Shown: piece after piece, positions 1 to 44,630 of the stretch
Layout of the letters: each line of letters begins with the position of its first letter
Position numbering within the stretch: position 1 is the stretch's first letter
Source: Gammaproteobacteria bacterium
GTDB lineage: Bacteria > Pseudomonadota > Gammaproteobacteria > Steroidobacterales > JACDCP01
Direction of reading: 5' to 3'
Length of the DNA: 44,630 nucleotides
NCBI GenBank assembly: GCA_013817465.1
Contig: JACDCP010000001.1
Coordinates: 1 to 44,630 of the forward strand
Notes under the pieces: model-generated
Database searches by the model: none
Told to the model about the DNA's origin: nothing
What the model saw: the letters and a program-made list of their open reading frames with translations, nothing else
Position numbers and translations under genes: made by a program

Positions 1-18
1 GGACTGAAACGTGCTCGC

Positions 19-1005
19 TCATGTCTGCTCCGGTGTTTCTCCGATCCGATCGATACGGGCACCCTCGCCCGGGGCGACGAGCATCGTCGCCGTCAGCGCC
101 GAGAACTTGTGCATCTTGACGTCACCGGTTTTGTAGATGAGCTCCGCCAGCGCCCCGCCGAGGAACAGAAAGCAGGCCAGCGATATGCACAGCACGCTGA
201 TGCTCGCGATCGTCAGGGAATAATCTCCACGATCGATCAGATAGTAGACGGTGAGCCCCAGGCAAAACATGCCTGCTATCGCAAAGGGCAATGACAAGGT
301 GGCGAACCAGAGCAGCGGCCGCGAAGCGAAGGACGCGATCGTCTTGATGGTGAGCAGATCGAGCAGCACCTTGTAAACCCGTGACAGACCGTATTTCGAC
401 TCGCCGAACTGCCGTGCATGATGGCGCACCTTGACCTCTGCGATATTCGGCCCGGCAACGGATGCCATCGCCGGAATGAAACGGTGCATTTCCGAGTACA
501 GGGGAACATTCCGGATCACCTGCGCCCGGAAGGCCTTCAGCGAGCAACCGTTGTCCTTGATCGGCACGCCAGTCACCTTGCCGATCAGCCAGTTCGCGAT
601 GCGCGACGGCACCTTGCGTGTCAGCAGCTTGTCCTGCCGGTCGAAGCGCCAGCCCACGACGATATCGGAGCCCTGACGGATCCGCTCGATGAACATCGGG
701 ATGTCGGCCGGATCGTTCTGCAGATCGCCGTCCATGGTGACTACGATCTCGCCGCGCGCATGATCGATGCCGGCAGCCATGGCCGGCGTCTGGCCGTAGT
801 TCCGGCGGAATTTAATGACGCGCAGCCGGGGGTCGCCGCGGGCGATTTCGGCAGCTACCGAAAACGTGCGATCGCTGCTGCCGTCGTCGACGAAAACGAC
901 TTCATAATCGAGGCCCAAAGGGCGTATCGCCTTCGAAATTGCCTCATACAGAAGCGCGACGCTCTCTTCCTCGTTATAAAACGGGACGACGACGGACAGA
1001 TCCAT
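19..1005 (-). CDS. GT2-family polyprenyl-phosphate glycosyltransferase (ArnC/GtrB/DPM1-like)
   Basis: 328-aa ORF. N-terminal GT-A motifs 'VVVPFYNEEESV', 'VVFVDDGSSDRT' and 'VTMDGDLQNDP' are followed by two C-terminal hydrophobic helices, the usual architecture of lipid-phosphate sugar transferases. Confidence 0.85.
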   Translation of the reverse strand: MDLSVVVPFYNEEESVALLYEAISKAIRPLGLDYEVVFVDDGSSDRTFSVAAEIARGDPRLRVIKFRRNYGQTPAMAAGIDHARGEIVVTMDGDLQNDPADIPMFIERIRQGSDIVVGWRFDRQDKLLTRKVPSRIANWLIGKVTGVPIKDNGCSLKAFRAQVIRNVPLYSEMHRFIPAMASVAGPNIAEVKVRHHARQFGESKYGLSRVYKVLLDLLTIKTIASFASRPLLWFATLSLPFAIAGMFCLGLTVYYLIDRGDYSLTIASISVLCISLACFLFLGGALAELIYKTGDVKMHKFSALTATMLVAPGEGARIDRIGETPEQT

Positions 1006-1182
1006 GAAAACGTTTCGCCTTTGACGACGGCAATCGAAGAGAATCCCGGAACCTCGCGAGTATACCCGCAGCCGGCGCGCTGCCCGCGTGACGCCGATCG
1101 CAGAACAAGGTATTTGAAACCGTTCGACTATGTCAAACGAGCCTGTCGAGGATCAGCCGCTCGATTTGACGGATCGCAGGAT

Positions 1183-2166
1183 TCACAGACCGATGCGCAG
1201 CCGCAGGTACATCTTGAGGCGAGCGAGCTGTTCGATCTGGCTTGGATAATTCGTGGCCATCGCCGCGATCTTGCGTGGCGGATGCTCGAGATAGATGCAG
1301 GCCAGGGCTTCAAGCCGTGACAAACGCGCGCTGGGGCAGGCTCGCTCGTATCCGTATGCCTCGAGATCCTCGCCCGCCACAGCTTCGAATATCCGGAGCT
1401 CGCGCCGGGATAACATCTGCCGCCATCTGCCTGTATTCTCCGTGAGCACACCTTTGACGAGATTGGCTCGATTACGGATATCCGCCGAGTAGTCGGCGTA
1501 CGACGGATCGGGACTGAGCATCTGCGGGAAGTATTCCACGGCGAGGAAATCACAAAGCTGCCGCACGACCGCTTCCGTGTCGCGCAGCAGGTCTTCGTAG
1601 CGTAGCTGGAAGAACTGCGCCCCGAGCCTCGTCTCGAGCCGCCGCGCAACCGCGAGATGTTGGGACCATCGCCGGGCGGCCGGGTGCACGTGCTTCGGCC
1701 CGAATCGCGCTTTCATCCACGAAACGGCGACGTCGCGTCCGTCACGAACGATATGCACGAAGCGCGCCGAAGGGAAACCTTCGAGGATATAGTCGGCGAA
1801 GAAAAGGTGGTGTGGCGTCTTCTCTCCCCAGCGCGACTTCCCCCGCGCCTCGGTCCACGCTTCCATGATTCCGGCAACGATCCCGTTCAGGTCGAAATGG
1901 CCGTTCGCTTCGATGCGCGCCAGGGCCTCTCGTCCGTCGACGGCCGGGATCCACCTCCTCAGTCGCGGGGTCGCCAGTATGTCGCGCAGAAGTCGTTCGC
2001 GGTTCCGGGGCCTGCGAAGATCGCCGTAGTGGGTAATCCAGGGCAGAAACGTATCGTAGAAGTGCGACTCTCGCGGCACTGCTATTGCGGGATGCCGGCC
2101 GATGATCCGGCTCATCAGCGACGTGCCGGAACGCGGCGCGCCAATGATGATGACCGGTGGCTCCAT
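1183..2166 (-). CDS. sulfotransferase family protein
   Basis: 327-aa ORF. It has a P-loop-like 5'-phosphosulfate-binding motif 'IIIGAPRSGTSLM' at the N-terminus and 'VHIVRDGRDVAVS' about 130 aa later. GAGG lies just upstream of the ATG at 2166. It is a close paralogue of the next gene. Confidence 0.85.
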   Translation of the reverse strand: MEPPVIIIGAPRSGTSLMSRIIGRHPAIAVPRESHFYDTFLPWITHYGDLRRPRNRERLLRDILATPRLRRWIPAVDGREALARIEANGHFDLNGIVAGIMEAWTEARGKSRWGEKTPHHLFFADYILEGFPSARFVHIVRDGRDVAVSWMKARFGPKHVHPAARRWSQHLAVARRLETRLGAQFFQLRYEDLLRDTEAVVRQLCDFLAVEYFPQMLSPDPSYADYSADIRNRANLVKGVLTENTGRWRQMLSRRELRIFEAVAGEDLEAYGYERACPSARLSRLEALACIYLEHPPRKIAAMATNYPSQIEQLARLKMYLRLRIGL

Positions 2167-2183
2167 CCTCGCTGACGTGGCGC

Positions 2184-3218
2184 TCAGAAACCGGCTCGCA
2201 GCCGCACATAGATCAGGGAGAGAACCGCCAGGTGCATCTGGCTTTTTCTGTTCTTCACCAGAGGCACGATTTTGCGCAGCGGATGCTCGATATATTTGTA
2301 GAACCTGCGTTGCGCAGCCGAAAGCCGCGGATTCCCGCAGACCCGATCATAGCCGTGTGCCTCCAGCTCCTTCCACGCCACTGCTTCGAATATCCTGAGC
2401 TCGCGCGGCGACAAGGCCCGCCGCCATTTTTCGGCGTTGCCGGCCATGATCGGCTTTGCCAGATTCGCATCGTTGCGCGCGTCGGTGGGATATCCCTCCT
2501 GCGAGCGATAAAACTTGAGCATGCCCGCGCTGTATTCCTCACCCAGAAAATCGCAGATGCGTCGCACCGTCATTTCGGCGTCGCGCAGCAGATCTTCGTA
2601 ACGCAGCTCGAAATACTGCGCCGGGCCGAGCTTCTCTTCGAGCTCGTGCGCTGCCTCGAGAACCTCCAGCCACCGTAAGGCCGCGGAATATACATGCTTC
2701 GGACCGAACACTGCCTTTTTCCAGGAGACGGCCACATCGCGTCCATCGCGCACGATGTGGATGAACTGCGCCTGCGGAAAATCCTCCAGGATCCGGTCCG
2801 CGAGGAAGAGATGCGCCGGCGTCTTTTCGCCCCAGCGCCGTTTTCCCTGCCCTCTGCACCAGGCCTCCATGATCCCGGCGACAATCCCCCCGAAATCGAA
2901 CCGGCCGTTGGCCTCGATCCGCTCCAGCGCGGCCTGCCTGTCGACACGGGGCAGCCAGTTTCGCAGCACGTCGGTTTGCAGAATGTCGCGTACCAGCCGT
3001 TCGCGGTTCCTGCGCGCGCCCAGATCGCCATAGTGGCGGAGCCAGGGCACGAAGGTCTTGTAGAAATACGATTCGTAGGGGACGGCAATCCCCGGGTGAT
3101 TGCCGATGATCTGGCTGATGAGCGACGTGCCCGAGCGGGGCGTGCCGACGAAAAAGATCGGCGATTCCATTCCCTTGACGGTTGATTTGTCGAAGGCCCC
3201 TTCCATCACGCTCCGCAT
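2184..3218 (-). CDS. sulfotransferase family protein (tandem paralogue)
   Basis: 344-aa ORF with 'FFVGTPRSGTSLI' and 'IHIVRDGRDVAVS', collinear with 1183..2166 over its whole length. The start is uncertain: ATG at 3218, ATG at 3206 (preceded by GGAG-N4) or ATG at 3170 (which aligns with the paralogue's start). Confidence 0.85.
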   Translation of the reverse strand: MRSVMEGAFDKSTVKGMESPIFFVGTPRSGTSLISQIIGNHPGIAVPYESYFYKTFVPWLRHYGDLGARRNRERLVRDILQTDVLRNWLPRVDRQAALERIEANGRFDFGGIVAGIMEAWCRGQGKRRWGEKTPAHLFLADRILEDFPQAQFIHIVRDGRDVAVSWKKAVFGPKHVYSAALRWLEVLEAAHELEEKLGPAQYFELRYEDLLRDAEMTVRRICDFLGEEYSAGMLKFYRSQEGYPTDARNDANLAKPIMAGNAEKWRRALSPRELRIFEAVAWKELEAHGYDRVCGNPRLSAAQRRFYKYIEHPLRKIVPLVKNRKSQMHLAVLSLIYVRLRAGF

Positions 3219-3317
3219 GGTTACCGCTGTGCTGGATATATACTACACTCCGATCTTGCCATGGATTGCCCCGCGTTTCAGACTCCTCCCGGCTGCTCGC
3301 CGGGGCGGCCGTAAAGG

Positions 3318-4346
3318 ATGCGCATGAACAGTTTCTGGGACGGCCGCACTGCCCTCGTCACCGGCGCCGGCGGATTCACGGGCCGGCACCTCGCCACTGA
3401 GCTGAAGCGACGCGGAGCAAAAGTCAGGGCTTTCATCCGGGAAGGCTCGTCATCGGATTTCGAATCGGCGATCGAGATCTTTTCCGGCGATCTGCTCAGC
3501 GACGATGACTGTCATCGCGCCATGCAGGGAATGGATACGATTTTTCACGTTGCGGCTGTCTTCCGTCGCGTTTCGACGACAACGGAAGAGCTGCGCCGGA
3601 TTCATGTGAACGCCACGGAGCACTTGTTGCGGGCGGCCAAAGAAGCCGGCGCGCGGCGTTTCGTGCACACCAGCACGATCGGCGTGCACGGCGGGCTCAA
3701 GGTCGATCGAGCCGATGAGCAGGGTGAATTCAGCCCGAGTGACGATTACCAACTCACCAAGCTCGAGGGCGAGCAACTCGTCAGCCGGCTGGCGCCCGAG
3801 CTCGGCGTGCCGTACAGCATCATTCGTCCCTGCGCGATCTACGGTCCCGGCGATACGCGCTTCCTCAAATTCATCAAGCCGATCAGCCGCGGCATGTTCG
3901 TCATGGTCGGTCCCGGCGAGGTGCACGGTCACTTCGTCTATATCGACGATCTGGTGGAGGGCTTCCTGCTGGCCGGCGAGAAGGAAGAGGCCTGCGGCGA
4001 GACCTTCATCATCGGCGGCATGCGCAGCCACAGCCTGAACGAGTTTGCGCGCACGGTGGCGGACATCTGCGACGTGCGGCGTTCCGGCATCAGGGTGCCG
4101 GTCTGGCCCGTATACGCGGCCAGTGTCGTGTGCGAGAAAATCTGCAAGCTCATCGGCGTGGAGCCGCCGCTGCATCCGCGCCGCGTGGCCTTCTTCACCA
4201 AGCACCGCTCCTTCTCGATCGCCAAGGCCCGCAGGCTGCTCGGCTACGAGCCGAAGACGGATCTCGAGACCGGGATGAGACGCCTGATCCTCTGGTTCCG
4301 GCAGCAGGGCTACATGCACACGATCCTGGTGCTGGTCGGGATGTAG
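3318..4346 (+). CDS. NAD-dependent epimerase/dehydratase (extended SDR)
   Basis: 342-aa ORF with the Rossmann motif 'ALVTGAGGFTGRHL' and the catalytic YxxxK 'YQLTK'. Its stop codon TAG at 4344-4346 lies 2 nt before the palindromic element. Confidence 0.85.
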   Translation: MRMNSFWDGRTALVTGAGGFTGRHLATELKRRGAKVRAFIREGSSSDFESAIEIFSGDLLSDDDCHRAMQGMDTIFHVAAVFRRVSTTTEELRRIHVNATEHLLRAAKEAGARRFVHTSTIGVHGGLKVDRADEQGEFSPSDDYQLTKLEGEQLVSRLAPELGVPYSIIRPCAIYGPGDTRFLKFIKPISRGMFVMVGPGEVHGHFVYIDDLVEGFLLAGEKEEACGETFIIGGMRSHSLNEFARTVADICDVRRSGIRVPVWPVYAASVVCEKICKLIGVEPPLHPRRVAFFTKHRSFSIAKARRLLGYEPKTDLETGMRRLILWFRQQGYMHTILVLVGM

Positions 4347-4348
4347 TC

Positions 4349-4401
4349 AAAATGGGGACATTCCTGATTTTCGTTTCGAAAATCAGGAATGTCCCCATTT
4401 T
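4349..4401. repeat. palindromic REP/BIME-like element, copy 1 (perfect 25-bp stem, 3-nt loop)
   Basis: AAAATGGGGACATTCCTGATTTTCG (4349-4373) is the exact reverse complement of 4377-4401. It lies between convergent genes, and the methyltransferase stop codon (4383-4385) is inside the right arm. It could act as a bidirectional terminator hairpin. Confidence 0.9.
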
Positions 4402-5120
4402 CGGTCAGCGCGCAGGATGACCGGGGAGCCGAGCAGATGCGTCAGGCCGACTGCCCGTGAGGCCGTGTCGGCCGCGCGCACGACAGCGTTTGCGTCGAGC
4501 GCGCGATGGACGAACATCGGCAGAAAGAACTGCTTGCTGGCTCGCGCCGGCGCGAAGCCGTGCTCCGCCAGAACGCCCGCCAGTTCCCCGGCCGTGAAGC
4601 TCGTGTACGTGCGGGTATTCCCTTCGATGCGTTTCTTGAGCGCGAACAGCAGCGGCGTCAGCGCGTTCAGGCTCCACTTGCTCGGGTAGTCCACGACCAG
4701 CGACCGCGACGACACGCGAGCGAATTCGGCCAGCAGCCGTGGCCAGCGCTCGATGTGCGACAGCAGCCGCACCGATATGACCAGATCGAAGGCCTGATTC
4801 GGGTACGGTAAAGCGAGCAGGTTTCCCACGTCCTGACGGACATTTACGTGTGGGTGGATGCCTCTGAAGCGCTCGTAGCATCGCTCGTCGCTGCTCAATA
4901 TCGTCACGTCGTAGTTGCGCTTCAGCAGCAGCTCGGTGAGCTGGCCATGGCCGCCTCCGACGTCGAGCACCGACCTGCCGTCGAAATCGCTCAGCACGTC
5001 TTCGATGGCGGCCGTCTGTGTGTCGAGGAAGTACTGCCCCGCGCGCCCCTGGAAGCGGGAGGCATAGTCAGCCGAGGCGGTCTCGATATCCGGGGTCTCC
5101 GGCGTTTCTTCTTCTTGCAT
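4383..5120 (-). CDS. class I SAM-dependent methyltransferase
   Basis: 245-aa ORF with SAM-binding motif I 'VLDVGGGHGQLT' and a downstream acidic loop 'VTILSSDE'. The last codons (RKWGHS-stop) are encoded by the palindromic element. Confidence 0.8.
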   Translation of the reverse strand: MQEEETPETPDIETASADYASRFQGRAGQYFLDTQTAAIEDVLSDFDGRSVLDVGGGHGQLTELLLKRNYDVTILSSDERCYERFRGIHPHVNVRQDVGNLLALPYPNQAFDLVISVRLLSHIERWPRLLAEFARVSSRSLVVDYPSKWSLNALTPLLFALKKRIEGNTRTYTSFTAGELAGVLAEHGFAPARASKQFFLPMFVHRALDANAVVRAADTASRAVGLTHLLGSPVILRADRKWGHS

Positions 5121-5140
5121 GGACGGCTCGCCTCAGGAGC

Positions 5141-5226
5141 AAATGGGGACATTCCTGATTTTCGTCTCGAAAGGAGAAAATGGGGACATTCCTGATTTCC
5201 GAAAAAATCAGGAATGTCCCCATTTT
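5141..5226. repeat. palindromic REP/BIME-like element, copy 2 (two direct left arms plus one right arm)
   Basis: Left-arm sequence AAATGGGGACATTCCTGATTTTCG lies at 5141-5164. A second left arm at 5177-5198 pairs with the right arm at 5205-5226 (22 bp). The last nucleotide overlaps the ACP stop codon (5226-5228). Confidence 0.9.
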
Positions 5227-5477
5227 CAGGCTGTCTCGGATTGCTCGGAAGTGTGCCGATCGACGACTTCCCTGATCTTGCCGATGCTTTCCAGGGACTG
5301 AATCTCCCGCATGGAGAGCTTGATGCGGAACGCCTGCTCGAGCGCCGTGATGAGCCGGAAATGATTGAGCGAATCCCAGCGGTCGACGGTCTCTGGTGTG
5401 AGATCGTCGGACAGGCTGGATTCGTCCACCTCGAAAACTTCCGCTATGATCTGCTCAACAGTCCTATGCATCTTCAC
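5226..5477 (-). CDS. acyl/peptidyl carrier protein
   Basis: 83-aa acidic ORF with the phosphopantetheine attachment motif 'DRWDSLNHFRLITALE' (DSL). AAGGAA lies upstream of the ATG. Confidence 0.8.
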   Translation of the reverse strand: MKMHRTVEQIIAEVFEVDESSLSDDLTPETVDRWDSLNHFRLITALEQAFRIKLSMREIQSLESIGKIREVVDRHTSEQSETA

Positions 5478-5608
5478 GTTCCTTCGCCGTCGCGAAGCAC
5501 ATCCTGGGCCGATGAAGCCTGCCTCGCAAATTATGCAGAAACCGCCGTCTGCCGTGATGTTAAGTCTGTCACAAGACCGCGCGGCCTTCTACATGAACGG
5601 CGATTAGC

Positions 5609-6562
5609 ATGAGCCGCTTGATAGTGATCGGCAACGGGACCCTGGCCATGGATTGCCTGGCTATGCTGCACGATCGGCCAGCCGCCGAAATCGTGCTGGT
5701 CGTGTACGATCAGCGGGAGCGTTCCATCGGCGGCGGCGTCGCGGCTTGGTGCAAAAACCACAGCGTGGCCGTGCTGCCGGTAGAGAAAAACATCAATGCG
5801 CCGGAGGTCCTGCAAGGGATCACGGCGCTCGAACCCGACCTGATCTTCAATATCAACAGCTTCTTCATCTTCCGCGACGAGCTGCTCGCGGTCGCGAAAG
5901 GCGGCATGGTGAACTTTCACAATGCCCCGCTGCCGAGATTCCGCGGCGTGCACTCACCGTCCTGGGCCATCATCACTGGCGCGACCGACTACGGCGTCAC
6001 CTGGCACTTCATCGACAAAGGAATCGACACGGGTGACATCATCGCCCAGCGGCCGGTCGAAATCAGCGACGACGAAACCGCGCTCAGCCTGACGATCAAG
6101 TGCATGCTGGCGGGCAAGGCGCTGTTCGCAGAATTCATCGACGATTTGCTCGCGGGGGACTTCACGCGCACGCCCCAGTCCGGCCCCGGCTCGTATTACT
6201 CGCTGCGGGATACGCCGAATGGCGGCTATATCGACTTCAGCGACGACTGCAAGATCATCGACCGGGTCGTGCGCGGCCTCGATTTCGGCCCGGCGACCAA
6301 TACCTTCGTGCACGCGAAAACGCGTTTCCGCGAGCGCGATTTCATCGTCAGCCGCGTAAGCTGTAGACCGCAGGCAGCAACGAAACCGCCGGGCACTGCG
6401 CTCAGCACCGACGCCGGGCGGCTGGAGGTTGCGGCAGGTGACGGGATCGTGTCGATAGAAGACGTGCGGTCGGCCGACGGTGAGCCGCTCACGGTATCCG
6501 GGCTTATCGACAAACTGGGCATTCGCCCGAACGATCGCCTGGAGAACGTACGCGTGAGCTGA
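5609..6562 (+). CDS. formyltransferase-family protein (Fmt / ArnA N-terminal domain-like)
   Basis: 317-aa ORF. 'NFHNAPLPRFRGVHSPSWAIITG' matches the N-x-H-x-S-LLP-x-x-RG formyltransferase core, and 'IDKGIDTGDIIAQ' supplies the catalytic Asp region. A C-terminal beta-barrel-like extension follows. Confidence 0.8.
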   Translation: MSRLIVIGNGTLAMDCLAMLHDRPAAEIVLVVYDQRERSIGGGVAAWCKNHSVAVLPVEKNINAPEVLQGITALEPDLIFNINSFFIFRDELLAVAKGGMVNFHNAPLPRFRGVHSPSWAIITGATDYGVTWHFIDKGIDTGDIIAQRPVEISDDETALSLTIKCMLAGKALFAEFIDDLLAGDFTRTPQSGPGSYYSLRDTPNGGYIDFSDDCKIIDRVVRGLDFGPATNTFVHAKTRFRERDFIVSRVSCRPQAATKPPGTALSTDAGRLEVAAGDGIVSIEDVRSADGEPLTVSGLIDKLGIRPNDRLENVRVS

Positions 6563-6638
6563 AATCCCCTGCCGCAAACCGGCCACGAGGAAAACTCCTC
6601 GCTACCGAACGTCATGCAGATAACCGCGCCGATGAGCG

Positions 6639-6724
6639 GGAAAATGGGGACATTCCTGATTTTCCGTGAGATGTTCTTCGGCTAAGCAAGGGCATCCGGA
6701 AAATCAGGAATGTCCCCATTTTCC
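6639..6724. repeat. palindromic REP/BIME-like element, copy 3 (perfect 27-bp arms, 32-nt spacer)
   Basis: GGAAAATGGGGACATTCCTGATTTTCC at 6639-6665 is the exact reverse complement of 6698-6724. It lies between the convergent formyltransferase and ligase genes. Confidence 0.9.
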
Positions 6725-6753
6725 TCTCGCGCGGTGGCCTGCCACAACAAGCA

Positions 6754-8286
6754 TCAACGCTGCGCGATTTCGGCAAGGGCCTGGCGGTCGATCTTGCCGT
6801 TCAGATTCAGCGGCATGTGGTCGATGCTTTGAATGACCCGCGGCTGCATGTACGCCGGCAGCTTGCGTTGCAGATATTCGGCGAGCGCGTCGCCGACGTC
6901 CTCGTAATCCTCGATGAAAAGGTGCAGCCCGCTCGTGCCCTCTTTGTTGGGGACGGCAATGACGGCAGCCTGAGCGCGACCCGCGAACTCCCGCGCGTGA
7001 TGCTCGATCTCACCGAGCTCGACGCGATGGCCGTCGATCTTGACCTGGAAATCCGCCCGCCCGCAGTAGATGAATTTATTCGCTGCGTTGACGAAGCAGA
7101 TATCCCCGGTGCGATAAGCCTTGCCTCCCGTAACCCCTTCGATATCGACGAAGGCCGCAGCGGTCTTTTCCGGATCGCGCCAGTAATGATCGGTGACCTG
7201 GGGCCCTTGCAGGCACAGTTCTCCCATCTCTCCCTGCGCCACCGGCACATTGCCCTCATCGACGACGTACGCGCTCACGTCCGGCATCGGCCGGCCGATA
7301 GCCACGATGCCGTTGACGGCTTCCGCCCGCGCCGATTCGGCTTCCCAGTCGTAGACCAGGCAGTAGATCGTCGCTTCAGTGGGCCCGTAAACGTTCTGGA
7401 TTCGCGCATTCGGCACGCATTTCGACCAGCCCTCGACCAGCCCCTGCGGCAAGGCTTCGCCGCAGAACTGGCTGTGGCGTAAAGCGGGCAACTCGATCTC
7501 GTCGAAGAAGCGTTCGAGGTACGCGAGCGCCGAAGGCACCATGAGGGCCACCGTCAGCTCATGCTCCTGCAGCAGCGTGACGATGTTCATCCAGGCGATG
7601 CCCTTCTCCGGGAGCACATAGCAGCAGGCGCCGATGCACAGAGGCGCGAACAGCGATACCACCGACAGGTCGAACGTCAGCTCGAACATCTGCAGGAACC
7701 GATCCTCCTTCCGGTAATCGCCGATTTCCGGATCGAGAACGACGTCCATGAAGCTGTTGAGATTGCGGTGGTAGATTGGCACGCCTTTCGGCCGCCCGGT
7801 GCTGCCGGAAGTAAAAAACAGGTAGGCCAGGGAATCGGTGTGTATGTCCGCTAGATCCAGGCTGCTGCTGGCGCGCGAATCGGAGTCCAGCCGCCGCGTG
7901 CGCATGACTTCGATATCCACAGGCAGGGCATGCTCGATGTGCCCGGCACTCTCCTGTCGACCGCTGGCCAGCACCACCTCGAGCCCGGCATCCTCGATGA
8001 TCCGGGCATTGCGGTCCTGCGGATGCTTGTTGTTGAGCGGCACATAGGCCGAGCCGTTCGCCAGGATTGCAAGGATGGAGGCATAGGTGGCGGCGTCATC
8101 CCCGGTCAGCACGCCGATGCGCCGCTGATCGGCAAACCCCGACTCCACGAGGCCGTTGCGTATGCCCTGCGCGAGCGCCGAAAGCTCGCGATACGTGTAA
8201 TGTCGCCCATCCGCATACAGCGCATGGCGCTCGGGGAAAAATTTCGCCACTTCGGCGAACTGGTGAATGACCGTCCTGATCGGCAT
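6754..8286 (-). CDS. DltA-like amino-acid adenylating enzyme (AMP-binding, carrier-protein ligase)
   Basis: The listed 971-aa ORF is trimmed to the ATG at 8286 ('MPIRTVIHQFAEV'). Motifs present are 'AYVPLN', 'LAYLFFTSGSTGRPKGV', 'TFDLSVVSLF', 'NVYGPTEATI', 'YRTGD' and 'GRADFQVKIDGHRVELGEIE'. The start overlaps the upstream stop codon (ATGA at 8284-8288). Confidence 0.85.
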   Translation of the reverse strand: MPIRTVIHQFAEVAKFFPERHALYADGRHYTYRELSALAQGIRNGLVESGFADQRRIGVLTGDDAATYASILAILANGSAYVPLNNKHPQDRNARIIEDAGLEVVLASGRQESAGHIEHALPVDIEVMRTRRLDSDSRASSSLDLADIHTDSLAYLFFTSGSTGRPKGVPIYHRNLNSFMDVVLDPEIGDYRKEDRFLQMFELTFDLSVVSLFAPLCIGACCYVLPEKGIAWMNIVTLLQEHELTVALMVPSALAYLERFFDEIELPALRHSQFCGEALPQGLVEGWSKCVPNARIQNVYGPTEATIYCLVYDWEAESARAEAVNGIVAIGRPMPDVSAYVVDEGNVPVAQGEMGELCLQGPQVTDHYWRDPEKTAAAFVDIEGVTGGKAYRTGDICFVNAANKFIYCGRADFQVKIDGHRVELGEIEHHAREFAGRAQAAVIAVPNKEGTSGLHLFIEDYEDVGDALAEYLQRKLPAYMQPRVIQSIDHMPLNLNGKIDRQALAEIAQR

Positions 8287-9977
8287 CAGTCCTGCTCCGT
8301 CCGTTGCCAGGCGGGAAAGCGCTCCTCCAGCGCCTGAATCTCGTGTCGCCCCCGGGCCTCGTCCCAGCCGAGCCGCGCCGCCATGAATCCGGCGGCAAAA
8401 TCGACGGTCTCGCGGGCCGGCAAGGCAAAAGAGGCGATGCCGGTACGCCGGAGCAGCAGATCCCGCAGGTTCCAGGCCATTTCCTCCGCGATCGCGTGCT
8501 CGAGCTCGGCCCGTATTGCCAGCGGGCAGCCCGGCACCGCTTCCGCAAGCGCCGGGGCCCCGTCTGCCAACGCCATGATCCGGTCGAGGCGGCTGCCGTA
8601 GTGGCTCACCATGCGCTGTACGGCGTCCTCCGACAGCCTCGCACCATACCGCCGGCGAGCCGAATCCAGATAGGCATCCGGACCCGCTCTGAAATCCGCG
8701 CCATAGAGCGGCGTGCGCGCCGAGACCGATTGACCTGCATTCAGTTCCGCATCCCGCACGACGCGATCGATGGCGCATTCTGCCACCTGACGCGCCGTGG
8801 TGTACTTGACGCCGGAAATGACATAAAGCCCGCGCGGCGCGCCCGATCCCGCCGCTGCAACGAGCCGGTAACTCGACTCCAGCTCGGGTTCCGAGTGCTC
8901 CTCGCGACCAGTCGCCGGCAGCAGTCCGAGATGGACCTGCGTGACGTCGTCGATATCGAGATGCAGATCGGGCATGACGCCGTCGAGCTGCGCGAGCGCC
9001 GCTTCGACTTCCGCCGCATCGGGTTGCAAGGCATCGGGACCATCGTCGTCGGGGTAATACCACGTCCCCGCCACGCACCCCTCGCGCCAGGGAGCGACGA
9101 ACAGCAAACGACCCGGTGCCGCAGGCGGCGCGGCCGGCAGGACGCCGAGCGCGCAATCCGCCACGCGGCGCCGCAATACGAGATTCATGCCGCGTGCCCA
9201 TGGCTGGCGACGGACGGGCTCCTGCTGCGGATACCACTCGAGGCTGCCTGCCCAGGGTCCGGTGCAATCGATCACCGCCTCCGCCCCGATCTCCATGGCA
9301 GCGCCGGAACGCTGATCGAACGCCCGCACCCCCGAGACCCGGCCATCTTTCATGACCAGCCCGGTCACTGCACAATGATTCAGCGCGTCCGCCCCCGCAC
9401 TTACGGCTGACATGACGAAGCTCAGCACCAGCCGCTCGGCGTCGTGCGCCTGGGCGTCGAACCAGCGCGCGCCGCCGGTGATCCTGTCGTCGCGCAGCGC
9501 CGGCGCTTTGGCCCTGAGCATTTGTGCGGAAATCAGCTTGCCCGCCGGAATCCGCCGCTCCCCGGCGACGCCAAGATTGCGGTCCGCCGAAAGCAGATCG
9601 TTGAGCCCGAGGCCGGCCCGAAGCGCCAGCGCGCTCTTGCCGGACCCGCGATAGGCGGGCATGACGCACTCGAGCGGACGCACGAGATGCGGCGCGATGC
9701 GCAGCAGCGCACGACGCTCGCGCACCGAGGCGCGCATGCGCGGCACATCCAACGTCTGGAGATAACGAATGCCGCCGTGGATGGTCCGCAGGCTGTTGGC
9801 CGAAGTGCCGCTGCCGAAATCGTCCGCTTCCAGCAGCAGAGTCCGCAAGCCGCGCGAGGCGGCCTCCCAGGCCACGGCGGCGCCGTAGATGCCGCCGCCG
9901 GCAACGATCAGCTCATAGCTCTCGCGCAGGCGAGGGGGAAAATGGGGACATTCCTGATTTTCCGAACATCGTTTCAT
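8286..9977 (-). CDS. FAD-dependent oxidoreductase, glycerol-3-phosphate dehydrogenase (GlpD)-like
   Basis: 563-aa ORF with the dinucleotide-binding motif 'LIVAGGGIYGAAVAWEAASRG', the GlpD signature 'GTSANSLRTIHGGIRYLQ' and a C-terminal 'EEMAWNLRDLLLRRTG'. The only ATG (9977) lies in the spacer of repeat copy 4, so the first ~13 codons are repeat-derived and the true start is uncertain. Confidence 0.8.
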   Translation of the reverse strand: MKRCSENQECPHFPPRLRESYELIVAGGGIYGAAVAWEAASRGLRTLLLEADDFGSGTSANSLRTIHGGIRYLQTLDVPRMRASVRERRALLRIAPHLVRPLECVMPAYRGSGKSALALRAGLGLNDLLSADRNLGVAGERRIPAGKLISAQMLRAKAPALRDDRITGGARWFDAQAHDAERLVLSFVMSAVSAGADALNHCAVTGLVMKDGRVSGVRAFDQRSGAAMEIGAEAVIDCTGPWAGSLEWYPQQEPVRRQPWARGMNLVLRRRVADCALGVLPAAPPAAPGRLLFVAPWREGCVAGTWYYPDDDGPDALQPDAAEVEAALAQLDGVMPDLHLDIDDVTQVHLGLLPATGREEHSEPELESSYRLVAAAGSGAPRGLYVISGVKYTTARQVAECAIDRVVRDAELNAGQSVSARTPLYGADFRAGPDAYLDSARRRYGARLSEDAVQRMVSHYGSRLDRIMALADGAPALAEAVPGCPLAIRAELEHAIAEEMAWNLRDLLLRRTGIASFALPARETVDFAAGFMAARLGWDEARGRHEIQALEERFPAWQRTEQD

Positions 9978-10027
9978 CTTGCTGACGAGGAGCCATTTCT
10001 CAGAAAATCAGGAATGTCCCCATTTCC
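9937..10027. repeat. palindromic REP/BIME-like element, copy 4 (27-nt left arm, right arm with 1-nt deletion, ~39-nt spacer)
   Basis: GGAAAATGGGGACATTCCTGATTTTCC lies at 9937-9963. The inverted arm GAAAATCAGGAATGTCCCCATTTCC lies at 10003-10027 and is one T short. The element sits between the GT4 stop codon (10031) and the oxidoreductase 5' end. Confidence 0.9.
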
Positions 10028-10030
10028 GGC

Positions 10031-11197
10031 TCAGGCACTCTGCGCCTGGAGCGGCGCGTATATACCGCCGAGGCAGTCCTTGAACACGCGATAGCTGTGC
10101 TCGCGCTCGATGAGCGCACGCGCATTGCCGGCCAGGCGTTGCCGCAATGCCGGATCCCGCAGCAAGCGGAGCATCTCCGCGGAGAAGCTCTGTTTATCCG
10201 GGCTCGCGAGCGCCGCCGTGCCAGGTGTCATCACTTGGGTGTGGGTCGGCAGATCGGTGGCGAGCACCGCGACGCCGGAGTCGAGGTAGCTATACACTTT
10301 CATCGGCGTATTGAGCCCGTGCACGCGCGGCGAAACCAGCAGGTCCGCCTGCGACATGTAGCTGCCGAGCCGGCCGACGGGTCGCGGACCGGGGAAATGG
10401 GCATGCCCGTCGATGCCCAGCCGCCCGGCCGCTGCCGTATAGCGCTCGATGTCCGGCGTCGAGCCGCCGATGATGACGAGATGCACGTCGTCGAATTCGC
10501 GGCGCACGAGGCTGAAACTCTCGAGCAGCAGATCGATGCCCTGATACTTCTCCAGATTGCCGATGTACATGACCAGGCGCCCGTCGATATCCAGCGTCTC
10601 GCGCAGGTCTTCCGCCGGCCCGCCGTCGCCGGCGACTTCATTCCGCAACGAAACGTCCTTGAGCACCACGATGCGCCGCGGGTGAAACCGACGCACTTCG
10701 TCCGCCAGCGCATCGCACATCGGCACCACCACGTCCGCGTAGCGGATCGGCAGCGATTCGAGAAACACCAGCAGGCGGCGCAGGAAGCGCAGCCGCGGGA
10801 ACCTGTCGACGATCTGCGTGGACATCATCGAGTCCATGTCGACGATGTAGGGGATCGAACGCAAAGGGCATACTGCCAGCGCCATGAAAGACGCTTCCTC
10901 CACAGCGTGCACCACGTCATAGCGCTTGCGCAGCATGAGGCCGAGGAATTTCCAGAACAGAAAGAAATCGCAGACGATCTTGCGCAGCGACAGGCCAGGC
11001 GGAACGTGCTCGATACGGATCCACGGCCGGATGCGATGGATGCGCTCGCTCGGCAGTGTCTCATCGCGCCCGAGATGCAAGGTCAGCAGCTCGACGTCAT
11101 GGCCGGACTCGACGAGCGCGCGCAGCAGCAGGTTGACGGCGATGGGGGTGCCCCGATCCTCATAGAACGGGTGCGGCGCCACCACGAGGATTTTCAT
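10031..11197 (-). CDS. glycosyltransferase family 4 (GT-B)
   Basis: 388-aa ORF. It starts 'MKILVVAPHPFYEDRGTPIA', and the C-terminal half has 'YIGNLEKYQGIDLL' and 'LLVSPRVHGLNTPMKVYSYLDSGVAVLAT' (EX7E-type region). The ATG overlaps the upstream stop codon (ATGA at 11194-11197). Confidence 0.85.
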   Translation of the reverse strand: MKILVVAPHPFYEDRGTPIAVNLLLRALVESGHDVELLTLHLGRDETLPSERIHRIRPWIRIEHVPPGLSLRKIVCDFFLFWKFLGLMLRKRYDVVHAVEEASFMALAVCPLRSIPYIVDMDSMMSTQIVDRFPRLRFLRRLLVFLESLPIRYADVVVPMCDALADEVRRFHPRRIVVLKDVSLRNEVAGDGGPAEDLRETLDIDGRLVMYIGNLEKYQGIDLLLESFSLVRREFDDVHLVIIGGSTPDIERYTAAAGRLGIDGHAHFPGPRPVGRLGSYMSQADLLVSPRVHGLNTPMKVYSYLDSGVAVLATDLPTHTQVMTPGTAALASPDKQSFSAEMLRLLRDPALRQRLAGNARALIEREHSYRVFKDCLGGIYAPLQAQSA

Positions 11198-12090
11198 GAA
11201 GCGCGCTTCCCGGTACGCAAGCCGATCTGATTGCGCACGAATCTCGCGCTGGTCTCGAGCCGGCCGAACGGCCGCCAGGCGATCGAACGATCGCGCAACG
11301 CGCGCTTCAGGTCTGCCGATGGCCGCGCATCCCCGAGCTCCGCCTCGAGCGCGCAGCCGAAGCTGCCGATTCTCTCGACCTCCCGCGGCAGCGGCAGGGG
11401 ATCACTGCCCGGCAAGATGCGCATACCCCTCCTCTGCGCCTGCCGGAAATGTGCAGGATGCTGCCAGAACACCGGACGGCCCGAATTGTCGCCGAGATAG
11501 AGCTCGGCAGCAAAATCGTTCTGCAACAGCCCTTTGAGAATGCGCCCGCGCCGGCCGAGCCATTTGCCGACGGCCCAGGGCAGCACAACCAGAGCATCGG
11601 CGGCCTGTGCCGCATCGATCAGGTCACTGGCCGGTTTCCCATCGGCAAGCCGCTTATCGGTGGCGAGCGTGAGCACTTCCAGCCCTTCGCTGGAGATCAC
11701 CTGGTATCCCGCCACGATCAACAAATCCGTTTCGGCATGCGCAGCTTGCGCACGCACGACCAACGGGTCTTCACTGAATCCATGCAGACGCCAATTGCCC
11801 GCTGTGCCGCCATCGGCCGCCAGCTCGCAAAGCCCTGAGTAACGATCCTCGCGGGCGGTCTCGGCCAGCATCAGGACGCCGGCGGATAATCCCCCGCAAC
11901 CGCGTTCCGCCGCAGTCGCAAAATTGCGACTGGCAGCATTCAGCGCGACTGACGTAGCGAAACCGTCGTAAAAATGTACGTGGCCATCGATGAGCAGCGA
12001 CTTTGCTGATGCGGTCTGCATAGCTGCCAATGGTAAGCCATTCTGTGACAGGCGTGCCTGAACGCCGCCAGACGCGCGGGCTGCAGGCAC
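11194..12090 (-). CDS. hypothetical protein (possible metal-dependent hydrolase, 'DGHVHFYD' motif)
   Basis: 298-aa ORF translationally coupled to the GT4 gene. I recognise no family beyond an N-terminal D-x-H-x-H motif. The listed start at 12090 is GTG; an ATG at 12021 ('MQTASAKSLLIDGHVH') is an alternative. Confidence 0.5.
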   Translation of the reverse strand: MPAARASGGVQARLSQNGLPLAAMQTASAKSLLIDGHVHFYDGFATSVALNAASRNFATAAERGCGGLSAGVLMLAETAREDRYSGLCELAADGGTAGNWRLHGFSEDPLVVRAQAAHAETDLLIVAGYQVISSEGLEVLTLATDKRLADGKPASDLIDAAQAADALVVLPWAVGKWLGRRGRILKGLLQNDFAAELYLGDNSGRPVFWQHPAHFRQAQRRGMRILPGSDPLPLPREVERIGSFGCALEAELGDARPSADLKRALRDRSIAWRPFGRLETSARFVRNQIGLRTGKRAS

Positions 12091-12186
12091 CGGTCGAAGC
12101 GCGCGGCGGCGGGCTTCGATGTGCCTCGCAGCATGGGCCTATGGTATCTTTCGCAGGGTTCATGTTTCACGCGAAGGGAGTCCGCT

Positions 12187-12777
12187 ATGCGATTGATGCC
12201 GCCGATGCGAGCCGCCGGAATGCTGCTGGCCCTGATTCTGGCCGGCGGAGCTGCCGCGCAGGATGCGCCGCAGCCAGGGGCCACCGACGAGGGCTACCAG
12301 ATCCAGCCGGGGGACGTGCTCAATATTTCCGTCTGGAACGAGGAAGATCTGCAACGCGAAGTGCTGGTCCGGCCCGATGGCGCGATCTCGTTTCCGCTCA
12401 CGGACGGCGACATCCAGGCGGCCGGGCGCACGGTCGAGGAACTGCGCCAGGAAATCATGCAACGGCTGTCCAAGTACATCCCGGATCTCGTCGCTACAGT
12501 CAGCGTCACGCAGATCCTCGGCAACAAAATCTACGTGATCGGCCAGGTCAACACCCCCGGCGTATTCGTCATGAATCCGCGCGTCGATGTCATGCAGGCG
12601 CTCAGCATGGCCGGCGGCGGGACGGCATTCGCCTCCCTGGACAATATCCGCATCCTGCGGCGTACGGGAGACGGCGAGCAGAAGGCCTACCGCTTCGAAT
12701 ACGGCGACGTGATCAAGGGCAACAACCTCGAGCAGAACGTCATGTTGAGGAGCGGCGACGTCATCGTCGTTCCCTGA
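12187..12777 (+). CDS. periplasmic polysaccharide export protein (Wza / Poly_export + SLBB, PEP-CTERM-locus EpsE-like)
   Basis: Trimmed to the ATG at 12187, which is preceded by AAGGGAG (12174-12180). It has a signal peptide 'MRLMPPMRAAGMLLALILAGGAAAQ' and then 'YQIQPGDVLNISVWNEEDLQREVLVRPDGAISFPL' and 'IYVIGQVNTPGVF', typical of Poly_export proteins. Confidence 0.85.
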   Translation: MRLMPPMRAAGMLLALILAGGAAAQDAPQPGATDEGYQIQPGDVLNISVWNEEDLQREVLVRPDGAISFPLTDGDIQAAGRTVEELRQEIMQRLSKYIPDLVATVSVTQILGNKIYVIGQVNTPGVFVMNPRVDVMQALSMAGGGTAFASLDNIRILRRTGDGEQKAYRFEYGDVIKGNNLEQNVMLRSGDVIVVP

Positions 12778-12788
12778 GGGCAAGCAAG

Positions 12789-14102
12789 ATGCGCATCAAT
12801 CAGATCGGGCGGCTTGAAAAAGCTTCGAGTTACCCGTCGTTCCGGAGAACCAGGGGCGCGATGCTCCCCGCGGCCGCAGCCGCGCTCATGCTCCCGCTGA
12901 GCGCGTTCGCCGCGGACGGCTATTTCCTGCCTCAGGCGAGCGCCGAGTCCATATACAACGACAACTGGCGCCTCCAGCCCGATAACCGGGAACAGGTCGA
13001 CGCGCTCGGCGCGTTTTTCGATATCAGCGCCACGCTCGGCCTGCGCTCGCCGCGCAGCGATATCAGCGTCACGCCGCGGCTGCGCTCGAGCTTTTTCACG
13101 GATTCCGAGGACGACGACCGGCTTTCCTCCGACGACCAGTTCCTCGACGTGGCGGCGTATCGCGAAACCGAGCAGGCGCGCTGGGCCTTCACGGGCGGAT
13201 ATTCCGACGAATCCGTGCTCTCCAGCGAGCTTTCGGACATCAATGTCGACGATCCGACCGATGACGTCGGCGATACCGGCCGCCTCGACGTGCGCAATGA
13301 GCGCCAACGCATCACCGCGCGTCCGTCATGGACCTACATCTACTCGGAGCAGACGCAATTCGGTCTCGGCTATCGGTTCGTCGATGTCTCATTCGACGAC
13401 CAGCTCGTCACGCGGCAGGTCGATTACACCGACCACCAGGTGGATGCGAATCTGACCCGTCAGCTCACGGAGCGCACCCTGCTGACGACGCAGCTTTTCG
13501 CCAGTCGCTTCGAAGCCGATCAGGTGAACAACGAAACCGACAGTGTCGGCGTCAATTTCGAGCTCAGCCGGCGCATGACGGAGCGCGTCCGCGGCTCTTT
13601 GAACCTCGGTGCGCAGCGGGTGGACGCGGAGTTCGTCGATCCGGTGACCGGCGCTACGATGAGCGAGTCCAACACCAATCTCCTGTTCGGCGCAGGCCTG
13701 CGCGGTGAAGTCACCGAGATCACGAGCTGGATAGCGGAGCTGAGCCGCCGGGTGAACCCCAACGGCACCGGCTTCGTCGTCCAGACCGACCAGCTCCTGC
13801 TGTCGATCGATCATGCTTTTTCACAGCGGCTTCGCGGCAACATCGGCGCGCGCGCCTTTCGCAATGAAGCCATCGATGACAACGCGACCAATCAGTTCAT
13901 CGAGCGTGACTACGCGCGGCTCGAAGGCGGGCTCGAGTGGTCGCTGACCGAGACCTGGTCGCTGTTCGGCCGCTACAGCTACACGCGGCAGGAGTTCGAA
14001 CGCCCGCTGGACGACATGGGCGGCATGGTCCCGCCCGGCGAGGAGGCCACGGCGAATGCCATCAGCATCGGCATCGCCTACCGGGGGCGCCTGCGGCGCT
14101 GA
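12789..14102 (+). CDS. outer-membrane beta-barrel candidate (EPS-locus associated)
   Basis: This is the 3' part of the 690-aa ORF, starting after the export gene stop codon. Possible starts are ATG at 12789 or ATG at 12861. The signal peptide 'MLPAAAAALMLPLSAFA' is followed by alternating hydrophobic/polar strands rich in Y/F/R/D ('QFGLGYRFVDVSFDD', 'WSLFGRYSYTRQEF'). The function is inferred from composition and context only. Confidence 0.6.
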   Translation: MRINQIGRLEKASSYPSFRRTRGAMLPAAAAALMLPLSAFAADGYFLPQASAESIYNDNWRLQPDNREQVDALGAFFDISATLGLRSPRSDISVTPRLRSSFFTDSEDDDRLSSDDQFLDVAAYRETEQARWAFTGGYSDESVLSSELSDINVDDPTDDVGDTGRLDVRNERQRITARPSWTYIYSEQTQFGLGYRFVDVSFDDQLVTRQVDYTDHQVDANLTRQLTERTLLTTQLFASRFEADQVNNETDSVGVNFELSRRMTERVRGSLNLGAQRVDAEFVDPVTGATMSESNTNLLFGAGLRGEVTEITSWIAELSRRVNPNGTGFVVQTDQLLLSIDHAFSQRLRGNIGARAFRNEAIDDNATNQFIERDYARLEGGLEWSLTETWSLFGRYSYTRQEFERPLDDMGGMVPPGEEATANAISIGIAYRGRLRR

Positions 14103-14233
14103 TCAGCCGCACGAAGGCGGGAACTGTGAATGGCGTCACGGCGGCGCGCCCCGGTAGAATCCACGATACACAAGATGAAGCAGACGACAGAACACTGCGG
14201 TGCGCCTGAGACTCCGGAACGAGATTGACCGCC

Positions 14234-15925
14234 ATGGAACAGGATGCCAGCACTCTCAATGACTACGTAGCGACTTTCCGCAGACGGAAGTTTCTCATCC
14301 TCAGCGTGGCGTTCTTCGTCATGCTGATCTTCGTCGCCGTCACCTTCAGCCTGCCCGCGGTCTACCGCTCGACGGGAACCATCCTCATCGAGCAGCAGGA
14401 CATCCCGGACGAGCTGGTGCAGAGCACGGTCTCGAGCTATGCCAACGAGCGTATCCAGATCGTCAGCCAGCGCGCGATGTCGCGGGAAAATCTGGAAAAG
14501 ATCGTCGAAGAGCACAACCTTTACCCGGAAGAGCGCGCCGTCACCTCGATGGACACGGTCGTCGACATCTTCCGCGCCAGCACCCTGCTGGAACCCGTCA
14601 GCGCCGAAATCGTCGATCCCCGCACCGGCCGGTCTTCACTGTCGACGATCGCTTTCACGCTGTCCTACGACAATGAATTGCCCGAGAAGGCGCGCGACGT
14701 TGCCCGCGATCTCGCCCAGCTTTATCTCGATGAGAACGACGCCAGCCGCACCGAAGCGGCCGAGCAGGCCTCGGCCTTTCTCGCCGAGCGGGCCAGTCAA
14801 CTGGAAGAAGAGATTACGAAGATCGAGTCCGCGCTCGCGGATTTCAAAGAGCAGCACGGCAACAGCCTGCCGAGCGTGCTGGATCTGAACCGGGAACGCC
14901 TGCTTGCGGTCGACACCTCGATCAGCGAGACGGAAGGCAGCATCCGGGCGCTGCGCGACAGCCGCAATCTTTTGCAATCCGAGCTCGCGGTAACCGATCC
15001 CTACGAGTCCGTGTATGGGTCGGAGGGCGAGCTCATTCTGAGCCCCGAGCAGCAACTGGCGGCGCTGCAACGCGAATACGCCGCCTTGTCGGCAAGATAC
15101 AGCGAAAATCACCCGAATCTGGTCACCCTGCGCAAGCAGATTGCGCAGCTTTCCGGTGGCGACGCATTCACGAGCAGTGCAGCCATCGACGCTGAGCTCG
15201 AAGTACGGCGGGCCGAACTCGCCGAAGCGCAACAGAAATATTCCGCCGATCATCCCGACGTCACCCACCTGACGCGCCTGATCGAGGGGCTGGAGAGTCA
15301 AAAGGCAAACCTTTCGGAAGAGCCGGCGGCCGCCCCCCAGATTAATCCGACGAGTCCCCTGTACGTACAGAAGCAGGGTCAGTTGAATGCGACGATCAAC
15401 GAGCTGCGCGCTGGCGAAGCAAGGCTCCAGGAGCTGCAGTCGCAACGCGCGGACTACGAGGAACGCCTGATGTCCTCGCCGCAGATCGAACGCGAATACA
15501 CGGCGCTTCAGCGCCGTTATGAAAGCGGCTTGCAGCAGTATCGCGAGATTCAGGACAAGGAACGCACGGCTCAGCTCTCGGCGTCGCTCGAGTCATCGGA
15601 CAAGGGCGAGCGTTTCGCGCTGGTCGAGCCGCCGACCGTGCCGACAGCGCCCGTGAGCCCCAACCGGATGGCGCTGCTGATTCTAGGCTTCGTGCTGGCC
15701 GCCGGAATGGGTATGGGTATCGCCGCGATCGTCGAGGCGATGGACAGCAGCGTGCGCGGGGCGAAAGACGTCTTCCGCCTGTTCGATATGCCGCCGCTCG
15801 CTTCCATCCCCTACGTGGAGAATCACGCAGACGTGCGCCGCAGAGTCGGGCGCAACATCATCACCGCAGGCGTAGCCGCGTTCAGCATCGCGGTCGTTGC
15901 CGTGATCATTCAAGTGCTCGGGTGA
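14234..15925 (+). CDS. polysaccharide chain-length determinant (Wzz-domain, PCP-2b / EpsF-like)
   Basis: The N-terminal transmembrane helix plus 'LPAVYRSTGTILIEQQ' is a Wzz motif. A long coiled-coil periplasmic region follows, then a C-terminal transmembrane helix 'MALLILGFVLAAGMGMGIAAIV'. The first ATG is at 14234; the listed TTG at 14225 is also possible. Confidence 0.85.
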   Translation: MEQDASTLNDYVATFRRRKFLILSVAFFVMLIFVAVTFSLPAVYRSTGTILIEQQDIPDELVQSTVSSYANERIQIVSQRAMSRENLEKIVEEHNLYPEERAVTSMDTVVDIFRASTLLEPVSAEIVDPRTGRSSLSTIAFTLSYDNELPEKARDVARDLAQLYLDENDASRTEAAEQASAFLAERASQLEEEITKIESALADFKEQHGNSLPSVLDLNRERLLAVDTSISETEGSIRALRDSRNLLQSELAVTDPYESVYGSEGELILSPEQQLAALQREYAALSARYSENHPNLVTLRKQIAQLSGGDAFTSSAAIDAELEVRRAELAEAQQKYSADHPDVTHLTRLIEGLESQKANLSEEPAAAPQINPTSPLYVQKQGQLNATINELRAGEARLQELQSQRADYEERLMSSPQIEREYTALQRRYESGLQQYREIQDKERTAQLSASLESSDKGERFALVEPPTVPTAPVSPNRMALLILGFVLAAGMGMGIAAIVEAMDSSVRGAKDVFRLFDMPPLASIPYVENHADVRRRVGRNIITAGVAAFSIAVVAVIIQVLG

Positions 15926-15946
15926 TCGTCGATACGAGGCTGCACC

Positions 15947-16804
15947 ATGGGACGAATTGAGAAAGCGCTGGAAAAGGCCCGCCAGGTGCGGGACCAGGGC
16001 GGTCACGCGGCGCCGGCCCTCCAGGAACGGCGGCATGCGAGCCCCAGCTCGCTCGTTTCCGCGGCACCGCGCCAGAGACGCGAAGCGGCCCATCCGGCCC
16101 GCGCGGAAGAGATGTTCGCCAAGGCCACCGTGCTCGCGGCGGACCCTGACGTGCTGGTCAGGAACCGCATCATCACCAACAGCCAGAACAATCCCGCGCG
16201 ACCGGCCTACAAGATGCTGCGCACGCGCCTCTTGCAGCGCATGCGCTCGAACGGCTGGACATCGCTGGCCGTGACCGCGGCCGGCCCGGGCGAAGGCAAG
16301 ACCATCACCGCGATCAATCTGGCCATCAGCCTGGCCGGCGAAGTGAACCAGCGGGTCTTCCTGGTCGACCTCGATCTGCGCCGGCCGAACATCAGCAAGT
16401 ATTTCGGCATCGAGCCGCAGCACACCCTCAGCGACTACCTGCGTGGCGATGCGACGCTGGACCAGATCCTCGTCAGCCCCGGCATCGACCGGCTCGTTAT
16501 CGTGCCTAACGATACCGTGTTCGAAAACTCGTCCGAATTGCTGTCTTCACCGAAGATCGTGCGCATGGTCGACGAGCTGCGCGTCAGCGACCCGTCCTGG
16601 ATCGTCATCTATGACATGCCCCCGCTGCTGGCGGCGGACGACACTCTTGCATTCTCGCCCTCAGTCGACGCGCTGCTGGTGGTCGTGGCCGAAGGCCAGA
16701 CGACGCAGGATGAGGTGTCGCAGGTGCGGGAACTGTTGAAAGACGCCAATATTGTTGGCACCGTTCTCAACAAGTCCCAGGATGCCTCGTCGGTCTATTA
16801 CTGA
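15947..16804 (+). CDS. BY-kinase-like P-loop ATPase (CpsD/EpsG-type cytoplasmic partner of the chain-length determinant)
   Basis: 285-aa ORF with Walker A 'AAGPGEGKTITAINLA', Walker A' 'VFLVDLDLRRP' and Walker B 'IVIYDMPP'. The C-terminus has only two tyrosines ('SSVYY'). ACGAGG lies upstream of the ATG. Confidence 0.8.
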   Translation: MGRIEKALEKARQVRDQGGHAAPALQERRHASPSSLVSAAPRQRREAAHPARAEEMFAKATVLAADPDVLVRNRIITNSQNNPARPAYKMLRTRLLQRMRSNGWTSLAVTAAGPGEGKTITAINLAISLAGEVNQRVFLVDLDLRRPNISKYFGIEPQHTLSDYLRGDATLDQILVSPGIDRLVIVPNDTVFENSSELLSSPKIVRMVDELRVSDPSWIVIYDMPPLLAADDTLAFSPSVDALLVVVAEGQTTQDEVSQVRELLKDANIVGTVLNKSQDASSVYY

Positions 16805-16864
16805 TCGGCGGCGCTTCTCCCAATCCGCATCCGGGCCCCGGCCGCTACCGCGGATCACCCGACG

Positions 16865-18346
16865 TCACATCACGCCCTCGAATTGGTTGGCTGCACCGGG
16901 CAGCCGCTTGCGGTTGATTCGATGTACCGCAGAAAGCAAGCGCTGCGTGGCGCGAAAGTAAGCGAAGCTCCGGCTCATGGTGTGTTCGTGATCGGCGATG
17001 GCCAACCTGGGATTGCGCTTCACGGCCCTTATCGACGGGAAGCGACCCGGGCGTGAGTCATACCGTCGCAGAAAGCTCGGCCCGATCATGATTTGAAACC
17101 GGTTCAGATTCACACGATCGATCACATCGCTGTGACGCTCCAGGAACTCCGCACTTTCCCGCACATCCCTGGCCTCTTCGGCAGGGGCGCCATGGATCAT
17201 GGTTACGCGCAGGCTTATGCCGGCCGCCGCAGCGTCATGAAAAAATCGGGAAGAAATTGCCAGATCCGTACCTTTTACCCACTTGTCCAGGATACGTTGA
17301 CTGCCGGATTCCAGACCGGTGGTCAATCTGACCAGGCCTGACTGCCTGGCCTGCTTGAGCGTCGCGACATCAAGCCCGTTCGGCGCTTGCGCGCCGACAT
17401 GCACAGACCCGATCCAGCTCGGCGATCGCGATTTTTGCGCCATGCTACTGGCGAGCGTTTGCCAGACTTCCAAGTCCGAATTGAGTTTCAGGTCCGTAAA
17501 TACGAACAAAGAGGTGCCGTGCTTCCGTGATTGATGTTCAATCTCGTTTAGCACATTCCCAGATGATCGGGAGCGGAAAGTGCGGCCCGCGGTGCTCGTT
17601 ACGTCCGAACAGAACGTACAGACTCCCCACCCGCAACCGCGACCAGTGATCATGGGGATGATTCGGTTTGGGTACGCCGACCACGGGAAATCGGAGTAGT
17701 CGGGAAAGGGCACTGCATCGAGGGCTTTGAGCGGCGGACGGGGGGTCCCGCACCCGTTCGGCAACCAGATACCTGCAAATCCGGAGAGTTCCCCGCCGGA
17801 TACCGCACGGCGTACGATGTCCGGCAATTCCAGTTCAATCTCTCCACCGACCAGCGCGTGGAGGCCGGGAATATCGAGCCACGCCTGCGCAACCTCGCGT
17901 ATTGCGAAGTAGCTGCCGCCAATGACCAGAGGAACGCCTGCTTTTTCACAACGGCGGCCTATCTCGGCACACACGTCGTAATACATCAGATACGTCGAAA
18001 CGAGCACGAGATCGAAGTCGGCAGGATTCGCGTCGGAGAATATCCGGCTGATGTGTGGGTGAGTGCGGGTGGCCAGCGTTCCTCGCACAATCGATATGCC
18101 CTGCCGCACATACTGCGCAGCGCGCCCCGGCGCGTAAGCCAACGCGTAGTTGAGGCGGCGGCCCGCATCGCGATAGGCCGTCTCGGCAGGCTCACGCGCG
18201 ACGCCCGGTACGCCGTATGCCAAAGGAGACAGCACGGTGACATGGATGTCCTGTGCGCGCAGTACTGCGGCGAGGTATCCCACGGCGATGGTAGGATAAC
18301 GACTGAAATTGTTCAGATCGACGACCAGGACCCGAAGAGCATTCAT
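16865..18346 (-). CDS. B12-binding-domain radical SAM protein
   Basis: 493-aa ORF. The N-terminal Rossmann-like region 'LRVLVVDLNNFSRYPTIAVGYLAAVLR' has the B12-binding-domain position. The cluster motif is 'ITGRGCGWGVCTFCSD', whose spacing reads C-x4-C-x2-C rather than the canonical C-x3-C-x2-C. Confidence 0.8.
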   Translation of the reverse strand: MNALRVLVVDLNNFSRYPTIAVGYLAAVLRAQDIHVTVLSPLAYGVPGVAREPAETAYRDAGRRLNYALAYAPGRAAQYVRQGISIVRGTLATRTHPHISRIFSDANPADFDLVLVSTYLMYYDVCAEIGRRCEKAGVPLVIGGSYFAIREVAQAWLDIPGLHALVGGEIELELPDIVRRAVSGGELSGFAGIWLPNGCGTPRPPLKALDAVPFPDYSDFPWSAYPNRIIPMITGRGCGWGVCTFCSDVTSTAGRTFRSRSSGNVLNEIEHQSRKHGTSLFVFTDLKLNSDLEVWQTLASSMAQKSRSPSWIGSVHVGAQAPNGLDVATLKQARQSGLVRLTTGLESGSQRILDKWVKGTDLAISSRFFHDAAAAGISLRVTMIHGAPAEEARDVRESAEFLERHSDVIDRVNLNRFQIMIGPSFLRRYDSRPGRFPSIRAVKRNPRLAIADHEHTMSRSFAYFRATQRLLSAVHRINRKRLPGAANQFEGVM

Positions 18347-18598
18347 GGCGGCCCCATTAATCCGCGTCCTCCACCCCGCGCGTGCGGTACGGTCGGCTCA
18401 AGACGAACCTGCTCACCGACGCGCGCAATCCCGCTCCTATTCACTCATTTCCAGTTTAACTCCATTCGATACATTGTCTGGCGTTTATATCAGAGAGACC
18501 GCCGCCGGGGCTCGAAGCTGCCATGCCGGCGGTCGCGCTCTGCGTGAAAAAGGCGTGCGCGGCATTCGCGTCGGCGGAATGACCACGCGGAGGCGTCA

Positions 18599-19438
18599 GT
18601 GAACACGCAACTTCTGGCGTTCGTCCATATAGAGAAGGCAGCCGGCACAACGCTCATCTATCTCCTGCGGCACAACTATCTGTTTCGCTACCTTGACGTA
18701 CGGCCATTCAGTTCATCATCGCAGCGCGTCTTCACCGCCGCCGACCTCGCCAGGTGCCTCAAGCTCAATCCGTTTCTGCGCAGCATCGGGGGGCACGCCG
18801 TCAAACCGCACAGCGACCTCGAGATTCTGGCACCCGGAATCCGCTACATCACCCTGCTGCGAGACCCTGTCGAGCGCTATTTGTCGCAGTTCCGATACTG
18901 GAATCGGGTCTTCGGCAAGGGCTGGGACTTCGAACGCTTTCTGCGCCAGGTACCCTCGCAGAACTTTCAAACGCGCAAGCTTGCGGGCAGTCCTGACCTG
19001 GAGCTGGCGAAAGATATGCTGGCGGAACGTTTCTTTCTCGTCGGCCTCGCCGAAAAGTTCGACGAATTCCTCGTCATGTTGACCGAGAAACTGCGTCCGG
19101 AGGTGTTCAATCCAGTGTACCTGGGACGCAACGTCGGTAGCGCCGACAGACATATTGTGGCCGAATTAAAGGAACGCCATGCTGATCGTATACTCGCCAA
19201 CAATGCGCTAGATCTGGAGCTCTACCGTTTCGTGGAGCAGGAGCTGTTGCCGCAGGCCCGGAACGAGCACGGCGCCGCCCTGGCGGCACAAGTGGAAGAG
19301 CTCGCTCGTCGCCGTGCCGGCGCGCGTGCCCTGGACATCCGCCTGCTGCTGGATGGGCTGAGTCGCAAGCTGTATTACGAACCGGTGACCAGCCTGCTGC
19401 GCTGGCTCAATGGCCTCCCGGTAAAAGGCTCCTATTGA
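18599..19438 (+). CDS. sulfotransferase family protein (Sulfotransfer_2-like)
   Basis: 279-aa ORF with a GTG start preceded by GGAGG-N5. Motifs 'FVHIEKAAGTTLIYLL' (HIPKTGGTS-type) and 'ITLLRDPVERYLSQFRY' are present. Confidence 0.75.
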   Translation: MNTQLLAFVHIEKAAGTTLIYLLRHNYLFRYLDVRPFSSSSQRVFTAADLARCLKLNPFLRSIGGHAVKPHSDLEILAPGIRYITLLRDPVERYLSQFRYWNRVFGKGWDFERFLRQVPSQNFQTRKLAGSPDLELAKDMLAERFFLVGLAEKFDEFLVMLTEKLRPEVFNPVYLGRNVGSADRHIVAELKERHADRILANNALDLELYRFVEQELLPQARNEHGAALAAQVEELARRRAGARALDIRLLLDGLSRKLYYEPVTSLLRWLNGLPVKGSY

Positions 19439-19492
19439 GTTTCGCGCGCGCCTGCATATGCGGCCTGGCCTGCATGCCGCTGCGCAGTTCCT

Positions 19493-20524
19493 TCAAAAAC
19501 GTTTAGAACGGTACTCTTTAAACGAGAAAAGCATTTTTCCCAGAATCTTCAGCCATGAATCGTATTTCTGGCTCGTTTTTTTGAGCTCGGTGTGATAGCG
19601 GATAAAATCGACCGCCCGCCACAGCTGCTTCTGAAATCCGCTCGGCTCGCAGTCCCCTACCGTGGACTCGATCCGATATCCGAGTTGACTCAGCATACGG
19701 CCGCCGATGCTTTCCAATCGCAGTACGGTCCCGACGTCAAAATATTCCGGCCATTTAAGGGTGTTCCGCCTGATCGCGCCCAGCTCGCCTGCCGCCAGGC
19801 GCTTTCGGTCGGGGTTCTGCGGCATTCTCGACTGCAACACTTGCTCTGAGAATTCGAGGCGAAGAAATTCGCAGACTTCTGCCATCCGGGCTTGCGGATC
19901 TCGCGTCAATTCTTCGTACTTGAGCTCCATATACCTGTCGCCGAGCTTCGAGCCGGCCGTCTGCCCCATTTCCACGAGTTTCTTCCAGCGGTAGATAATC
20001 AATTCCGGACGCCTTTTCTGGCGCCGGGTGATCGAGCATGCGACTTCCCGCCCATCGCGAATCATGTGGATGAACCTGGCGCCCGGGAATATCCGCGATA
20101 GCATGTCGATGTGCTGTACGTGATCCGGTGTTTTCTCGCACCAACGTTTCTTGTTCTGCGCCGCTGCGAGAAAGCCGAGAATACCCTCGAACACGCCCGC
20201 TACGCTCCGAGGCTGTGCCCTCCAGTCCTCCGGCAGCTCTGGCTTCTTGCCGGCGTATATCCTTCGGAGTACCGGCATCTGGTCGATCGCAAATCGCCAG
20301 TACGCGCGAAAATTCTTATCGATATTAAGATCGCCGAAACGGTCGGCTTGGGCGATGATGTAGGGCATCATCAGCGTCTCGTGCGGCACTGCGAACAGGT
20401 CCGGGTGGCGCCCCAGACTGTCGAGCATCATGCTGGTGCCGGAGCCGTTCATGCCCACGACAAAGACCGGTTCGCTCACTGCTCGTTCAATCAAGATTTC
20501 TGACCTGCCTTTCGTCCCTTGCAT
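19493..20524 (-). CDS. sulfotransferase family protein
   Basis: 343-aa ORF with 'VFVVGMNGSGTSMM' and 'FIHMIRDGREVACS'; it is a paralogue of 34420..35406. The listed ATG overlaps the upstream GT2 gene by 38 nt. In-frame TTG (20494) or GTG (20479) starts are alternatives. Confidence 0.8.
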   Translation of the reverse strand: MQGTKGRSEILIERAVSEPVFVVGMNGSGTSMMLDSLGRHPDLFAVPHETLMMPYIIAQADRFGDLNIDKNFRAYWRFAIDQMPVLRRIYAGKKPELPEDWRAQPRSVAGVFEGILGFLAAAQNKKRWCEKTPDHVQHIDMLSRIFPGARFIHMIRDGREVACSITRRQKRRPELIIYRWKKLVEMGQTAGSKLGDRYMELKYEELTRDPQARMAEVCEFLRLEFSEQVLQSRMPQNPDRKRLAAGELGAIRRNTLKWPEYFDVGTVLRLESIGGRMLSQLGYRIESTVGDCEPSGFQKQLWRAVDFIRYHTELKKTSQKYDSWLKILGKMLFSFKEYRSKRF

Positions 20525-21416
20525 CGCGTTTCAGAAACCGGATTGGCAAGTCGCGAAGCTGCCTGAGCTGCCAGCGCTGCAATTCCCGGATAAACTCCGG
20601 ATCATCGAAGCGAGGCTCGCGACGCAGAGCCGCATAGAAGTAGCTGCCGACAATGATGAGGCCGCCGATCAGGTAGGGCCTTTCGTGCATGCGAAAGAGG
20701 CCGGACGCAACGGCGTAAAGTGGATGATAGCCCATGAACCAGATACCGCGGCCCAGCCGCACGCGGCCCCTGTAAACGTTTTGGTCCGACGAACCCATGA
20801 GGCGGTGGTGAATCAATCGCGCCTCGGCATCGTGAAATGACAGCGTCGTGTAGCCTTTCATGCGGCACCGGTGCATGTCGATACCGTCCCAAAGTATGGT
20901 GCGTGTAAAGCCGCCGATTCTCTCGAACGCCTCCCGCTTGTACAGCTTGAATTGCCCGGCAACCATTTCGTCGATTATGAATTCCTCCACGTAGCCGTTG
21001 TTCACCGGCCGGAAGACCTTTCCGGAAACCGCCGCCAGCCTGGAATCGTTATCAAGCCGATGCAGCATCACCTCGATGTACCTTGGCGGAAATGACATAT
21101 CACCGTCCAGCTTGGCGATGTACTGGTAGTCAGAGGAGCGCAAGTGGGCGCACCCGAAATCGAAAGCGGCGACGACTCCTGAGCCGAGCTGACGAAATCC
21201 ACGATTCTCGCGACTGATCACGCGAATCCATGGGTGCCTTTCCGCGTAAGCTTCGATAATAGCCTTGGTGTCGTCGGTCGATCCGTCATCGACAAACAGC
21301 CACTCCTGCGGCTGAACGGTCTGCGCCAGCATCGCTTCGAGGGTGAAACGGACGTATTTCGCTTCGTTGCGAACCGGGGAAACGATGGCGAGCGGCACCG
21401 TCAGCGCCGCGGTCAT
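20487..21416 (-). CDS. glycosyltransferase family 2
   Basis: Trimmed to the ATG at 21416 ('MTAALTVPLAIVSPVRNEAKYV'), which overlaps the upstream stop codon (ATGA at 21413-21416). GT-A motifs 'WLFVDDGSTDDT' and 'IAKLDGDMSF' are present, with a C-terminal transmembrane segment. Confidence 0.85.
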   Translation of the reverse strand: MTAALTVPLAIVSPVRNEAKYVRFTLEAMLAQTVQPQEWLFVDDGSTDDTKAIIEAYAERHPWIRVISRENRGFRQLGSGVVAAFDFGCAHLRSSDYQYIAKLDGDMSFPPRYIEVMLHRLDNDSRLAAVSGKVFRPVNNGYVEEFIIDEMVAGQFKLYKREAFERIGGFTRTILWDGIDMHRCRMKGYTTLSFHDAEARLIHHRLMGSSDQNVYRGRVRLGRGIWFMGYHPLYAVASGLFRMHERPYLIGGLIIVGSYFYAALRREPRFDDPEFIRELQRWQLRQLRDLPIRFLKRDARDERQVRNLD

Positions 21417-22456
21417 AGGCCCTGTGCGTTGCGCTCGCGCGCCACCTTGAGCACGCGCCCGAACCCCTCTTCGATGCTGATCGCCGGCTGCCACTGCAGA
21501 ATTTCCGTCATATGACTGATGTCGGCATAACGCGAGTGGACGCCGACCGGCTTGTCGGCCAGAGGCTTGATCTCCGGCTCATAGCCTTCCAGATCGGCAA
21601 ACGTGCGAGCGACTTCACGGAAATTCGTCAGCGTGCCGGAACCGATGTTGACTCCGCTGCCGTCTTCGACCCGCGCGAGGACGCGCAACATGGCTTCGAT
21701 GCAGTCGTCGATGTGCACGAAGTCGCGTCCTTGCAATCCGGATCCCCACACCGTGAGCGGCGCCTCCCGCTTCGCTGCCCGAAGCGCGATGCTCGGCACT
21801 GGATAGCTCAGATCCTGCTCTTCCCCGTAGCCGGAGAAAGGACGGACGCAGGCCGTGTGCAGGCCGTAATGGTCATGCGCGATGCGCGCCAGATATTCGC
21901 CGGTGAGCTTGGACCAGCCATACGTCATATCGGGCTGCCCCAGACGGCCGCCGAACTGGATATCGGATTCCTTGAGGGCGACTGCGCCGCCATCCCCCTG
22001 CAGATCGACGGGATAGGCTGCTGATGACGATGCATAGAGCAGGCGCTCGGGCCTGGCGCGCACCGCCCAGTTGAAGCACAACGCGTCGAGAGCCAGATCG
22101 ATTGCCACTGCCATTGGGTTTCCGTCGATCGTCGAGCGTCCGCCGATCACGGCAGCAAAATGAAAAACGTCGCCGAAAGCGGGCTCCTCGAGCTCGCCGA
22201 GATCGACCCGGCCGGTAAAAAAATCCCGCGCGTCGCCGAGGATGAAGACGACCTTCCCGCCATCGTATTCGATCACGCCGGGAGCAACGTCCTTGCGAGT
22301 GTCAGCTCCAGGAAGCCAATTCCCGGGATGCTGCCCTGTTGAGCAATCGTCGACGATCCACAGCGAATAGCCAGCCTGGAGCAGGCGTCGGGTCATGTGA
22401 CGGCCGACGAATCCACAGCCTCCGGTAATCAGCACGGGTTTGGCGTTCTTTATCAT
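21413..22456 (-). CDS. NAD-dependent epimerase/dehydratase (extended SDR)
   Basis: 347-aa ORF with 'VLITGGCGFVGRHM' and the catalytic 'YGWSK'. The ATG overlaps the upstream stop codon (ATGA at 22453-22456). Confidence 0.85.
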   Translation of the reverse strand: MIKNAKPVLITGGCGFVGRHMTRRLLQAGYSLWIVDDCSTGQHPGNWLPGADTRKDVAPGVIEYDGGKVVFILGDARDFFTGRVDLGELEEPAFGDVFHFAAVIGGRSTIDGNPMAVAIDLALDALCFNWAVRARPERLLYASSSAAYPVDLQGDGGAVALKESDIQFGGRLGQPDMTYGWSKLTGEYLARIAHDHYGLHTACVRPFSGYGEEQDLSYPVPSIALRAAKREAPLTVWGSGLQGRDFVHIDDCIEAMLRVLARVEDGSGVNIGSGTLTNFREVARTFADLEGYEPEIKPLADKPVGVHSRYADISHMTEILQWQPAISIEEGFGRVLKVARERNAQGL

Positions 22457-23649
22457 GCAACTCTCTGGGCCAACTCCGGCTCGCTGGCCAGAGTTCTGTA
22501 GTAAAAGGATTCCAGCTTGTCGCCTGCGGCATCCTGCGAGTAAGTGGTTCGGGCGACTTCTCGCGCTCGGTCGCCCATAGCCCGTGCGCGCTCAGGATCA
22601 CCAAGAAGGGAGTCTATCTTCGCCGCAAAGTCCGCAGGGTCCGGCTTCACCAGCAAGCCGATCTCATTGTCGCGCAGCAGGTCGGCCACGTCTCCGACAT
22701 CGCAGGCCACGGTGGGCCGTCCGACGGCCACAAACTCGTTCACCTTCGAGGGCCAGCGACCGCGATTGGCAACGGTGTCCGAAAGAGGCAGGGCCACGAC
22801 ATCGCAAGCGGACAGGAAATCGAGCATTTCGCTGAACGACACGCGCCCGGTCACTTGCACTCGGTGCTCGACCTCCGGAGGCACCTGGCAACCGGGCTCG
22901 CCGACCATGATCAACTTCGCGTCCGTCGCCTTGAGGCAGGTCAAAGTCTTGAACAACAGATCGGCGTCGCGCTGGTAGATATTGCCGAGATAGCCGACGT
23001 ATCGACCTTCCGGTTCGAGCCCCAGAAGTTCGCGCACTTTGGCCCGCGGGGTGTCCCGGATCGCGTCGGGATCGGCTCCCGGTGGCAGGTATAGAATACG
23101 GTCTTCCGCGATGCCCAGCTCGAGCGCACGACGGCCCAGCGCTCGGGAAATCACGACTGTAGCATCGGCATGCGGCCGCGGCCTTTCTTCGAAAAGCTGC
23201 TCAATGGGACCGATGAACGTTCGCACCGCCCAGCCGGGCCTTTCCTCGGTCGCGCCGCCGCGTCCCCACCAGTCGGTCCAGTCTGCTACCCATTTCGCGC
23301 CATTCGCCTTGCGCGCGAGCATCGCAGGCACGACGACGGCCGGCCGCGTATCGACCGTATGGATGATGTCGAAACGCCGCCCCTTGAGCCAGAGCGTACG
23401 GCGCAGCGTATCCCAGGGATCCCACCCGCTGCGCCCCGCCCCCCACAGCAGATCGGGCGACTCCACCAGCCTGACACCTTCCAGCTTGCGCTCGACCATG
23501 TGCCAGCGCGCCGTCGGGTGAATGGTCATCAGTGTCACGTCATGGCCACGCCTGATCAGCGGCTTGGCCAGGTTCAGTCCGCGATAATAGGCGCCGCCCT
23601 TGCAAGTCTGGTTATGAACGATAACGAGAATTTTGAGCGAATGGGGCAT
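22453..23649 (-). CDS. glycosyltransferase (GT-B fold, GT4/GT1-like)
   Basis: 398-aa ORF. It starts 'LKILVIVHNQTCKGGAYYRGLNLAKPLIRRGHDV', and the C-terminal half has 'YLGNIYQRDADLL' and 'VVALPLSDTVANRGRWPSKVNEFVAVGRPTVA'. It is the first gene of a minus-strand operon of four genes with overlapping or near-overlapping ends. Confidence 0.8.
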   Translation of the reverse strand: MPHSLKILVIVHNQTCKGGAYYRGLNLAKPLIRRGHDVTLMTIHPTARWHMVERKLEGVRLVESPDLLWGAGRSGWDPWDTLRRTLWLKGRRFDIIHTVDTRPAVVVPAMLARKANGAKWVADWTDWWGRGGATEERPGWAVRTFIGPIEQLFEERPRPHADATVVISRALGRRALELGIAEDRILYLPPGADPDAIRDTPRAKVRELLGLEPEGRYVGYLGNIYQRDADLLFKTLTCLKATDAKLIMVGEPGCQVPPEVEHRVQVTGRVSFSEMLDFLSACDVVALPLSDTVANRGRWPSKVNEFVAVGRPTVACDVGDVADLLRDNEIGLLVKPDPADFAAKIDSLLGDPERARAMGDRAREVARTTYSQDAAGDKLESFYYRTLASEPELAQRVA

Positions 23650-23912
23650 ACTTTCAAAGTGCCTGGAGGCAGGACCGCTGAATCGAGTGGCAATCGATCA
23701 GAGCTCCGTACCAGTCAAACGACATTTTGGTCCGCCACAAAGTATTATGCCAGAGTCGCCAGACCGCCGAACCGACTGAAACAACGGGCGCCACTCATCG
23801 GCCTCCATGACAGGGGTTCCGAGCAGACCCGGAGTCAAATGTGTCCCTCGCGCATGCTGTCAGCCCCTGGCGATCCAGTTTAGCCATTCCCTTGTCGCAA
23901 AACCGGACTTGT

Positions 23913-23942
23913 GTCACACCGGCACGCGCCGCGATTTACAAT
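23913..23942 (+). promoter_or_regulatory. candidate sigma70-type promoter (GTCACA-N18-TACAAT)
   Basis: GTCACA lies at 23913-23918 and TACAAT at 23937-23942, in the 314-bp gap upstream of the ATG at 23963. This is a sequence match only, with 4/6 and 5/6 matches to the consensus hexamers. Confidence 0.2.
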
Positions 23943-23962
23943 ACTGGCGCTCAGAGTCCTGT

Positions 23963-25111
23963 ATGCGATCCCCAGCCAAGAGGATTACGATCCAGCATGT
24001 TGAGCCGAATTCTCCACGTTCAGCACCCCTGGATGAGCTCTGCCGACGCAGAACGATTTCGTGTGGTGACCAAGGCCGCGAGAAATTCAACCAGATCAGC
24101 AGCCAGATCGCTTTCGGTGCAGACGTGCTGCGGTTGATTGCCGGCTCCGGTCGCAGCGGCACGACTTGGCTTTTGGACGCGCTTGCCGAGGCTAACGGAC
24201 TTCGTCCTGTTTTCGAGCCTTTGCACACCGATACATCATCGGTGGGCAGAAAGTTTGGTCATGCCTATTTGACCCGGAATTCTAACTGCGCCGAGCTTAA
24301 AGCCATGTTGTCGGCGGCCGCAGAAGGCGCCTTGAACACGATTTGGACCGACTACCGCATGAAACCGGGCCGGCTGCGCATTGGGCTAAAACATTTTCGA
24401 TCGCCGGCCGAGCTCAGGGTGCTGATGCATAAATGGCGTGAACTTGCCCATCGTTACGCGGCAGGTCGGGGAAAAAAAACAAGGTGTGCCACGATTGTAA
24501 AATGTATCCGCGCAAATCTCATGCTCGATTGGATTCATTCCAGCATCGACGCACGGATCGTTCTCCTGATGCGGCATCCCGGTGCAGCGGTCGAATCGCG
24601 GCTCAGGTTTGCCGCCCACTGGGATCCATTCCCTCTTCTGAAAAAGTATCGAAACGACACCGCTCTCATGAGCGGACCCATCAATCGACAGGCAGCCCGG
24701 ATGAATCGGGCAATGACTCGCACGGAAGCGCTGACGGCGATCTGGTGTATAGAGAATCTCGTTCCCGCAGCACAAGCCGCTTCCAATGGCTATCTGGTTA
24801 CATTCTATGAGGAATTGCTCGAGCGACCGGAGACCGAGTGGCCACGTGTCGCCCAGGGTCTGGGCCTGGCTGAGGTTCCATCTGCGACAATATTGCACAG
24901 GCCCTCGCAGCAGGCCGCCACGCGTTTACATCGGGGAAGCGCGATCGGGGAGAGTTATGTGAAAGATTATGGTAGCTGGAACGCTCGCCTGGCCAATGAC
25001 GATCTGGCGCAGGTTGACGCGATACTGCGGGAATTCGGCGTGGATTTCTACACAGTCGCCGAAGCTCGCCCGAACATCGAGGCATTCTCCTTGCGGTTTT
25101 TAGAAGGCTAA
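23963..25111 (+). CDS. sulfotransferase-family protein (P-loop type)
   Basis: Motifs 'LRLIAGSGRSGTTWLLDAL' and 'IVLLMRHPGAAVESRL' are present. The start is uncertain: the listed ORF begins at 23807, the first plausible ATG is at 23963, and a GTG at 24125 lies immediately before the P-loop. Confidence 0.6.
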   Translation: MRSPAKRITIQHVEPNSPRSAPLDELCRRRTISCGDQGREKFNQISSQIAFGADVLRLIAGSGRSGTTWLLDALAEANGLRPVFEPLHTDTSSVGRKFGHAYLTRNSNCAELKAMLSAAAEGALNTIWTDYRMKPGRLRIGLKHFRSPAELRVLMHKWRELAHRYAAGRGKKTRCATIVKCIRANLMLDWIHSSIDARIVLLMRHPGAAVESRLRFAAHWDPFPLLKKYRNDTALMSGPINRQAARMNRAMTRTEALTAIWCIENLVPAAQAASNGYLVTFYEELLERPETEWPRVAQGLGLAEVPSATILHRPSQQAATRLHRGSAIGESYVKDYGSWNARLANDDLAQVDAILREFGVDFYTVAEARPNIEAFSLRFLEG

Positions 25112-25168
25112 CGTCTTCGCTGGCAAAAGTACCCGCCTCCCCATCTTTCATCCTGGCAGAGAGCGCCG

Positions 25169-26098
25169 ATGTCCCAGCTACCAGATGCGTTGCACGTAGG
25201 ATTTTCGAAATGTGCTTCAACCTTTCTGCAATCCTTTTTTAATGAACATCCGTCGGTTTTCCTGGTCAATCAATCGCACTTCTTTTCTCCATTTGAATAC
25301 AGGCATTACGATTCCGGCAAAGAGGTCTATTCCGCCCTGTTTCGAGATGCCGAACCTGAGAAGGTCAAAATAGAAAGTGACGAGCACATCGTGCTGCCGC
25401 TCTTTCATCCTGTATTGCGTGCAGCAGCAACCACGCTGGCATCTGTAAAAGAAGTTTCCGGAAAGATCCGCGATATCCAGCCCAACGCAAAAATTATCAT
25501 AGTGATTCGTAATCAAGTCGATTTGATTGCTTCACGATACTCAGAGTACATACTGGGTGGCGGGAAGTCCGATTTCGACCTCTTCGTCAAAGAGTATCTT
25601 CGATGCAGCAGGGACGGAGTCAACTACTATCAAAATTACTATTCGCAGATCATTGATATTTTTAATAATGACTTCCTGCCGAACAGGGTTCTCGTGCTTC
25701 TTCAAGAGGAGCTTGCGCACGATGAGGCGAAGATCCTGAGGCAACTGTGCGGTTTCCTGAATATTGGTGTGCCTCAGCCTCATCGTCGGGGGTTGCGATC
25801 GAGGCGTGTGGGATTGTCCGACCTGGGAATTAAAGTTGTGCGGTCCTTCAATAATGCGGTGATCGAACGGCAAGAACAGTCGTACACGAAGGCGGTGGCA
25901 AAGATTCCTTATCCGTTCTATAAGGCTAGCTTGAGAGCGATGAGGCTCGTTGATTACTATCTGCCGAAAAGCGTGAAGGGCGATAAGAACAAAGTCCTGA
26001 CCGCCGATATCGTGGAAAGAATACGTGGCGAATTTCGCGAGGACAACACGCGACTGGCTGAGCTACTGGGTAAGGATCTCGCTTCGCTCGGCTACTGA
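25169..26098 (+). CDS. sulfotransferase family protein (Sulfotransfer_1/3-like)
   Basis: 309-aa ORF with 'LHVGFSKCASTFLQSFF' (PKxGTT-type loop) and 'IIVIRNQVDLIASRYSEY'. It is visibly AT-rich: 21 G+C in the 60 nt at 25201-25260. Confidence 0.75.
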   Translation: MSQLPDALHVGFSKCASTFLQSFFNEHPSVFLVNQSHFFSPFEYRHYDSGKEVYSALFRDAEPEKVKIESDEHIVLPLFHPVLRAAATTLASVKEVSGKIRDIQPNAKIIIVIRNQVDLIASRYSEYILGGGKSDFDLFVKEYLRCSRDGVNYYQNYYSQIIDIFNNDFLPNRVLVLLQEELAHDEAKILRQLCGFLNIGVPQPHRRGLRSRRVGLSDLGIKVVRSFNNAVIERQEQSYTKAVAKIPYPFYKASLRAMRLVDYYLPKSVKGDKNKVLTADIVERIRGEFREDNTRLAELLGKDLASLGY

Positions 26099-26215
26099 TT
26101 CATTTCCCCACTCGTCCCTTACCTCGCTCTCCTGCAGGGGGCAACGAACCGTTCTCTGCCATTGAGTCGTGCAAGGACACGCGACGCAACGCGACCCGGC
26201 TCTCTGCTCAAGGAA

Positions 26216-26223
26216 CGATGATG
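26216..26223. repeat. IS66 target-site duplication, left copy (CGATGATG)
   Basis: It is identical to the 8-mer at 28973-28980 and lies immediately outside the GTAAGCGAT terminal repeat. Confidence 0.8.
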
Positions 26224-26309
26224 TGTAAGCGATCCATGAAGGGGGTTCTTCCCAGCTGAGGTTCAGTCGGCCACGCTACTCGCTGTTTATCGTAGCGAGG
26301 AGTATTTCG

Positions 26310-26648
26310 ATGGCCAAGCCCGAACTCAGCGAGCGCCAACAGTACTGGCTGGAGCACATCACCGCGGCGGATGCCAGCGACGGTACGCTGGTCGCCTACG
26401 CTGCGGCACATGAACTGAACGTCAAAGACCTGTACCAGTGGAAGACGGCCTTTGCGCGCCGCGGGGTGTTGCCGGGCAAGGCAGGCAAGCGCGCGTTTGT
26501 CCGGGTTGCAACACCACCACCACCGGCGGCGGCGCTGCCGACGAGTTGCAGCATAACACTGCCGAACGGCGTGCGACTGCAGGTGGCCGGCGCGCTGGAT
26601 GCGACGATGCTGGGCGAGGTCCTGACTGCCGCCAGCAGTGTGTCGTGA
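26310..26648 (+). CDS. tnpA: IS66 Orf1 accessory protein (TnpA)
   Basis: 112-aa ORF starting 'MAKPELSERQQYWLEHI...YQWKTAFARRG', in the first position of the IS66 operon. GAGGAG lies upstream. Confidence 0.8.
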   Translation: MAKPELSERQQYWLEHITAADASDGTLVAYAAAHELNVKDLYQWKTAFARRGVLPGKAGKRAFVRVATPPPPAAALPTSCSITLPNGVRLQVAGALDATMLGEVLTAASSVS

Positions 26649-27004
26649 TCCGGCCTGGTGCAGATGCCGGTACGATCTACCTGTATCGCCAGCCGGTGGA
26701 CATGCGCAAGGCGATCAATGGCCTGGTTGCGATCGTTGAAGGCGAGATGGCACTGGATCCGTTCAGCGCGTCGCTATTCGTGTTTTGCAACCGCGCACGC
26801 ACGCTGGTGAAGCTGGTGTGCTGGGAAGGCAACGGCTTCGTGCTGTGGATGAAGCGACTGGAGAAGTCGCGTTTCAAGTGGCCGGCGGCATTGCCGCTGG
26901 ATGTCGTCGAACTCAACGCGCAGCAGATCAACTGGCTGTTCGACGGTTACGACCTGACGCTGATGCAGGGGCATGCGACATTGCCACATCACACGGTGCT
27001 GTAA
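26645..27004 (+). CDS. tnpB: IS66 Orf2 accessory protein (TnpB)
   Basis: The GTG at 26645 overlaps the tnpA stop codon (GTGA). 'IYLYRQPVDMRKAINGLVAIVEGEMALDPFSASLFVFCNRARTLVKLVCWEGNGFVLWMKRLEKSRFKWP' is the highly conserved IS66 TnpB core. Confidence 0.85.
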   Translation: MIRPGADAGTIYLYRQPVDMRKAINGLVAIVEGEMALDPFSASLFVFCNRARTLVKLVCWEGNGFVLWMKRLEKSRFKWPAALPLDVVELNAQQINWLFDGYDLTLMQGHATLPHHTVL

Positions 27005-27017
27005 CGTTCAATTAAAG

Positions 27018-28645
27018 ATGATCGAACAGCGCGCTGCGTATAGAATGCAACGCTTGCACGACGCACAAAGCAGCTTGCCCGACGACATCGAAGGACTGAA
27101 GTCGCTGCTGCTGGCAAAGGACGCTGAGCTGTCCACACTGCATGCGAAGCTCGAACAACAATCGCAGTTCATCGAGCAGTTGCTGGAACAGATCCGGCTG
27201 GCGCGGCATCAGCAGTATGGCGCCAGCAGCGAGCGTTTGTCGCGCGATCAGCTGGCGCTGGTGTTCAACGAAGCCGAAGCCACGCAGGCCACGAACGCGC
27301 AGCGTGAAGCCGAGGGTGACGACGCAGTCGACGCCGGCGAGATCGTCGTGCCGGCCCATCGCCGCGCGCGCGGCAAGCGGCAGCCGTTGCCGCCTGAACT
27401 GCCACGCGTTGATGTCCTTCATGAACTCGACACGGCCGATTGCCATTGCGCGCGGTGCAACACGCCGATGCAGCCGCTCAGCCAGAAGATCAGCGAACAG
27501 CTCGACATCGTGCCGGCCCAGGTGCGGGTGCTGCGCCACGTTGCCAGACCTACCGCTGCCGTGACTGCGACGGCCAGCTTGCGACCGCGCCGCTGCCGCC
27601 GCAGCCGATCCCCAAGAGCCTGGCCAGCCCCGGCACGCTGGCGCACATTACCATTGCCAAGTACGTCGACGGGCTGCCGCTGTACCGGCAGCAGAGGCGG
27701 CTTGAGCGCATCGGCGTGGATCTGCCGCGCGCGACGCTGGCCGGCTGGATGATCAAGGCCGGCCGCCTGGTGCAGCCGCTGATCAACCTGTTACGTGACA
27801 GGCTGCTGGCCGAGGACATCCTCGCCATGGACGAGACCGGGATCCAGGTGCTCAAGGAGCCGGGCAAGGCCGCACACAGCCAGTCGTACCTGTGGGTGCA
27901 GCGCGGCGGGCCGCCGCACCGACCGATCGTGCTGTATGACTACGATCCGTCACGCAGTCAGGCGGTGCCCAGGCGGCTGTTGGGCGACTTTGCCGGCTAC
28001 TTGCAGACGGACGGGTATGCGGGCTATGCCGGCGTCTGCGCCGGGGCGGCCATCACGCGGGTCGGTTGCTGGGCGCACGTACGGCGCAAGTTCGATGAGG
28101 CACGCAAGGCACACGGCTAGAAGACCCGCAAGCCTTCGCTGGCGGTAGCCGCGCTGCAGCGCATCCAGCTACTGTACACGATCGAGCGCAAGGCCAGGGA
28201 CCTGCCGCCCGCGGAACGCCGGCGACTGCGCCAAGCGCGGGCGGTGCCGGTGCTTGAGGGATTACGTGGGTGGCTGGATCAGCATCTGCCGCTGGTGCTG
28301 CCACGCTCGGCGCTCGGCAAGGCGATGCATTACGCACACACGCAGTGGGACACACTGACGGTCTACACGCAGGACGGCCGCCTGCGCATCGACAACAACC
28401 TGACCGAGAATGCGATCCGGCCGTTCGTCATCGGGCGCAAGAACTGGCTGTTCTGCGACACCCCCGCCGGTGCCGACGCCAGCGCTAACCTGTACAGCCT
28501 GATCGAAACGGCCAAGGCCAATGGCATCGAACCGTACGCATATCTCAAGAGGCTGTTCACCGAACTCCCGAAGGCGACTTCGCTCGCCGACATTGAGGCG
28601 ATGTTGCCATTGCCGGACGATCGCGCAGCCAGCCAAGCCGCGTGA
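27018..28645 (+). pseudogene. tnpC: IS66 DDE transposase (TnpC), disrupted by one frameshift and one in-frame stop
   Basis: The N-terminal leucine-zipper and zinc-finger part runs in the frame of 27018 up to '...QVRVLRHV'. The sequence continues in another frame as 'YRCRDCDGQLATAPLPPQPIPKS...DETGIQVL...YLWV...GYLQTDGYAGY...CWAHVRRKF', so a frameshift lies near 27540-27546. An in-frame TAG at 28118-28120 follows, and the C-terminal part is 28244..28645 ('NNLTENAIRPFVIGRKNWLF'). Confidence 0.8.
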
Positions 28646-28961
28646 ACCACAAGCGCGCACCCACAGTTCCTTCATGAGCCGTCGCCTTACGCCCTTGCCG
28701 AACATCGAGGCCCTGATTGCTGGCGAGGGCGATATTACCCTCGGACGCGTCGGCCCGATCCCCTGCGCAGCCACCGCTGCCGACGAGCACCAGTCACTCG
28801 CCATGCTGGCCCGCCGTGACGGCGAAACCCTGGTGCAGTTGTTGATCCGGCTGGAGAAAGCCATCGACCTGGGGATCGAAGAAGATATCTTTATCGACGA
28901 AATCAACAACGGCGCGGACGACAGGATCTCACACGCAATCCGTTCATCAAGACGCCGTTCC

Positions 28962-30167
28962 CTAATCGCTTACGATGATGAGGTCCTCCGGCGGTTGAGG
29001 AGTCGCTCCCGGTTCCGTACCCGGCGGTGTTGCGGGAGGGACTATCGGCGGGGGGGCGGGGGGATCACCGGGCAATGGGGGTGCCGAGCCGCCCGGGCAG
29101 CCATCCGCACACGTGAGTTGTGCCGGGTGAACGTCCGAGTACCCCGTACCGTCACGAACAGTCTGACCGTAGCGGAGTTCGTCAAACCCGATCCAGATTG
29201 GTCCCTTGACGGCCGTGCGCTCTCTCTGCCAACCGTACTTGTACACCCGCAGGCTGTGATGAATTAATGACTTGCCCTGCGTCGTTCCCGGCACGAGGCC
29301 GATTGGCGTATTGACTTTGCTGAACTTCAGGACCATTTCCCTGTTGCCATTGGCATCGACCGGTCCCTCGGCTTTCCATACCTGGAGAATGCCTTTGTTT
29401 CCCTGATAGGTTTGATCCTTCGCATTCTTGATTCCAGCTTTCAGAGGATTGGTCGTCACGGAGAATGGATTGGCCCGATATCGAATAACAAAGTCCGTCC
29501 ATGTACCTTTGTCCGGCTCCACTGCGCCAAGATCCACGTCCAGCTTTGCACCTTTTTCCTCGGACACTGATCTATCGTCGACGAGATACTGCAGAAACCA
29601 ATGAGTATCCTTTGCGCGCTTTGGCACATAGATATTCAGGTTAAAAAGGATCGCGGCAGAATCCACGTTTGTTGAAACAAGCTGAATAGATCCGCCAGGA
29701 CCCGTGCGCGCGGTTTCGTCCTCGAAATTTTTCGGAATAAAAATCGAGAACCCGAGCCAGCCTTCTTCATCGAACTCGAATCGGTTTATGTCAGGGCTTA
29801 AGCTGATAGCGGAGCGTGGTTTCGGCAAGCCGCCATTGAGGCCAGTGTAATCCTTGCTCCGATGCAGCGTGCTCCGCGCAAAAAAGTTGCCTTGTCGGGG
29901 CGACACAAGATGTCCGGCCACTAATTCTTCGCTGACAACCCTTGTATCCCAGTTTGAGGTAGGCCCACCACCGCCTGCGCCCGTGCGGACAGATTCATTC
30001 CCTGCTTGGACTTCTGGAAGCGTCTTAATGAAGAATGGATCTATCTGCCCGCTGTAGGGCTGAAACTTGCCAGATTCAAAGGCACCCGTGACATATACGT
30101 TGCGGTCGGCGTATGAAGGGCTTGTGGCGGCAAAGCCAAGCAAAATCAAGGTGCCTGTCTTCAACAT
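28962..30167 (-). CDS. secreted jelly-roll protein, polysaccharide-lyase-like (heparin lyase I / PL7-type fold suspected), Pro-rich C-terminal tail
   Basis: Trimmed to the ATG at 30167, which is preceded by a G-run and gives a signal peptide 'MLKTGTLILLGFAATSPSYA'. The blocks 'GWLGFSIFIPKNF', 'WTDFVIRYRANPF', 'GILQVWKAEG' and 'LRVYKYGWQ' resemble the layout of concanavalin-like lyases. The tail is 'PPLPGDPPAPPPIVPPATPPGTEPGATPQPPEDL'. The last three codons and the stop codon come from the IS66 end. Confidence 0.65.
   Translation of the reverse strand: MLKTGTLILLGFAATSPSYADRNVYVTGAFESGKFQPYSGQIDPFFIKTLPEVQAGNESVRTGAGGGGPTSNWDTRVVSEELVAGHLVSPRQGNFFARSTLHRSKDYTGLNGGLPKPRSAISLSPDINRFEFDEEGWLGFSIFIPKNFEDETARTGPGGSIQLVSTNVDSAAILFNLNIYVPKRAKDTHWFLQYLVDDRSVSEEKGAKLDVDLGAVEPDKGTWTDFVIRYRANPFSVTTNPLKAGIKNAKDQTYQGNKGILQVWKAEGPVDANGNREMVLKFSKVNTPIGLVPGTTQGKSLIHHSLRVYKYGWQRERTAVKGPIWIGFDELRYGQTVRDGTGYSDVHPAQLTCADGCPGGSAPPLPGDPPAPPPIVPPATPPGTEPGATPQPPEDLIIVSD
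28973..28980. repeat. IS66 target-site duplication, right copy (CGATGATG)
   Basis: It is identical to 26216-26223. Confidence 0.8.
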
Positions 30168-30537
30168 GATTTTGACCCCCCCGAGTCTAATGTAAGGCCG
30201 AAGGCCGGTTCGTATGGCGGCGACGGCAGTTCTCTCAATGAGTTGAGAACACGCTGGACCTTGCGCGTTATGGTAGATTATCGAAGCGGATTTGCGTTTT
30301 CCGACCATTTCAATGCAGTCCCTGTAGCCTGAGGGAACCGCAAAGCACCGTCGAACGACAAATAACCCAGTGCTGCAACTCCGCTATCGTAGGCTGCGAA
30401 CCCGTAGACCGGAAGCTTTGCGTCCCTGCTTTTCAACAGGTTTGCCCTCGGGCGGAAAATTTACGTAATGTCGGACTTAAAGTCAACCGAAAGCCTGGAA
30501 GTGTGTGAACTGCGTCACTATTTGGCGACAAATCGGT

Positions 30538-31734
30538 CTACTTCGTGCTTCGTGTCAGATTGCCCACTTCGTGGTACACCGCCAACGTCTGCTGAGCCAC
30601 GCGTTCCGAATGATATTCGGCCAGGGCCTTTGCCCGGGCAGCGTGTCCCATTTGTTCCCGCAGAGATTTACTCGCAACCAGTCGCGCCAGATGCCCCGCG
30701 AGCGCCCCCACATCCCCCGGCTCGAATAACAGCCCGGTCTTGTCATTCTCGACCTGGCCCGGGATACCGCAGATTCGCGTCGCCACAACCGGTATCGAAG
30801 CTGCCATGGCCTGCTGGATGACCATTGGCGCGGTTTCCTGATAAGACGGCAGCACGAGCAGAGCGGCACGCCCAAACTCATCTAGCAGATCAGGTTCTTT
30901 CAGCAAACCCAAGAATTCAACGCGCGAGGCTATACCGAGCTCATCGATCTTTTGATTGAGGCGCTGGACATAGACTTTGTCCGCGAGGGATCCTGCCAGG
31001 ACCAGACGTACACCAGCTTGGTCAAGCCCGAGGGTAAACGCCTCGACCAGGTCCGTTACGCCTTTTCGGGGGATCAATCTTCCCGCGAAAAGGATTCGAC
31101 CGGCTTCCTCGCGCCGTTGAACATCATAAAACTTCTTGTCGACCGGATTCGGAATGAGATGACTGACACCACGCAGTACTTCTCCGTAGTACTCCCGCAC
31201 GTACGGGCTTATCAGGATCGTGTGTGCCGCATGCATCGCACAATATTTTTCCGTTATCCTACTTTGCAGCTTCAAACGCATTCTGTCCACCGCACGCGAC
31301 AAATACCGTGCGTCTTCGCCAATAATACCGTGAAATGTGACGATAGATGGGTATTTGCTCTTGACAGCAAGGTAGCCGTCTATGCCAGCACCTTGCGCAT
31401 GAACTATCGACGGATTGATTTCCTTCAGACACACGCGCAGTCGGGAAAAGTCGTTTCTCCAGCGCGTGGTGGCGCCCAGACGCTGCCTTGGTAGAAGGTA
31501 CCTCTCCACTCCGTTCTGGCGCACTCGCTTAGGTATCTTAGTACCCGCGTCGAAACTCACGACCCGCAGATCTATTTCGCCAGATCCGATGATCTCTTTC
31601 ACAAGATATGCGGTTACGGCCTGCACGCCGCCGTCTATTGCGTGCACGTCGCGCGGATAATCCGCAATCATAGCCACGATCGGCTTCTGCCCAAGCCTGT
31701 CGCGAGCCGCGAAAGATCGCTTTGCGATTGTCAC
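30538..31734 (-). CDS. glycosyltransferase family 4
   Basis: 398-aa ORF with 'ILFAGRLIPRKGVTDLVEAF' and 'LLVLPSYQETAPMVIQQAMAASIPVVATRICGIPGQV'. The listed start is a GTG overlapping the upstream stop codon (GTGA at 31731-31734). An ATG at 31671 ('MIADYP') is an alternative. Confidence 0.85.
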   Translation of the reverse strand: MTIAKRSFAARDRLGQKPIVAMIADYPRDVHAIDGGVQAVTAYLVKEIIGSGEIDLRVVSFDAGTKIPKRVRQNGVERYLLPRQRLGATTRWRNDFSRLRVCLKEINPSIVHAQGAGIDGYLAVKSKYPSIVTFHGIIGEDARYLSRAVDRMRLKLQSRITEKYCAMHAAHTILISPYVREYYGEVLRGVSHLIPNPVDKKFYDVQRREEAGRILFAGRLIPRKGVTDLVEAFTLGLDQAGVRLVLAGSLADKVYVQRLNQKIDELGIASRVEFLGLLKEPDLLDEFGRAALLVLPSYQETAPMVIQQAMAASIPVVATRICGIPGQVENDKTGLLFEPGDVGALAGHLARLVASKSLREQMGHAARAKALAEYHSERVAQQTLAVYHEVGNLTRSTK

Positions 31735-32651
31735 GTAATCGAACTGGAATAACCCAGGCTGCCCAGCATCGGCTCCATGAGCGCGCTAAGCTTCTCAATA
31801 CGCACGACGCCAAAATCAGTCCGATACTTGTCGTTCATGTTCACGAGCGTATCGCGTCGCTCCAGATGCCTGTGGGCGAGTAGTGCATCCTCAAGGTCGC
31901 AGAACGAGTACATCTTGCGAAGCGCGACGTGGGGTGACTCGACAAAATCTTCATATCGGATCTCTTGGTAACCGACGTTCTCAAGTGTTCCGCTTTCCAG
32001 TCGCGCAATTTCAATTACCCGCTTCCACTGCAGCGCCGCCAGGACGCCTGGATCTTGCTGACTTTCCCACCACTTTTGCAGATCTGCATCCGACAGGCCA
32101 CCCCTCCAAAACGGCTTGCTAAGTCCGCCCTTTTCGCGCCAGAAAGCGACGTGAAGCAGCGAGTGAACCGCGGCTCGACCGTCCCTAATGATGTGCACAA
32201 ATTTCGCGTCGGGGAAAATGCTGCTCAGAAACGCCATGCGCGACGGACCTGTAATCTTTGCGGCAAAACGGGCACGCCCCTGCCATGCTAGCAATTTGCC
32301 TACTGCCCTATGTACGCGATGGACGGTTGACTTGTCGGCAGTCTGGTCCCGCAAATAACTGCGGGAGAAGTCCTGCCCGGTGTAAATGTCCCAGAAGCTA
32401 TACGCCTCACTAGGTTGCGGCAGAAAACGGTTGCCGAATACAGTGGGCCCGTGCTGCCCCTTCTTGCCGGTCAGGCTTACGAATGAATTGTCGAGTATAC
32501 GGCGCACCACATTTATCCCGGGATGTGTAGGAAATCTTTCCGTGTACACAGACGGCCAGCCCAGCGTTCTATGTTGGCAGAAGGCTTCGAATGCCACTGT
32601 CGTTCCGCTGCGCGGAAATCCAATGAAGAAAATTGGCTTCAGTATCTGCAT
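31731..32651 (-). CDS. sulfotransferase family protein
   Basis: 306-aa ORF with 'IFFIGFPRSGTTVAFEAF' and 'VHIIRDGRAAVHS'. Confidence 0.85.
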   Translation of the reverse strand: MQILKPIFFIGFPRSGTTVAFEAFCQHRTLGWPSVYTERFPTHPGINVVRRILDNSFVSLTGKKGQHGPTVFGNRFLPQPSEAYSFWDIYTGQDFSRSYLRDQTADKSTVHRVHRAVGKLLAWQGRARFAAKITGPSRMAFLSSIFPDAKFVHIIRDGRAAVHSLLHVAFWREKGGLSKPFWRGGLSDADLQKWWESQQDPGVLAALQWKRVIEIARLESGTLENVGYQEIRYEDFVESPHVALRKMYSFCDLEDALLAHRHLERRDTLVNMNDKYRTDFGVVRIEKLSALMEPMLGSLGYSSSIT

Positions 32652-32899
32652 GTGTATTCACAAAGAGGCCGACTCCTAACTGACAAAAGCTGCCGGAGCG
32701 GCACACGTTAACATTCTCCGCAACCGGAAACCTGAAGCTTGGTCACATCCGCGCATTGCCCAGACGACCATAATCCTGCGCTGGTGGCTTTCAAGTTAGC
32801 GGTCGTATAGACCTGTTGGTACCATATCAAAGCACGTCCCAGACGTCTCCAAAGGCCGGTGGAGCGCAAACGTTAGCTATCTGCACCAGGGTGTTCGGA

Positions 32900-34195
32900 A
32901 TGACTGATTCAGCGACAACAAACCGGCTACAGGCAAAGAGCATGCCTTATGCCAAGGCGAAGCATACAGAGCATCTGAAGATTTGCTATCTCACCACCGA
33001 ATATCCGAAGGTGAGTCATACATTCATTCGCCGGGAGATACTGGAGCTGGAACGACGAGGCCATGAAGTGTTGCGTGTCGCAATTCGAAACGCCGGAGGC
33101 GCCATCGCCGACGATGCTGACCGGCGGGAAGCGGAACGCACCATCCATTGCCTTTCCCTTTCGAAACGGAAATTTATTATTTCCATTCTACGAGTCATGT
33201 TAACGCGAGCGGGCCGGTGGCTGTCGGCCTTGCGAATGACGCTAACTATGAGCCGCGCCAGCGAACGGGGTTTGCTGCGCCATCTTGCATATCTCGCCGA
33301 GGCTTCTGTGCTGCTGCATATATTAGCAAAACATGGTATCTCACACACACACGTGCATTTTGGTACTAACGCCGCGGCCGTCGCAAGGCTCATCGACTGT
33401 CTCGGGGGACCCTCCTACAGCATGACGATACACGGGCCTGGCGAATTCGATGCGCCGTTGGGATTTTCCTTAAGCGAGAAGGTTGAAGAAGCCGCATTTG
33501 TTGTGGCGATCAGCAATTTTTGTTACTCCCAGTTATGCCGCTGGGTGTCCCCGGAGCACTGGCAGAAAATTCATGTTGTGCGTTGTTCGGTCGATGGGGG
33601 GTTCTTCGAGTCGGAGACGTCCGTGAATGGATCCTCCCGGTTGCTGCTGAGTATCGGCCGACTCACGGCTCAAAAGGGACAGCTTTTGCTGCTCGATGCA
33701 ATGAGGCAGTTGGTCGCCGCCGGCGATGATGTCCGACTGGTACTTGCCGGTGATGGCAAATTGCGTCCTATGATCGAAGAACGCATTGTCACTTTTGGCC
33801 TGCAGCGTCACGTGACGGTTACCGGCTGGGTGGACGAAGCCACGGTGCGTATGCACTTGCAAGAAGCCCGCGTGCTCGTGCAGCCAAGCTTCGCCGAGGG
33901 TCTTCCTGTGGTAATTATGGAAGCGCTGGCTATGGGTCGCCCAGTGATCAGCACTTATGTCGCAGGGATTCCGGAGCTCGTCCGTCCCGGCGAGAACGGA
34001 TGGTTGGTGACCGCAGGGAACGTAGACGAGCTCGTGAGCGCCATTCGCGAAGCCCTCGATGCGCCTGCAGCGCAGCTGACAAGCATGGGTCGCGCGGGAC
34101 GGGAACGCGTCCGGGCGCGACATCACGTCACTACGGAAGTCGAGACGCTGGAGACGCTTCTACGTGCTGCTGCTTCCGGTGTTGCCAACTCGTGA
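32900..34195 (+). CDS. glycosyltransferase family 4 (WcaL-like)
   Basis: It has 'LKICYLTTEYPKVSHTFIRREILELERRGHEV', and the C-terminal half has 'SIGRLTAQKGQLLLLDAM' and 'LVQPSFAEGLPVVIMEALAMGRPVISTYVAGIPELV' (EX7E). The start is uncertain: TTG at 32816, ATG at 32900 or ATG at 32942. Confidence 0.8.
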   Translation: MTDSATTNRLQAKSMPYAKAKHTEHLKICYLTTEYPKVSHTFIRREILELERRGHEVLRVAIRNAGGAIADDADRREAERTIHCLSLSKRKFIISILRVMLTRAGRWLSALRMTLTMSRASERGLLRHLAYLAEASVLLHILAKHGISHTHVHFGTNAAAVARLIDCLGGPSYSMTIHGPGEFDAPLGFSLSEKVEEAAFVVAISNFCYSQLCRWVSPEHWQKIHVVRCSVDGGFFESETSVNGSSRLLLSIGRLTAQKGQLLLLDAMRQLVAAGDDVRLVLAGDGKLRPMIEERIVTFGLQRHVTVTGWVDEATVRMHLQEARVLVQPSFAEGLPVVIMEALAMGRPVISTYVAGIPELVRPGENGWLVTAGNVDELVSAIREALDAPAAQLTSMGRAGRERVRARHHVTTEVETLETLLRAAASGVANS

Positions 34196-34419
34196 TATGC
34201 ACGATAGCGGACGCCGTCGGGTAACCTGACGTTGCAGTGCGCTGGGAGGAACCACTATTCCTCAGCATCACCGCTGCTTCGACATCAGGGCAAGTGGACA
34301 AACGTTGGCAACTGTCGGCCGAAAGGCTGGTTGATCTTCCAATAGCTTTGGGTTTGTGCTGCTCTGATGCATACGACACCCGGTGTCGTCCGCTGATCTG
34401 CACATCCGATCAAATGTCG

Positions 34420-35406
34420 TCACTTGCTGCGAATGATAACCTTTAAGCGCGCGAGAAACAGCGACCACGTCATTCGTTTCTGCACCGTGAATTTGTTCTT
34501 TATCTGCCTTGCCAGGACAGTCCAAGTATCGTGCGTTGACCACCAAAGCCGATTGGCGAACCCGGGATTGACGTCGCTATCGGGGCGGCAAGTAGCAAAT
34601 CCCAGGTTCGCGAGGCACATCCCGCCGATCATCTCGAGAGATTGCAGTCGCGAGTCGGTAAAATAGCCGGTATTCCGGTTTACGTTTTTTGTTATTTCTT
34701 TGGACTCTTGCCCGATATTCAGCGGTCGAGGCCGGGTCGATGACAAAACCCTTTCGTCGAATGCCACACCGATGCTGGCGCAGACGCGCCGCATGTGGAG
34801 CTCCGGATCATTCGTGACGTCCTCGTATCGCACTTCGACATAACGATCGGGGACGCGTCGGCCCTGACGCCGACCCTCTGCAACGACATGTTTCCAGCGG
34901 AACATGGTGCCGCAGGGATGCCTCCCCCAGCGTCTGTGATCCGAAGCTGCACAGTCGCGGCCGTCCCGCAGCATGTGTATGAAAACCGATCCCGGGAACG
35001 CTTTGCCCAGCGTGGCAATGTGCAAGGCATAGATTGGCGTCTTTTCGCACCAGCGACTCTTTCCTTCGTGGCGCGCAAACTCATGAATGATCCGATCGAA
35101 CACTCCACTCGCATTCCGCCGGGTCGCGGCCCAATCCGGAGGCAAATCCACCGGTCGCCCTTTATTGACTCTACAGAACGGGTATTCGCTACGCATATCA
35201 TTCCACAATTTCGCAAAATTGGCGTCGAGGCGCAGATCTCCGTACTTGTGCTCGTTTGCGAGGTAATGCGGGAGTATATATGTCTCGATTCTGAAGCCGA
35301 ACAATTCCGGATGATGTCCAAGATGGTCGAGCATCATCGTCGTTCCGGAGCCGTTCATTCCCACGATGAATACAGGACCGTGAAACGTTTGCCGTGCGCT
35401 GTCCAT
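34420..35406 (-). CDS. sulfotransferase family protein
   Basis: 328-aa ORF with 'VFIVGMNGSGTTMM' and 'FIHMLRDGRDCAAS'. It is a paralogue of 19493..20524. Confidence 0.85.
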   Translation of the reverse strand: MDSARQTFHGPVFIVGMNGSGTTMMLDHLGHHPELFGFRIETYILPHYLANEHKYGDLRLDANFAKLWNDMRSEYPFCRVNKGRPVDLPPDWAATRRNASGVFDRIIHEFARHEGKSRWCEKTPIYALHIATLGKAFPGSVFIHMLRDGRDCAASDHRRWGRHPCGTMFRWKHVVAEGRRQGRRVPDRYVEVRYEDVTNDPELHMRRVCASIGVAFDERVLSSTRPRPLNIGQESKEITKNVNRNTGYFTDSRLQSLEMIGGMCLANLGFATCRPDSDVNPGFANRLWWSTHDTWTVLARQIKNKFTVQKRMTWSLFLARLKVIIRSK

Positions 35407-35419
35407 CGTTCGGATCAGG

Positions 35420-37132
35420 TCAGAGATTTGATGGGCCGGCGGCGCCGTCTACGTTCGAATCGATCCTGTAGACGTGAATGAGGGGCCCCGGCCTGTCCCT
35501 TGGATTCGGCGGAAACGCGCGCACCAAAGAAACGTCTGGATCCGCCTCTAGTTCATCAAGGAACGACAAACCGACGTGGGCAATCTTTCGGGATTCCACA
35601 AAGTATTCTGGCCTTATCACCAGGTACTCGATCCCCATATCTTTGTAATGGTCGAGGTCGTGTGCGCGGAGCTCTGACGGCGATACTAGCTCCAGATCAT
35701 AGGTGCTGCCGCTCATCGCCTGAAGCCTATACTTCAAATACTTTGCCTTGCCGGGCTCCCGCGTCTCGTAGAATTCTATATGGTCGCGCATGTTTTCCAT
35801 AGTATCCTGCAGTGGAACCGTGAGCCTGGTCGGCTCGATTTTCAAACCCTCGATAAATACTGTGGCGCCCTGCGGAATATTCTCGCCGATCCACTCCTTC
35901 GCAATCGTCCTGGTGTCTGTGTGAGACAACAAGTAGTTGTTCACAACCGTCTTGTACGCCGGCATGAAGGCGAGAGCTGCGACGACTACGATCGCGACAG
36001 TCTGCTTCGCCGCACCCGCACCAGGCCACGCCGCCCACAAAAGGCGGCCTGCCATCAGGGCAAGTACGACGATCACCGGCAACATGTAGCGGGGAAAATA
36101 CAGATGCGGGTGTGAAGAGGTGGCGAATACAAGATAGAAAACGCAGGCAAATGCCAAGAGCATTACATCTGCCGGAGTGCGCTTCCAGGCGCCGTACAGG
36201 ATTCCGGCGAAAGAAACGAGCAGCAACGGCCAACCCATCGAATCACCGAGCACGGCGATGTAATAGATGAAGAAATTAGGCGGGGTCCCCTGTGCTGCCT
36301 CCGCATACTCGAGCTCCACCGCCCCTTCATCCGCGCCCCCCGCATCGCCGAAATACGCTGGCATCGGCGGATCCAGAAACAGCCCTGGGTTGGTGATCCC
36401 CAGCACCACGACGAAAATTGCGACAGCCCACCAGAGATGTGCCGTCAGGAAGAACTGGCGCGGTCCTCCCCCCTTTCGCCGAACATAGTAGTAATGCGCA
36501 ATGAGCAGCGGCAGGAGGAGCAGAATTGCCGGAAGCTTGGTGGTCGTCGCCAACGCTGCAAACACCGCTGCCCACTTGTAATCCCGGCCACTTCCGCCCG
36601 TGGCCATGTTGGCTGCAAAGAGCAGCGCAGCGGTTGCGAGGCAGGTCATCGGAATATCGACTGTGATGTAATGCGAGTGCTCCGCGCTCAAAAAATCCAC
36701 TGTCAGAATGGTCCCCGCCAGCAGGCCCGCGCCGGTGGAATAAGCGCGGGCACCGAGGCGGTACAAGAGGAATACGTTCAGGGTTCCGATCGCCGCGGTT
36801 GTCGCGCGACCTATCAAATAAAAGCTGGATGGGTCGCCGACAAAATACCTCGCGAAATCCTGTGCCGACTCGATGACTCCGGCGATCTTCAATGCGACGA
36901 ACAGAACCCCGTACTCCAAAAACAGCACATAAAAATAGCCGCCCTTGCCTGTTCTTTCTAAATTGAAGCTGCCGCTGCCCAGTTCCAGCGCGCGAAACAC
37001 CTCATGGTACTCGTCTGCTCTGTAGCTGAATGGCAGCCCGAACCAGATGCCCCAAAGACGCAGGCCGAATGCTGCGGCGAGAATCAGAGCCAGATAAATC
37101 CAAATCCGGTTAAGATTCCTTATACTTTCCAT
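35420..37132 (-). CDS. GT-C fold membrane glycosyltransferase (GT39/ArnT/PMT_2-like)
   Basis: 570-aa ORF with about 10 or more predicted transmembrane helices. The first loop has 'LPFSYRADEYHEVFRAL', a DE motif as in ArnT/PMT enzymes. The C-terminal ~170 aa are soluble. Family membership is inferred from architecture. Confidence 0.65.
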   Translation of the reverse strand: MESIRNLNRIWIYLALILAAAFGLRLWGIWFGLPFSYRADEYHEVFRALELGSGSFNLERTGKGGYFYVLFLEYGVLFVALKIAGVIESAQDFARYFVGDPSSFYLIGRATTAAIGTLNVFLLYRLGARAYSTGAGLLAGTILTVDFLSAEHSHYITVDIPMTCLATAALLFAANMATGGSGRDYKWAAVFAALATTTKLPAILLLLPLLIAHYYYVRRKGGGPRQFFLTAHLWWAVAIFVVVLGITNPGLFLDPPMPAYFGDAGGADEGAVELEYAEAAQGTPPNFFIYYIAVLGDSMGWPLLLVSFAGILYGAWKRTPADVMLLAFACVFYLVFATSSHPHLYFPRYMLPVIVVLALMAGRLLWAAWPGAGAAKQTVAIVVVAALAFMPAYKTVVNNYLLSHTDTRTIAKEWIGENIPQGATVFIEGLKIEPTRLTVPLQDTMENMRDHIEFYETREPGKAKYLKYRLQAMSGSTYDLELVSPSELRAHDLDHYKDMGIEYLVIRPEYFVESRKIAHVGLSFLDELEADPDVSLVRAFPPNPRDRPGPLIHVYRIDSNVDGAAGPSNL

Positions 37133-37144
37133 AACCAGTTCCGA

Positions 37145-38008
37145 CTACCTGCCAATGTTCACTGCCAGCAGCTCCGCGTTGGCGCCAAGCGCCCTCCACT
37201 GCCGTGACATGCTTTTATCGAGTCTCACGGTCACCGCGCCGCACAGCTTCTCCGCTTCCGATGACAAGCGGCTGTCGTTTCGTCCGATTGATTGCGCGTG
37301 AATGTGTTTGATCATCTCCTCAAAAAAGCGGCACCCGAGGAAGTCGCAAACTATTCTCATCACGCGTTCAGGATCTCGGACCAGCATTTCGTACTTGAGC
37401 AGCAGAACATCCGGATTCGTATCCAGTCGTTGATCAAAGAAAAGCTGATTGCGAAGATACCAGAACACACCTGCAGCGGACTGCGCGCTCATCTGCGCGT
37501 AGTCCAGTTTGCGCAGAACCGACAACGTCTCCGCAGTGATACCCCTGGCTTCCCAGCGGTCGGTAGGGCCCTTCTCCATGAGCTCCCTGAGGAAGCGAAG
37601 ATTGGTGTCGCCGAATTTCGAAACCGCGGAGTTCGCCCTGTCCTCGACGCGACGATACATCCAGATGGCCTTGCTGCCGGCATCCGTGGCCAGAAGCGCG
37701 TCGGCCCGATGTGAGTCCGTGAGGGGCTTGAAGGCGATAAAGGGTCGCTTGCTTGCGGCGATCAGGCTCCGCGTCTCATCCAGGCTTTTCAGTACGCTGT
37801 TCTTGAAAGCGACCGACATTTCGCCGTAGACGTCGAACTCCGGCGAATTTTCGAAGCAGCTTGCCAACATCGTCGTGCCGGACCGCTGTGCGCCCAGGAT
37901 AAAGATACCGCGGTGTTGCGAGGCTGGACCATGACGGCGCAACCAGATCCATTTACGGATCGTCCGCCGCATAGCATCCATGCGGCGCGTCATCTTTTCG
38001 ACGATCAT
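37145..38008 (-). CDS. sulfotransferase family protein
   Basis: 287-aa ORF with 'IFILGAQRSGTTMLASCF' and 'IWMYRRVEDRANSAVSKF'. Confidence 0.8.
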   Translation of the reverse strand: MIVEKMTRRMDAMRRTIRKWIWLRRHGPASQHRGIFILGAQRSGTTMLASCFENSPEFDVYGEMSVAFKNSVLKSLDETRSLIAASKRPFIAFKPLTDSHRADALLATDAGSKAIWMYRRVEDRANSAVSKFGDTNLRFLRELMEKGPTDRWEARGITAETLSVLRKLDYAQMSAQSAAGVFWYLRNQLFFDQRLDTNPDVLLLKYEMLVRDPERVMRIVCDFLGCRFFEEMIKHIHAQSIGRNDSRLSSEAEKLCGAVTVRLDKSMSRQWRALGANAELLAVNIGR

Positions 38009-38253
38009 ATTCCGTGCAGCCTCAATCTATCGGTGAGAAATGACAGCCGATCGGCCGACGGCAAGTCCACCTGCATCCGAATACGTACCTTCATCCGCCC
38101 GAAAACTAGCACACAGTATCGCGGGCAGCCGTGATGGCGTTCCCGCTTGTGGGTCATGGGGGAAGGCCCCGATGCCCCCGCGTCAGATCCACAGCGACCC
38201 TGAGGGGTGCAATGGGTCGTCATGCCTTCACGGCCTGACTGCCCATGCTTAGA

Positions 38254-39555
38254 TCAAGCCTCGTTCTCAGGGTGCGGTCCGTGATGCCGTGTGATCAGGA
38301 GCAGTGAAACTCCGATGATAACCACGTTGCCGATAACCGTCGCAATGACGAATGCCCCCAGGGTCCACTCCGGGCTCGCTTCCAGACCAAAAGCGATGCC
38401 GAACGTACTCATGCGAAACACTGTGGTTGCGAGCTGCAGATGAAGCCAAACCCTCTGCTTCCTCAGTACAATGAACACTGGATTCGAAGGCGCGGTAACC
38501 CAGATCATGAAAAGCCAAGGCGAGATAATCTCGAGGTAGCGGCCGGCTTCCGACCAGCGCTCGCCGAGCAGCCAGGTTGCCAATGGTTGTCCGGAAAACC
38601 AGAGCACGGCAAGTGGGCCGGCACCCAACAGAACGAGCCCGCCCGTGGATAACAGAAACGCCGACCTGAGGCTCCTGCCGCGATGACCGATCTCGGCGGC
38701 CTTCTGCAGGAACACTCTTCGTACGGAATTGGCCACGACGACAATGGGAACGTGAGACACGCGCGTGGCCATGGCGTAGAAGCCGACGACTGCCGGCGAA
38801 AAAAGAACACCGAACAAAATAACAGGAAGCTGTTGAGTAGCCGCGGTCAGAAGCGCCGCAGGCGCGTTCAACCTCGGAAAATCCGAATACTTCGTGGCGA
38901 TCCGCCGAATTGCCGTCCATCCAACAGGCCGAAAGGTCGCCCGAAACCCTTCGCTGCTTGCGCTCTTCTGCACGGCCAACCGGAAGACCTGGCCGAACAT
39001 GTGTCCCACCACGAGCCCGAACACCGAGCTGCCGGCTAAGGCCCCAAATCCTATACGGGCCCCGCCCGTCACTGCCGTACCGACAACCATCGACGTCGCA
39101 ACAACCTTGAACATTTTTCTGCGGGCTAACCAGTTTTCCTGAATCGTGACCATCGTCAGGAGCAGGACACTCAGCGGCAACAGCCATAACCACATGCCCA
39201 GGGATTCCAGAACCGGGACTGTCAGATCGCTGAGCTCGTAACCGCCGATAATCAGCAGCAGAACGGCGCATACGAAGATCAGCAGACGATAAGCGAAGGC
39301 CATCAACAACAGCGCCTCTGCTTCCTGGTCCGGCAACACGAGGGCGTTTTCATACCGAAGAGCGCCCACATTCGATACGACCACCCCAAGAGACAGGAAC
39401 AATGCTGCGATGCCAAAATCGCTGGGAGAAAACAGACGCGCAATGATCGGCATGGTGACGAGCGCAATGCCAGCTGCAATGCTCTTGCCCGACATCATTG
39501 TCGCGACGTTGCCGAGGAACGCCTTGTGCCTGGTAAGAAAATCTGCAAATCGCAT
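38254..39555 (-). CDS. oligosaccharide flippase (Wzx / Polysacc_synt, MOP superfamily)
   Basis: 433-aa polytopic membrane ORF. Its N-terminus 'LGNVATMMSGKSIAAGIALVTMPIIARLFSPSDFG' is typical of polysaccharide biosynthesis flippases. Confidence 0.8.
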   Translation of the reverse strand: MRFADFLTRHKAFLGNVATMMSGKSIAAGIALVTMPIIARLFSPSDFGIAALFLSLGVVVSNVGALRYENALVLPDQEAEALLLMAFAYRLLIFVCAVLLLIIGGYELSDLTVPVLESLGMWLWLLPLSVLLLTMVTIQENWLARRKMFKVVATSMVVGTAVTGGARIGFGALAGSSVFGLVVGHMFGQVFRLAVQKSASSEGFRATFRPVGWTAIRRIATKYSDFPRLNAPAALLTAATQQLPVILFGVLFSPAVVGFYAMATRVSHVPIVVVANSVRRVFLQKAAEIGHRGRSLRSAFLLSTGGLVLLGAGPLAVLWFSGQPLATWLLGERWSEAGRYLEIISPWLFMIWVTAPSNPVFIVLRKQRVWLHLQLATTVFRMSTFGIAFGLEASPEWTLGAFVIATVIGNVVIIGVSLLLITRHHGPHPENEA

Positions 39556-39802
39556 GATGCTATTCTGGCTGAAGTGAGAATTCGCTCAACTGCTTCAATC
39601 GGCCCAGCAGCGACCGCGCGGGATTGTGGCAACTTCCCGGCCCGCGGTCCAGCAAGCCCGTCTGACAGGAAGTGGCCGCTCGTAGACGCCGTGATCGTGT
39701 ATACCTTAATATACCCGCCGCGAGGTCCCCGAGAGTCGCGTGCTCGTCCGGCTTGCGCCACGGCTCATGAGTTTCAATGCTGCCGGGCTCAGTGCAGAAT
39801 TC

Positions 39803-40588
39803 ATGGTCATCAGCGACAAGCACAAGTACGTATTCGTAGAGCTACCGCGGACTGGATCCAGCGCAATCAGCCGTGAGCTGCGTGAGCATTACGACGGTCG
39901 CAACATTCTGCACAAGCATGCCACATATGACGAGTTCCTCAGTTCGGCTACAGATAGAGAATCAAGCTATTTCGTTTTTGGTGGCCTGCGCAATCCTGTC
40001 GACGATGCGGTCAGCCTCTACTTCAAGCTGGTGACCGACCATCAGCGCAAGTTTTCACGTCTGCAGCATGCGGGATGGTTTACGCGATTGGCCTATCGAT
40101 TCCGATCGAGACAATTCCACTTTGCGCGGGCGGACAAGAACGGTTTTTCGCGCTTTTTTCTGAAGTTCTATCGATTTCCCTATGACAACTGGAGCTCGCT
40201 CGCGCATGCGAGGTTTGACCGCGTGCTCCGCTTTGAGACTCTGGTGGAGGATTTCGACGCTGCGCTTGCGCAACTGGGCATTGAACCGGTAAGGCCACTG
40301 CCGGTTGGAAACAAGACCGGGGGCAGGAGCATGGCTTACTGGGAGTACTACAACACCAAAGCTATCGCACGAGCGCGGTGGGTCTTCGGGGTATATATGG
40401 AAAAGTGGGGTTACGGGTTTCCAATATCGTGGAAACTTGGCGAAGCCGTCCCAGGCGCCGTGAACAGATTGGTCTTCAGATTCCTGAATGTTTTTCGCAG
40501 ATTTTACTGGCGCCGTTTGCGTCCCGTGGTATATGCGAAGATTCAGCGTGACCAGCAAAGACGGCGAGCTCTGGAGTTTGTCGAATAA
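39803..40588 (+). CDS. sulfotransferase family protein (Sulfotransfer_2-like)
   Basis: Motifs 'YVFVELPRTGSSAISREL' and 'FGGLRNPVDDAVSLYFK' are present. The start is uncertain: GTG at 39740, ATG at 39767 or ATG at 39803. Confidence 0.7.
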   Translation: MVISDKHKYVFVELPRTGSSAISRELREHYDGRNILHKHATYDEFLSSATDRESSYFVFGGLRNPVDDAVSLYFKLVTDHQRKFSRLQHAGWFTRLAYRFRSRQFHFARADKNGFSRFFLKFYRFPYDNWSSLAHARFDRVLRFETLVEDFDAALAQLGIEPVRPLPVGNKTGGRSMAYWEYYNTKAIARARWVFGVYMEKWGYGFPISWKLGEAVPGAVNRLVFRFLNVFRRFYWRRLRPVVYAKIQRDQQRRRALEFVE

Positions 40589-40721
40589 GCCAGTTGCTGC
40601 GGTTGTTCCCGAGGGCGCACCGCAATGATCAAACCTGTTGCTGCCGTCGGTACTTGCTCGATCTACCCAACGTCCGGCAAGCCAGGAAGCGCAGATTAGT
40701 CCGCTCAACAGATAACGTCCG

Positions 40722-43274
40722 GTGCGTTCGGAGGGAAGCGTGCTGACTCAACCGCCACAGGTTAACGCCGCGATCACCGGGCGGCAGCTGGCTATACGGA
40801 CCTTCCAGCTTGTCGTACTCGTATATCTGGTTCGCTATTTCGAGATCGGCAGCCCTCAGTTCGGTACGATCATGCTTCTCGCCGTTCCGGCGTTTCTTAT
40901 AAATGCTCTCTTGCCTTTCCGGTATCGACTGGAATGGTTCCTGACCGTGTCGCTCATCGGGATCGTGCTGGTTCTCGGTCCTGTAAGTGCTATCTGGCTG
41001 ATAGCCATCGTCACTGCGTTTATTGCTATCTGTCATCTGCCGGTGCCTCTCGGTTCGCGCATTACGATACTGCTTGCAGCAGGCGCCGCGCTTTTCTTTT
41101 TCCGGCTCCGCGGATGGGGCGTGCCCTGGTCGGAAACCGCATGGCCGATCATTGCGTCGATTCTGATGTTTCGTGTGATCGTATACCTTTACGACCTACA
41201 CCACGAGAAGACACGCCCGTCGGCCCGGTGGAGCCTATCCTATTTCTTCTTGCTGCCGAATGTCTGCTTTCCCCTGTTTCCCGTCGTCGACTTCAAGAAG
41301 TTCCGGCAGACATACTACAGCGAGCCTGCGCCCGTAGTTTACGGGCGGGGAATGTCGTGGATATTCAGGGGCGTTTATCAGCTGATTCTCTACCGCATCG
41401 TCTACCAGTTTGTCGTTATTCCGCCGGAGGAGGTATTTAACGCGGCCCAGCTATTGCACTTCATCGTATCGAGCTATCTCCTGTACCTGCGAGTGTCTGG
41501 ACTTTTCCATCTGATCGTCGGCGTGCTATTGCTTTTCGGATTCAATTTGCCGGAGACACACAAAAAGTATTACCTGGCTTCCAGCTTTAACGATTTCTGG
41601 CGGCGCATCAACATCTACTGGAAAGACTTCATGATGAAGATCTTTTACTACCCGATATATTTCAAGGTCAAAGGTCTGGGCGCCACGCCCGCCCTCATTA
41701 TCGCCACCGTCGCCGTTTTCTTTGCCACCTGGCTACTGCATGCTTATCAATGGTTCTGGCTGCGGGGAACTTTCCTTTTCGAGCTCCACGATTTGCTGTT
41801 CTGGTCAGTTCTTGGCGTTCTGGTCGTCCTCAATTCGCTTCGAGAAATCAAGTATGGACGGGTCAGGTCGATCGGTCGCCAGCCGCTGCTCAGCTCCGGC
41901 CGGTTGTCGAATGTCTGCCGCGTGGCTTCGACGTTCCTGACAATCAGTATCTTGTGGTCCATGTGGAGCTCGGACAGCCTTGAGCAGTGGTTGCTCATGT
42001 GGAAGTCTGCGGGCGGACAAGCCGTCCTCATCGTGATCGCGGTTTTAGTGTTTTATGCGCTCGCGAATTGGGGGGACAAGCGCTCCGAAAAAGTCTCGAC
42101 AAAGGTGCGCACGCTCGTTGGACGGGACGTTGCAGCAGCCGAGCCGGGCGGGATCAGACTCGGGTCAGGTCTCATTGCCGGTAGCCTGGTGGTCCTCGTG
42201 TTCATGAGCCGGCCGGAGATACCCTGGGTACCAGATGCCTATGCGGACATAGCCAGGCAGCTTCGCACGGTACAATTAAATCGGCGCGATCAGGCTCGCA
42301 TGGAGCGCGGATACTATGAGCACCTGCTTAATGTCAACCGGCACAGCGAGGGGCTGTGGACTGCCGTCGAGAAGAAGCCCGCGGACTGGATCGACAATCT
42401 GAATGACACGGAAATTGCGGTCCGTGTGCCGAGATTCCTGATTACCGAACTCGCTTCCGACAAGGAAATCCAGTTCAAGGGCGCTCAACTCAAAACCAAT
42501 CGTTGGGGCATGCGAGATCGCGATTACCCGATAGCCAAATCGAAGGATAGCACGCGCGTCGCTCTGTTCGGCACGTCCCACACGCTGGGATCCGGCGTTT
42601 CAAATGCGCAAGTGTTCGAGCATCTGCTGGAACAGCGTCTCAACGCCGGCGCAGCCGGTGCCACACCATCATCTGCTTATGAAATACTCAATTTTTCCAT
42701 GGTCGCATACAGTGCGTTGCAACACCTTTACCTGCTCGATCATAAAGTTCGAGAATTTCGTCCGGACGCTATAGTCTACTTCGCCCTGGAAGACGATGAA
42801 CGCTTCATCCTGCGGCATCTCAGTCTGGCGATTCGAAACGGCATAGAGATTCCCTACCAACCTGTGCTGGCAATCGTGAACCTGCTTGGACTCGATGCTT
42901 CCCATTCTGACGAAGAAATCCGGCGCAAACTTGCGCCGTACGCTGCAGGGATTCAGGCATGGGCGGAACGTGAGCTGGCAGCGAACATCCGCGGAATGGG
43001 CGCAACCGCTCTGTGTGTATTTCTTCCGAAGGTGCAGTCACGCCCTGACCAGGCAACAGCGGAGACGCGCCAGAGAATAGCTCGGGAAGCGGGCTTCCAC
43101 ACGCTCGATCTCCATGACGTCTACGACGGCTACAGCCGGCAGGAGCTGCAAATCAAACCCTGGGACGACCATCCAAACGAGTTGGCGCATTCGTTGATAG
43201 CAGAGCGCTTGCACCAGGAACTGGTCGATCGGCCGCAATTGCTCGGAAAAAGTTCCTCGCGAATTGCTCGCTGA
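40722..43274 (+). CDS. MBOAT-family O-acyltransferase fused to a C-terminal SGNH/DltD/AlgX-like domain
   Basis: 850-aa ORF. The N-terminal ~470 aa are polytopic, with the MBOAT-type block 'NDFWRRINIYWKDFMMKIFYYPIYF' and a later 'FFATWLLHAYQWFW'. The C-terminal ~330 aa are soluble, with 'RVALFGTSHTLGSG' (block I-like Ser) and 'WDDHPNELAHSLIAERL' (block V-like). The GTG start at 40722 is not verified. Confidence 0.75.
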   Translation: MRSEGSVLTQPPQVNAAITGRQLAIRTFQLVVLVYLVRYFEIGSPQFGTIMLLAVPAFLINALLPFRYRLEWFLTVSLIGIVLVLGPVSAIWLIAIVTAFIAICHLPVPLGSRITILLAAGAALFFFRLRGWGVPWSETAWPIIASILMFRVIVYLYDLHHEKTRPSARWSLSYFFLLPNVCFPLFPVVDFKKFRQTYYSEPAPVVYGRGMSWIFRGVYQLILYRIVYQFVVIPPEEVFNAAQLLHFIVSSYLLYLRVSGLFHLIVGVLLLFGFNLPETHKKYYLASSFNDFWRRINIYWKDFMMKIFYYPIYFKVKGLGATPALIIATVAVFFATWLLHAYQWFWLRGTFLFELHDLLFWSVLGVLVVLNSLREIKYGRVRSIGRQPLLSSGRLSNVCRVASTFLTISILWSMWSSDSLEQWLLMWKSAGGQAVLIVIAVLVFYALANWGDKRSEKVSTKVRTLVGRDVAAAEPGGIRLGSGLIAGSLVVLVFMSRPEIPWVPDAYADIARQLRTVQLNRRDQARMERGYYEHLLNVNRHSEGLWTAVEKKPADWIDNLNDTEIAVRVPRFLITELASDKEIQFKGAQLKTNRWGMRDRDYPIAKSKDSTRVALFGTSHTLGSGVSNAQVFEHLLEQRLNAGAAGATPSSAYEILNFSMVAYSALQHLYLLDHKVREFRPDAIVYFALEDDERFILRHLSLAIRNGIEIPYQPVLAIVNLLGLDASHSDEEIRRKLAPYAAGIQAWAERELAANIRGMGATALCVFLPKVQSRPDQATAETRQRIAREAGFHTLDLHDVYDGYSRQELQIKPWDDHPNELAHSLIAERLHQELVDRPQLLGKSSSRIAR

Positions 43275-43309
43275 TCGGGGTATTCAACGCACGGCCAGAG
43301 GTAAGAATT

Positions 43310-43555
43310 ATGGGACCGGTCGGACAATCGGTAAAGGACTTTATTCTGGACGAGTTTCTCCGTGGGGAGGATCCAGATGAATTGACTGCCTCCACCCCGT
43401 TGATCTCATCTGGTATTCTGGATTCGCTGGCCACCCTGAAACTCTCCCAGTTTCTGGAACAGCATTTCGACATTCAGATGGCGGCGCACGAGCTCGACGA
43501 AGAGCATATCGGAACGATTGCGGCAATCGAGCAGTTGATCGCTTCGAAGCAGTAG
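43310..43555 (+). CDS. carrier protein (DltC-like)
   Basis: 81-aa acidic ORF with 'SSGILDSLATLKLSQFLEQHF' (the DSL attachment serine). AGAGG lies 9 nt upstream of the ATG. Confidence 0.8.
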   Translation: MGPVGQSVKDFILDEFLRGEDPDELTASTPLISSGILDSLATLKLSQFLEQHFDIQMAAHELDEEHIGTIAAIEQLIASKQ

Positions 43556-43564
43556 CATACAGCG

Positions 43565-44630
43565 GTGTCAGCCCTTCACGGCTATTTGCAGCGTACAGCG
43601 GCCGCTCGTCCGCATGCTGCGGCGATCGAAGCTGACCGCCAGAGCATTTCCTATGGCGAGCTGCATGCTCTTGCCAAAAGTATCTGCGAACGATTGACCA
43701 TGCTCGGCGCAAACCGCGGAGACCGGATCGGCGTCTATCTGCCCAAATCAATTGACGCTGTGGCCGCAATGCACGGCATCATGATGTCAGGGGCTGCCTA
43801 TGTACCGGTCGATCCATCTGCACCGGCAGTGCGCAACGCTAGCATTCACCATGACTGCTCGGTGCGCATAGTCATTGTTCATGCCAAGTTCGAAGCCGCT
43901 TACCGGCAGGCATTCGGCGTGCTTGGACGTATTCCGACCCTGATCGTGGTTCCCGAAGTGGAGCGAGGTTTCGGAATGCGAGAGGCAGTCGATGCTGCGA
44001 AATCTGGAGCGCAGTTCGCTCAGGGCTTTGATCCGAATCCTGACGATCTGGCGTACATACTCTATACGTCGGGTTCGACCGGCAAGCCCAAGGGCGTGAT
44101 GCTCACGCATCGGAACGCAACGAGTTTCATTGACTGGTGTTCGGAGGTCTTTGCCCCGGGCAGTGCAGACCGCTGCTCCTCCCACGCACCCTTCCATTTC
44201 GATTTGTCGGTCCTCGACATATACCTGACGATGAAACACGGCGCGACGCTCGTGTTGGTGCCGGAGGCTACCGGCAAAGATCCTGTTGCCCTTGCGCCTT
44301 TCATAGCTGCTCAGCGCATTTCCGTCTGGTATTCGGCGCCTTCCATTCTCGGCCTGCTGGCTCATTTCGGAAAACTGGCGCAGTACGATTTGTCTCCGCT
44401 AAGACTGGTGTTGTTTGCCGGCGAAGTTTTTCCTGTCAAACACCTGAGGGCGCTCAAGACGTTGCTGCCCGCCCCGGTCTACTTCAATCTTTACGGGCCC
44501 ACGGAAACCAATGTTTGCACCTACTACCGCATTCCCGACACCATACCGGCGGACCGGACCACTCCGTATCCAATCGGCCGCACGTGCGCGCACCTGCAAA
44601 CAACAGTTATCGACGACACCGGCAACACCG
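43565..44630 (+). CDS. DltA-like amino-acid adenylating enzyme (5' partial, runs off window end)
   Basis: This ORF is not in the ORF track because it has no stop codon in the window. My own translation from the GTG at 43565 (first start after the in-frame carrier-gene TAG) gives 'SISYGELHALAKS', 'AAYVPVDPSAP', 'LAYILYTSGSTGKPKGVMLTHRN', 'FHFDLSVLDIY' and 'NLYGPTETNV'. Confidence 0.85.
   Translation, partial: MSALHGYLQRTAAARPHAAAIEADRQSISYGELHALAKSICERLTMLGANRGDRIGVYLPKSIDAVAAMHGIMMSGAAYVPVDPSAPAVRNASIHHDCSVRIVIVHAKFEAAYRQAFGVLGRIPTLIVVPEVERGFGMREAVDAAKSGAQFAQGFDPNPDDLAYILYTSGSTGKPKGVMLTHRNATSFIDWCSEVFAPGSADRCSSHAPFHFDLSVLDIYLTMKHGATLVLVPEATGKDPVALAPFIAAQRISVWYSAPSILGLLAHFGKLAQYDLSPLRLVLFAGEVFPVKHLRALKTLLPAPVYFNLYGPTETNVCTYYRIPDTIPADRTTPYPIGRTCAHLQTTVIDDTGNT

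Follow-up and report, generated by a model that had tools for sequence, protein, structure and literature searches.

Ten intact sulfotransferase (ST) genes, here called ST1-ST10, lie on one 44.6-kb contig of a MAG and fill 21% of it; the entire contig (44,630 nucleotides) is our window. The host is an uncultured soil gammaproteobacterium, Woeseiaceae/Steroidobacteraceae-like. Judged from its genes, the locus is best read as directing the synthesis of a heavily sulfated exopolysaccharide, and the contig is probably one Wzx/Wzy-type exopolysaccharide or capsule locus whose repeat unit carries unusually many sulfate esters. Ten STs are extreme compared to the literature, yet not unique in nature: uncultured Chloroflexota and Zixibacteria often have ST-dense loci, with as many as 8 STs within 11 kb, and across several uncultured phyla relatives pack 5-8 into 10-20 kb.

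Heparin, chondroitin sulfate, fucoidan and carrageenan are examples of valuable sulfated polysaccharides, and animals and algae still supply them, since bacterial sources and sulfotransferases that act on polysaccharides are in short supply. In the literature we searched, two STs in one bacterial EPS cluster were rated remarkable, and sulfation is reported from a handful of genera ("six genera"). Ten divergent and intact STs in a conserved locus would supply a toolbox of candidate regiospecific enzymes, which the ST-dense relatives in uncultured phyla would likewise widen. Taken together, the locus and these relatives suggest that sulfated polymers of the matrix have been overlooked, in soils and sediments, as a sulfur sink and as a supplier of polyanionic matrix.

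The ten sulfotransferase genes

An earlier note on this DNA had listed ten sulfotransferase-family ORFs of at least three sequence types, each with an N-terminal 5'-phosphosulfate-binding-like motif and a downstream R...S motif, the latter in a looser version in 37145..38008. The ORFs are found at the coordinates it gave, with ST5 starting at 23963 and ST10 at ~39803 as it had guessed, and its three or more sequence types hold. Both motifs are present in every ORF, the downstream one as R-x(7)-S (3'-phosphate-binding) in 10/10; only the proposed spacing of 100-130 aa is no more than roughly right, as the distances below indicate. When all stop-to-stop ORFs of 120 aa or more in the window were scanned iteratively with HMMs, exactly ST1-ST10 came back and no eleventh ST.

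Seven of the STs match PF13469, at 49-135 bits. ST1 (1183..2166, minus strand; 127 bits; PRSGTS and RDGRDVAVS, 130 aa apart) and ST2 (2184..3218, minus; 135 bits; the same motifs, 130 aa) are tandem paralogs with 59% identity, separated by a 17-bp gap. ST4 (19493..20524, minus; 110 bits; RDGREVACS after 130 aa) and ST8 (34420..35406, minus; 110 bits; RDGRDCAAS after 129 aa) are 39% identical and carry the variant P-loops MNGSGTS and MNGSGTT, respectively. ST7 (31731..32651, minus; PRSGTT and RDGRAAVHS, 143 aa) scores 65 bits, while ST6 (25169..26098, plus; SKCAST and RNQVDLIAS, 101 aa) and ST9 (37145..38008, minus; QRSGTT and RRVEDRANS, 78 aa) match both PF13469 and PF00685, at 48.7 and 38.8 bits and at 51 and 43 bits. 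ST3 (18599..19438, plus; EKAAGTT and RDPVERYLS, 76 aa) matches PF06990 (41.7 bits) and PF03567 (22.2 bits) and is a predicted Gal-3-O-sulfotransferase / Sulfotransfer_2-type enzyme.

In the Pfam check proposed by the earlier note, eight of the ten exceed a sulfotransferase gathering threshold, and no competing family is reported for these eight. The other two were assigned through homologs and structure, and it was these two that we modelled with AF2 and searched with Foldseek. ST5 (23963..25111, plus; GRSGTT and RHPGAAVES, 141 aa), annotated by NCBI as the 382-aa protein H0W33_00110, is a divergent PF13469-type protein whose 24.9 bits fall just short of the cutoff of 27, and its homologs bear PF13469. 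Its model (pLDDT 86) has the fold, resembling TPST and CurM sulfotransferases: Foldseek gives TPST2 at E 4.8e-5 and 13 PDB sulfotransferases at E<=1e-3, and 49/50 among the matches listed are ST-fold. The family invariants are GSGRSGTTW, E85 and R204...S212. ST10 (39803..40588, plus; PRTGSS and RNPVDDAVS, 48 aa) is Sulfotransfer_2-like; it has no Pfam match itself, and 20/21 of its aligned homologs match PF03567 (Sulfotransfer_2), with T17, G18, K38, H39, R63 and S71 invariant. Its model (pLDDT 88.7) retrieves sulfotransferases only (50/50 among the matches listed), but weakly so (E>=7e-3, TM ~0.4).

Were any of the ten kinase- or NTPase-like P-loop proteins instead, ST10 would be the natural suspect, having no direct Pfam match and a best Foldseek E of 7e-3. 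However, given the eight Pfam assignments, the PF03567 membership of the ST10 family and the ST-fold matches of both models, we give this explanation next to no chance; a kinase/NTPase-like identity is essentially refuted by Pfam, the ST10 homologs and Foldseek.

PAPS-dependent sulfate transfer by ST1-ST10 is predicted from family, motifs and fold, and the closest solved relatives of ST1, ST4 and ST5 are the PAPS enzymes CurM/OLS-ST and TPST (for ST1, the nearest PDB sequences are OLS/CurM ST domains and TPST). A basic P-loop residue (R or K) is present in ST1, 2, 3, 5, 6, 7, 9 and 10. ST4 and ST8 instead have N-G-S-G-T, with no P-loop Arg/Lys, the residue that is catalytic in TPST, and a Gly at the position of the TPST Arg. 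The MNGSGT variant is retained by orthologs in four related loci, conservation that speaks for function. No membrane segments are predicted in any of ST1-ST10, which supports a cytoplasmic location.

Glycan assembly and export genes

The window encodes six cytoplasmic glycosyltransferases (GTs) plus an ArnC-like/GT-C pair. Profile matches identify a GT2 (20487..21494, minus) and three GT4s (22453..23649, minus; 30538..31734, minus; and the EpsE-like 32816..34195, plus); a further GT4 (10031..11197, minus) has an 83% ortholog in the sister locus described below. The ArnC-like polyprenyl-phosphate GT2 (19..1005, minus) matches PF00535 at 114 bits and NF007986 at 180 bits, the latter under cutoff, and has two C-terminal TM segments; its partner, a GT-C (PMT_2 / ArnT-like) membrane GT (35420..37132, minus; PF13231, at least 8 TM segments), is kept in all sister loci. 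As the earlier note had said, the STs alternate with GTs; many are also translationally coupled to them, in a Wzx-type polysaccharide export locus. The 4-bp overlaps (such as that of ST7 with the GT4 at 30538..31734) and 12-17-bp gaps at ST/GT junctions support co-expression.

This coupling bears on the acceptors. Some PF13469 proteins might sulfate something other than carbohydrate, either tyrosine residues in secreted proteins or peptides (TPST/RaxST-like) or ACP-bound lipid/polyketide-like intermediates (CurM/OLS-like); the structures nearest ST1, ST4 and ST5 are TPST1/2 and CurM/OLS domains rather than carbohydrate STs, and the locus holds two ACP/adenylation modules. Identity to TPST/CurM is only ~13-17%, however, which reflects shared fold and PDB bias; neither a precursor peptide nor a PKS is evident, and the ST genes are interleaved and coupled with GTs. 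NodH, which acts on carbohydrate, also belongs to PF13469 (PMC11625862). We regard non-carbohydrate acceptors as highly improbable.

The flippase and Wza/Wzc-type export genes that the earlier note saw beside the GTs are present. There is one Wzx / MOP flippase (38254..39555, minus; PF13440, 72 bits) and one export set on the contig, and the latter is complete in PCP, BY-kinase and OPX. The OPX / Wza-like protein of XrtA type (12121..12777, plus; TIGR03027, 143 bits, cutoff 180) is followed by a putative outer-membrane beta-barrel partner (12789..14102, plus), with a weak OMP_b-brl match (E 2.8e-4) and a 74% ortholog adjoining Poly_export in the sister locus. The Wza-like gene is concealed in a spurious 690-aa ORF of a different frame. 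Wzc is split here into two genes, a PCP / Wzz chain-length determinant (14225..15925, plus; PF02706; TIGR03007, 262 bits, cutoff 279) and a BY-type tyrosine autokinase (15947..16804, plus; TIGR03018, 160 bits, cutoff 231; TIGR01007, 96 bits). No window ORF contains Wzy_C, and the window has no Bac_transf or WecA-type priming phosphoglycosyltransferase.

The earlier note had called the product glycosaminoglycan-like, for which we find no basis: UDP-glucose dehydrogenase, hexosamine synthase and aminotransferase are absent from the window, as are a GAG synthase and other uronic-acid/hexosamine precursor genes (GlcNAc/GalNAc enzymes). Only two generic SDR epimerase/dehydratases (one, NAD-dependent, at 21413..22456, minus, by profile match) and an ArnA-N-like formyltransferase turned up. 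At the right end stand an MBOAT(DltB/AlgI-like)-SGNH fusion (40722..43274, plus), with at least 8 TM segments in its N-terminal half and homologs that JGI names DltB (MBOAT) and that bear PF13472, an acyl/aminoacyl carrier protein (43310..43555, plus; profile match) and a DltA-like adenylation enzyme (43559..44630, plus; TIGR01733, 243 bits) interrupted by the contig end. Outside the pathway is an IS66-family insertion (26225..28973, plus; Pfam TnpB_IS66, LZ_Tnp_IS66 and DDE_Tnp_IS66), with inverted repeats GTAAGCG... and target-site duplication GATGATG. PAPS-supply genes (cysD/cysN/cysC) and a PAP phosphatase (cysQ) are not found on the contig.

The sister locus and a proposed pathway

An undescribed locus in a second soil MAG (GCA_965610025.1, contig CBFDHR010000037.1) has the gene order of the window. 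It shares GT4s, GT-C, Wzx, MBOAT-SGNH, adenylation enzyme, OPX, barrel, Wzz, kinase and six STs at 57-86% identity (74-84% for the export genes); the syntenic ST orthologs, at 57-67%, are those of ST4 (66%), ST5, ST7 (57%), ST8 (63%), ST9 (67%) and ST10. The sister locus differs in having no ST1/ST2, ST3, ST6, radical-SAM gene or IS66. Past the point matching the window's right end it continues with an acyl-CoA dehydrogenase, Wzy_C, one more ST and a Bac_transf priming enzyme; it has at least seven STs. The retained identity and synteny of the six STs support selection, and the best explanation of the comparison is that these six would form a core ancestral to the lineage, with ST1/ST2, ST3 and ST6 added later. 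The earlier note did not recognize the architecture as a described system, which stands for the literature searched; in nature the architecture recurs, in the sister MAG and in other ST-dense loci.

It had also called the product multiply and regiospecifically sulfated, which assumes that all ten STs act on one polymer. This is unsupported: four of the ten are lineage-specific, one of them beside IS66, and with those four absent from the sister locus a single polymer need not be the target of all ten. A rival reading, which we consider unlikely, takes the locus for a mosaic whose decoration set varies, its ten STs not acting jointly on one repeat unit; some would be cassettes (accessory, redundant, alternative or inactive) by which strains come to differ in their surface glycan, or would serve a second glycoconjugate encoded by the left arm of the contig (ArnC-like GT2, formyltransferase, ACP/adenylation genes, HpnA-like SDR). 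The four unshared STs fit such a mosaic, as do the recent tandem duplication of ST1/ST2, the low GC of ST6 (0.48), which abuts IS66 and its target-site duplication, and ST counts that range from 1 to 8 across related loci. GC falls from ~0.62 to ~0.55 along the contig, with IS66 separating the halves, but one unbroken sister locus is syntenic with both halves; ST4 and ST8 have no basic P-loop residue, but their variant is conserved in four related loci. Against a mosaic, too, every one of the ten ORFs is intact and has both motifs, and the contig has a lone flippase and export set.

For the heavily sulfated exopolysaccharide, we envisage that GT2 and GT4 enzymes would assemble a repeat unit of ~6-8 sugars on undecaprenyl phosphate at the cytoplasmic face. 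PAPS is confined to the cytoplasm, which would place sulfation at this face, with the PAPS-dependent STs acting at defined positions of the unit. The sulfated unit would then be flipped by Wzx and polymerised by a Wzy, whose gene probably lies just past the contig end, where the sister locus has it, and the polymer exported by the PCP/kinase and OPX/barrel set; the ArnC-like/GT-C pair and the Dlt-like ester-transfer module may add further decoration in the periplasm. Several observations count against this explanation: no PAPS-supply genes on the contig, unlike some characterised clusters (PMC11641403), no Wzy_C or priming enzyme in the window, the ST4/ST8 P-loop, the GC shift with IS66, and the four unshared STs. 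Beyond gene identity, all statements here are inferences from a MAG contig.

More tentatively, the product may be a polysulfated heteropolysaccharide with about one sulfate per sugar or more, and the locus perhaps one visible example of a large undescribed class of ST-dense glycan loci. If so, the charge density of the product would be comparable to that of heparin or fucoidan and without precedent among bacterial polymers; the class would span uncultured soil and sediment Woeseiaceae, Steroidobacteraceae, Chloroflexota/Limnocylindria and Zixibacteria, and bacterial sulfated glycans would be far commoner than the reported "six genera".

Comparison with described systems

The earlier note put only a few STs per locus in the best-described bacterial cases, and published clusters indeed hold only 1-3 (PMC8205485, PMC7356697, PMC11641403). 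The rhizobial enzymes NodH, NoeE, KpsS and LpsS are likewise PAPS-dependent and PF13469-type, with an RxG P-loop and sugar acceptors, but they are single genes for Nod factor, LPS or K-antigen rather than a battery of ten. NoeE is the only NCBIfam model touched by ST1, ST2 and ST4, with scores of 19-23 bits that are negligible beside the cutoff of 500. The sulfated capsule clusters of marine Vibrio sp. KMM 8419 and Cobetia marina are also gammaproteobacterial surface-polysaccharide loci with STs and mobile elements nearby, but they have ~3 STs over an 80-gene region, ABC-transporter export and an internal cysNDC for PAPS, features that the window does not share (PMC11641403, PMC11766843).

The export genes most resemble XrtA / PEP-CTERM systems: OPX, chain-length determinant and kinase match XrtA models best, in the same gene order, and several window GT4s have "stp" XrtA-system GT models as best or second-best match. 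However, the TIGR03027, TIGR03007 and TIGR03018 scores given above all fall under the curated cutoffs, and no exosortase XrtA, PEP-CTERM protein, EpsI or FemAB-like gene is found among the window ORFs.

Synechan (xss) of Synechocystis sp. PCC 6803 is likewise a Wzx/Wzy-type EPS cluster with Wzx, PCP, many GTs and embedded cytoplasmic PF13469/PF00685-type STs, and its ST and GT gene counts agreed with a sulfate:sugar ratio of 2:8 (PMC8205485), a precedent for the reading proposed above. Among the annotated window ORFs, none is a STAND regulator or two-component gene corresponding to XssQ/XssR/XssS. Whereas xss is cyanobacterial and has 2 STs and 8 GTs, the window is gammaproteobacterial, has XrtA-like export genes and an attached Dlt-like MBOAT/ACP/adenylation module, and combines 10 STs with 6 cytoplasmic GTs and the ArnC-like/GT-C pair.

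The ten sulfotransferase genes

All ten open reading frames (ORFs) claimed as sulfotransferase genes in the earlier note are present, and we refer to them in order as ST1 (1183..2166), ST2 (2184..3218), ST3 (18599..19438), ST4 (19493..20524), ST5 (23963..25111), ST6 (25169..26098), ST7 (31731..32651), ST8 (34420..35406), ST9 (37145..38008) and ST10 (39803..40588). Their translations bear both sequence motifs as listed in that note, and the spacing it gave between them (100-130 aa) is only roughly right, the measured range being 48-143 aa. In the Pfam comparison that it proposed, sulfotransferase families were matched and no competing family was found for any of the ten. PF13469 was matched by ST1 (127 bits), ST2 (135 bits), ST4 and ST8 (110 bits each), ST6 (48.7 bits), ST7 (65 bits) and ST9 (51 bits), and also by ST5, at 24.9 bits and below the cutoff of 27; ST3 matched PF06990 (Gal-3-O-sulfotransferase, 41.7 bits) and PF03567 (22.2 bits), and ST10 had no Pfam match. 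NCBIfam held no usable family for any of the ten, with only negligible matches to NoeE. When all ORFs of 120 aa or longer were scanned iteratively with HMMs, no further sulfotransferase emerged in the window, 21% of which is taken up by these ten genes.

As direct PDB sequence searches with ST5 (H0W33_00110) or ST10 (H0W33_00175) returned nothing at E ≤ 10, homolog alignments and structure prediction were needed for both. ST5 has 400-odd homologs, the majority with PF13469 and some named as sulfotransferases, and in an alignment of 32 sequences GSGRSGTTW, E85 and R204-H-P...S212 are invariant. Its AlphaFold2 model (pLDDT 86) matched TPST2, a tick TPST, CurM-ST and TPST1 at E values of 5e-5 to 8e-4, with the sulfotransferase fold in 49 of the 50 best structural matches. 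For ST10, homologs are 45-66% identical, 20 of 21 aligned members match PF03567, and T17, G18, K38, H39, R63, P65, D67 and S71 are invariant in the family; all 50 listed matches to its model (pLDDT 88.7) were sulfotransferases, but weak ones (best E 7e-3, TM ~0.4). Among solved structures, ST1 and ST4 come closest to the sulfotransferase domains of CurM and olefin synthase and to TPST1/2, which all use PAPS as the sulfate donor. That the ten ORFs are not sulfotransferases at all is, in our judgment, extremely improbable. It is also very unlikely that some of the PF13469 proteins act on non-carbohydrate acceptors, for which the sole hint is this fold-level resemblance to TPST and CurM.

The relationships among the ten, compared by BLASTP, are varied. 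ST1 and ST2 are tandem paralogs (59% identity), ST4 and ST8 are 39% identical, these four form one subgroup at 28-31% identity, and ST7 and ST9 are distant members, while ST3, ST5, ST6 and ST10 have no BLASTP-detectable similarity to the remaining sulfotransferases. By these comparisons, therefore, the set is no recent amplification: at least five or six lineages, drawn from three Pfam families, have been brought together in it. In ST4 and ST8 the P-loop is MNGSGT(S/T), with Gly at the position of Arg in the TPST motif PRSGTT; in TPST, as in cytosolic sulfotransferases, the P-loop Arg/Lys is held to be catalytic. Because the variant is kept in the ST4/ST8 orthologs of four related loci (L002, L003, L005, L006), we regard it as a stable sub-family trait rather than decay, and its conservation suggests that these sulfotransferases are probably functional in some altered way.

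Hydropathy revealed no hydrophobic segment in any of the ten, which fits cytoplasmic PAPS-using enzymes. The last 30 residues of ST1, ST2, ST4, ST8 and ST10 are basic and hydrophobic (6-10 K/R, 0-3 D/E), and such tails could be amphipathic anchors that hold the enzymes at the membrane beside lipid-linked intermediates.

Glycosyltransferase, export and decoration genes

The sulfotransferase genes are tightly packed with those for glycosyltransferases. ST7 and the GT4 gene at 30538-31734 overlap by 4 bp, ST4 overlaps a GT2 gene (20487-21494), and gaps of 12-13 bp separate ST8, a PMT_2/ArnT-like GT-C gene (35420-37132, at least eight TM segments) and ST9. Further GT4 genes lie at 10031-11197, 22453-23649 and 32816-34195, and an ArnC-like GT2 of the polyprenyl-phosphate type, with two TM segments, lies at 19-1005. 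Together, the ArnC-like GT2 and the GT-C look like a system for periplasmic side-branch glycosylation via a lipid-phosphate sugar. The window also encodes two SDR epimerase/dehydratases.

Among the export genes are a Wzx flippase (38254-39555), the chain-length determinant Wzz (14225-15925) and a tyrosine kinase (15947-16804). The Wza-type gene claimed earlier is indeed present, at 12121-12777 (OPX), concealed beneath a spurious 690-aa ORF (12030-14102); we rejected the latter as a high-GC artefact that hides OPX, read in a different frame, and joins upstream sequence onto the gene for a candidate outer-membrane barrel of ~430 aa (12789-14102, with a start at ~12789 or 12861). For OPX, Wzz and the kinase, the best-scoring models were those of the XrtA/PEP-CTERM system, all below their cutoffs, and the window contains no exosortase. 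Neither Wzy_C nor a priming transferase nor cysD/N/C was found within it.

Two further groups of genes would decorate the product. The left arm (3318-9977) comprises an HpnA-like SDR, a SAM methyltransferase, an 83-aa ACP (5226-5477), an ArnA-N-like formyltransferase, a DltA-like adenylation enzyme (6754-8286) and, beside it, a glycerol-3-phosphate-dehydrogenase-like flavoprotein (8286-9977). The right, Dlt-like module (40722-44630) comprises an 850-aa fusion of MBOAT (DltB/AlgI-like) and SGNH domains, whose homologs are called DltB/AlgI by JGI, a second ACP of 81 aa (43310-43555) and a DltA-like adenylation enzyme interrupted by the contig end. In three related loci this module adjoins the ST10 ortholog and is followed by an acyl-CoA dehydrogenase gene, and it suggests that the exported polymer is esterified with acyl or aminoacyl groups. 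The best NCBIfam match of the second ACP, ACP_for_OlsHI, was below cutoff and we dropped the link, OlsH (a GH3-like enzyme with which planctomycetes make ornithine lipids) being unrelated to the genes here. Between the kinase gene and ST3, a B12-binding radical-SAM methyltransferase-like gene (16865-18346) could serve sugar C-methylation.

We consider it likely that the locus makes an exopolysaccharide (EPS) or capsule of the Wzx/Wzy type, built from a lipid-linked repeat unit sulfated at many positions. The repeat unit would be sulfated in the cytoplasm before flipping, then flipped, polymerised and exported, and glycosyl and ester decoration would follow in the periplasm. The enzyme families, the cellular location read from hydropathy, the coupling of the genes and their conservation are shown directly, and the order of these steps is inferred, as are the acceptor, the regiospecificity and how many sulfates are added. 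The observation behind the earlier note is borne out, and its interpretation is supported in part; the label "glycosaminoglycan-like" is unsupported, because the window holds no uronic-acid or hexosamine pathway genes.

A sister locus and the conserved core

The window is an entire contig of a metagenome-assembled genome (MAG), entered at NCBI as "MAG: Gammaproteobacteria bacterium", and its G+C content is ~0.61-0.67 up to ~23 kb, dips to 0.53 at 24-26 kb and is ~0.54-0.58 from 30 kb on. A 70.7-kb contig (CBFDHR010000037.1) of a soil-metagenome bin, GCA_965610025.1, carries the same locus without an insertion sequence. In the direction of the window, its order is GT4, a 276-aa unknown, Poly_export, a 426-aa protein, Wzz, kinase, sulfotransferase, epimerase, GT4, ST5-like, GT2, GT4, a 597-aa protein, GT4, two sulfotransferases, PMT_2, sulfotransferase, flippase, ST10-like, an 843-aa protein, ACP, AMP-ligase, acyl-CoA dehydrogenase, Wzy_C, sulfotransferase and Bac_transf. 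Given this gene order and its orthologs, both GC-distinct halves of the window derive from one ancestral locus; a chimeric assembly, or two loci with no relation to each other, was rejected, as the two halves share synteny with a single unbroken sister locus. By the same order, the genes for Wzy and the priming enzyme are most likely to follow shortly past the right end of the window.

ST4, ST5, ST7, ST8, ST9 and ST10 share 57-67% identity with their orthologs in the sister locus, and for the export genes the figure is 74-84%; from gene order and these identities, a core of six sulfotransferases has been kept over substantial divergence. The radical-SAM gene is specific to the window, as are ST1/ST2, ST3 and ST6, and the left arm has no counterpart in those portions of the sister locus that were retrieved. 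We give a minority weight to the reading that the decoration set is mosaic or variable and that the ten enzymes do not all serve a single polymer. Looser relatives, on a 4.7-Mb ENA contig and in a Woeseiaceae MAG, keep a core of GT-C, Wzx, ST10 and ST5, with ~3 sulfotransferases. Among GTDB species representatives, the ST10 gene has its closest named relatives in two MAGs, one of Woeseiaceae (62% identity) and one of Steroidobacteraceae.

An IS66-family insertion occupies 26225-28973, with GTAAGCG... terminal inverted repeats and a target-site duplication of 7/8 bp (GATGATGT / GATGATGA). Its tnpB (orf2) is present, the transposase gene tnpC is broken in three pieces, and the right inverted repeat overlaps the stop codon of a lyase-like gene (28962-30308, minus strand). 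ST6, with a G+C content of 0.48, lies 126 bp to the left of the element.

Comparison with described clusters and metagenomic loci

Sulfated polysaccharides were known from six bacterial genera in a 2024 review (PMC11625862). The synechan cluster has two sulfotransferases and eight glycosyltransferases for a polymer with two sulfates per eight sugars, and to its authors it was the only bacterial EPS cluster known to contain sulfotransferases (PMC8205485). A single sulfotransferase is present in a Pontiella cluster (PMC7356697), and a Vibrio capsule region has three together with cysNDC (PMC11641403). Literature searches combining sulfotransferases with exosortase or with Woeseiaceae yielded nothing relevant. 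With ten sulfotransferases, more than its glycosyltransferases, the window is far outside the clusters described in the literature searched.

Its standing among metagenomic loci is different. We scanned 43 GTDB loci with an ST10-family gene, including flanks of at most 10 kb, and found a median of 3.5 and a maximum of 8 non-overlapping sulfotransferase domains per ~20 kb; this strict count by domain coordinates gives lower bounds (in the window it merged ST1 and ST2, because their stop-to-stop ORFs overlap), and a loose count gives upper bounds. Thiocapsa marina 5811 also has an ST10-family gene, but no more than two sulfotransferases. The Zixibacteria MAG contig DASRYM010000033.1 has eight sulfotransferases within 11 kb (L016, 2821-13830), and in several MAGs of Limnocylindria and Chloroflexia the strict count is 5-6 and the loose count 8-9. 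Loci from uncultured Zixibacteria and Chloroflexota (L016, L009, L014, L019, L024, L034, L041), with 5-8 non-overlapping domains in 9-17 kb, are denser than the window, and we found no description of such loci in the literature searched. Sulfotransferase-dense glycan loci are thus recurrent in uncultured lineages and apparently undescribed, and the window, given these comparable loci, is a large example rather than a singleton. It is notable as a pointer to a wider, unstudied class, and the finding is sound and of use in enzyme discovery. In kind, the locus is known, combining bacterial Wzx/Wzy EPS machinery with sulfotransferases; its mechanism is conventional and its kind is shared with metagenomic relatives, and what is notable in it besides is how many and how diverse its sulfotransferases are.

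Follow-up and report, generated by a model that had tools for sequence, protein, structure and literature searches.

Nine palindromic repeat units in a glycan or lipid-modification gene cluster as probable REP sequences of a RAYT-associated family

The window (the whole 44.6-kb stretch of DNA that was analysed) contains nine copies of a 21-27-nt palindromic unit, which most likely represent REP sequences arranged in REPINs of a RAYT-associated family that is common to Steroidobacteraceae and related gammaproteobacteria (estimated probability about 0.85). The membership in a REP-type family, already proposed in an initial annotation of this DNA, is supported by the abundance of the unit in relatives, by its mostly extragenic position and by its presence on both sides of a Y1 transposase gene in those genomes.

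Repeat units and hairpin elements of the window

The invariant core of the unit is AAATGGGGACATTCCTGATTT. When up to three mismatches were allowed, the 27-mer was found at exactly nine sites in the window, and at none in 100 dinucleotide-preserving shuffles. The 17-mer ATGGGGACATTCCTGAT was retained exactly in 9/9 units, and its only other match in the window (500-516, three mismatches) was at chance level. The 27-mer alone was predicted to fold as a small imperfect dyad, with -12.1 kcal/mol (z = -3.4) for the top strand and -7.4 kcal/mol for the bottom strand. The units are combined in four elements, E1 to E4, all of them putative REP doublets:

4347-4403, E1: units 4347-4373 (+) and 4377-4403 (-), putative REP doublet (REPIN); perfect 25-bp arms (4349-4373 and 4377-4401) with a 3-nt loop, -40 kcal/mol on both strands; between convergent epimerase and methyltransferase genes
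5138-5228, E2: units 5138-5164 (+), 5175-5201 (+) and 5202-5228 (-); hairpin formed by the last two units, with perfect 23-bp arms and a 6-nt loop, -50 kcal/mol on the minus strand, the third unit being direct; flanked by the stop codon of the ACP gene and the start of the methyltransferase gene (5120)
6639-6724, E3: units 6639-6665 (+) and 6698-6724 (-), putative REP doublet; perfect 28-bp arms (6639-6666 and 6697-6724) with an unrelated 30-nt spacer, -67 and -58 kcal/mol; between convergent formyltransferase-like and AMP-ligase genes
9937-10028, E4: units 9937-9963 (+) and 10002-10028 (-), putative REP doublet; 26-bp arms (96% complementary) with a spacer of 34-38 nt, -55 kcal/mol; flanked by the stop of the glycosyltransferase gene (10031-10033) and by the FAD-oxidoreductase gene

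Predicted as RNA, the four hairpins reach -40 to -67 kcal/mol (z-scores -7.5 to -10.5). Their interiors are unrelated in sequence and differ in length, from 3 to ~38 nt in the window; in relatives, lengths of up to 300 nt are reached. None of the elements E1-E4 is bordered by direct repeats in the window sequence, and target-site duplications are absent. The initial annotation had described nine arms in both orientations that form four hairpin elements, with each arm being a small dyad and no other copy present in the window. Its coordinates and spacers proved essentially right upon 27-mer search and arm alignment, and the remaining points were borne out by the isolated fold of the 27-mer, the single chance-level match of the 17-mer and the folding energies, whose calculation it had suggested. 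Comparison of the elements with Rfam yielded nothing above the gathering score, the sub-threshold hits being limited to eukaryotic miRNA-precursor models and thus to generic long-hairpin noise. A simple terminator scan (GC-containing stem followed by a T run) was matched by both strands of E1 and the minus strand of E2; E3 and E4 failed this pattern because their loops are too large.

Probable insertion sites and altered genes

The four sites comprise two convergent and two co-directional junctions. They fall within six consecutive gene junctions of ~36, for which a rough, post-hoc probability of 0.005-0.008 was obtained. Junctions were counted on the basis of the ORF list and Pfam matches, leaving out a crude GC3-based gene caller that mis-called several genes.

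A syntenic cluster with identical gene order from another genome (L097) lacks E1, E2 and E4, and its junction gaps for the same genes measure 4-11 nt: 4 nt at the E1-orthologous junction, 11 nt at the ACP|methyltransferase junction (E2 site) and 4 nt from the glycosyltransferase stop to the FAD-oxidoreductase start (E4 site). The E3-orthologous gap of this cluster is occupied by a different hairpin of the GGGGTCAGACCCC type. Similarly, another orthologous gap is filled in one relative (L025) and empty in a second one (L072). The exact borders of the insertions are approximate because the compared genomes are distant. At an orthologous site shared by two further loci (L010 and L065), the arms show 0-2 mismatches and the flanks are just 73-77% identical, a conservation that is explained by selection or gene conversion as well as by repeated insertion.

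At two of the sites, the elements extend into adjacent reading frames:

4383-5120, minus strand: SAM-methyltransferase gene (Pfam Methyltransf_25/11/23)
8286-9977, minus strand: FAD-dependent oxidoreductase gene, glycerol-3-phosphate dehydrogenase-like (Pfam DAO and DAO_C)

The right arm of E1 supplies the last five codons (KWGHS) and the TGA stop of the methyltransferase gene, whose product ends in ...LRADRKWGHS in the window versus ...LRADRVAQG in the L097 ortholog. The ORF of the FAD oxidoreductase has a single ATG/GTG/TTG start, the ATG at 9975-9977 inside the E4 spacer, and therefore reads through the left arm of E4. Its N-terminus (MKRCSENQECPHFP...) is read from the element, with the Pfam domain starting at residue 23, and the protein has a length of 563 aa, compared with 548 aa for its closest homolog (P0001), which starts with a GTG located 4 nt past the upstream stop. 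The elements of the window remodel the C-terminus of the methyltransferase and the N-terminus of the FAD oxidoreductase. In addition, the TGA stop of the ACP gene (5226-5228) overlaps the outer bases of a 27-nt unit of E2.

Distribution in related genomes

At least 26 assemblies (Steroidobacteraceae, Woeseiaceae and other gammaproteobacterial MAGs) contain the exact 21-mer, in more than 95 stretches altogether. Among the matches listed, 226 units were located in 95 loci plus the window, with at least 5-12 separate 8-kb loci per MAG in the relatives. The initial annotation had made the REP family idea dependent on the occurrence of the unit in other genomes, and the idea survives since the unit is abundant there; the accompanying statement that the elements are confined to 5.7 kb holds within the window, whereas copies of the family are scattered over the whole genome in relatives.

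Many units occur singly or in tandem. For paired units, the matches listed contained 90 '+-' and no '-+' arrangements as well as 17 tandem ones. With one unit type, exclusively '+-' junctions and unrelated spacers, the elements are organised like REPINs, which replaces the BIME organisation assumed initially. Only 27 of the 226 units (12%) were situated inside long GC3-rich open frames, as opposed to 63% of random positions. Upstream stop codons started within 5 nt of the outer end of an element in 41/90 cases (naive uniform null ~6, p ~1e-24), and a further 21 flanking ORFs terminated inside the element.

No CTAG-containing linker is present in the window, but such linkers (GCTAGC or CCTAGG) connect the unit with a second one in many relatives. 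No GTAG tag was apparent in the flank profile of 224 units. The densest cluster in a relative (L049) lies among housekeeping genes (DUF2799, Leu/Phe-tRNA protein transferase and trypsin-like peptidase), and a tie between element clusters and glycan loci was rejected on this ground. A literature search for Steroidobacter together with REP returned nothing.

Probable partner transposase and unit variants

Genes bracketed by facing units were sought to locate a transposase. One locus (L079:4167-4898) encodes a Y1_Tnp protein (PF01797, E = 7.7e-15; 55.5 bits versus a cut-off of 23) and carries the unit on either side, at 4084-4104 (+) and 4900-4920 (-). Unit-flanked transposase genes were also present at a second locus (L091) and, next to different neighbouring genes, in four further genomes (L098-L101). 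Among 80 metagenome loci retrieved via the transposase protein alone (L102-L181), essentially all homologs with at least 70% identity and flanks present had the unit ~130 nt upstream (+) and 10 nt downstream (-). The Y1 transposase predicted in the initial annotation was thus recovered, flanked by the unit in many related genomes; no RAYT gene is encoded within the 44.6-kb window. Two probes were too narrow and returned nothing, the real protein containing YVERNA: E. coli RayT, used in a phmmer search against the ORFs of the loci in all six frames, and a strict HUH...Y..NP regular expression.

The transposase comprises ~225 aa and includes a C-terminal extension. Its sole NCBIfam match is NF047646 (REP-associated tyrosine transposase), with 63.7 and 75 bits, below the equivalog cut-off of 80 bits. 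E. coli RayT can be aligned with the L079 protein in the HUH and Tyr motifs, protein identity to it being ~20%, and a PDB sequence search with the transposase gave no match. Homologs with 50-65% identity are flanked by variant units, e.g. ..CCTCATTT, GGGGACACTCCCC, GGGGTCAGACCCC and GGGGGCAGCCCCC. The within-unit hairpin is kept in 13 variant units, with 89.7% of cells paired compared with 80.6% in shuffles and with compensatory changes at three pairs; slid controls scored lower. The unit sequence co-varies with the transposase lineage.

Relation to known REP systems

REPINs and RAYTs have been described in Pseudomonas fluorescens SBW25 and others (Bertels & Rainey 2011, PMC3116915). The present family shares with them a short imperfect palindromic unit, inverted doublets that give one long hairpin, an extragenic location with singlets and small clusters, and a Y1/HUH gene flanked by the same units (here in relatives), with unit and transposase lineage co-varying. 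It differs in that its unit is devoid of the GTAG tag of classical REPs and has an outer 21-mer that is almost constant across many species, in that its spacers are highly variable, with a nested second unit in many relatives, whereas classical REPINs tend to keep their spacers, and in its ~225-aa transposase, which has a C-terminal extension and scores under the NCBIfam RAYT equivalog cut-off.

According to Di Nocera et al. (2013, PMC3733652), the repeats on either side of RAYT genes are REPs or inverted repeats that carry a GGGGWSAS motif; REPs are located <20 bp from stop codons, and their termini provide stop codons. The same study reports 'TIRtrons' and TIR-associated tyrosine transposases, e.g. 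in Stenotrophomonas maltophilia and Acidobacteria. These resemble the present system in having RAYT-like genes between inverted non-GTAG repeats that contain a GGGG(W)(S)A-type motif, and in their moderately abundant repeat families, which occur as singlets, dimers and groups and are in part self-complementary (PMC3733652). In a comparison with the published TIRs that was made by description only, the variants GGGGTCAG and GGGGACAC fit GGGGWSAS, whereas the window unit GGGGACAT departs from it at the last position.

The E. coli REP/BIME and RAYT system (rayT/yafM; Messing et al. 2012, PMC3479197) likewise has an extragenic palindromic unit behind genes. An HUH tyrosine enzyme recognises the hairpin form of this unit, as may by analogy apply here. 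BIMEs alternate Y and Z REP types in both polarities with defined linkers, in contrast to the one type and one polarity seen here. For the IS200/IS605 group (IS608, ISDra2), the likeness would lie in Y1/HUH chemistry, subterminal recognition hairpins and insertion without target-site duplication, again by analogy; unlike these insertion sequences, the window elements are gene-free and the transposase is not multiplied along with the repeats.

The system may even represent a distinct, unnamed class. It would be characterised by a divergent ~225-aa RAYT clade, by a modular repeat in which a CTAG linker attaches lineage-specific inner modules to an almost invariant 21-nt outer module found across dozens of species, by stop-codon targeting, with the TAA or TGA-A end of the unit often forming the stop codon of the neighbouring gene, and by local hopping, which would account for the insertion of four elements within six adjacent junctions. 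We consider this possible but rather doubtful.

Alternative explanations

The elements could instead be host-selected RNA structures (bidirectional intrinsic terminators, mRNA 3'-end stabilisers or stop-proximal translation modulators) that are kept by selection rather than spread by a transposase, with their sequence identity reflecting a shared RNA- or DNA-binding factor. The hairpins are very stable, immediately follow stop codons and are found exclusively between genes that are convergent or co-directional, which is in line with this explanation, as are the terminator-like patterns of E1 and E2 and the conservation of the arms despite ~25% divergence of the flanks at one orthologous site. 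However, E2 and E4 occupy junctions that measure 4-11 nt and are evidently co-transcribed in the syntenic relative; a new promoter would not fit there, so that genes downstream would be silenced if termination were efficient. Moreover, a terminator does not need 21 invariant nucleotides, and the tight, co-varying link to a Y1 transposase and the filled and empty sites would be left unexplained. We therefore regard a purely host-selected origin as improbable, although an RNA role is compatible with the REPIN assignment as a secondary, exapted function, and a role of the hairpins as terminators or mRNA stabilisers is plausible. A CsrA-type GGA hairpin was rejected, as the GGA is buried in a 25-bp duplex.

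MITE-like hairpins had also been considered in the initial annotation. As MITEs, the elements would be the terminal inverted repeats left by a decayed insertion sequence of the DDE type and would be mobilised in trans by its transposase. Despite inverted terminal arms of 23-28 bp, small size, many copies and intergenic location, this origin is very unlikely: target-site duplications were found at 0/4 elements, the interiors are unrelated and length-variable, single and tandem units are common, and the gene between the arms encodes an HUH/Y1 enzyme rather than a DDE transposase. Just as little weight is given to recognition sites for a DNA-binding protein (operators) or a DNA-uptake machinery (uptake signal sequence), whose conservation would follow from that of the protein. 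The unit is dyad-symmetric and its 21-mer nearly invariant across many species, and the uptake sequences of Neisseria are likewise arranged in inverted pairs behind genes. Yet the copies are too sparse and patchy (nine in 5.7 kb, none in the other 39 kb) and nearly missing from coding DNA; operators would not be expected behind stop codons instead of in promoters, and the variable arm spacing speaks against a single bound complex.

The idea that the elements mark cassette boundaries, as attC-like recombination sites for the shuffling of single glycan-cluster genes, can practically be dismissed: the elements do bracket one- or two-gene modules and resemble attC as imperfect inverted repeats with variable centres, but GTTRRRY/RYYYAAC core sites are absent, the bracketed genes point both ways, gene order is unchanged in the element-free syntenic cluster, elements also lie amid unrelated housekeeping genes (e.g. 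L049) and no integrase is present nearby. CRISPR was rejected because the units are inverted rather than direct and form no array.

Proposed mechanism

As members of a RAYT-associated family, the four elements would be REP doublets that form hairpins, one of them (E2) with an extra unit. The units are probably non-autonomous and depend on a RAYT-type Y1/HUH tyrosine transposase as a partner, whose gene lies between two inverted units in related genomes. By analogy to RAYT and IS200/IS605 enzymes, this transposase would recognise the small imperfect hairpin of the unit (AAAT-GGGGA-CAT-TCCTG-ATTT) on single-stranded DNA, and cut and rejoin the DNA beside it, so that copies spread without target-site duplications. 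Copies would persist where they are least harmful, right behind stop codons and between convergent or co-directional genes. In the window, a glycan or lipid-modification operon appears to have received four copies within six consecutive junctions. Hairpins of -50 to -55 kcal/mol would now divide the GT|FAD and ACP|methyltransferase junctions, formerly tight and probably translationally coupled, and the insertions would have rewritten two gene termini. In transcripts, the probable role of the hairpins is that of 3'-exonuclease barriers, partial terminators or RNase III sites, and neighbouring genes are probably uncoupled by them.

Implications

The repeats would constitute a previously undescribed family of soil Steroidobacteraceae-like bacteria, which can be placed in the REP/REPIN-RAYT class and for which a partner transposase clade has been identified. 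They belong to a known class of bacterial junk or regulatory DNA. They do not open a new biological question. They provide clean examples of gene remodelling by repeats, comprising a new C-terminus, a new N-terminus with its start codon and, probably, the breaking of translational coupling within an exopolysaccharide or lipid-modification operon. When MAGs of this group are analysed, assembly breaks, mis-called gene starts and stops and rearrangements are likely to occur at these hairpins. If insertion is truly stop-codon-directed, the family would be a natural tool to address how HUH enzymes choose their targets and how stop-adjacent hairpins tune operon expression.

Repeat units and hairpin elements

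The window was searched with the 27-mer GGAAAATGGGGACATTCCTGATTTTCC at up to 3 mismatches, which yielded nine sites (five on the plus and four on the minus strand), all within 4347-10028, and none in 100 shuffles of the window. The inner 21-mer AAATGGGGACATTCCTGATTT was the same in 9/9 units; outside 4347-10028, a search of the window with the 17-mer core gave a single 3-mismatch match, which is chance level. The units make up four elements:

E1, 4347-4403: perfect arms of 25 bp, loop of 3 nt
E2, 5138-5228: two direct units and one inverted; the last two pair as a perfect stem of 23 bp around a 6-nt loop
E3, 6639-6724: perfect arms of 28 bp, separation 30 nt
E4, 9937-10028: arms of 26 bp at 96%, separation 34 nt

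As RNA, the elements had predicted folding energies of -40 to -67 kcal/mol (z-scores -7.5 to -10.5). A single unit is a small imperfect dyad (AAAT-GGGGA-CAT-TCCTG-ATTT), with folding energies of -12.1 kcal/mol for the top strand and only -7.4 for the bottom strand. Because search and folding recovered the same units, elements and dyads, the initial annotation of nine units in four elements, with their arms and a dyad within each unit, was accurate. Direct repeats flanking the elements were found at none of E1-E4.

The hairpin within the unit was subjected to a covariation test, using 13 distinct variant units, a 9-bp helix, 500 shuffles and slid controls. Paired cells amounted to 89.7% versus 80.6% in shuffles (0/500 as high), both sides had changed at three pairs, and the covariation score was 0.346 versus 0.162 in shuffles, with the slid controls scoring below the true helix position. 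The helix is thus preserved across the 13 units; the window unit is an imperfect form of it, with one G.G mismatch and one G.T pair.

Distribution and architecture of the repeat family

The exact 21-mer was scanned against GTDB species-representative genomes. The matches listed comprised more than 95 stretches. They fall in no fewer than 26 assemblies, which carry the labels Steroidobacteraceae, Woeseiaceae or Gammaproteobacteria; the best-sampled MAGs each contributed 5-12 separate loci. At up to 3 mismatches, 95 listed loci and the window contained 226 units, whose neighbour polarity was '+-' in 90 pairs, '-+' in 0 and tandem in 17. The '+-' pairs carried AAATGGGG at their outer and CTGATTT at their inner ends. 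Core-to-core spacers grouped at 6 nt, 16 nt (itself palindromic) and 34-44 nt (unrelated sequences), plus a form, present in many genomes, in which the spacer contains a second unit, B, nested within the outer 21-nt unit, A (A-GCTAGC-AAAAGGGGACGCGCCTC...loop...GAGGCGCGTCCCCTTTT-GCTAGC-A'). The majority of apparent single units were A-CTAG-B composites. In many relatives (L025:2860-3090; L010, L032, L063 and others), the unit is just the outer module of a larger nested palindrome (A - GCTAGC/CCTAGG - B ... B' - linker - A'). The L025 palindrome is perfect over ~215 nt and contains GGGGAC units nested three deep. Across transposase lineages the units vary but the CTAG linker is retained, and it may be a counterpart of the GTAG tag.

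The units are extragenic, 12% lying inside long GC3-rich open frames versus 63% of random positions; several of these 12% probably sit upstream of true start codons. Doublets deep within very long GC3-rich frames (L007:2630-2753, L063:4410-4500, L064:2702-2863) are either true in-frame intragenic insertions or adjoining genes fused by a stop-poor element. Outer ends lie against stop codons. By a crude ORF criterion, 111 outer ends had a convincing upstream ORF, and at 41 of them a stop codon started 0-5 nt before the unit or reached into its first bases; 18 more ORFs took the unit's own TGA as stop and 3 took the linker TAG. The statistic for this adjacency assumes a naive uniform null. In published REP families, REPs between convergent genes mostly sit <20 bp from the ends of both ORFs, and their termini often supply the stop codon (PMC3733652); the present family behaves alike at stop codons. 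Where L010, L055 and L069 are compared, two MAGs lose synteny exactly at elements. In L069, segments resembling L010 and inverted segments resembling L055 meet at unit copies, a pattern suggestive of assembly joins or of rearrangement mediated by the repeats.

Partner transposase

In L079, a retrieved locus, facing composite units at 4084-4104 (+) and 4900-4920 (-) enclose a single ORF (4167-4898) with the motifs PNHVHFV ... WQGRFK ... RYVERNALRA. Its product matched Pfam Y1_Tnp (E = 7.7e-15, 55.5 bits) and, as sole NCBIfam match, NF047646 (REP-associated tyrosine transposase, RAYT) at 63.7 bits; the equivalog cut-off is 80 bits, and the L140 homolog likewise stayed under it at 75 bits. Alignment with E. 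coli RayT, at ~20% identity, matches up the HUH and Tyr motifs. An ortholog in L091 is 90% identical with the same right flank, and a protein search returned 4874 homologs at E <= 1e-20, called REP-associated tyrosine transposase by some sources.

In four homologs from long contigs (L098-L101), the gene lay between A-CTAG-B and B'-CTAG-A' in 4/4, with the A variant equal on both flanks of each gene and differing neighbouring genes. Metagenomes were also scanned by protein alone, giving 80 transposase loci. Homologs of >=70% identity with available flanks essentially all carried ATGGGGACATTCCTGATTT on both sides, in + orientation ~130 nt before the gene and in - orientation 10 nt after it, and those at 50-65% identity were flanked by variants including ..CCTCATTT, AAATGGGGACACTCCCCATTT, AAATGGGGTCAGACCCCATTT, TAATGGGGGCAGCCCCCTTTT and AAACGGTGCCAGGCACCGTTT. 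The flanks of L140 (50% identity) and L131 were A units without the B module, the type present in the window. Among L098-L101 and L079 (proteins 70-88% identical), the gene and its flanking units stand among different neighbours, only L079 and L099 sharing DUF2238 and DUF3857; apparently either the whole has moved or the surroundings were rearranged. The genes beside these units take their stop codon from the unit's terminal TAA on both sides. Copy number and RAYT presence in the window's organism are extrapolated from relatives.

Gene setting and altered gene ends

Gene order in the window was taken from Pfam assignments:

3318-4346 (+): epimerase, followed by E1
4383-5120 (-): SAM-methyltransferase, between E1 and E2
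5226-5477 (-): acyl carrier protein (ACP), next after E2
5609-6562 (+): formyltransferase-like, followed by E3
6754-8289 (-): AMP-ligase, next after E3
8286-9977 (-): FAD oxidoreductase, followed by E4
10031-11197 (-): glycosyltransferase (GT), next after E4

Of the junctions that hold an element, two are convergent, two co-directional and none divergent. The presence of four elements in six consecutive junctions of ~36 has a probability of 0.005-0.008 (rough and post-hoc), and such clustering is unlikely by chance.

Sulfotransferase genes lie upstream of this group. Three adjoining minus-strand ORFs occupy 19-3218, the first of them at 19-1005; the Pfam scan covered the other two, 1183-2166 and 2184-3218, which are paralogous sulfotransferase genes (Sulfotransfer_3). 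The DNA similarity of the paralogs has a 1-kb period and is visible in the direct repeats D2-D4 and D7. At 30371-30456 (-), upstream of a 448-aa ORF (28962-30308, -), lies a c-di-GMP-I riboswitch aptamer (RF01051, 72.5 bits versus a gathering score of 35), which occurs in two tandem copies in L047 (601-686 and 841-925). GC falls to 0.49 at 25001-26000 versus ~0.6 elsewhere; the drop lies over an ORF (25169-26098, +, 309 aa, GC3 ~0.55) that may be a foreign gene inside the polysaccharide locus.

The closest homolog of the window FAD oxidoreductase (P0001, 68% identity) sits in L097, a cluster with full synteny; the comparison genomes are distant, so that insertion borders are approximate. The GT/FAD, ACP/methyltransferase and methyltransferase/epimerase junctions of L097 measure only 4 nt (TGA-TCAG-GTG), 11 nt and 4 nt, and E4, E2 and E1 are therefore absent there; the gap matching E3 holds a different hairpin of GGGGTCAGACCCC type. 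Four variant units peculiar to L097 are clustered at 19954-20062 (TAATGGGGACATTCCTCATTG, (C/T)AATGGGGACATTCCTCATT(G/A), order + + - -). G17C in these units mends the G.G mismatch of the window unit, and a GGGGGTCAGACCCC terminator-like hairpin follows the cluster. The window methyltransferase ends in ...RADRKWGHS*, where E1 supplies the TGA stop and the five codons before it (KWGHS); its L097 ortholog ends in ...RADRVAQG*. The window FAD ORF exceeds P0001 by 15 codons; its sole possible start is an ATG in the E4 spacer, from which reading crosses the left arm of E4. Elsewhere, the site of the L025 palindrome is a short empty convergent gap in L072, and at an orthologous site of L010 and L065 the arms are retained at 0-2 mismatches, with unrelated spacers and flanks merely 73-77% identical.

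Class assignment and proposed mode of action

The properties seen here are those that define REP sequences arranged as REPINs (inverted REP doublets folding into one hairpin) and associated with a RAYT (PMC3116915). The nearest published description of the family is that of 'TIRtrons' (PMC3733652), RAYT-like genes whose flanking inverted repeats contain a GGGGWSAS motif and are not GTAG REPs; variants such as GGGGTCAG match this motif and the window's GGGGACAT nearly does. By analogy with the IS200/IS605 and RAYT literature, the transposase would recognise the unit hairpin on single-stranded DNA, and would cut and rejoin without target duplication, thereby mobilising the units.

A simple terminator scan rated E1 and E2 as terminator-like. 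The junctions holding E2 and E4 are evidently co-transcribed in the relative L097, so that strong termination at these elements would silence downstream genes; the likelier effect on RNA is therefore that transcription stops only in part, that 3' ends are protected or that RNase III processes the transcript, together with translational uncoupling.

Element kind, location, doublet form, partner gene and effects on gene ends are ordinary. Slightly unusual are the modular A-CTAG-B arms, the strongly varying spacers, a transposase that diverges from the curated RAYT model, the four insertions in one local burst and an outer 21-nt module that is nearly invariant in many species, as protein-based retrieval also showed independently of the DNA search. 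These features leave the family inside the known REP/REPIN-RAYT class.

Follow-up and report, generated by a model that had tools for sequence, protein, structure and literature searches.

The Dlt system (DltA/DltC/DltB/DltD) is responsible for D-alanylation and AlmEFG of Vibrio for the addition of glycine to lipid A; in both, a free-standing adenylating enzyme and a small carrier protein serve to decorate a glycan of the cell envelope. A formyltransferase accompanies these two activities in LgrA, a linear gramicidin synthetase, the F-A-PCP module of which joins adenylation and carrier domains to an N10-formyl-THF-type formyltransferase fold with an Asn/His/Asp triad. A related fold constitutes the N-terminal domain of ArnA, the UDP-Ara4N formyltransferase. 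The genes considered here lie on a MAG contig, of which a 44.6-kb stretch (hereafter the window) was analysed. Three of them, coding for a ligase, a carrier protein and a formyltransferase (FT), constitute a widespread and undescribed team, the probable role of which is to decorate a sulfated exopolysaccharide (EPS) with an N-formyl amino acid. The O2 polysaccharide of Vibrio anguillarum, which is reported to bear an N-formyl-L-alanyl group (PMC10059132), represents a chemical precedent for such a decoration.

Gene content and repeats of the region

The sequence-only reading described positions 4383–9977 as a repeat-bracketed cassette of five genes. The five open reading frames were verified at these coordinates, and the profile and motif matches agree with the families that had been assigned. 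The genes encode a class I SAM methyltransferase (4383–5120, minus strand, 245 aa; Methyltransf_25/11/23), a carrier protein (5226–5477, minus strand, 83 aa; PP-binding), a free-standing FT (5609–6562, plus strand, 317 aa; Formyl_trans_N and Formyl_trans_C), a free-standing ligase of the DltA/NRPS A-domain type with an 'FDLSV' motif (6754–8286, minus strand, 510 aa; TIGR01733) and a GlpD/GlpO-like FAD dehydrogenase (8286–9977, minus strand, 563 aa; DAO and DAO_C). The FT gene is located on the strand opposite to that of the other four, and the region is organized into four transcription units, not one operon. An ATGA overlap had been proposed for the flavoenzyme and ligase genes, but the actual junction is TGATG, with a 1-nt overlap at position 8286. 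The set is flanked by genes for an extended SDR of the HpnA/3beta-HSD-like type (3318–4346, plus strand, 342 aa), a GT4 glycosyltransferase (10031–11197, minus strand, 388 aa) and a predicted metal-dependent, PHP-fold (phospho)esterase-like protein (11194–12018, minus strand, 275 aa).

The repeats are copies of a palindromic 21-mer, AAATGGGGACATTCCTGATTT, which is present nine times in the window in exact form (none expected). All nine copies fall into four sites within positions 4349–10025, which are intergenic, with the outer ones overlapping genes. Site 1 (4349–4401; 25-nt arms, 3-nt loop) lies where the SDR and methyltransferase genes converge; its hairpin (−40.4 kcal/mol, z −8.9) has a terminator score on both strands, and the last five codons of the methyltransferase (KWGHS*) are encoded by the repeat. 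At the other end, codons 6–13 of the flavoenzyme are repeat-encoded, and the loop of the site 4 hairpin (9937–10025; 26-nt arms, 34-nt spacer) contains the sole possible in-frame start codon of this gene (ATG 9977). The remaining sites are intergenic inside the five-gene set: site 2 (5141–5227), made up of three copies, separates the carrier protein gene from that of the methyltransferase, and site 3 (6639–6724; 28-nt arms, 30-nt spacer) separates the convergent FT and ligase genes. The element is REP-like, is carried by 120 or more unrelated stretches of metagenome DNA and is absent from the syntenic relative L001. The palindromes are therefore dispersed repeats and not cassette boundaries.

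All five genes are found together again in two loci (L001 and L073), and L010, L014, L021, L034 and L035 have four of them. The single cassette proposed earlier nevertheless resolves into two modules. Module A consists of the ligase, the carrier protein and the FT; module B, which also occurs without A, includes the PHP-fold protein, the GT4, the flavoenzyme, the SDR and probably the methyltransferase. The two are interleaved in eight loci. We regard the region as two such interleaved modules inside a large XrtA-type, sulfotransferase-rich exopolysaccharide locus, an explanation that, taken as a whole, appears moderately probable.

Ligase, carrier protein and formyltransferase

The ligase scores 342.9 bits against the curated amino-acid adenylation model TIGR01733 (cut-off 317.4), and DltA models match it at 269–277 bits, below their cut-offs of 476–560. 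Among its best matches of known structure are PheA (212.7 bits) and DltA (∼197 bits); with LgrA, the A2 domain gives 191.8 bits and the whole chain 336.3. By sequence, the ligase qualifies as a genuine adenylation domain for amino acids. The specificity code extracted from it, DLVLQCVIYK, includes Asp235 and Lys517 and differs from the DltA code. It is identical in the ligases of L001 and L073, and the Asp and Lys are kept in all FT-linked ligases. We know of no A-domain code that matches it; since the code is rich in bulky residues and contains a DltA-like Cys, our guess is that the substrate may be a small neutral amino acid. The carrier protein exceeds the Pfam cut-off for PP-binding (25.5 versus 20.8 bits), and the DSL serine noted earlier, the phosphopantetheine serine, sits in 'WDSL'; where other loci encode a carrier protein next to FT and ligase genes, the WDS[LMF] serine is almost always kept.

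The catalytic triad of the FT (N102, H104 and D140) is invariant across an alignment of 50 family members and aligns with that of ArnA. The nearest relatives of known structure are sugar-nucleotide formyltransferases, ArnA (97 bits to its formyltransferase domain) and the GDP-perosamine formyltransferase; Fmt scores 75 bits and the LgrA F domain only 42 bits. ArnA-N and PRK06988 are also the best NCBIfam matches. These affinities speak for a reading in which an amino sugar linked to a nucleotide or a lipid would be formylated by the FT, an ArnC-like GT2 (19–1005) would put this sugar on undecaprenyl phosphate and an ArnT-like GT-C (35420–37132) would transfer it, with the ligase and carrier protein engaged in something unrelated, such as Dlt-like aminoacylation. 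Both glycosyltransferases are indeed encoded in the window (the GT2 scores 180 bits to PRK10714 and the GT-C belongs to PMT_2), the ArnC-like gene is kept in L001, L014 and L086, and some FT homologues lack any ligase. However, the window has no DegT/ArnB aminotransferase, its annotation includes neither an ArnD-type deformylase nor a UDP-GlcA decarboxylase, and flavoenzyme-only loci devoid of FT encode the ArnC-like GT2 as well. Moreover, the dominant pattern in the FT family is adjacency to a ligase, together with fusion to an LgrA-like Val module. We consider sugar formylation by the FT unlikely.

This pattern extends over many phyla: in 45 loci, the FT gene has a ligase gene no more than 6 kb away. 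When only the 29 informative loci, each with at least 6 kb of flanking DNA, are considered, an adenylation-domain ligase lies within that distance in 17–19; about one third, falling into three clades, have no ligase nearby. The ligase-linked FTs are spread over nearly the entire FT tree. Most commonly, the ligase gene precedes an adjacent FT gene on the same strand, with a small carrier protein gene neighbouring them. In nine loci, from Legionella and others, Formyl_trans, AMP-binding, PP-binding and thioester reductase domains are fused in one protein (F-A-PCP-R), the A domain of which has the canonical Val code DAFWLGGTFK; the top match of known structure for the Legionella fusion is the LgrA A1-PCP1 initiation module (756 bits). 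The conserved triad, the ligase adjacency in about two thirds of the loci and the LgrA-like fusion support N-formylation of a carrier-bound aminoacyl group as the predicted reaction. Together with the retention of Asp235 and Lys517, they also uphold the proposal of a free-standing A/CP/F set acting in trans.

Module A would thus resemble the F-A-PCP initiation module of LgrA, divided among three separate proteins. The ligase would adenylate an alpha-amino acid and attach it to the carrier protein through the phosphopantetheine arm, whereupon the FT would transfer a formyl group from N10-formyl-tetrahydrofolate to the alpha-amino group of the tethered aminoacyl. A transferase would then pass the N-formyl-aminoacyl group to the polysaccharide. 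In other FT loci the three genes are adjoined by DltB-like MBOATs (166–200 bits to TIGR04091 in some of them), by hexapeptide acyltransferases adjacent to the carrier protein, or by Antibiotic_NAT together with NeuB/DegT, so the polysaccharide context is recurrent. The 44.6-kb window encodes neither a hexapeptide or Antibiotic_NAT transferase nor a clear MBOAT, and delivery to the EPS therefore finds no support here. A low-confidence candidate is an 850-aa membrane protein (40722–43274, plus strand), the N-terminus of which is MBOAT-like and the C-terminus of which weakly resembles SGNH/GDSL proteins (SGNH match with E 0.0012). Its residues 44–349 are matched by a profile derived from seven DltB-like MBOATs of FT loci (37 bits; E 3e-11 against a small database), and no Pfam MBOAT or PDB match was obtained for it.

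The flavoenzyme and its companions

The top matches of known structure for the flavoenzyme are GlpD and GlpO (119–181 bits), and the GlpD model matches at 198 bits (cut-off 360). In the DAO family, the Arg of the 'GxRP' motif binds the substrate anion. This Arg of GlpD/GlpO is replaced by Leu in the window protein, and none of 121 family members has an R at this position, which is L, Q or V instead.

In three flavoenzyme-only loci (L085–L087) the enzyme is accompanied by a GT4, an SDR and a PHP-like protein where there is neither FT nor amino-acid adenylation ligase. The window GT4 is 50–55% identical to the one directly upstream of the flavoenzyme in these loci, the SDR is 34–43% identical to the one that follows it, and the PHP-fold protein is encoded upstream of the GT4 in L086 and L087. 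The PHP-fold protein has no Pfam or NCBIfam match, and its homologues (>1224) are all labelled 'hypothetical'; residues D12, H14 and H16 are invariant. A Foldseek search with its AF2 model (pLDDT 94) retrieved the PHP phosphoesterase TM0559 (E 2.6e-7) and PsfC. The methyltransferase has a homologue (47% identity) adjoining the GT4 in L085, and a fusion of flavoenzyme and methyltransferase exists (P0197). Its homologues stand beside an FT only in L001 and L073 and are absent from most FT loci; on these grounds, it more likely belongs to module B.

It had been suggested that the flavoenzyme and methyltransferase might oxidise or methylate the tethered, formylated aminoacyl or hydroxyacyl group, that is, that all five genes share one carrier-bound substrate, modified before transfer. 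The 1-nt overlap of the flavoenzyme and ligase genes and the interleaving of the modules speak for such a single pathway, and the missing 'GxRP' Arg would fit a substrate with a masked carboxylate. Against it, the SDR, the GT4 and the PHP-like protein, at times joined by the methyltransferase, accompany the flavoenzyme in L085–L087, which lack the FT and any amino-acid ligase; adjacency of flavoenzyme and ligase is not kept in L010, L014, L021 and L073; and the module B families, with >1200–1800 members compared with ∼50–80 for the FT family, are 15–30 times larger. Because module B is far commoner than A and occurs without it, tailoring of the aminoacyl group by these two enzymes seems unlikely, and the single pathway is rather improbable, although the 1-nt overlap would be compatible with some functional connection of the two modules. 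We infer that module B adds a sugar or polyol residue and modifies it by redox chemistry; this residue may be the acceptor decorated by variable acyl-donor modules.

The SDR could also be an in-trans thioester reductase that releases an N-formyl amino aldehyde or alcohol from the carrier protein, for glycosylation by the GT4, oxidation by the flavoenzyme, or amide or ether linkage into the EPS. Such a release would be in line with the F-A-PCP-R fusion and with the lack of an identified acyltransferase in the window, and the SDR weakly resembles thioester-reductase domains (PF07993, 1.7e-18; TIGR01746, 61 bits), including the Legionella R domain (26% identity over 200 aa). Yet the SDR fits the HpnA (168 bits), OleD and 3beta-HSD types better, and its orthologues follow the flavoenzyme where no carrier protein is nearby, as in L086, making reductive release very unlikely.

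Comparison with described systems

Under the two-module explanation, the window set has the same three activities as the LgrA F-A-PCP module, and FT relatives are fused to an LgrA-like Val-activating A-PCP. Unlike in LgrA, the window proteins are separate, are encoded on different transcription units within an EPS locus and are associated with neither a condensation domain nor a peptide product; furthermore, the FT retains Formyl_trans_C and is closer to ArnA/Fmt, whereas the F domain of LgrA is short. With Dlt and AlmEFG the set shares the free-standing adenylating enzyme and small carrier, and with DltA the 'FDLSV' motif and the Cys of 'FCGE'. It differs from Dlt in its ligase, which is below the DltA cut-offs and has another specificity code, and in the addition of the FT; the host is a Gram-negative EPS producer, and a clear DltB/DltD or AlmG-type acyltransferase is missing from the window.

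The FT has the two-domain layout and triad of the ArnA N-terminal domain, and the window contains counterparts of ArnC and ArnT. However, the FT is far below the ArnA cut-off (127 versus 777 bits) and lacks a fused decarboxylase, and neither ArnB nor ArnD is present; the genes with which the FT family is associated encode adenylating enzymes and carrier proteins instead. The ligase, ACP and PLP-decarboxylase set of XrtA/PEP-CTERM loci (TIGR03098/TIGR03099) resides in the same type of EPS locus, and an Orn/DAP-type PLP decarboxylase is encoded beside the FT in L010, L011, L014, L029 and L036. The window has no such decarboxylase, and its ligase (187 bits to TIGR03098, cut-off 592) is an amino-acid A domain by sequence, not an XrtA-type acyl-CoA ligase. 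Finally, the flavoenzyme has the DAO and DAO_C domains of glycerol-3-phosphate dehydrogenase/oxidase (GlpD/GlpO), but it stays below the GlpD cut-off, its family has L, Q or V for the 'GxRP' Arg, and it always occurs together with GT4, SDR and PHP-fold proteins in polysaccharide loci.

Gene content and repeats of the exopolysaccharide locus

The window, which is a contig from a gammaproteobacterial MAG, is filled almost entirely by one exopolysaccharide (EPS) locus, which encodes an XrtA-type chain-length determinant, a tyrosine autokinase, a flippase, many GT2 and GT4 glycosyltransferases and a B12-radical SAM enzyme. Nine sulfotransferase-like genes (1183–2166, 2184–3218, 18599–19438, 19493–20524, 23807–25111, 25169–26098, 31731–32651, 34420–35406 and 37145–38008) in a single EPS locus imply that the polysaccharide is heavily sulfated. 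The locus also contains an ArnC-like polyprenyl-phosphate glycosyltransferase of the GT2 type (19–1005) and a PMT_2 (ArnT-like) GT-C protein (35420–37132), a pair that points to a branch of periplasmic glycosylation. Midway through the locus, a low-GC stretch (0.49 at 25–26 kb) is closely followed downstream by IS66-family transposase fragments (26973–28120).

The five ORFs of interest are located where the sequence-only reading had placed them, and profile searches bear out the family of every one. These are a class I SAM-dependent methyltransferase (4383–5120, minus strand); a carrier protein of 83 aa (5226–5477, minus strand), which passes the PP-binding cut-off (PF00550; 25.5 bits, cut-off 20.8) and has its serine in a WDSL motif; a formyltransferase of 317 aa (5609–6562, plus strand) with both formyltransferase domains above cut-off (PF00551, 71.1 bits; PF02911, 36.4 bits); a ligase of 510 aa (6754–8286, minus strand), which exceeds the curated threshold of the amino-acid adenylation domain model (TIGR01733; 342.9 bits, cut-off 317.4); and a GlpD-like flavoenzyme of 563 aa (8286–9977, minus strand) with DAO and DAO_C domains. 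The junction between the flavoenzyme and ligase genes, previously read as an ATGA overlap, is TGATG, an overlap of one base. Since the formyltransferase gene lies on the opposite strand to its neighbours, the region comprises four transcription units.

This set had been described as a cassette bracketed by repeats. A 21-mer with the core AAATGGGGACATTCCTGATTT occurs nine times in the window, confined to four gaps between 4349 and 10025. The corresponding REP/MITE-like palindromic sites (4349–4401, 5141–5227, 6639–6724 and 9937–10025) cluster within 5.7 kb, and the other 39 kb of the window contain none. Their hairpins are very stable (−40 to −58 kcal/mol, z about −8), and the first site scores as a terminator on both strands. 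The outer palindromes overlap genes: the last five codons of the methyltransferase and codons 6–13 of the flavoenzyme are repeat-encoded, and the sole possible start codon of the flavoenzyme lies inside a hairpin loop. A start downstream of the repeat was rejected, as the reading frame contains no further ATG, GTG or TTG from 9977 to the GxGxxG motif. The bracketing does not hold: some copies separate genes within the set, none of the 87 related loci (L001, the syntenic closest relative, among them) has the 21-mer, and at least 120 metagenome stretches unrelated to the window (including L088–L167) carry it. On the latter, which are high-GC contigs with no other likeness to the window, it usually forms inverted pairs with spacers of 36–75 nt. 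This dispersal, together with the absence from relatives, identifies the repeat as a REP/MITE-like element of this bacterial group and argues against cassette boundaries and regulator sites alike.

The formyltransferase, ligase and carrier protein

Residues N102, H104 and D140 of the formyltransferase, inside the VNFHNGPLPRYRG motif, are invariant in all 50 relatives compared (33–68% identity) and align with the catalytic Asn/His/Asp of the UDP-Ara4N formyltransferase ArnA. The protein falls below the equivalog cut-offs of both Fmt (TIGR00460; 83.3 vs 201.5 bits) and ArnA (NF005998; 127.5 vs 777 bits). Its nearest matches are the N-terminal domain of ArnA, GDP-perosamine formyltransferase and Fmt, whereas the short F domain of LgrA, the initiation module of linear gramicidin synthetase, is distant (97 vs 42 bits). 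On sequence alone the protein would thus be taken for a sugar formyltransferase, but its gene context points elsewhere. An ArnA-type pathway was considered and rejected: its aminotransferase was not found in the window, and the window annotation includes no deformylase or decarboxylase.

Formyltransferase loci were scanned with one genome per species, which yielded 80 loci from many phyla. The family is found in Pseudomonadota, Geobacterales, Planctomycetia, Bacteroidota, Selenomonadales, Legionella and some archaea. An adenylation-type ligase is encoded within 6 kb of the formyltransferase in 45 loci (tblastn and ORF clustering), most commonly in the order ligase–formyltransferase on one strand, with the two genes adjacent or overlapping and a small carrier protein gene neighbouring. 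When the count is restricted to loci with 6 kb or more on both sides, the ligase is close by in 17 of 29, or 19 of 29 when fusions are included. In a neighbour-joining tree the linkage extends across nearly the whole family, three clades being without a ligase, one of them with a TauD dioxygenase and a sulfatase as neighbours. An alphaproteobacterial clade (L013, L015, L017–L019 and L026) has no ligase nearby; in L017 the formyltransferase gene directly follows that of a TauD-family dioxygenase, with a sulfatase and a GT47-like gene alongside.

The formyltransferase is part of a fusion protein in nine loci from Legionella moravica, other Legionella, Holosporaceae and Omnitrophota (L053, 2318–7051; also L055, L057–L060, L062, L065 and L067). 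The fusion, of about 1580 aa, consists of Formyl_trans_N/C, AMP-binding, PP-binding and thioester-reductase domains (F-A-PCP-reductase). Its A domain displays the canonical valine code DAFWLGGTFK, and its top match among solved structures (756 bits) is the Val-activating A1-PCP1 of LgrA, the F domain of which formylates carrier-bound valine (PMC10510592). The predicted F-A(Val)-PCP-reductase order, seen in Legionella and in further intracellular or candidate-phylum bacteria, implies N-formyl-valinal or N-formyl-valinol as the likely product. In Legionella the fusion gene is followed by one for a hybrid histidine kinase with PAS, receiver and Hpt domains. Comparison with this fusion provides the strongest evidence that the window formyltransferase, ligase and carrier protein may act together in trans as an F/A/CP set, as the sequence-only reading had proposed. 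Given the LgrA-like fusion and the ligase linkage in many phyla, we accept them as such a set, for which the comparative evidence is strong.

The ligase lies below the DltA equivalog cut-offs (TIGR01734, 268.7 vs 559.85 bits; NF003417, 276.6 vs 476 bits), and the nearest solved structures are NRPS A domains and DltA. In NRPS A domains, Asp235 contacts the alpha-amino group and, together with Lys517, marks alpha-amino-acid activation. Specificity codes were extracted from the window ligase and all formyltransferase-linked ligases by MAFFT alignment to PheA, using a PheA reference that reproduces the published code DAWTIAAICK. Both residues are present in the window ligase (code DLVLQCVIYK) and are kept in every formyltransferase-linked ligase. 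L001 and L073 share the window code exactly, and L021 and L035 almost so; we know of no canonical code that matches it, and it has four of ten positions in common with what we take to be the DltA code. A DltA-like Cys (in 'FCGE') and a pocket lined with bulky residues hint at an amino acid with a small side chain. Since the codes vary by locus type, the amino acid used probably varies by lineage. In the carrier protein orthologues, the phosphopantetheine serine of 'WDSL' is kept.

Some loci also contain an Orn/DAP-type PLP decarboxylase adjacent to or near the formyltransferase (L010, 17614–18840; also L011, L014, L029 and L036), an arrangement resembling the XrtA-associated ligase/decarboxylase set. 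The ligases of L011, L029 and L036 have distinct specificity codes, all ending in FRK.

The flavoenzyme and its associated genes

The flavoenzyme and methyltransferase had likewise been assigned to the aminoacyl group, as enzymes that might oxidise or methylate it. That assignment was not sustained: a core containing the flavoenzyme recurs without the formyltransferase or an amino-acid ligase, in part with a homologue of the methyltransferase, and the flavoenzyme family is much the larger. The flavoenzyme family has 1811 matches (E < 1e-20) versus about 50 close relatives of the formyltransferase, and in all three sampled flavoenzyme contexts (L085, L086 and L087) there is neither a formyltransferase nor an amino-acid adenylation ligase. 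The core common to these loci consists of a PHP-like protein (not detected in L085), a GT4 glycosyltransferase, the flavoenzyme and an SDR, corresponding in the window to 11194–12018, 10031–11197, 8286–9977 and 3318–4346, respectively. The sampled loci also carry homologues of the window methyltransferase (47% identity, L085) and ArnC-like GT2 (63%, L086), as well as a sulfotransferase; the ArnC-like gene adjoins the flavoenzyme module in L001, L014, L085 and L086. The 867-aa protein P0197 (L085, 8371–10974) is a fusion of a GlpD-like flavoenzyme with a class I methyltransferase domain, which provides a functional tie between the methyltransferase and the flavoenzyme module. Adjacency of the flavoenzyme and ligase genes is limited to the window and L001. 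The 'five-gene cassette' is two modules, interleaved by happenstance in the window lineage.

The flavoenzyme itself scores below the GlpD cut-off (198.3 vs 360 bits). In DAO-family enzymes the Arg of the 'GxRP' motif of GlpD/GlpO binds the substrate anion. All 121 relatives have L, Q or V in place of this residue, which is Leu in the window flavoenzyme, and from this family-wide replacement the enzyme is probably not a glycerol-3-phosphate dehydrogenase. The protein encoded upstream of the GT4 gene (275 aa) was unannotated, and every one of its more than 1224 homologues is labelled hypothetical. It possesses an invariant D-x-H-x-H motif, and Foldseek searches with its AlphaFold model (pLDDT 94) retrieved PHP-family metal-dependent phosphoesterases. 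Nearly all members of the PHP-like (>1200) and flavoenzyme (>1800) families are unnamed, and the PHP-like protein has no Pfam family.

The four-gene module (PHP-like protein, GT4, flavoenzyme and HpnA-like SDR) is conserved across EPS loci irrespective of whether they have the formyltransferase set, and is accompanied by differing acyl-donor sets: F/A/CP in the window, an AMP-binding protein plus a hexapeptide protein in L085, and a hexapeptide protein alone in L086. In L087 an FkbH-like loader, an ACP, a MaoC dehydratase, a ketoreductase and a hexapeptide transferase (15222–19077) are encoded 4 kb from the GT4–flavoenzyme–SDR genes. The ACP and the window carrier protein share 39% identity, and the set looks like an alternative acyl donor for the same kind of locus. 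This exchange of donor sets suggests that the four-gene module builds the residue that is acylated. The mycobacterial decaprenyl-phospho-arabinose pathway employs a transferase, a phosphatase, a flavin oxidase and an SDR reductase; the module, with its transferase, phosphatase-like protein, flavin dehydrogenase and SDR, may mirror that logic.

Proposed delivery to the polysaccharide and comparison with known systems

Several related loci contain candidate transferases beside the formyltransferase, ligase and carrier protein genes. In L004, L008, L036, L050, L056 and L077 the neighbour is a DltB-like MBOAT, giving a dltB/dltC/dltA-like set plus a formyltransferase; in some loci with NeuB and DegT (nonulosonic-acid loci) the neighbours are Antibiotic_NAT-family proteins; and in the window-type loci L010, L014, L021, L034 and L073 a hexapeptide-repeat acyltransferase of 175 aa directly adjoins the carrier protein. 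None of the three is found in the window or L001, and the window has no match to hexapeptide, Antibiotic_NAT or PLP-decarboxylase profiles, nor to an Asn-synthase relative by tblastn. The only transferase candidate in the window is a membrane protein of 850 aa (40722–43274), 30 kb from the triad, with a weak DltB-like MBOAT match at its N-terminus (37 bits) and a weak SGNH match at its C-terminus (E 0.0012). Pfam and PDB sequence searches with this ORF gave no MBOAT support and no match. The protein may represent an acyltransferase fusion, either DltB/DltD-like or AlgI/AlgJ-like. Because the window and L001 have no clear transferase, delivery to the EPS in the window organism is something we infer.

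N-formyl-aminoacyl substituents are chemically known on bacterial polysaccharides, a precedent being the N-formyl-L-alanyl group of the Vibrio anguillarum O2 polysaccharide (PMC10059132). Our literature search retrieved no assigned biosynthetic genes for such substituents and nothing relevant, outside NRPS megasynthases, on a stand-alone formyltransferase with A and CP partners in glycan loci; a search for precedent in the V. cholerae O1 tetronate genes (rfbKLMNO) likewise gave nothing. Taken together, the observations lead us to propose, tentatively and with somewhat less than even confidence, that a hitherto unrecognised, phylogenetically broad family of stand-alone formyltransferases N-formylates carrier-held aminoacyl groups, that a general F/A/CP system decorates extracellular polysaccharides and that the flavoenzyme module builds the acceptor. 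The N-formyl amino acid would be delivered via Dlt-like MBOAT, hexapeptide or NAT-type routes, and in the window lineage the F/A/CP system would have been grafted onto the very widespread, equally uncharacterised flavoenzyme module.

If this is correct, free-standing NRPS-style initiation chemistry would constitute a kit for glycan decoration, directly testable in about 80 public loci, some of them in cultured strains. It would also offer a reason for Gram-negative bacteria to have Dlt-like systems: formylation abolishes the positive charge and should stabilise the aminoacyl ester. A second lead is the separate, uncharacterised four-gene module, of which environmental EPS loci contain more than 1000 members.

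The Dlt pathway relies on the MBOAT protein DltB together with DltD; clear DltB-like genes are present in the sister loci, whereas the window has a weak candidate only. In NRPS, as in LgrA, the F domain is N-terminal and acts in cis to A-PCP, whereas the window formyltransferase is free-standing and its relatives are fused in the nine loci. An LgrA-type F domain formylates the carrier-bound aminoacyl group with N10-formyl-THF, a reaction predicted for the window formyltransferase. We rate the F/A/CP system as one that follows the known logic of NRPS and Dlt systems in a new form.

What the first reader, a model, noticed from the sequence alone, without database searches (positions are those of the whole stretch)
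40722..44630. Compact Dlt-like system: MBOAT-SGNH fusion, carrier protein and DltA-like ligase in an EPS locus
Seen in sequence: three consecutive plus-strand genes lie at the 3' end of the window.
- An 850-aa protein with an N-terminal MBOAT-type polytopic domain and a C-terminal soluble domain. The soluble domain has SGNH-like block I ('FGTSHTLGSG') and block V ('DDHPNELAHSLIAERL').
- An 81-aa carrier protein with 'LDSL'.
- An adenylating enzyme with 'YTSGSTGKPKG', 'FHFDLSV' and 'YGPTETN'.

Established knowledge: D-alanylation of teichoic acids uses DltA (ligase), DltC (carrier), DltB (MBOAT) and DltD (a membrane-anchored SGNH-like protein). Alginate O-acetylation pairs an MBOAT (AlgI) with SGNH-like AlgJ/AlgX.

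Inference: all four Dlt functions may be encoded here in three genes, with DltB and DltD equivalents fused. That would predict aminoacyl esterification of an exported, probably sulfated, polysaccharide in an organism with Gram-negative-type export genes. This is the second ligase/carrier pair in the locus; the first pair (5226..8286) lacks a recognisable transferase of its own.
Basis: partly seen in the sequence, partly recalled or inferred. Interest (0 to 1): 0.8.

Follow-up and report, generated by a model that had tools for sequence, protein, structure and literature searches.

The report
Proline-derived polysaccharide acylation gene cassette
Inside a sulfated-polysaccharide gene cluster sits a widespread but undescribed four-gene module that appears to load proline onto a small carrier protein, oxidise it, and pass it through a single fused membrane enzyme to decorate a sugar polymer outside the cell; it is related to Gram-positive D-alanylation but uses different chemistry.

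Summary
The 850-aa protein is an MBOAT–SGNH fusion, but only structure shows the MBOAT half: its closest solved fold is DltB, and Pfam MBOAT hits none of 39 family members. The SGNH half is a generic GDSL fold, not DltD.

The "DltA-like" ligase is not a D-alanine ligase. Its specificity code, D-LLYLALVC, is exactly the published consensus of stand-alone L-proline adenylation enzymes (PltF, RedM, CloN4, AnaC).

An independent assembly of the same organism (99.991% identical over 11.3 kb) completes the ligase. It also shows a fourth gene 14 bases downstream, a prolyl-carrier dehydrogenase 53% identical to AnaB.

The four-gene module (fusion, carrier, Pro-ligase, dehydrogenase) recurs across many phyla. 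All three partner genes are present in 33 of 42 well-flanked survey loci.

An invariant GYYE.L motif in the periplasmic linker may be a built-in equivalent of the DltX acyl-tyrosine shuttle.

Best reading: a Dlt-like, carrier-dependent pathway that esterifies an exported glycan with an oxidised proline unit (pyrroline- or pyrrole-2-carboxyl). I found no prior description. Everything downstream of proline activation is inference.

The parts
40722..43274 (+). Fusion gene (850 aa; alternative start at 40740 gives 844 aa): MBOAT domain, two-helix TM hairpin, flexible linker, SGNH domain
   Evidence: ORF. AlphaFold pLDDT 85.3. Foldseek DltB/PORCN/HHAT for the N-half and GDSL hydrolases for the C-half. 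More than 3,500 homologs. 1,652 clusters at 50% identity with E<=1e-30.
40722..41981 (+). MBOAT domain (about residues 1-420), with invariant H263 (41508-41510), N297 in the FWRRIN motif (41610-41612) and H340 (41739-41741)
   Evidence: H263 and H340 invariant and N297 Asn in 82 of 83 family members. hhalign to a PF03062 MBOAT, E 7e-5, aligns FWRRINIYWKDF with FWRRWHMTLSAF, so N297 takes the place of the DltB His289-type residue. Pfam MBOAT hits 0 of 39 members.
42009..42206 (+). Extra TM hairpin (TM 430-448, K/R-rich loop 449-476, TM 477-495) that would return the chain to the periplasm
   Evidence: Hydropathy peaks of 2.28 and 1.87; the loop has 6 K+R. Helices in the model. Topology is inferred from the positive-inside rule.
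42309..42326 (+). G530-Y531-Y532-E533-x-L535 motif in the low-confidence (flexible) linker: candidate internal acyl-tyrosine shuttle
   Evidence: G, Y, Y and E invariant in 83 of 83 and L535 in 82 of 83. pLDDT is below 50 for residues 525-549. The FxYxxF shuttle of DltX and MBOAT C-termini is described in PMC12148441. A canonical MBOAT in L012 ends in FIYFNF.
42399..43271 (+). Periplasmic SGNH/GDSL domain (about residues 560-850): Ser619 (42576-42578), Gly623, Asn657, Asp815 and His817 (43164-43172)
   Evidence: All five residues invariant in 83 of 83. Pfam Lipase_GDSL_2 hits 25 of 39 members. Fold matches to TesA, Axe2, CEX and EstL5. Faint NCBIfam GDSL hit on the window protein.
43310..43555 (+). 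81-aa carrier protein; phosphopantetheine attachment Ser39 in GILDSL (43424-43426)
   Evidence: PP-binding 3e-6. Best PDB relative is the Bmp1 carrier domain (6CXT_A, 1.7e-8), followed by unnamed PCPs, PigG, DltC and PltL. Adjacent to the fusion gene in 40 of 42 well-flanked loci.
43565..44630 (+). Stand-alone L-proline-type adenylation enzyme, truncated by the contig end (355 of 517 codons)
   Evidence: AMP-binding 7e-76, TIGR01733 5e-72. Code D-LLYLALVC equals the stand-alone L-Pro consensus L(L/F)YLALVC (PMC3874040). Completed to 517 aa in L087, identical over the 354 compared residues. PltF 336 bits against DltA 174-214 bits.
38254..39555 (-). Wzx-type flippase just upstream of the cassette; Wzy lies just downstream of the cassette, beyond the window in L087
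   Evidence: Polysacc_synt_3 6e-20. Wzy_C gene at L087 12948-14351.

Best explanation
This is a four-gene module. The fourth gene lies just past the contig end. The module builds a proline-derived acyl donor on a carrier protein and uses a single-chain MBOAT-SGNH enzyme to attach it to an extracytoplasmic glycan, here most likely the sulfated Wzx/Wzy-dependent EPS of this locus. The proposed steps are as follows. (1) The stand-alone A-domain activates L-proline and loads it on Ser39-phosphopantetheine of the 81-aa carrier. (2) The AnaB/PigA/Bmp3-like flavin dehydrogenase oxidises prolyl-S-carrier to pyrroline-carboxyl (2 electrons) or pyrrole-2-carboxyl (4 electrons). (3) The carrier docks on the cytoplasmic face of the DltB-like MBOAT domain, and the N297/H340 active site moves the acyl group to the outer face, possibly onto Tyr531 or Tyr532 of the invariant GYYE.L linker motif. 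(4) Ser619 of the periplasmic SGNH domain takes the acyl group and esterifies a sugar hydroxyl. Step 1 rests on direct sequence evidence. Step 2 rests on homology and conserved synteny. Steps 3 and 4 and the acceptor are inferred by analogy with Dlt and PatAB.
For: Proline activation: the code D-LLYLALVC, with a correct GrsA control, exactly matches the published stand-alone L-Pro consensus, and 50 of the 58 family ligases compared share it. PltF is the best free-standing PDB match, 336 bits over the full length. Dehydrogenase: L087 is 99.991% identical to window 33310-44630 and continues with a 379-aa ACAD 14 nt after the ligase stop. The ACAD's top three PDB matches are all prolyl-carrier dehydrogenases: AnaB 476 bits (53% identity, gap-free), Bmp3 340 bits, PigA 290 bits. 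NCBIfam PigA scores 431 bits and RedW 398 bits. Carrier: its best PDB relative is the Bmp1 carrier domain. Module coherence: of 42 GTDB loci with at least 6 kb on both sides, 40 have the ACP, 34 the ligase, 34 the ACAD and 33 all three, with 27 in the same gene order. No fifth conserved gene was found. The module also occurs on its own among housekeeping genes. ProB and ProA lie directly upstream in L001. Transferase: DltB is the top fold match, with an SGNH fold in the C-half. All catalytic residues are invariant. The predicted topology places the SGNH domain outside. In known biology, Dlt is the one MBOAT/SGNH system that uses a carrier protein (PMC12148441). Acceptor: in this organism the cassette lies between Wzx and Wzy, and it sits in EPS loci in L001, L003, L004 and Mesorhizobium.
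Against: There is no biochemical evidence of any kind. The dehydrogenase is not in the window; it comes from a near-identical second assembly. It scores below the NCBIfam equivalog cut-offs (431 below 500; 398 below 650), so its exact reaction is open. The ligase's best overall PDB hit is an LgrA A-domain (362 bits), not PltF. The MBOAT assignment depends on a predicted fold plus a modest hhalign score (63% probability, E 7e-5), and no MBOAT HMM hits any member. GYYE.L is not the canonical FxYxxF. Of 43 survey loci of at least 18 kb, 27 show no recognisable polysaccharide gene nearby, so the acceptor may not be a locus-specific EPS in general. About a fifth of well-flanked loci lack the ligase or the ACAD nearby.
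Confidence: 0.55

Rival explanations
1. Same machinery and same proline-derived acyl group, but the acceptor is not the locus EPS. It could be another envelope molecule such as LPS, periplasmic glucan, peptidoglycan, a lipid or a protein.
For: In L085 the module sits among housekeeping genes. Of 43 survey loci, 27 have no detectable polysaccharide-assembly gene within +/-10 kb. MBOATs in general also acylate lipids and proteins.
Against: In this organism and its closest relatives the module is embedded between Wzx and Wzy with GTs and sulfotransferases, and likewise in Mesorhizobium. My tblastn query set for polysaccharide genes has limited sensitivity.
Confidence: 0.2
2. Plain L-prolyl esterification: a positively charged aminoacyl ester on an anionic polymer, the closest analogue of D-alanylation. 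The ACAD would play an accessory or unrelated role.
For: Eight of 42 well-flanked loci lack a nearby ACAD, and L057 has the ligase without it. Charge modulation of a sulfated EPS would make biological sense.
Against: The ACAD is coupled to the ligase (14 nt gap here, overlapping stop/start in L035) and is present in 34 of 42 loci. Its nearest characterised relatives all act on prolyl-S-carrier.
Confidence: 0.12
3. The fusion protein is an ordinary acetyl-CoA-dependent O-acetyltransferase (PatA/PatB or AlgI/AlgJ type, merely fused). The ligase, carrier and ACAD would form a separate type II NRPS pathway that happens to be adjacent.
For: Apart from Dlt, the other characterised bacterial MBOAT/SGNH systems described there use acyl-CoA and lack a carrier protein. 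L084 has the fusion and ACP but no ligase or ACAD within 10 kb.
Against: The ACP directly follows the fusion gene in 40 of 42 loci across many phyla. The four genes travel together into unrelated contexts, and no condensation, thioesterase or other NRPS/PKS partner is conserved nearby. The family has lost the canonical RWH histidine and the C-terminal FxYxxF of the acetyl-CoA MBOATs.
Confidence: 0.08
4. One reading: a compact DltABCD equivalent that D-alanylates (or otherwise aminoacylates with a small amino acid) the polysaccharide.
For: DltA NCBIfam models hit the ligase (1.5e-53). The DltC model hits the carrier weakly (3.7e-6). DltB is the top structural match.
Against: The specificity code is the proline type. 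The DltA hits are far below cut-off (182 against 476 bits) and weaker than PltF. A prolyl-carrier dehydrogenase is present. ProB/ProA are linked in L001. No member hits the DltD family.
Confidence: 0.04

Closest known systems
Dlt pathway of Gram-positive bacteria (DltA ligase, DltC carrier, DltB MBOAT, DltX shuttle microprotein, DltD SGNH)
   Same: It is the only known MBOAT/SGNH system fed by a carrier-protein thioester made by a stand-alone adenylating enzyme. DltB is the closest solved structure to the N-domain. The logic is the same: carrier to MBOAT to (Tyr) to SGNH Ser to polymer.
   Different: Here the MBOAT and SGNH are one polypeptide with an extra TM hairpin. There is no DltX gene; instead there is an internal invariant GYYE.L. 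Asn replaces DltB His289. The SGNH domain is generic GDSL, not the DltD family. The substrate is L-proline, not D-alanine, and a flavin dehydrogenase is added. The hosts are Gram-negative and other diderm phyla, and the likely acceptor is an EPS rather than teichoic acid.
Thiotemplated proline oxidation triads of type II NRPS pathways (PltF/PltL/PltE, RedM/RedO/RedW, PigI/PigG/PigA, Bmp4/Bmp1/Bmp3, AnaC/AnaD/AnaB)
   Same: A stand-alone L-Pro A-domain with the identical specificity code, a small carrier protein and an ACAD-family prolyl-carrier dehydrogenase, encoded side by side.
   Different: Those triads feed small-molecule natural products (pyoluteorin, prodiginines, bromopyrroles, anatoxin-a). 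Here the only conserved fourth partner is a membrane MBOAT-SGNH transferase, with no PKS, NRPS or halogenase genes. The ACAD is closest to AnaB (53%), whose product is a pyrroline and not a pyrrole, so the oxidation state is undetermined.
PatA/PatB, AlgI/AlgJ/AlgX and WssH/WssI O-acetylation systems
   Same: An MBOAT plus a periplasmic SGNH transferase that modifies exported glycans in Gram-negative bacteria. They also use an acyl-Tyr intermediate.
   Different: They are separate proteins and use an acetyl-CoA donor with no carrier protein. They have the canonical FWRRWH and C-terminal FxYxxF motifs, both altered here.
AT3-SGNH fusion acyltransferases (OatA, OafA/OafB)
   Same: A single-chain membrane acyltransferase fused to an extracytoplasmic SGNH domain, with an internal Tyr relay.
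   Different: The membrane domain there is acyltransferase-3, which is unrelated in fold to MBOAT, and the donor is acetyl-CoA.

Membership tests
MBOAT superfamily (PF03062) | Match to the family HMM | tested here: not met
   No PF03062 or PF13813 hit at E<=0.1 for the window protein or for any of the 39 aligned members. A profile of the family finds no MBOAT among PDB sequences.
MBOAT superfamily (PF03062) | MBOAT fold (multi-helix core forming a funnel/tunnel) | tested here: met
   The model has pLDDT 85.3. The top Foldseek hits are DltB 8JEM/6BUG (E 2e-6, target TM 0.61-0.63), PORCN, HHAT and LPCAT3. hhalign to a bona fide PF03062 protein gives E 7e-5 and 63% probability over 183 columns.
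MBOAT superfamily (PF03062) | Conserved active-site pair: Asn/Asp/His, then an invariant His about 35-50 residues later | tested here: inconclusive
   N297 (82 of 83) aligns with the His of the canonical FWRRWH motif, which corresponds to DltB His289. H340 is invariant and lies 43 residues downstream, but the hhalign alignment stops at residue 328, so its equivalence to DltB His336 is inferred.
Dlt system | DltA: D-alanine-specific carrier ligase | tested here: not met
   The DltA models score 176-182 bits on the truncated window ligase and 277-288 bits on a full-length relative (L004), against cut-offs of 476-560. The specificity code is the L-Pro stand-alone type. PltF outscores DltA.
Dlt system | DltC-type carrier protein | tested here: inconclusive
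   The DltC models score 27 and 20 bits, against cut-offs of 68 and 52. PDB DltC scores 21 bits, below the Bmp1 carrier domain at 38 bits.
Dlt system | DltD-family SGNH protein (PF04914) | tested here: not met
   None of 39 members hits the DltD family, while 25 of 39 hit Lipase_GDSL_2. DltD is not among the top 50 fold matches.
Dlt system | DltX-type FxYxxF acyl-shuttle motif | tested here: inconclusive
   There is no separate microprotein gene: the gaps are 35 and 9 nt. An invariant internal GYYE(N/D/S)L lies in a flexible periplasmic linker. It resembles FxYxxF but does not match it.
SGNH/GDSL hydrolase superfamily | Blocks I, II, III and V with Ser, Gly, Asn and Asp/His, and the SGNH fold | tested here: met
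   S619, G623, N657, D815 and H817 are invariant in 83 of 83. Fold matches include TesA, Axe2 and EstL5 with target TM up to 0.79. One oddity: block V reads D-x-H rather than the usual D-x-x-H.
Stand-alone L-proline adenylation enzymes (type II NRPS) | Specificity code L(L/F)YLALVC between the invariant D and K | tested here: met
   The window ligase reads D-LLYLALVC, and the GrsA control reads DAWTIAAIC. The consensus is from PMC3874040. Residue K517 lies beyond the window but is present in the completed L087 protein.
Stand-alone L-proline adenylation enzymes (type II NRPS) | L-proline-dependent ATP-PPi exchange and carrier loading | not testable with these tools
   This needs purified protein.
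Prolyl-carrier protein dehydrogenases (AnaB, PigA, RedW, Bmp3) | Closest characterised relatives act on prolyl-S-carrier; encoded next to a Pro ligase and a carrier | tested here: met
   AnaB 476 bits, Bmp3 340 bits and PigA 290 bits are the top three PDB matches. The gene is adjacent in L087, the same organism. It lies outside the window itself.
Prolyl-carrier protein dehydrogenases (AnaB, PigA, RedW, Bmp3) | Score above the NCBIfam equivalog cut-off (PigA 500, RedW 650) | tested here: not met
   The scores are 431 and 398 bits. It is a related but distinct subfamily, and whether the product is a pyrroline or a pyrrole is unknown.
AT3-SGNH fusion acyltransferases | Acyltransferase-3 membrane domain | tested here: not met
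   No Pfam AT3 (Acyl_transf_3) family appears among the hits for the window protein or any of the 39 members, and the membrane domain folds as an MBOAT.

The most novel reading that the evidence does not exclude
This is a widespread envelope-modification pathway (more than 1,600 clusters at 50% identity, in many phyla) that has not been described. Thiotemplated pyrrole/pyrroline chemistry, so far known only from small-molecule antibiotics and toxins, is used to esterify secreted polysaccharides with pyrrole-2-carboxylate or dehydroproline. The transfer is carried out by the first single-chain MBOAT-(Tyr shuttle)-SGNH transferase and the first carrier-protein-dependent MBOAT system outside Dlt.
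Probability: 0.45. Interest if true: 0.85.

Novelty: new variant of a known kind. Interest (0 to 1): 0.74.

Why it matters
If correct, it extends the Dlt paradigm, in which a carrier protein feeds an MBOAT and then an SGNH enzyme, from Gram-positive teichoic acids to polysaccharides of Proteobacteria, Acidobacteriota, Gemmatimonadota, Chloroflexota and other phyla. It predicts a polysaccharide substituent for which I found no report: a proline-derived heterocyclic ester. It would give the MBOAT/SGNH field a natural fusion in which the shuttle tyrosine, the MBOAT and the SGNH domain are fixed in one chain, which is convenient for structural and mechanistic work. It also connects type II NRPS tailoring enzymes to glycan biology. 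Such esters could change the charge, hydrophobicity, UV absorbance or enzymatic resistance of EPS in soil, rhizobial (Mesorhizobium, Microvirga) and wastewater (Accumulibacter) bacteria. Cultured carriers make it directly testable.

Tried and rejected
(1) Pfam, NCBIfam and PDB sequence searches on the fusion protein, alone and as a 39-sequence profile, gave no MBOAT hit and only borderline GDSL hits. Only structure and hhalign resolved the MBOAT half.

(2) The carrier's best NCBIfam hit is 'ACP for OlsHI' (ornithine lipid), at 100 bits against a cut-off of 130. The OlsHI paper never mentions an ACP, and neither OlsH (GH3-like) nor OlsI is present here. I dropped it as a functional lead.

(3) Literature searches for the code string DLLYLALVC(K) found nothing. 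A substring search then found the consensus in PMC3874040.

(4) Searches for any paper linking MBOAT or Dlt with prolyl or pyrrolyl carriers, or for pyrrole-2-carboxyl polysaccharide esters, found none. The library is open-access only, so this absence is not proof.

(5) The plasmid collection gave one relative, Microvirga pMVF16-2, but it carries no annotation.

(6) A search for a fifth conserved gene found only shadow ORFs.

(7) A second 81-aa ORF downstream in L087 is not a carrier protein.

(8) I tested the assumption that the family always sits in polysaccharide loci and found it false for most survey loci.

(9) I did not run a separate model of the C-domain to rank DltD, PatB and AlgX specifically.

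Full report
OBSERVATION

The three plus-strand genes are present as described: 40722..43274 (850 aa), 43310..43555 (81 aa), and an ORF from GTG 43565 that runs off the window end after 355 codons. Pfam confirms PP-binding for the small protein (3e-6) and AMP-binding for the third (7e-76). NCBIfam's amino-acid adenylation domain model scores 5e-72 on the third.

The window is a whole MAG contig: Gammaproteobacteria bacterium, locus tag H0W33_00180. The surrounding locus is an XrtA/PEP-CTERM-type EPS cluster. It has a chain-length determinant, a tyrosine autokinase, GT2/GT4 glycosyltransferases, Wzx, epimerases, a radical-SAM enzyme and at least nine sulfotransferases.

THE 850-AA PROTEIN

On its own it hits no MBOAT, GDSL or DltD model and nothing in the PDB by sequence. 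A 39-member family profile gives only borderline GDSL hits in the PDB and no DltB hit. Scanned one by one, 25 of 39 members hit Lipase_GDSL_2, 13 hit Lipase_GDSL, and none hits MBOAT or DltD.

A confident AlphaFold model (pLDDT 85.3, pTM 0.79) settles the fold:
- The N-half is closest to DltB (8JEM, 6BUG; E about 2e-6, TM 0.61-0.63 on the target), followed by PORCN and HHAT.
- The C-half matches classic SGNH hydrolases (TesA TM 0.72-0.79, Axe2, CEX, EstL5).
- DltD is not in the top 50.

Profile-profile alignment to a genuine PF03062 MBOAT that happened to be in locus L012 gives E 7e-5. It aligns the family's invariant FWRRINIYWKDF with the canonical FWRRWHMTLSAF. N297 therefore takes the place of the histidine that corresponds to DltB His289, since Trp285, Trp288 and His289 form the DltB active-site cluster (PMC11035591). 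An invariant H340 lies 43 residues further on and is the presumed His336 equivalent.

Across 83 family members at 36-67% identity, the following are invariant: H263, R295, H340 and Q343; S619, G623, N657, D815 and H817; and G530-Y531-Y532-E533. N297 is Asn in 82 of 83.

Hydropathy shows two extra TM helices (430-448 and 477-495) around a K/R-rich loop. By the positive-inside rule, this puts the linker and the SGNH domain in the periplasm. That topology is an inference.

THE LIGASE IS A PROLINE ENZYME

I extracted the Stachelhaus positions by alignment to a GrsA segment. The control returned the known DAWTIAAIC. The window ligase reads D-LLYLALVC, as do 50 of the 58 family ligases compared.

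[quoted passage not shown] The match is exact.

The other ligase in the window (6757..8286, minus strand) reads DLVLQCVIC and is only 30% identical, so it has a different substrate.

RECOVERING THE MISSING END

A look-up of the exact carrier sequence found L087, a 25-kb contig from an independent assembly. It is 99.991% identical to window 33310..44630, with 1 mismatch in 11,321 bp.
- It completes the ligase to 517 aa. All 354 compared residues are identical to the window's copy.
- It shows a 379-aa acyl-CoA-dehydrogenase-family gene 14 nt downstream, followed by Wzy on the opposite strand.
- The full ligase matches PltF (6O6E) at 336 bits over its full length, against 174-214 bits for the DltA structures. 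The top overall hit is an LgrA A-domain at 362 bits.
- The ACAD's three best PDB matches are all prolyl-carrier dehydrogenases: AnaB 476 bits (53% identity, no gaps), Bmp3 340 bits and PigA 290 bits. Generic ACADs score at most 277 bits. 6CXT is identified as the Bmp3-Bmp1 complex in PMC8857579.
- NCBIfam ranks PigA (431 bits) and RedW (398 bits) first, both below their equivalog cut-offs.
- The window carrier's best PDB relative is the Bmp1 carrier domain, ahead of PigG, DltC and PltL.

CONSERVATION OF THE MODULE

The fusion family is large. It has more than 3,500 word-indexed homologs. An exhaustive HMMER search finds 1,652 clusters at 50% identity with E<=1e-30.

A GTDB scan confirmed 526 relatives and returned 79 loci. 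The taxa include Mesorhizobium spp., Accumulibacter, Burkholderiales, Rhodocyclaceae, Acidobacteriota, Gemmatimonadota, Anaerolineales, Verrucomicrobiia, Calditrichaceae, Planctomycetota and Binatia.

Of the 42 loci with at least 6 kb on both sides, 40 have the carrier, 34 the ligase, 34 the ACAD and 33 all three. In 27 the order is fusion-carrier-ligase-ACAD. Clustering all flanking ORFs found no fifth conserved gene.

In L001, authentic ProB and ProA, both above NCBIfam cut-offs, lie directly upstream. In L085 the four genes sit among housekeeping genes. A Microvirga megaplasmid carries them too.

MECHANISM

PMC12148441 summarises the current model:
- MBOAT and SGNH partners are separate proteins. 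Only AT3-SGNH is known as a fusion.
- Dlt is the only such system fed by a carrier protein.
- The acyl group passes through an invariant Tyr in an FxYxxF motif, either on DltX or at the MBOAT C-terminus.

A 2022 review likewise describes the SGNH partners as unfused.

The canonical MBOAT in L012 indeed ends in FIYFNF. The fusion family lacks that. Instead it carries the invariant GYYE(N/D/S)L in a low-confidence, presumably flexible, periplasmic linker about 35 residues after TM 477-495.

I therefore propose this sequence of events:
1. The ligase loads L-Pro on the carrier.
2. The ACAD oxidises it to a pyrroline- or pyrrole-carboxyl thioester.
3. The carrier docks on the DltB-like domain.
4. 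N297/H340 catalyse transfer outward, possibly to Y531 or Y532.
5. Ser619 then esterifies the glycan.

Only proline specificity is supported directly by the window's own sequence. The rest is homology, synteny and analogy.

THE ACCEPTOR

In this organism the module lies between Wzx and Wzy. The same kind of context holds in L001, L003, L004 and Mesorhizobium temperatum.

However, a tblastn census found no recognisable polysaccharide-assembly gene within +/-10 kb in 27 of 43 large survey loci. For the family as a whole the acceptor may therefore be a commoner envelope glycan, or may be encoded elsewhere in the genome.

COMPARISON AND NOVELTY

The system works like Dlt but fails several Dlt membership tests: DltA specificity, the DltD family and a separate DltX. 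Its soluble half is a type II NRPS proline-oxidation triad, which has not been reported feeding a membrane transferase. I found no paper that describes the combination. That search covers open-access literature only.

I rate it a new variant of a known kind. The main uncertainties are the oxidation state of the transferred group, the role of the YY motif and the identity of the acceptor.

Noticed in passing
window 5609..6562 (+), between ACP1 (5226..5477, -) and ligase1 (6757..8286, -): A formyltransferase-fold gene (Pfam Formyl_trans_N 1.3e-19 and Formyl_trans_C; NCBIfam formyltransferase/ArnA-like at 127 bits) lies on the opposite strand between the first ligase and its carrier. It could be the 'missing' transferase of the first pair, for example for N-acylation of an amino sugar. 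Ligase1 has the code DLVLQCVIC, and an FAD-dependent glycerol-3-phosphate-dehydrogenase-like gene (8286..9977, -) lies next to it on the other side.
   Followed up: partly
window 43310..43555: The carrier's strongest curated match is NCBIfam NF052616 'ACP for OlsHI' (ornithine-lipid pathway of planctomycetes), at 100 bits against a cut-off of 130. That is far above DltC (27 bits). The OlsHI paper does not mention an ACP. This suggests a shared carrier subfamily whose role in the OlsHI context is itself unexplained.
   Followed up: partly
window 1183..3218, 18599..20524, 23807..26098, 31731..32651, 34420..35406, 37145..38008; probably also 39740..40588: An unusually high density of sulfotransferase genes: at least nine with Pfam hits. 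In addition, the 282-aa ORF just upstream of the fusion gene has a PRTGSS loop and a faint Sulfotransfer_2 hit in its L004 ortholog. This implies a heavily and diversely sulfated polymer.
   Followed up: partly
window 26973..28120: An IS66-family transposase is split into two overlapping ORFs: LZ_Tnp_IS66/zf-IS66 at 26973..27752 and DDE_Tnp_IS66 at 27440..28120. This is either a frameshift or a programmed one. It sits in the middle of the EPS locus, near stretches of lower G+C (0.53-0.56 at 24-26 kb and 30-36 kb, against about 0.61-0.67 elsewhere).
   Followed up: no
L001 5693..7917 (-), directly upstream of the fusion gene: Dedicated proB and proA copies (both above NCBIfam cut-offs) are transcribed divergently from the cassette in a 4.7-Mb genome. 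This is consistent with a local proline supply. Only two of the fetched loci show it, and those two carry the same fusion protein.
   Followed up: partly
L084 5935..13963: A variant context: the fusion gene and an 81-aa carrier but no ligase or ACAD within 10 kb. Instead there are two extra stand-alone GDSL proteins, a carbamoyltransferase with SxtJ-like and DUF5989 genes, and methyltransferases.
   Followed up: no
L087 12948..17451 (continuation of the window beyond 44630): Past the cassette the locus continues with Wzy, another sulfotransferase, a 430-aa Acetyltransf_6 (FemAB-like) protein and a CBM96 protein. An 81-aa ORF there is not a carrier protein.
   Followed up: partly
window 11194..14102: Two sizeable ORFs (298 aa on the minus strand, 690 aa on the plus strand) next to the chain-length determinant have no Pfam or NCBIfam hit. 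A 448-aa ORF at 28962..30308 has only a weak polysaccharide-lyase hit.
   Followed up: no
window 43164..43172 (fusion residues 815-817): Block V of the SGNH domain reads W-D-x-H-P-N throughout the family, that is D-x-H rather than the usual D-x-x-H spacing of GDSL hydrolases. Whether this relates to transferase rather than hydrolase activity is unknown.
   Followed up: no
L066 (Mesorhizobium amorphae) compared with L032, L035, L036, L044, L045 and L055: Six Mesorhizobium loci place the cassette in a Wzx/GT4/pyruvyl-transferase/Bac_transf locus. The M. amorphae locus showed no such neighbours in the same census, which suggests the module has relocated within the genus.
   Followed up: no
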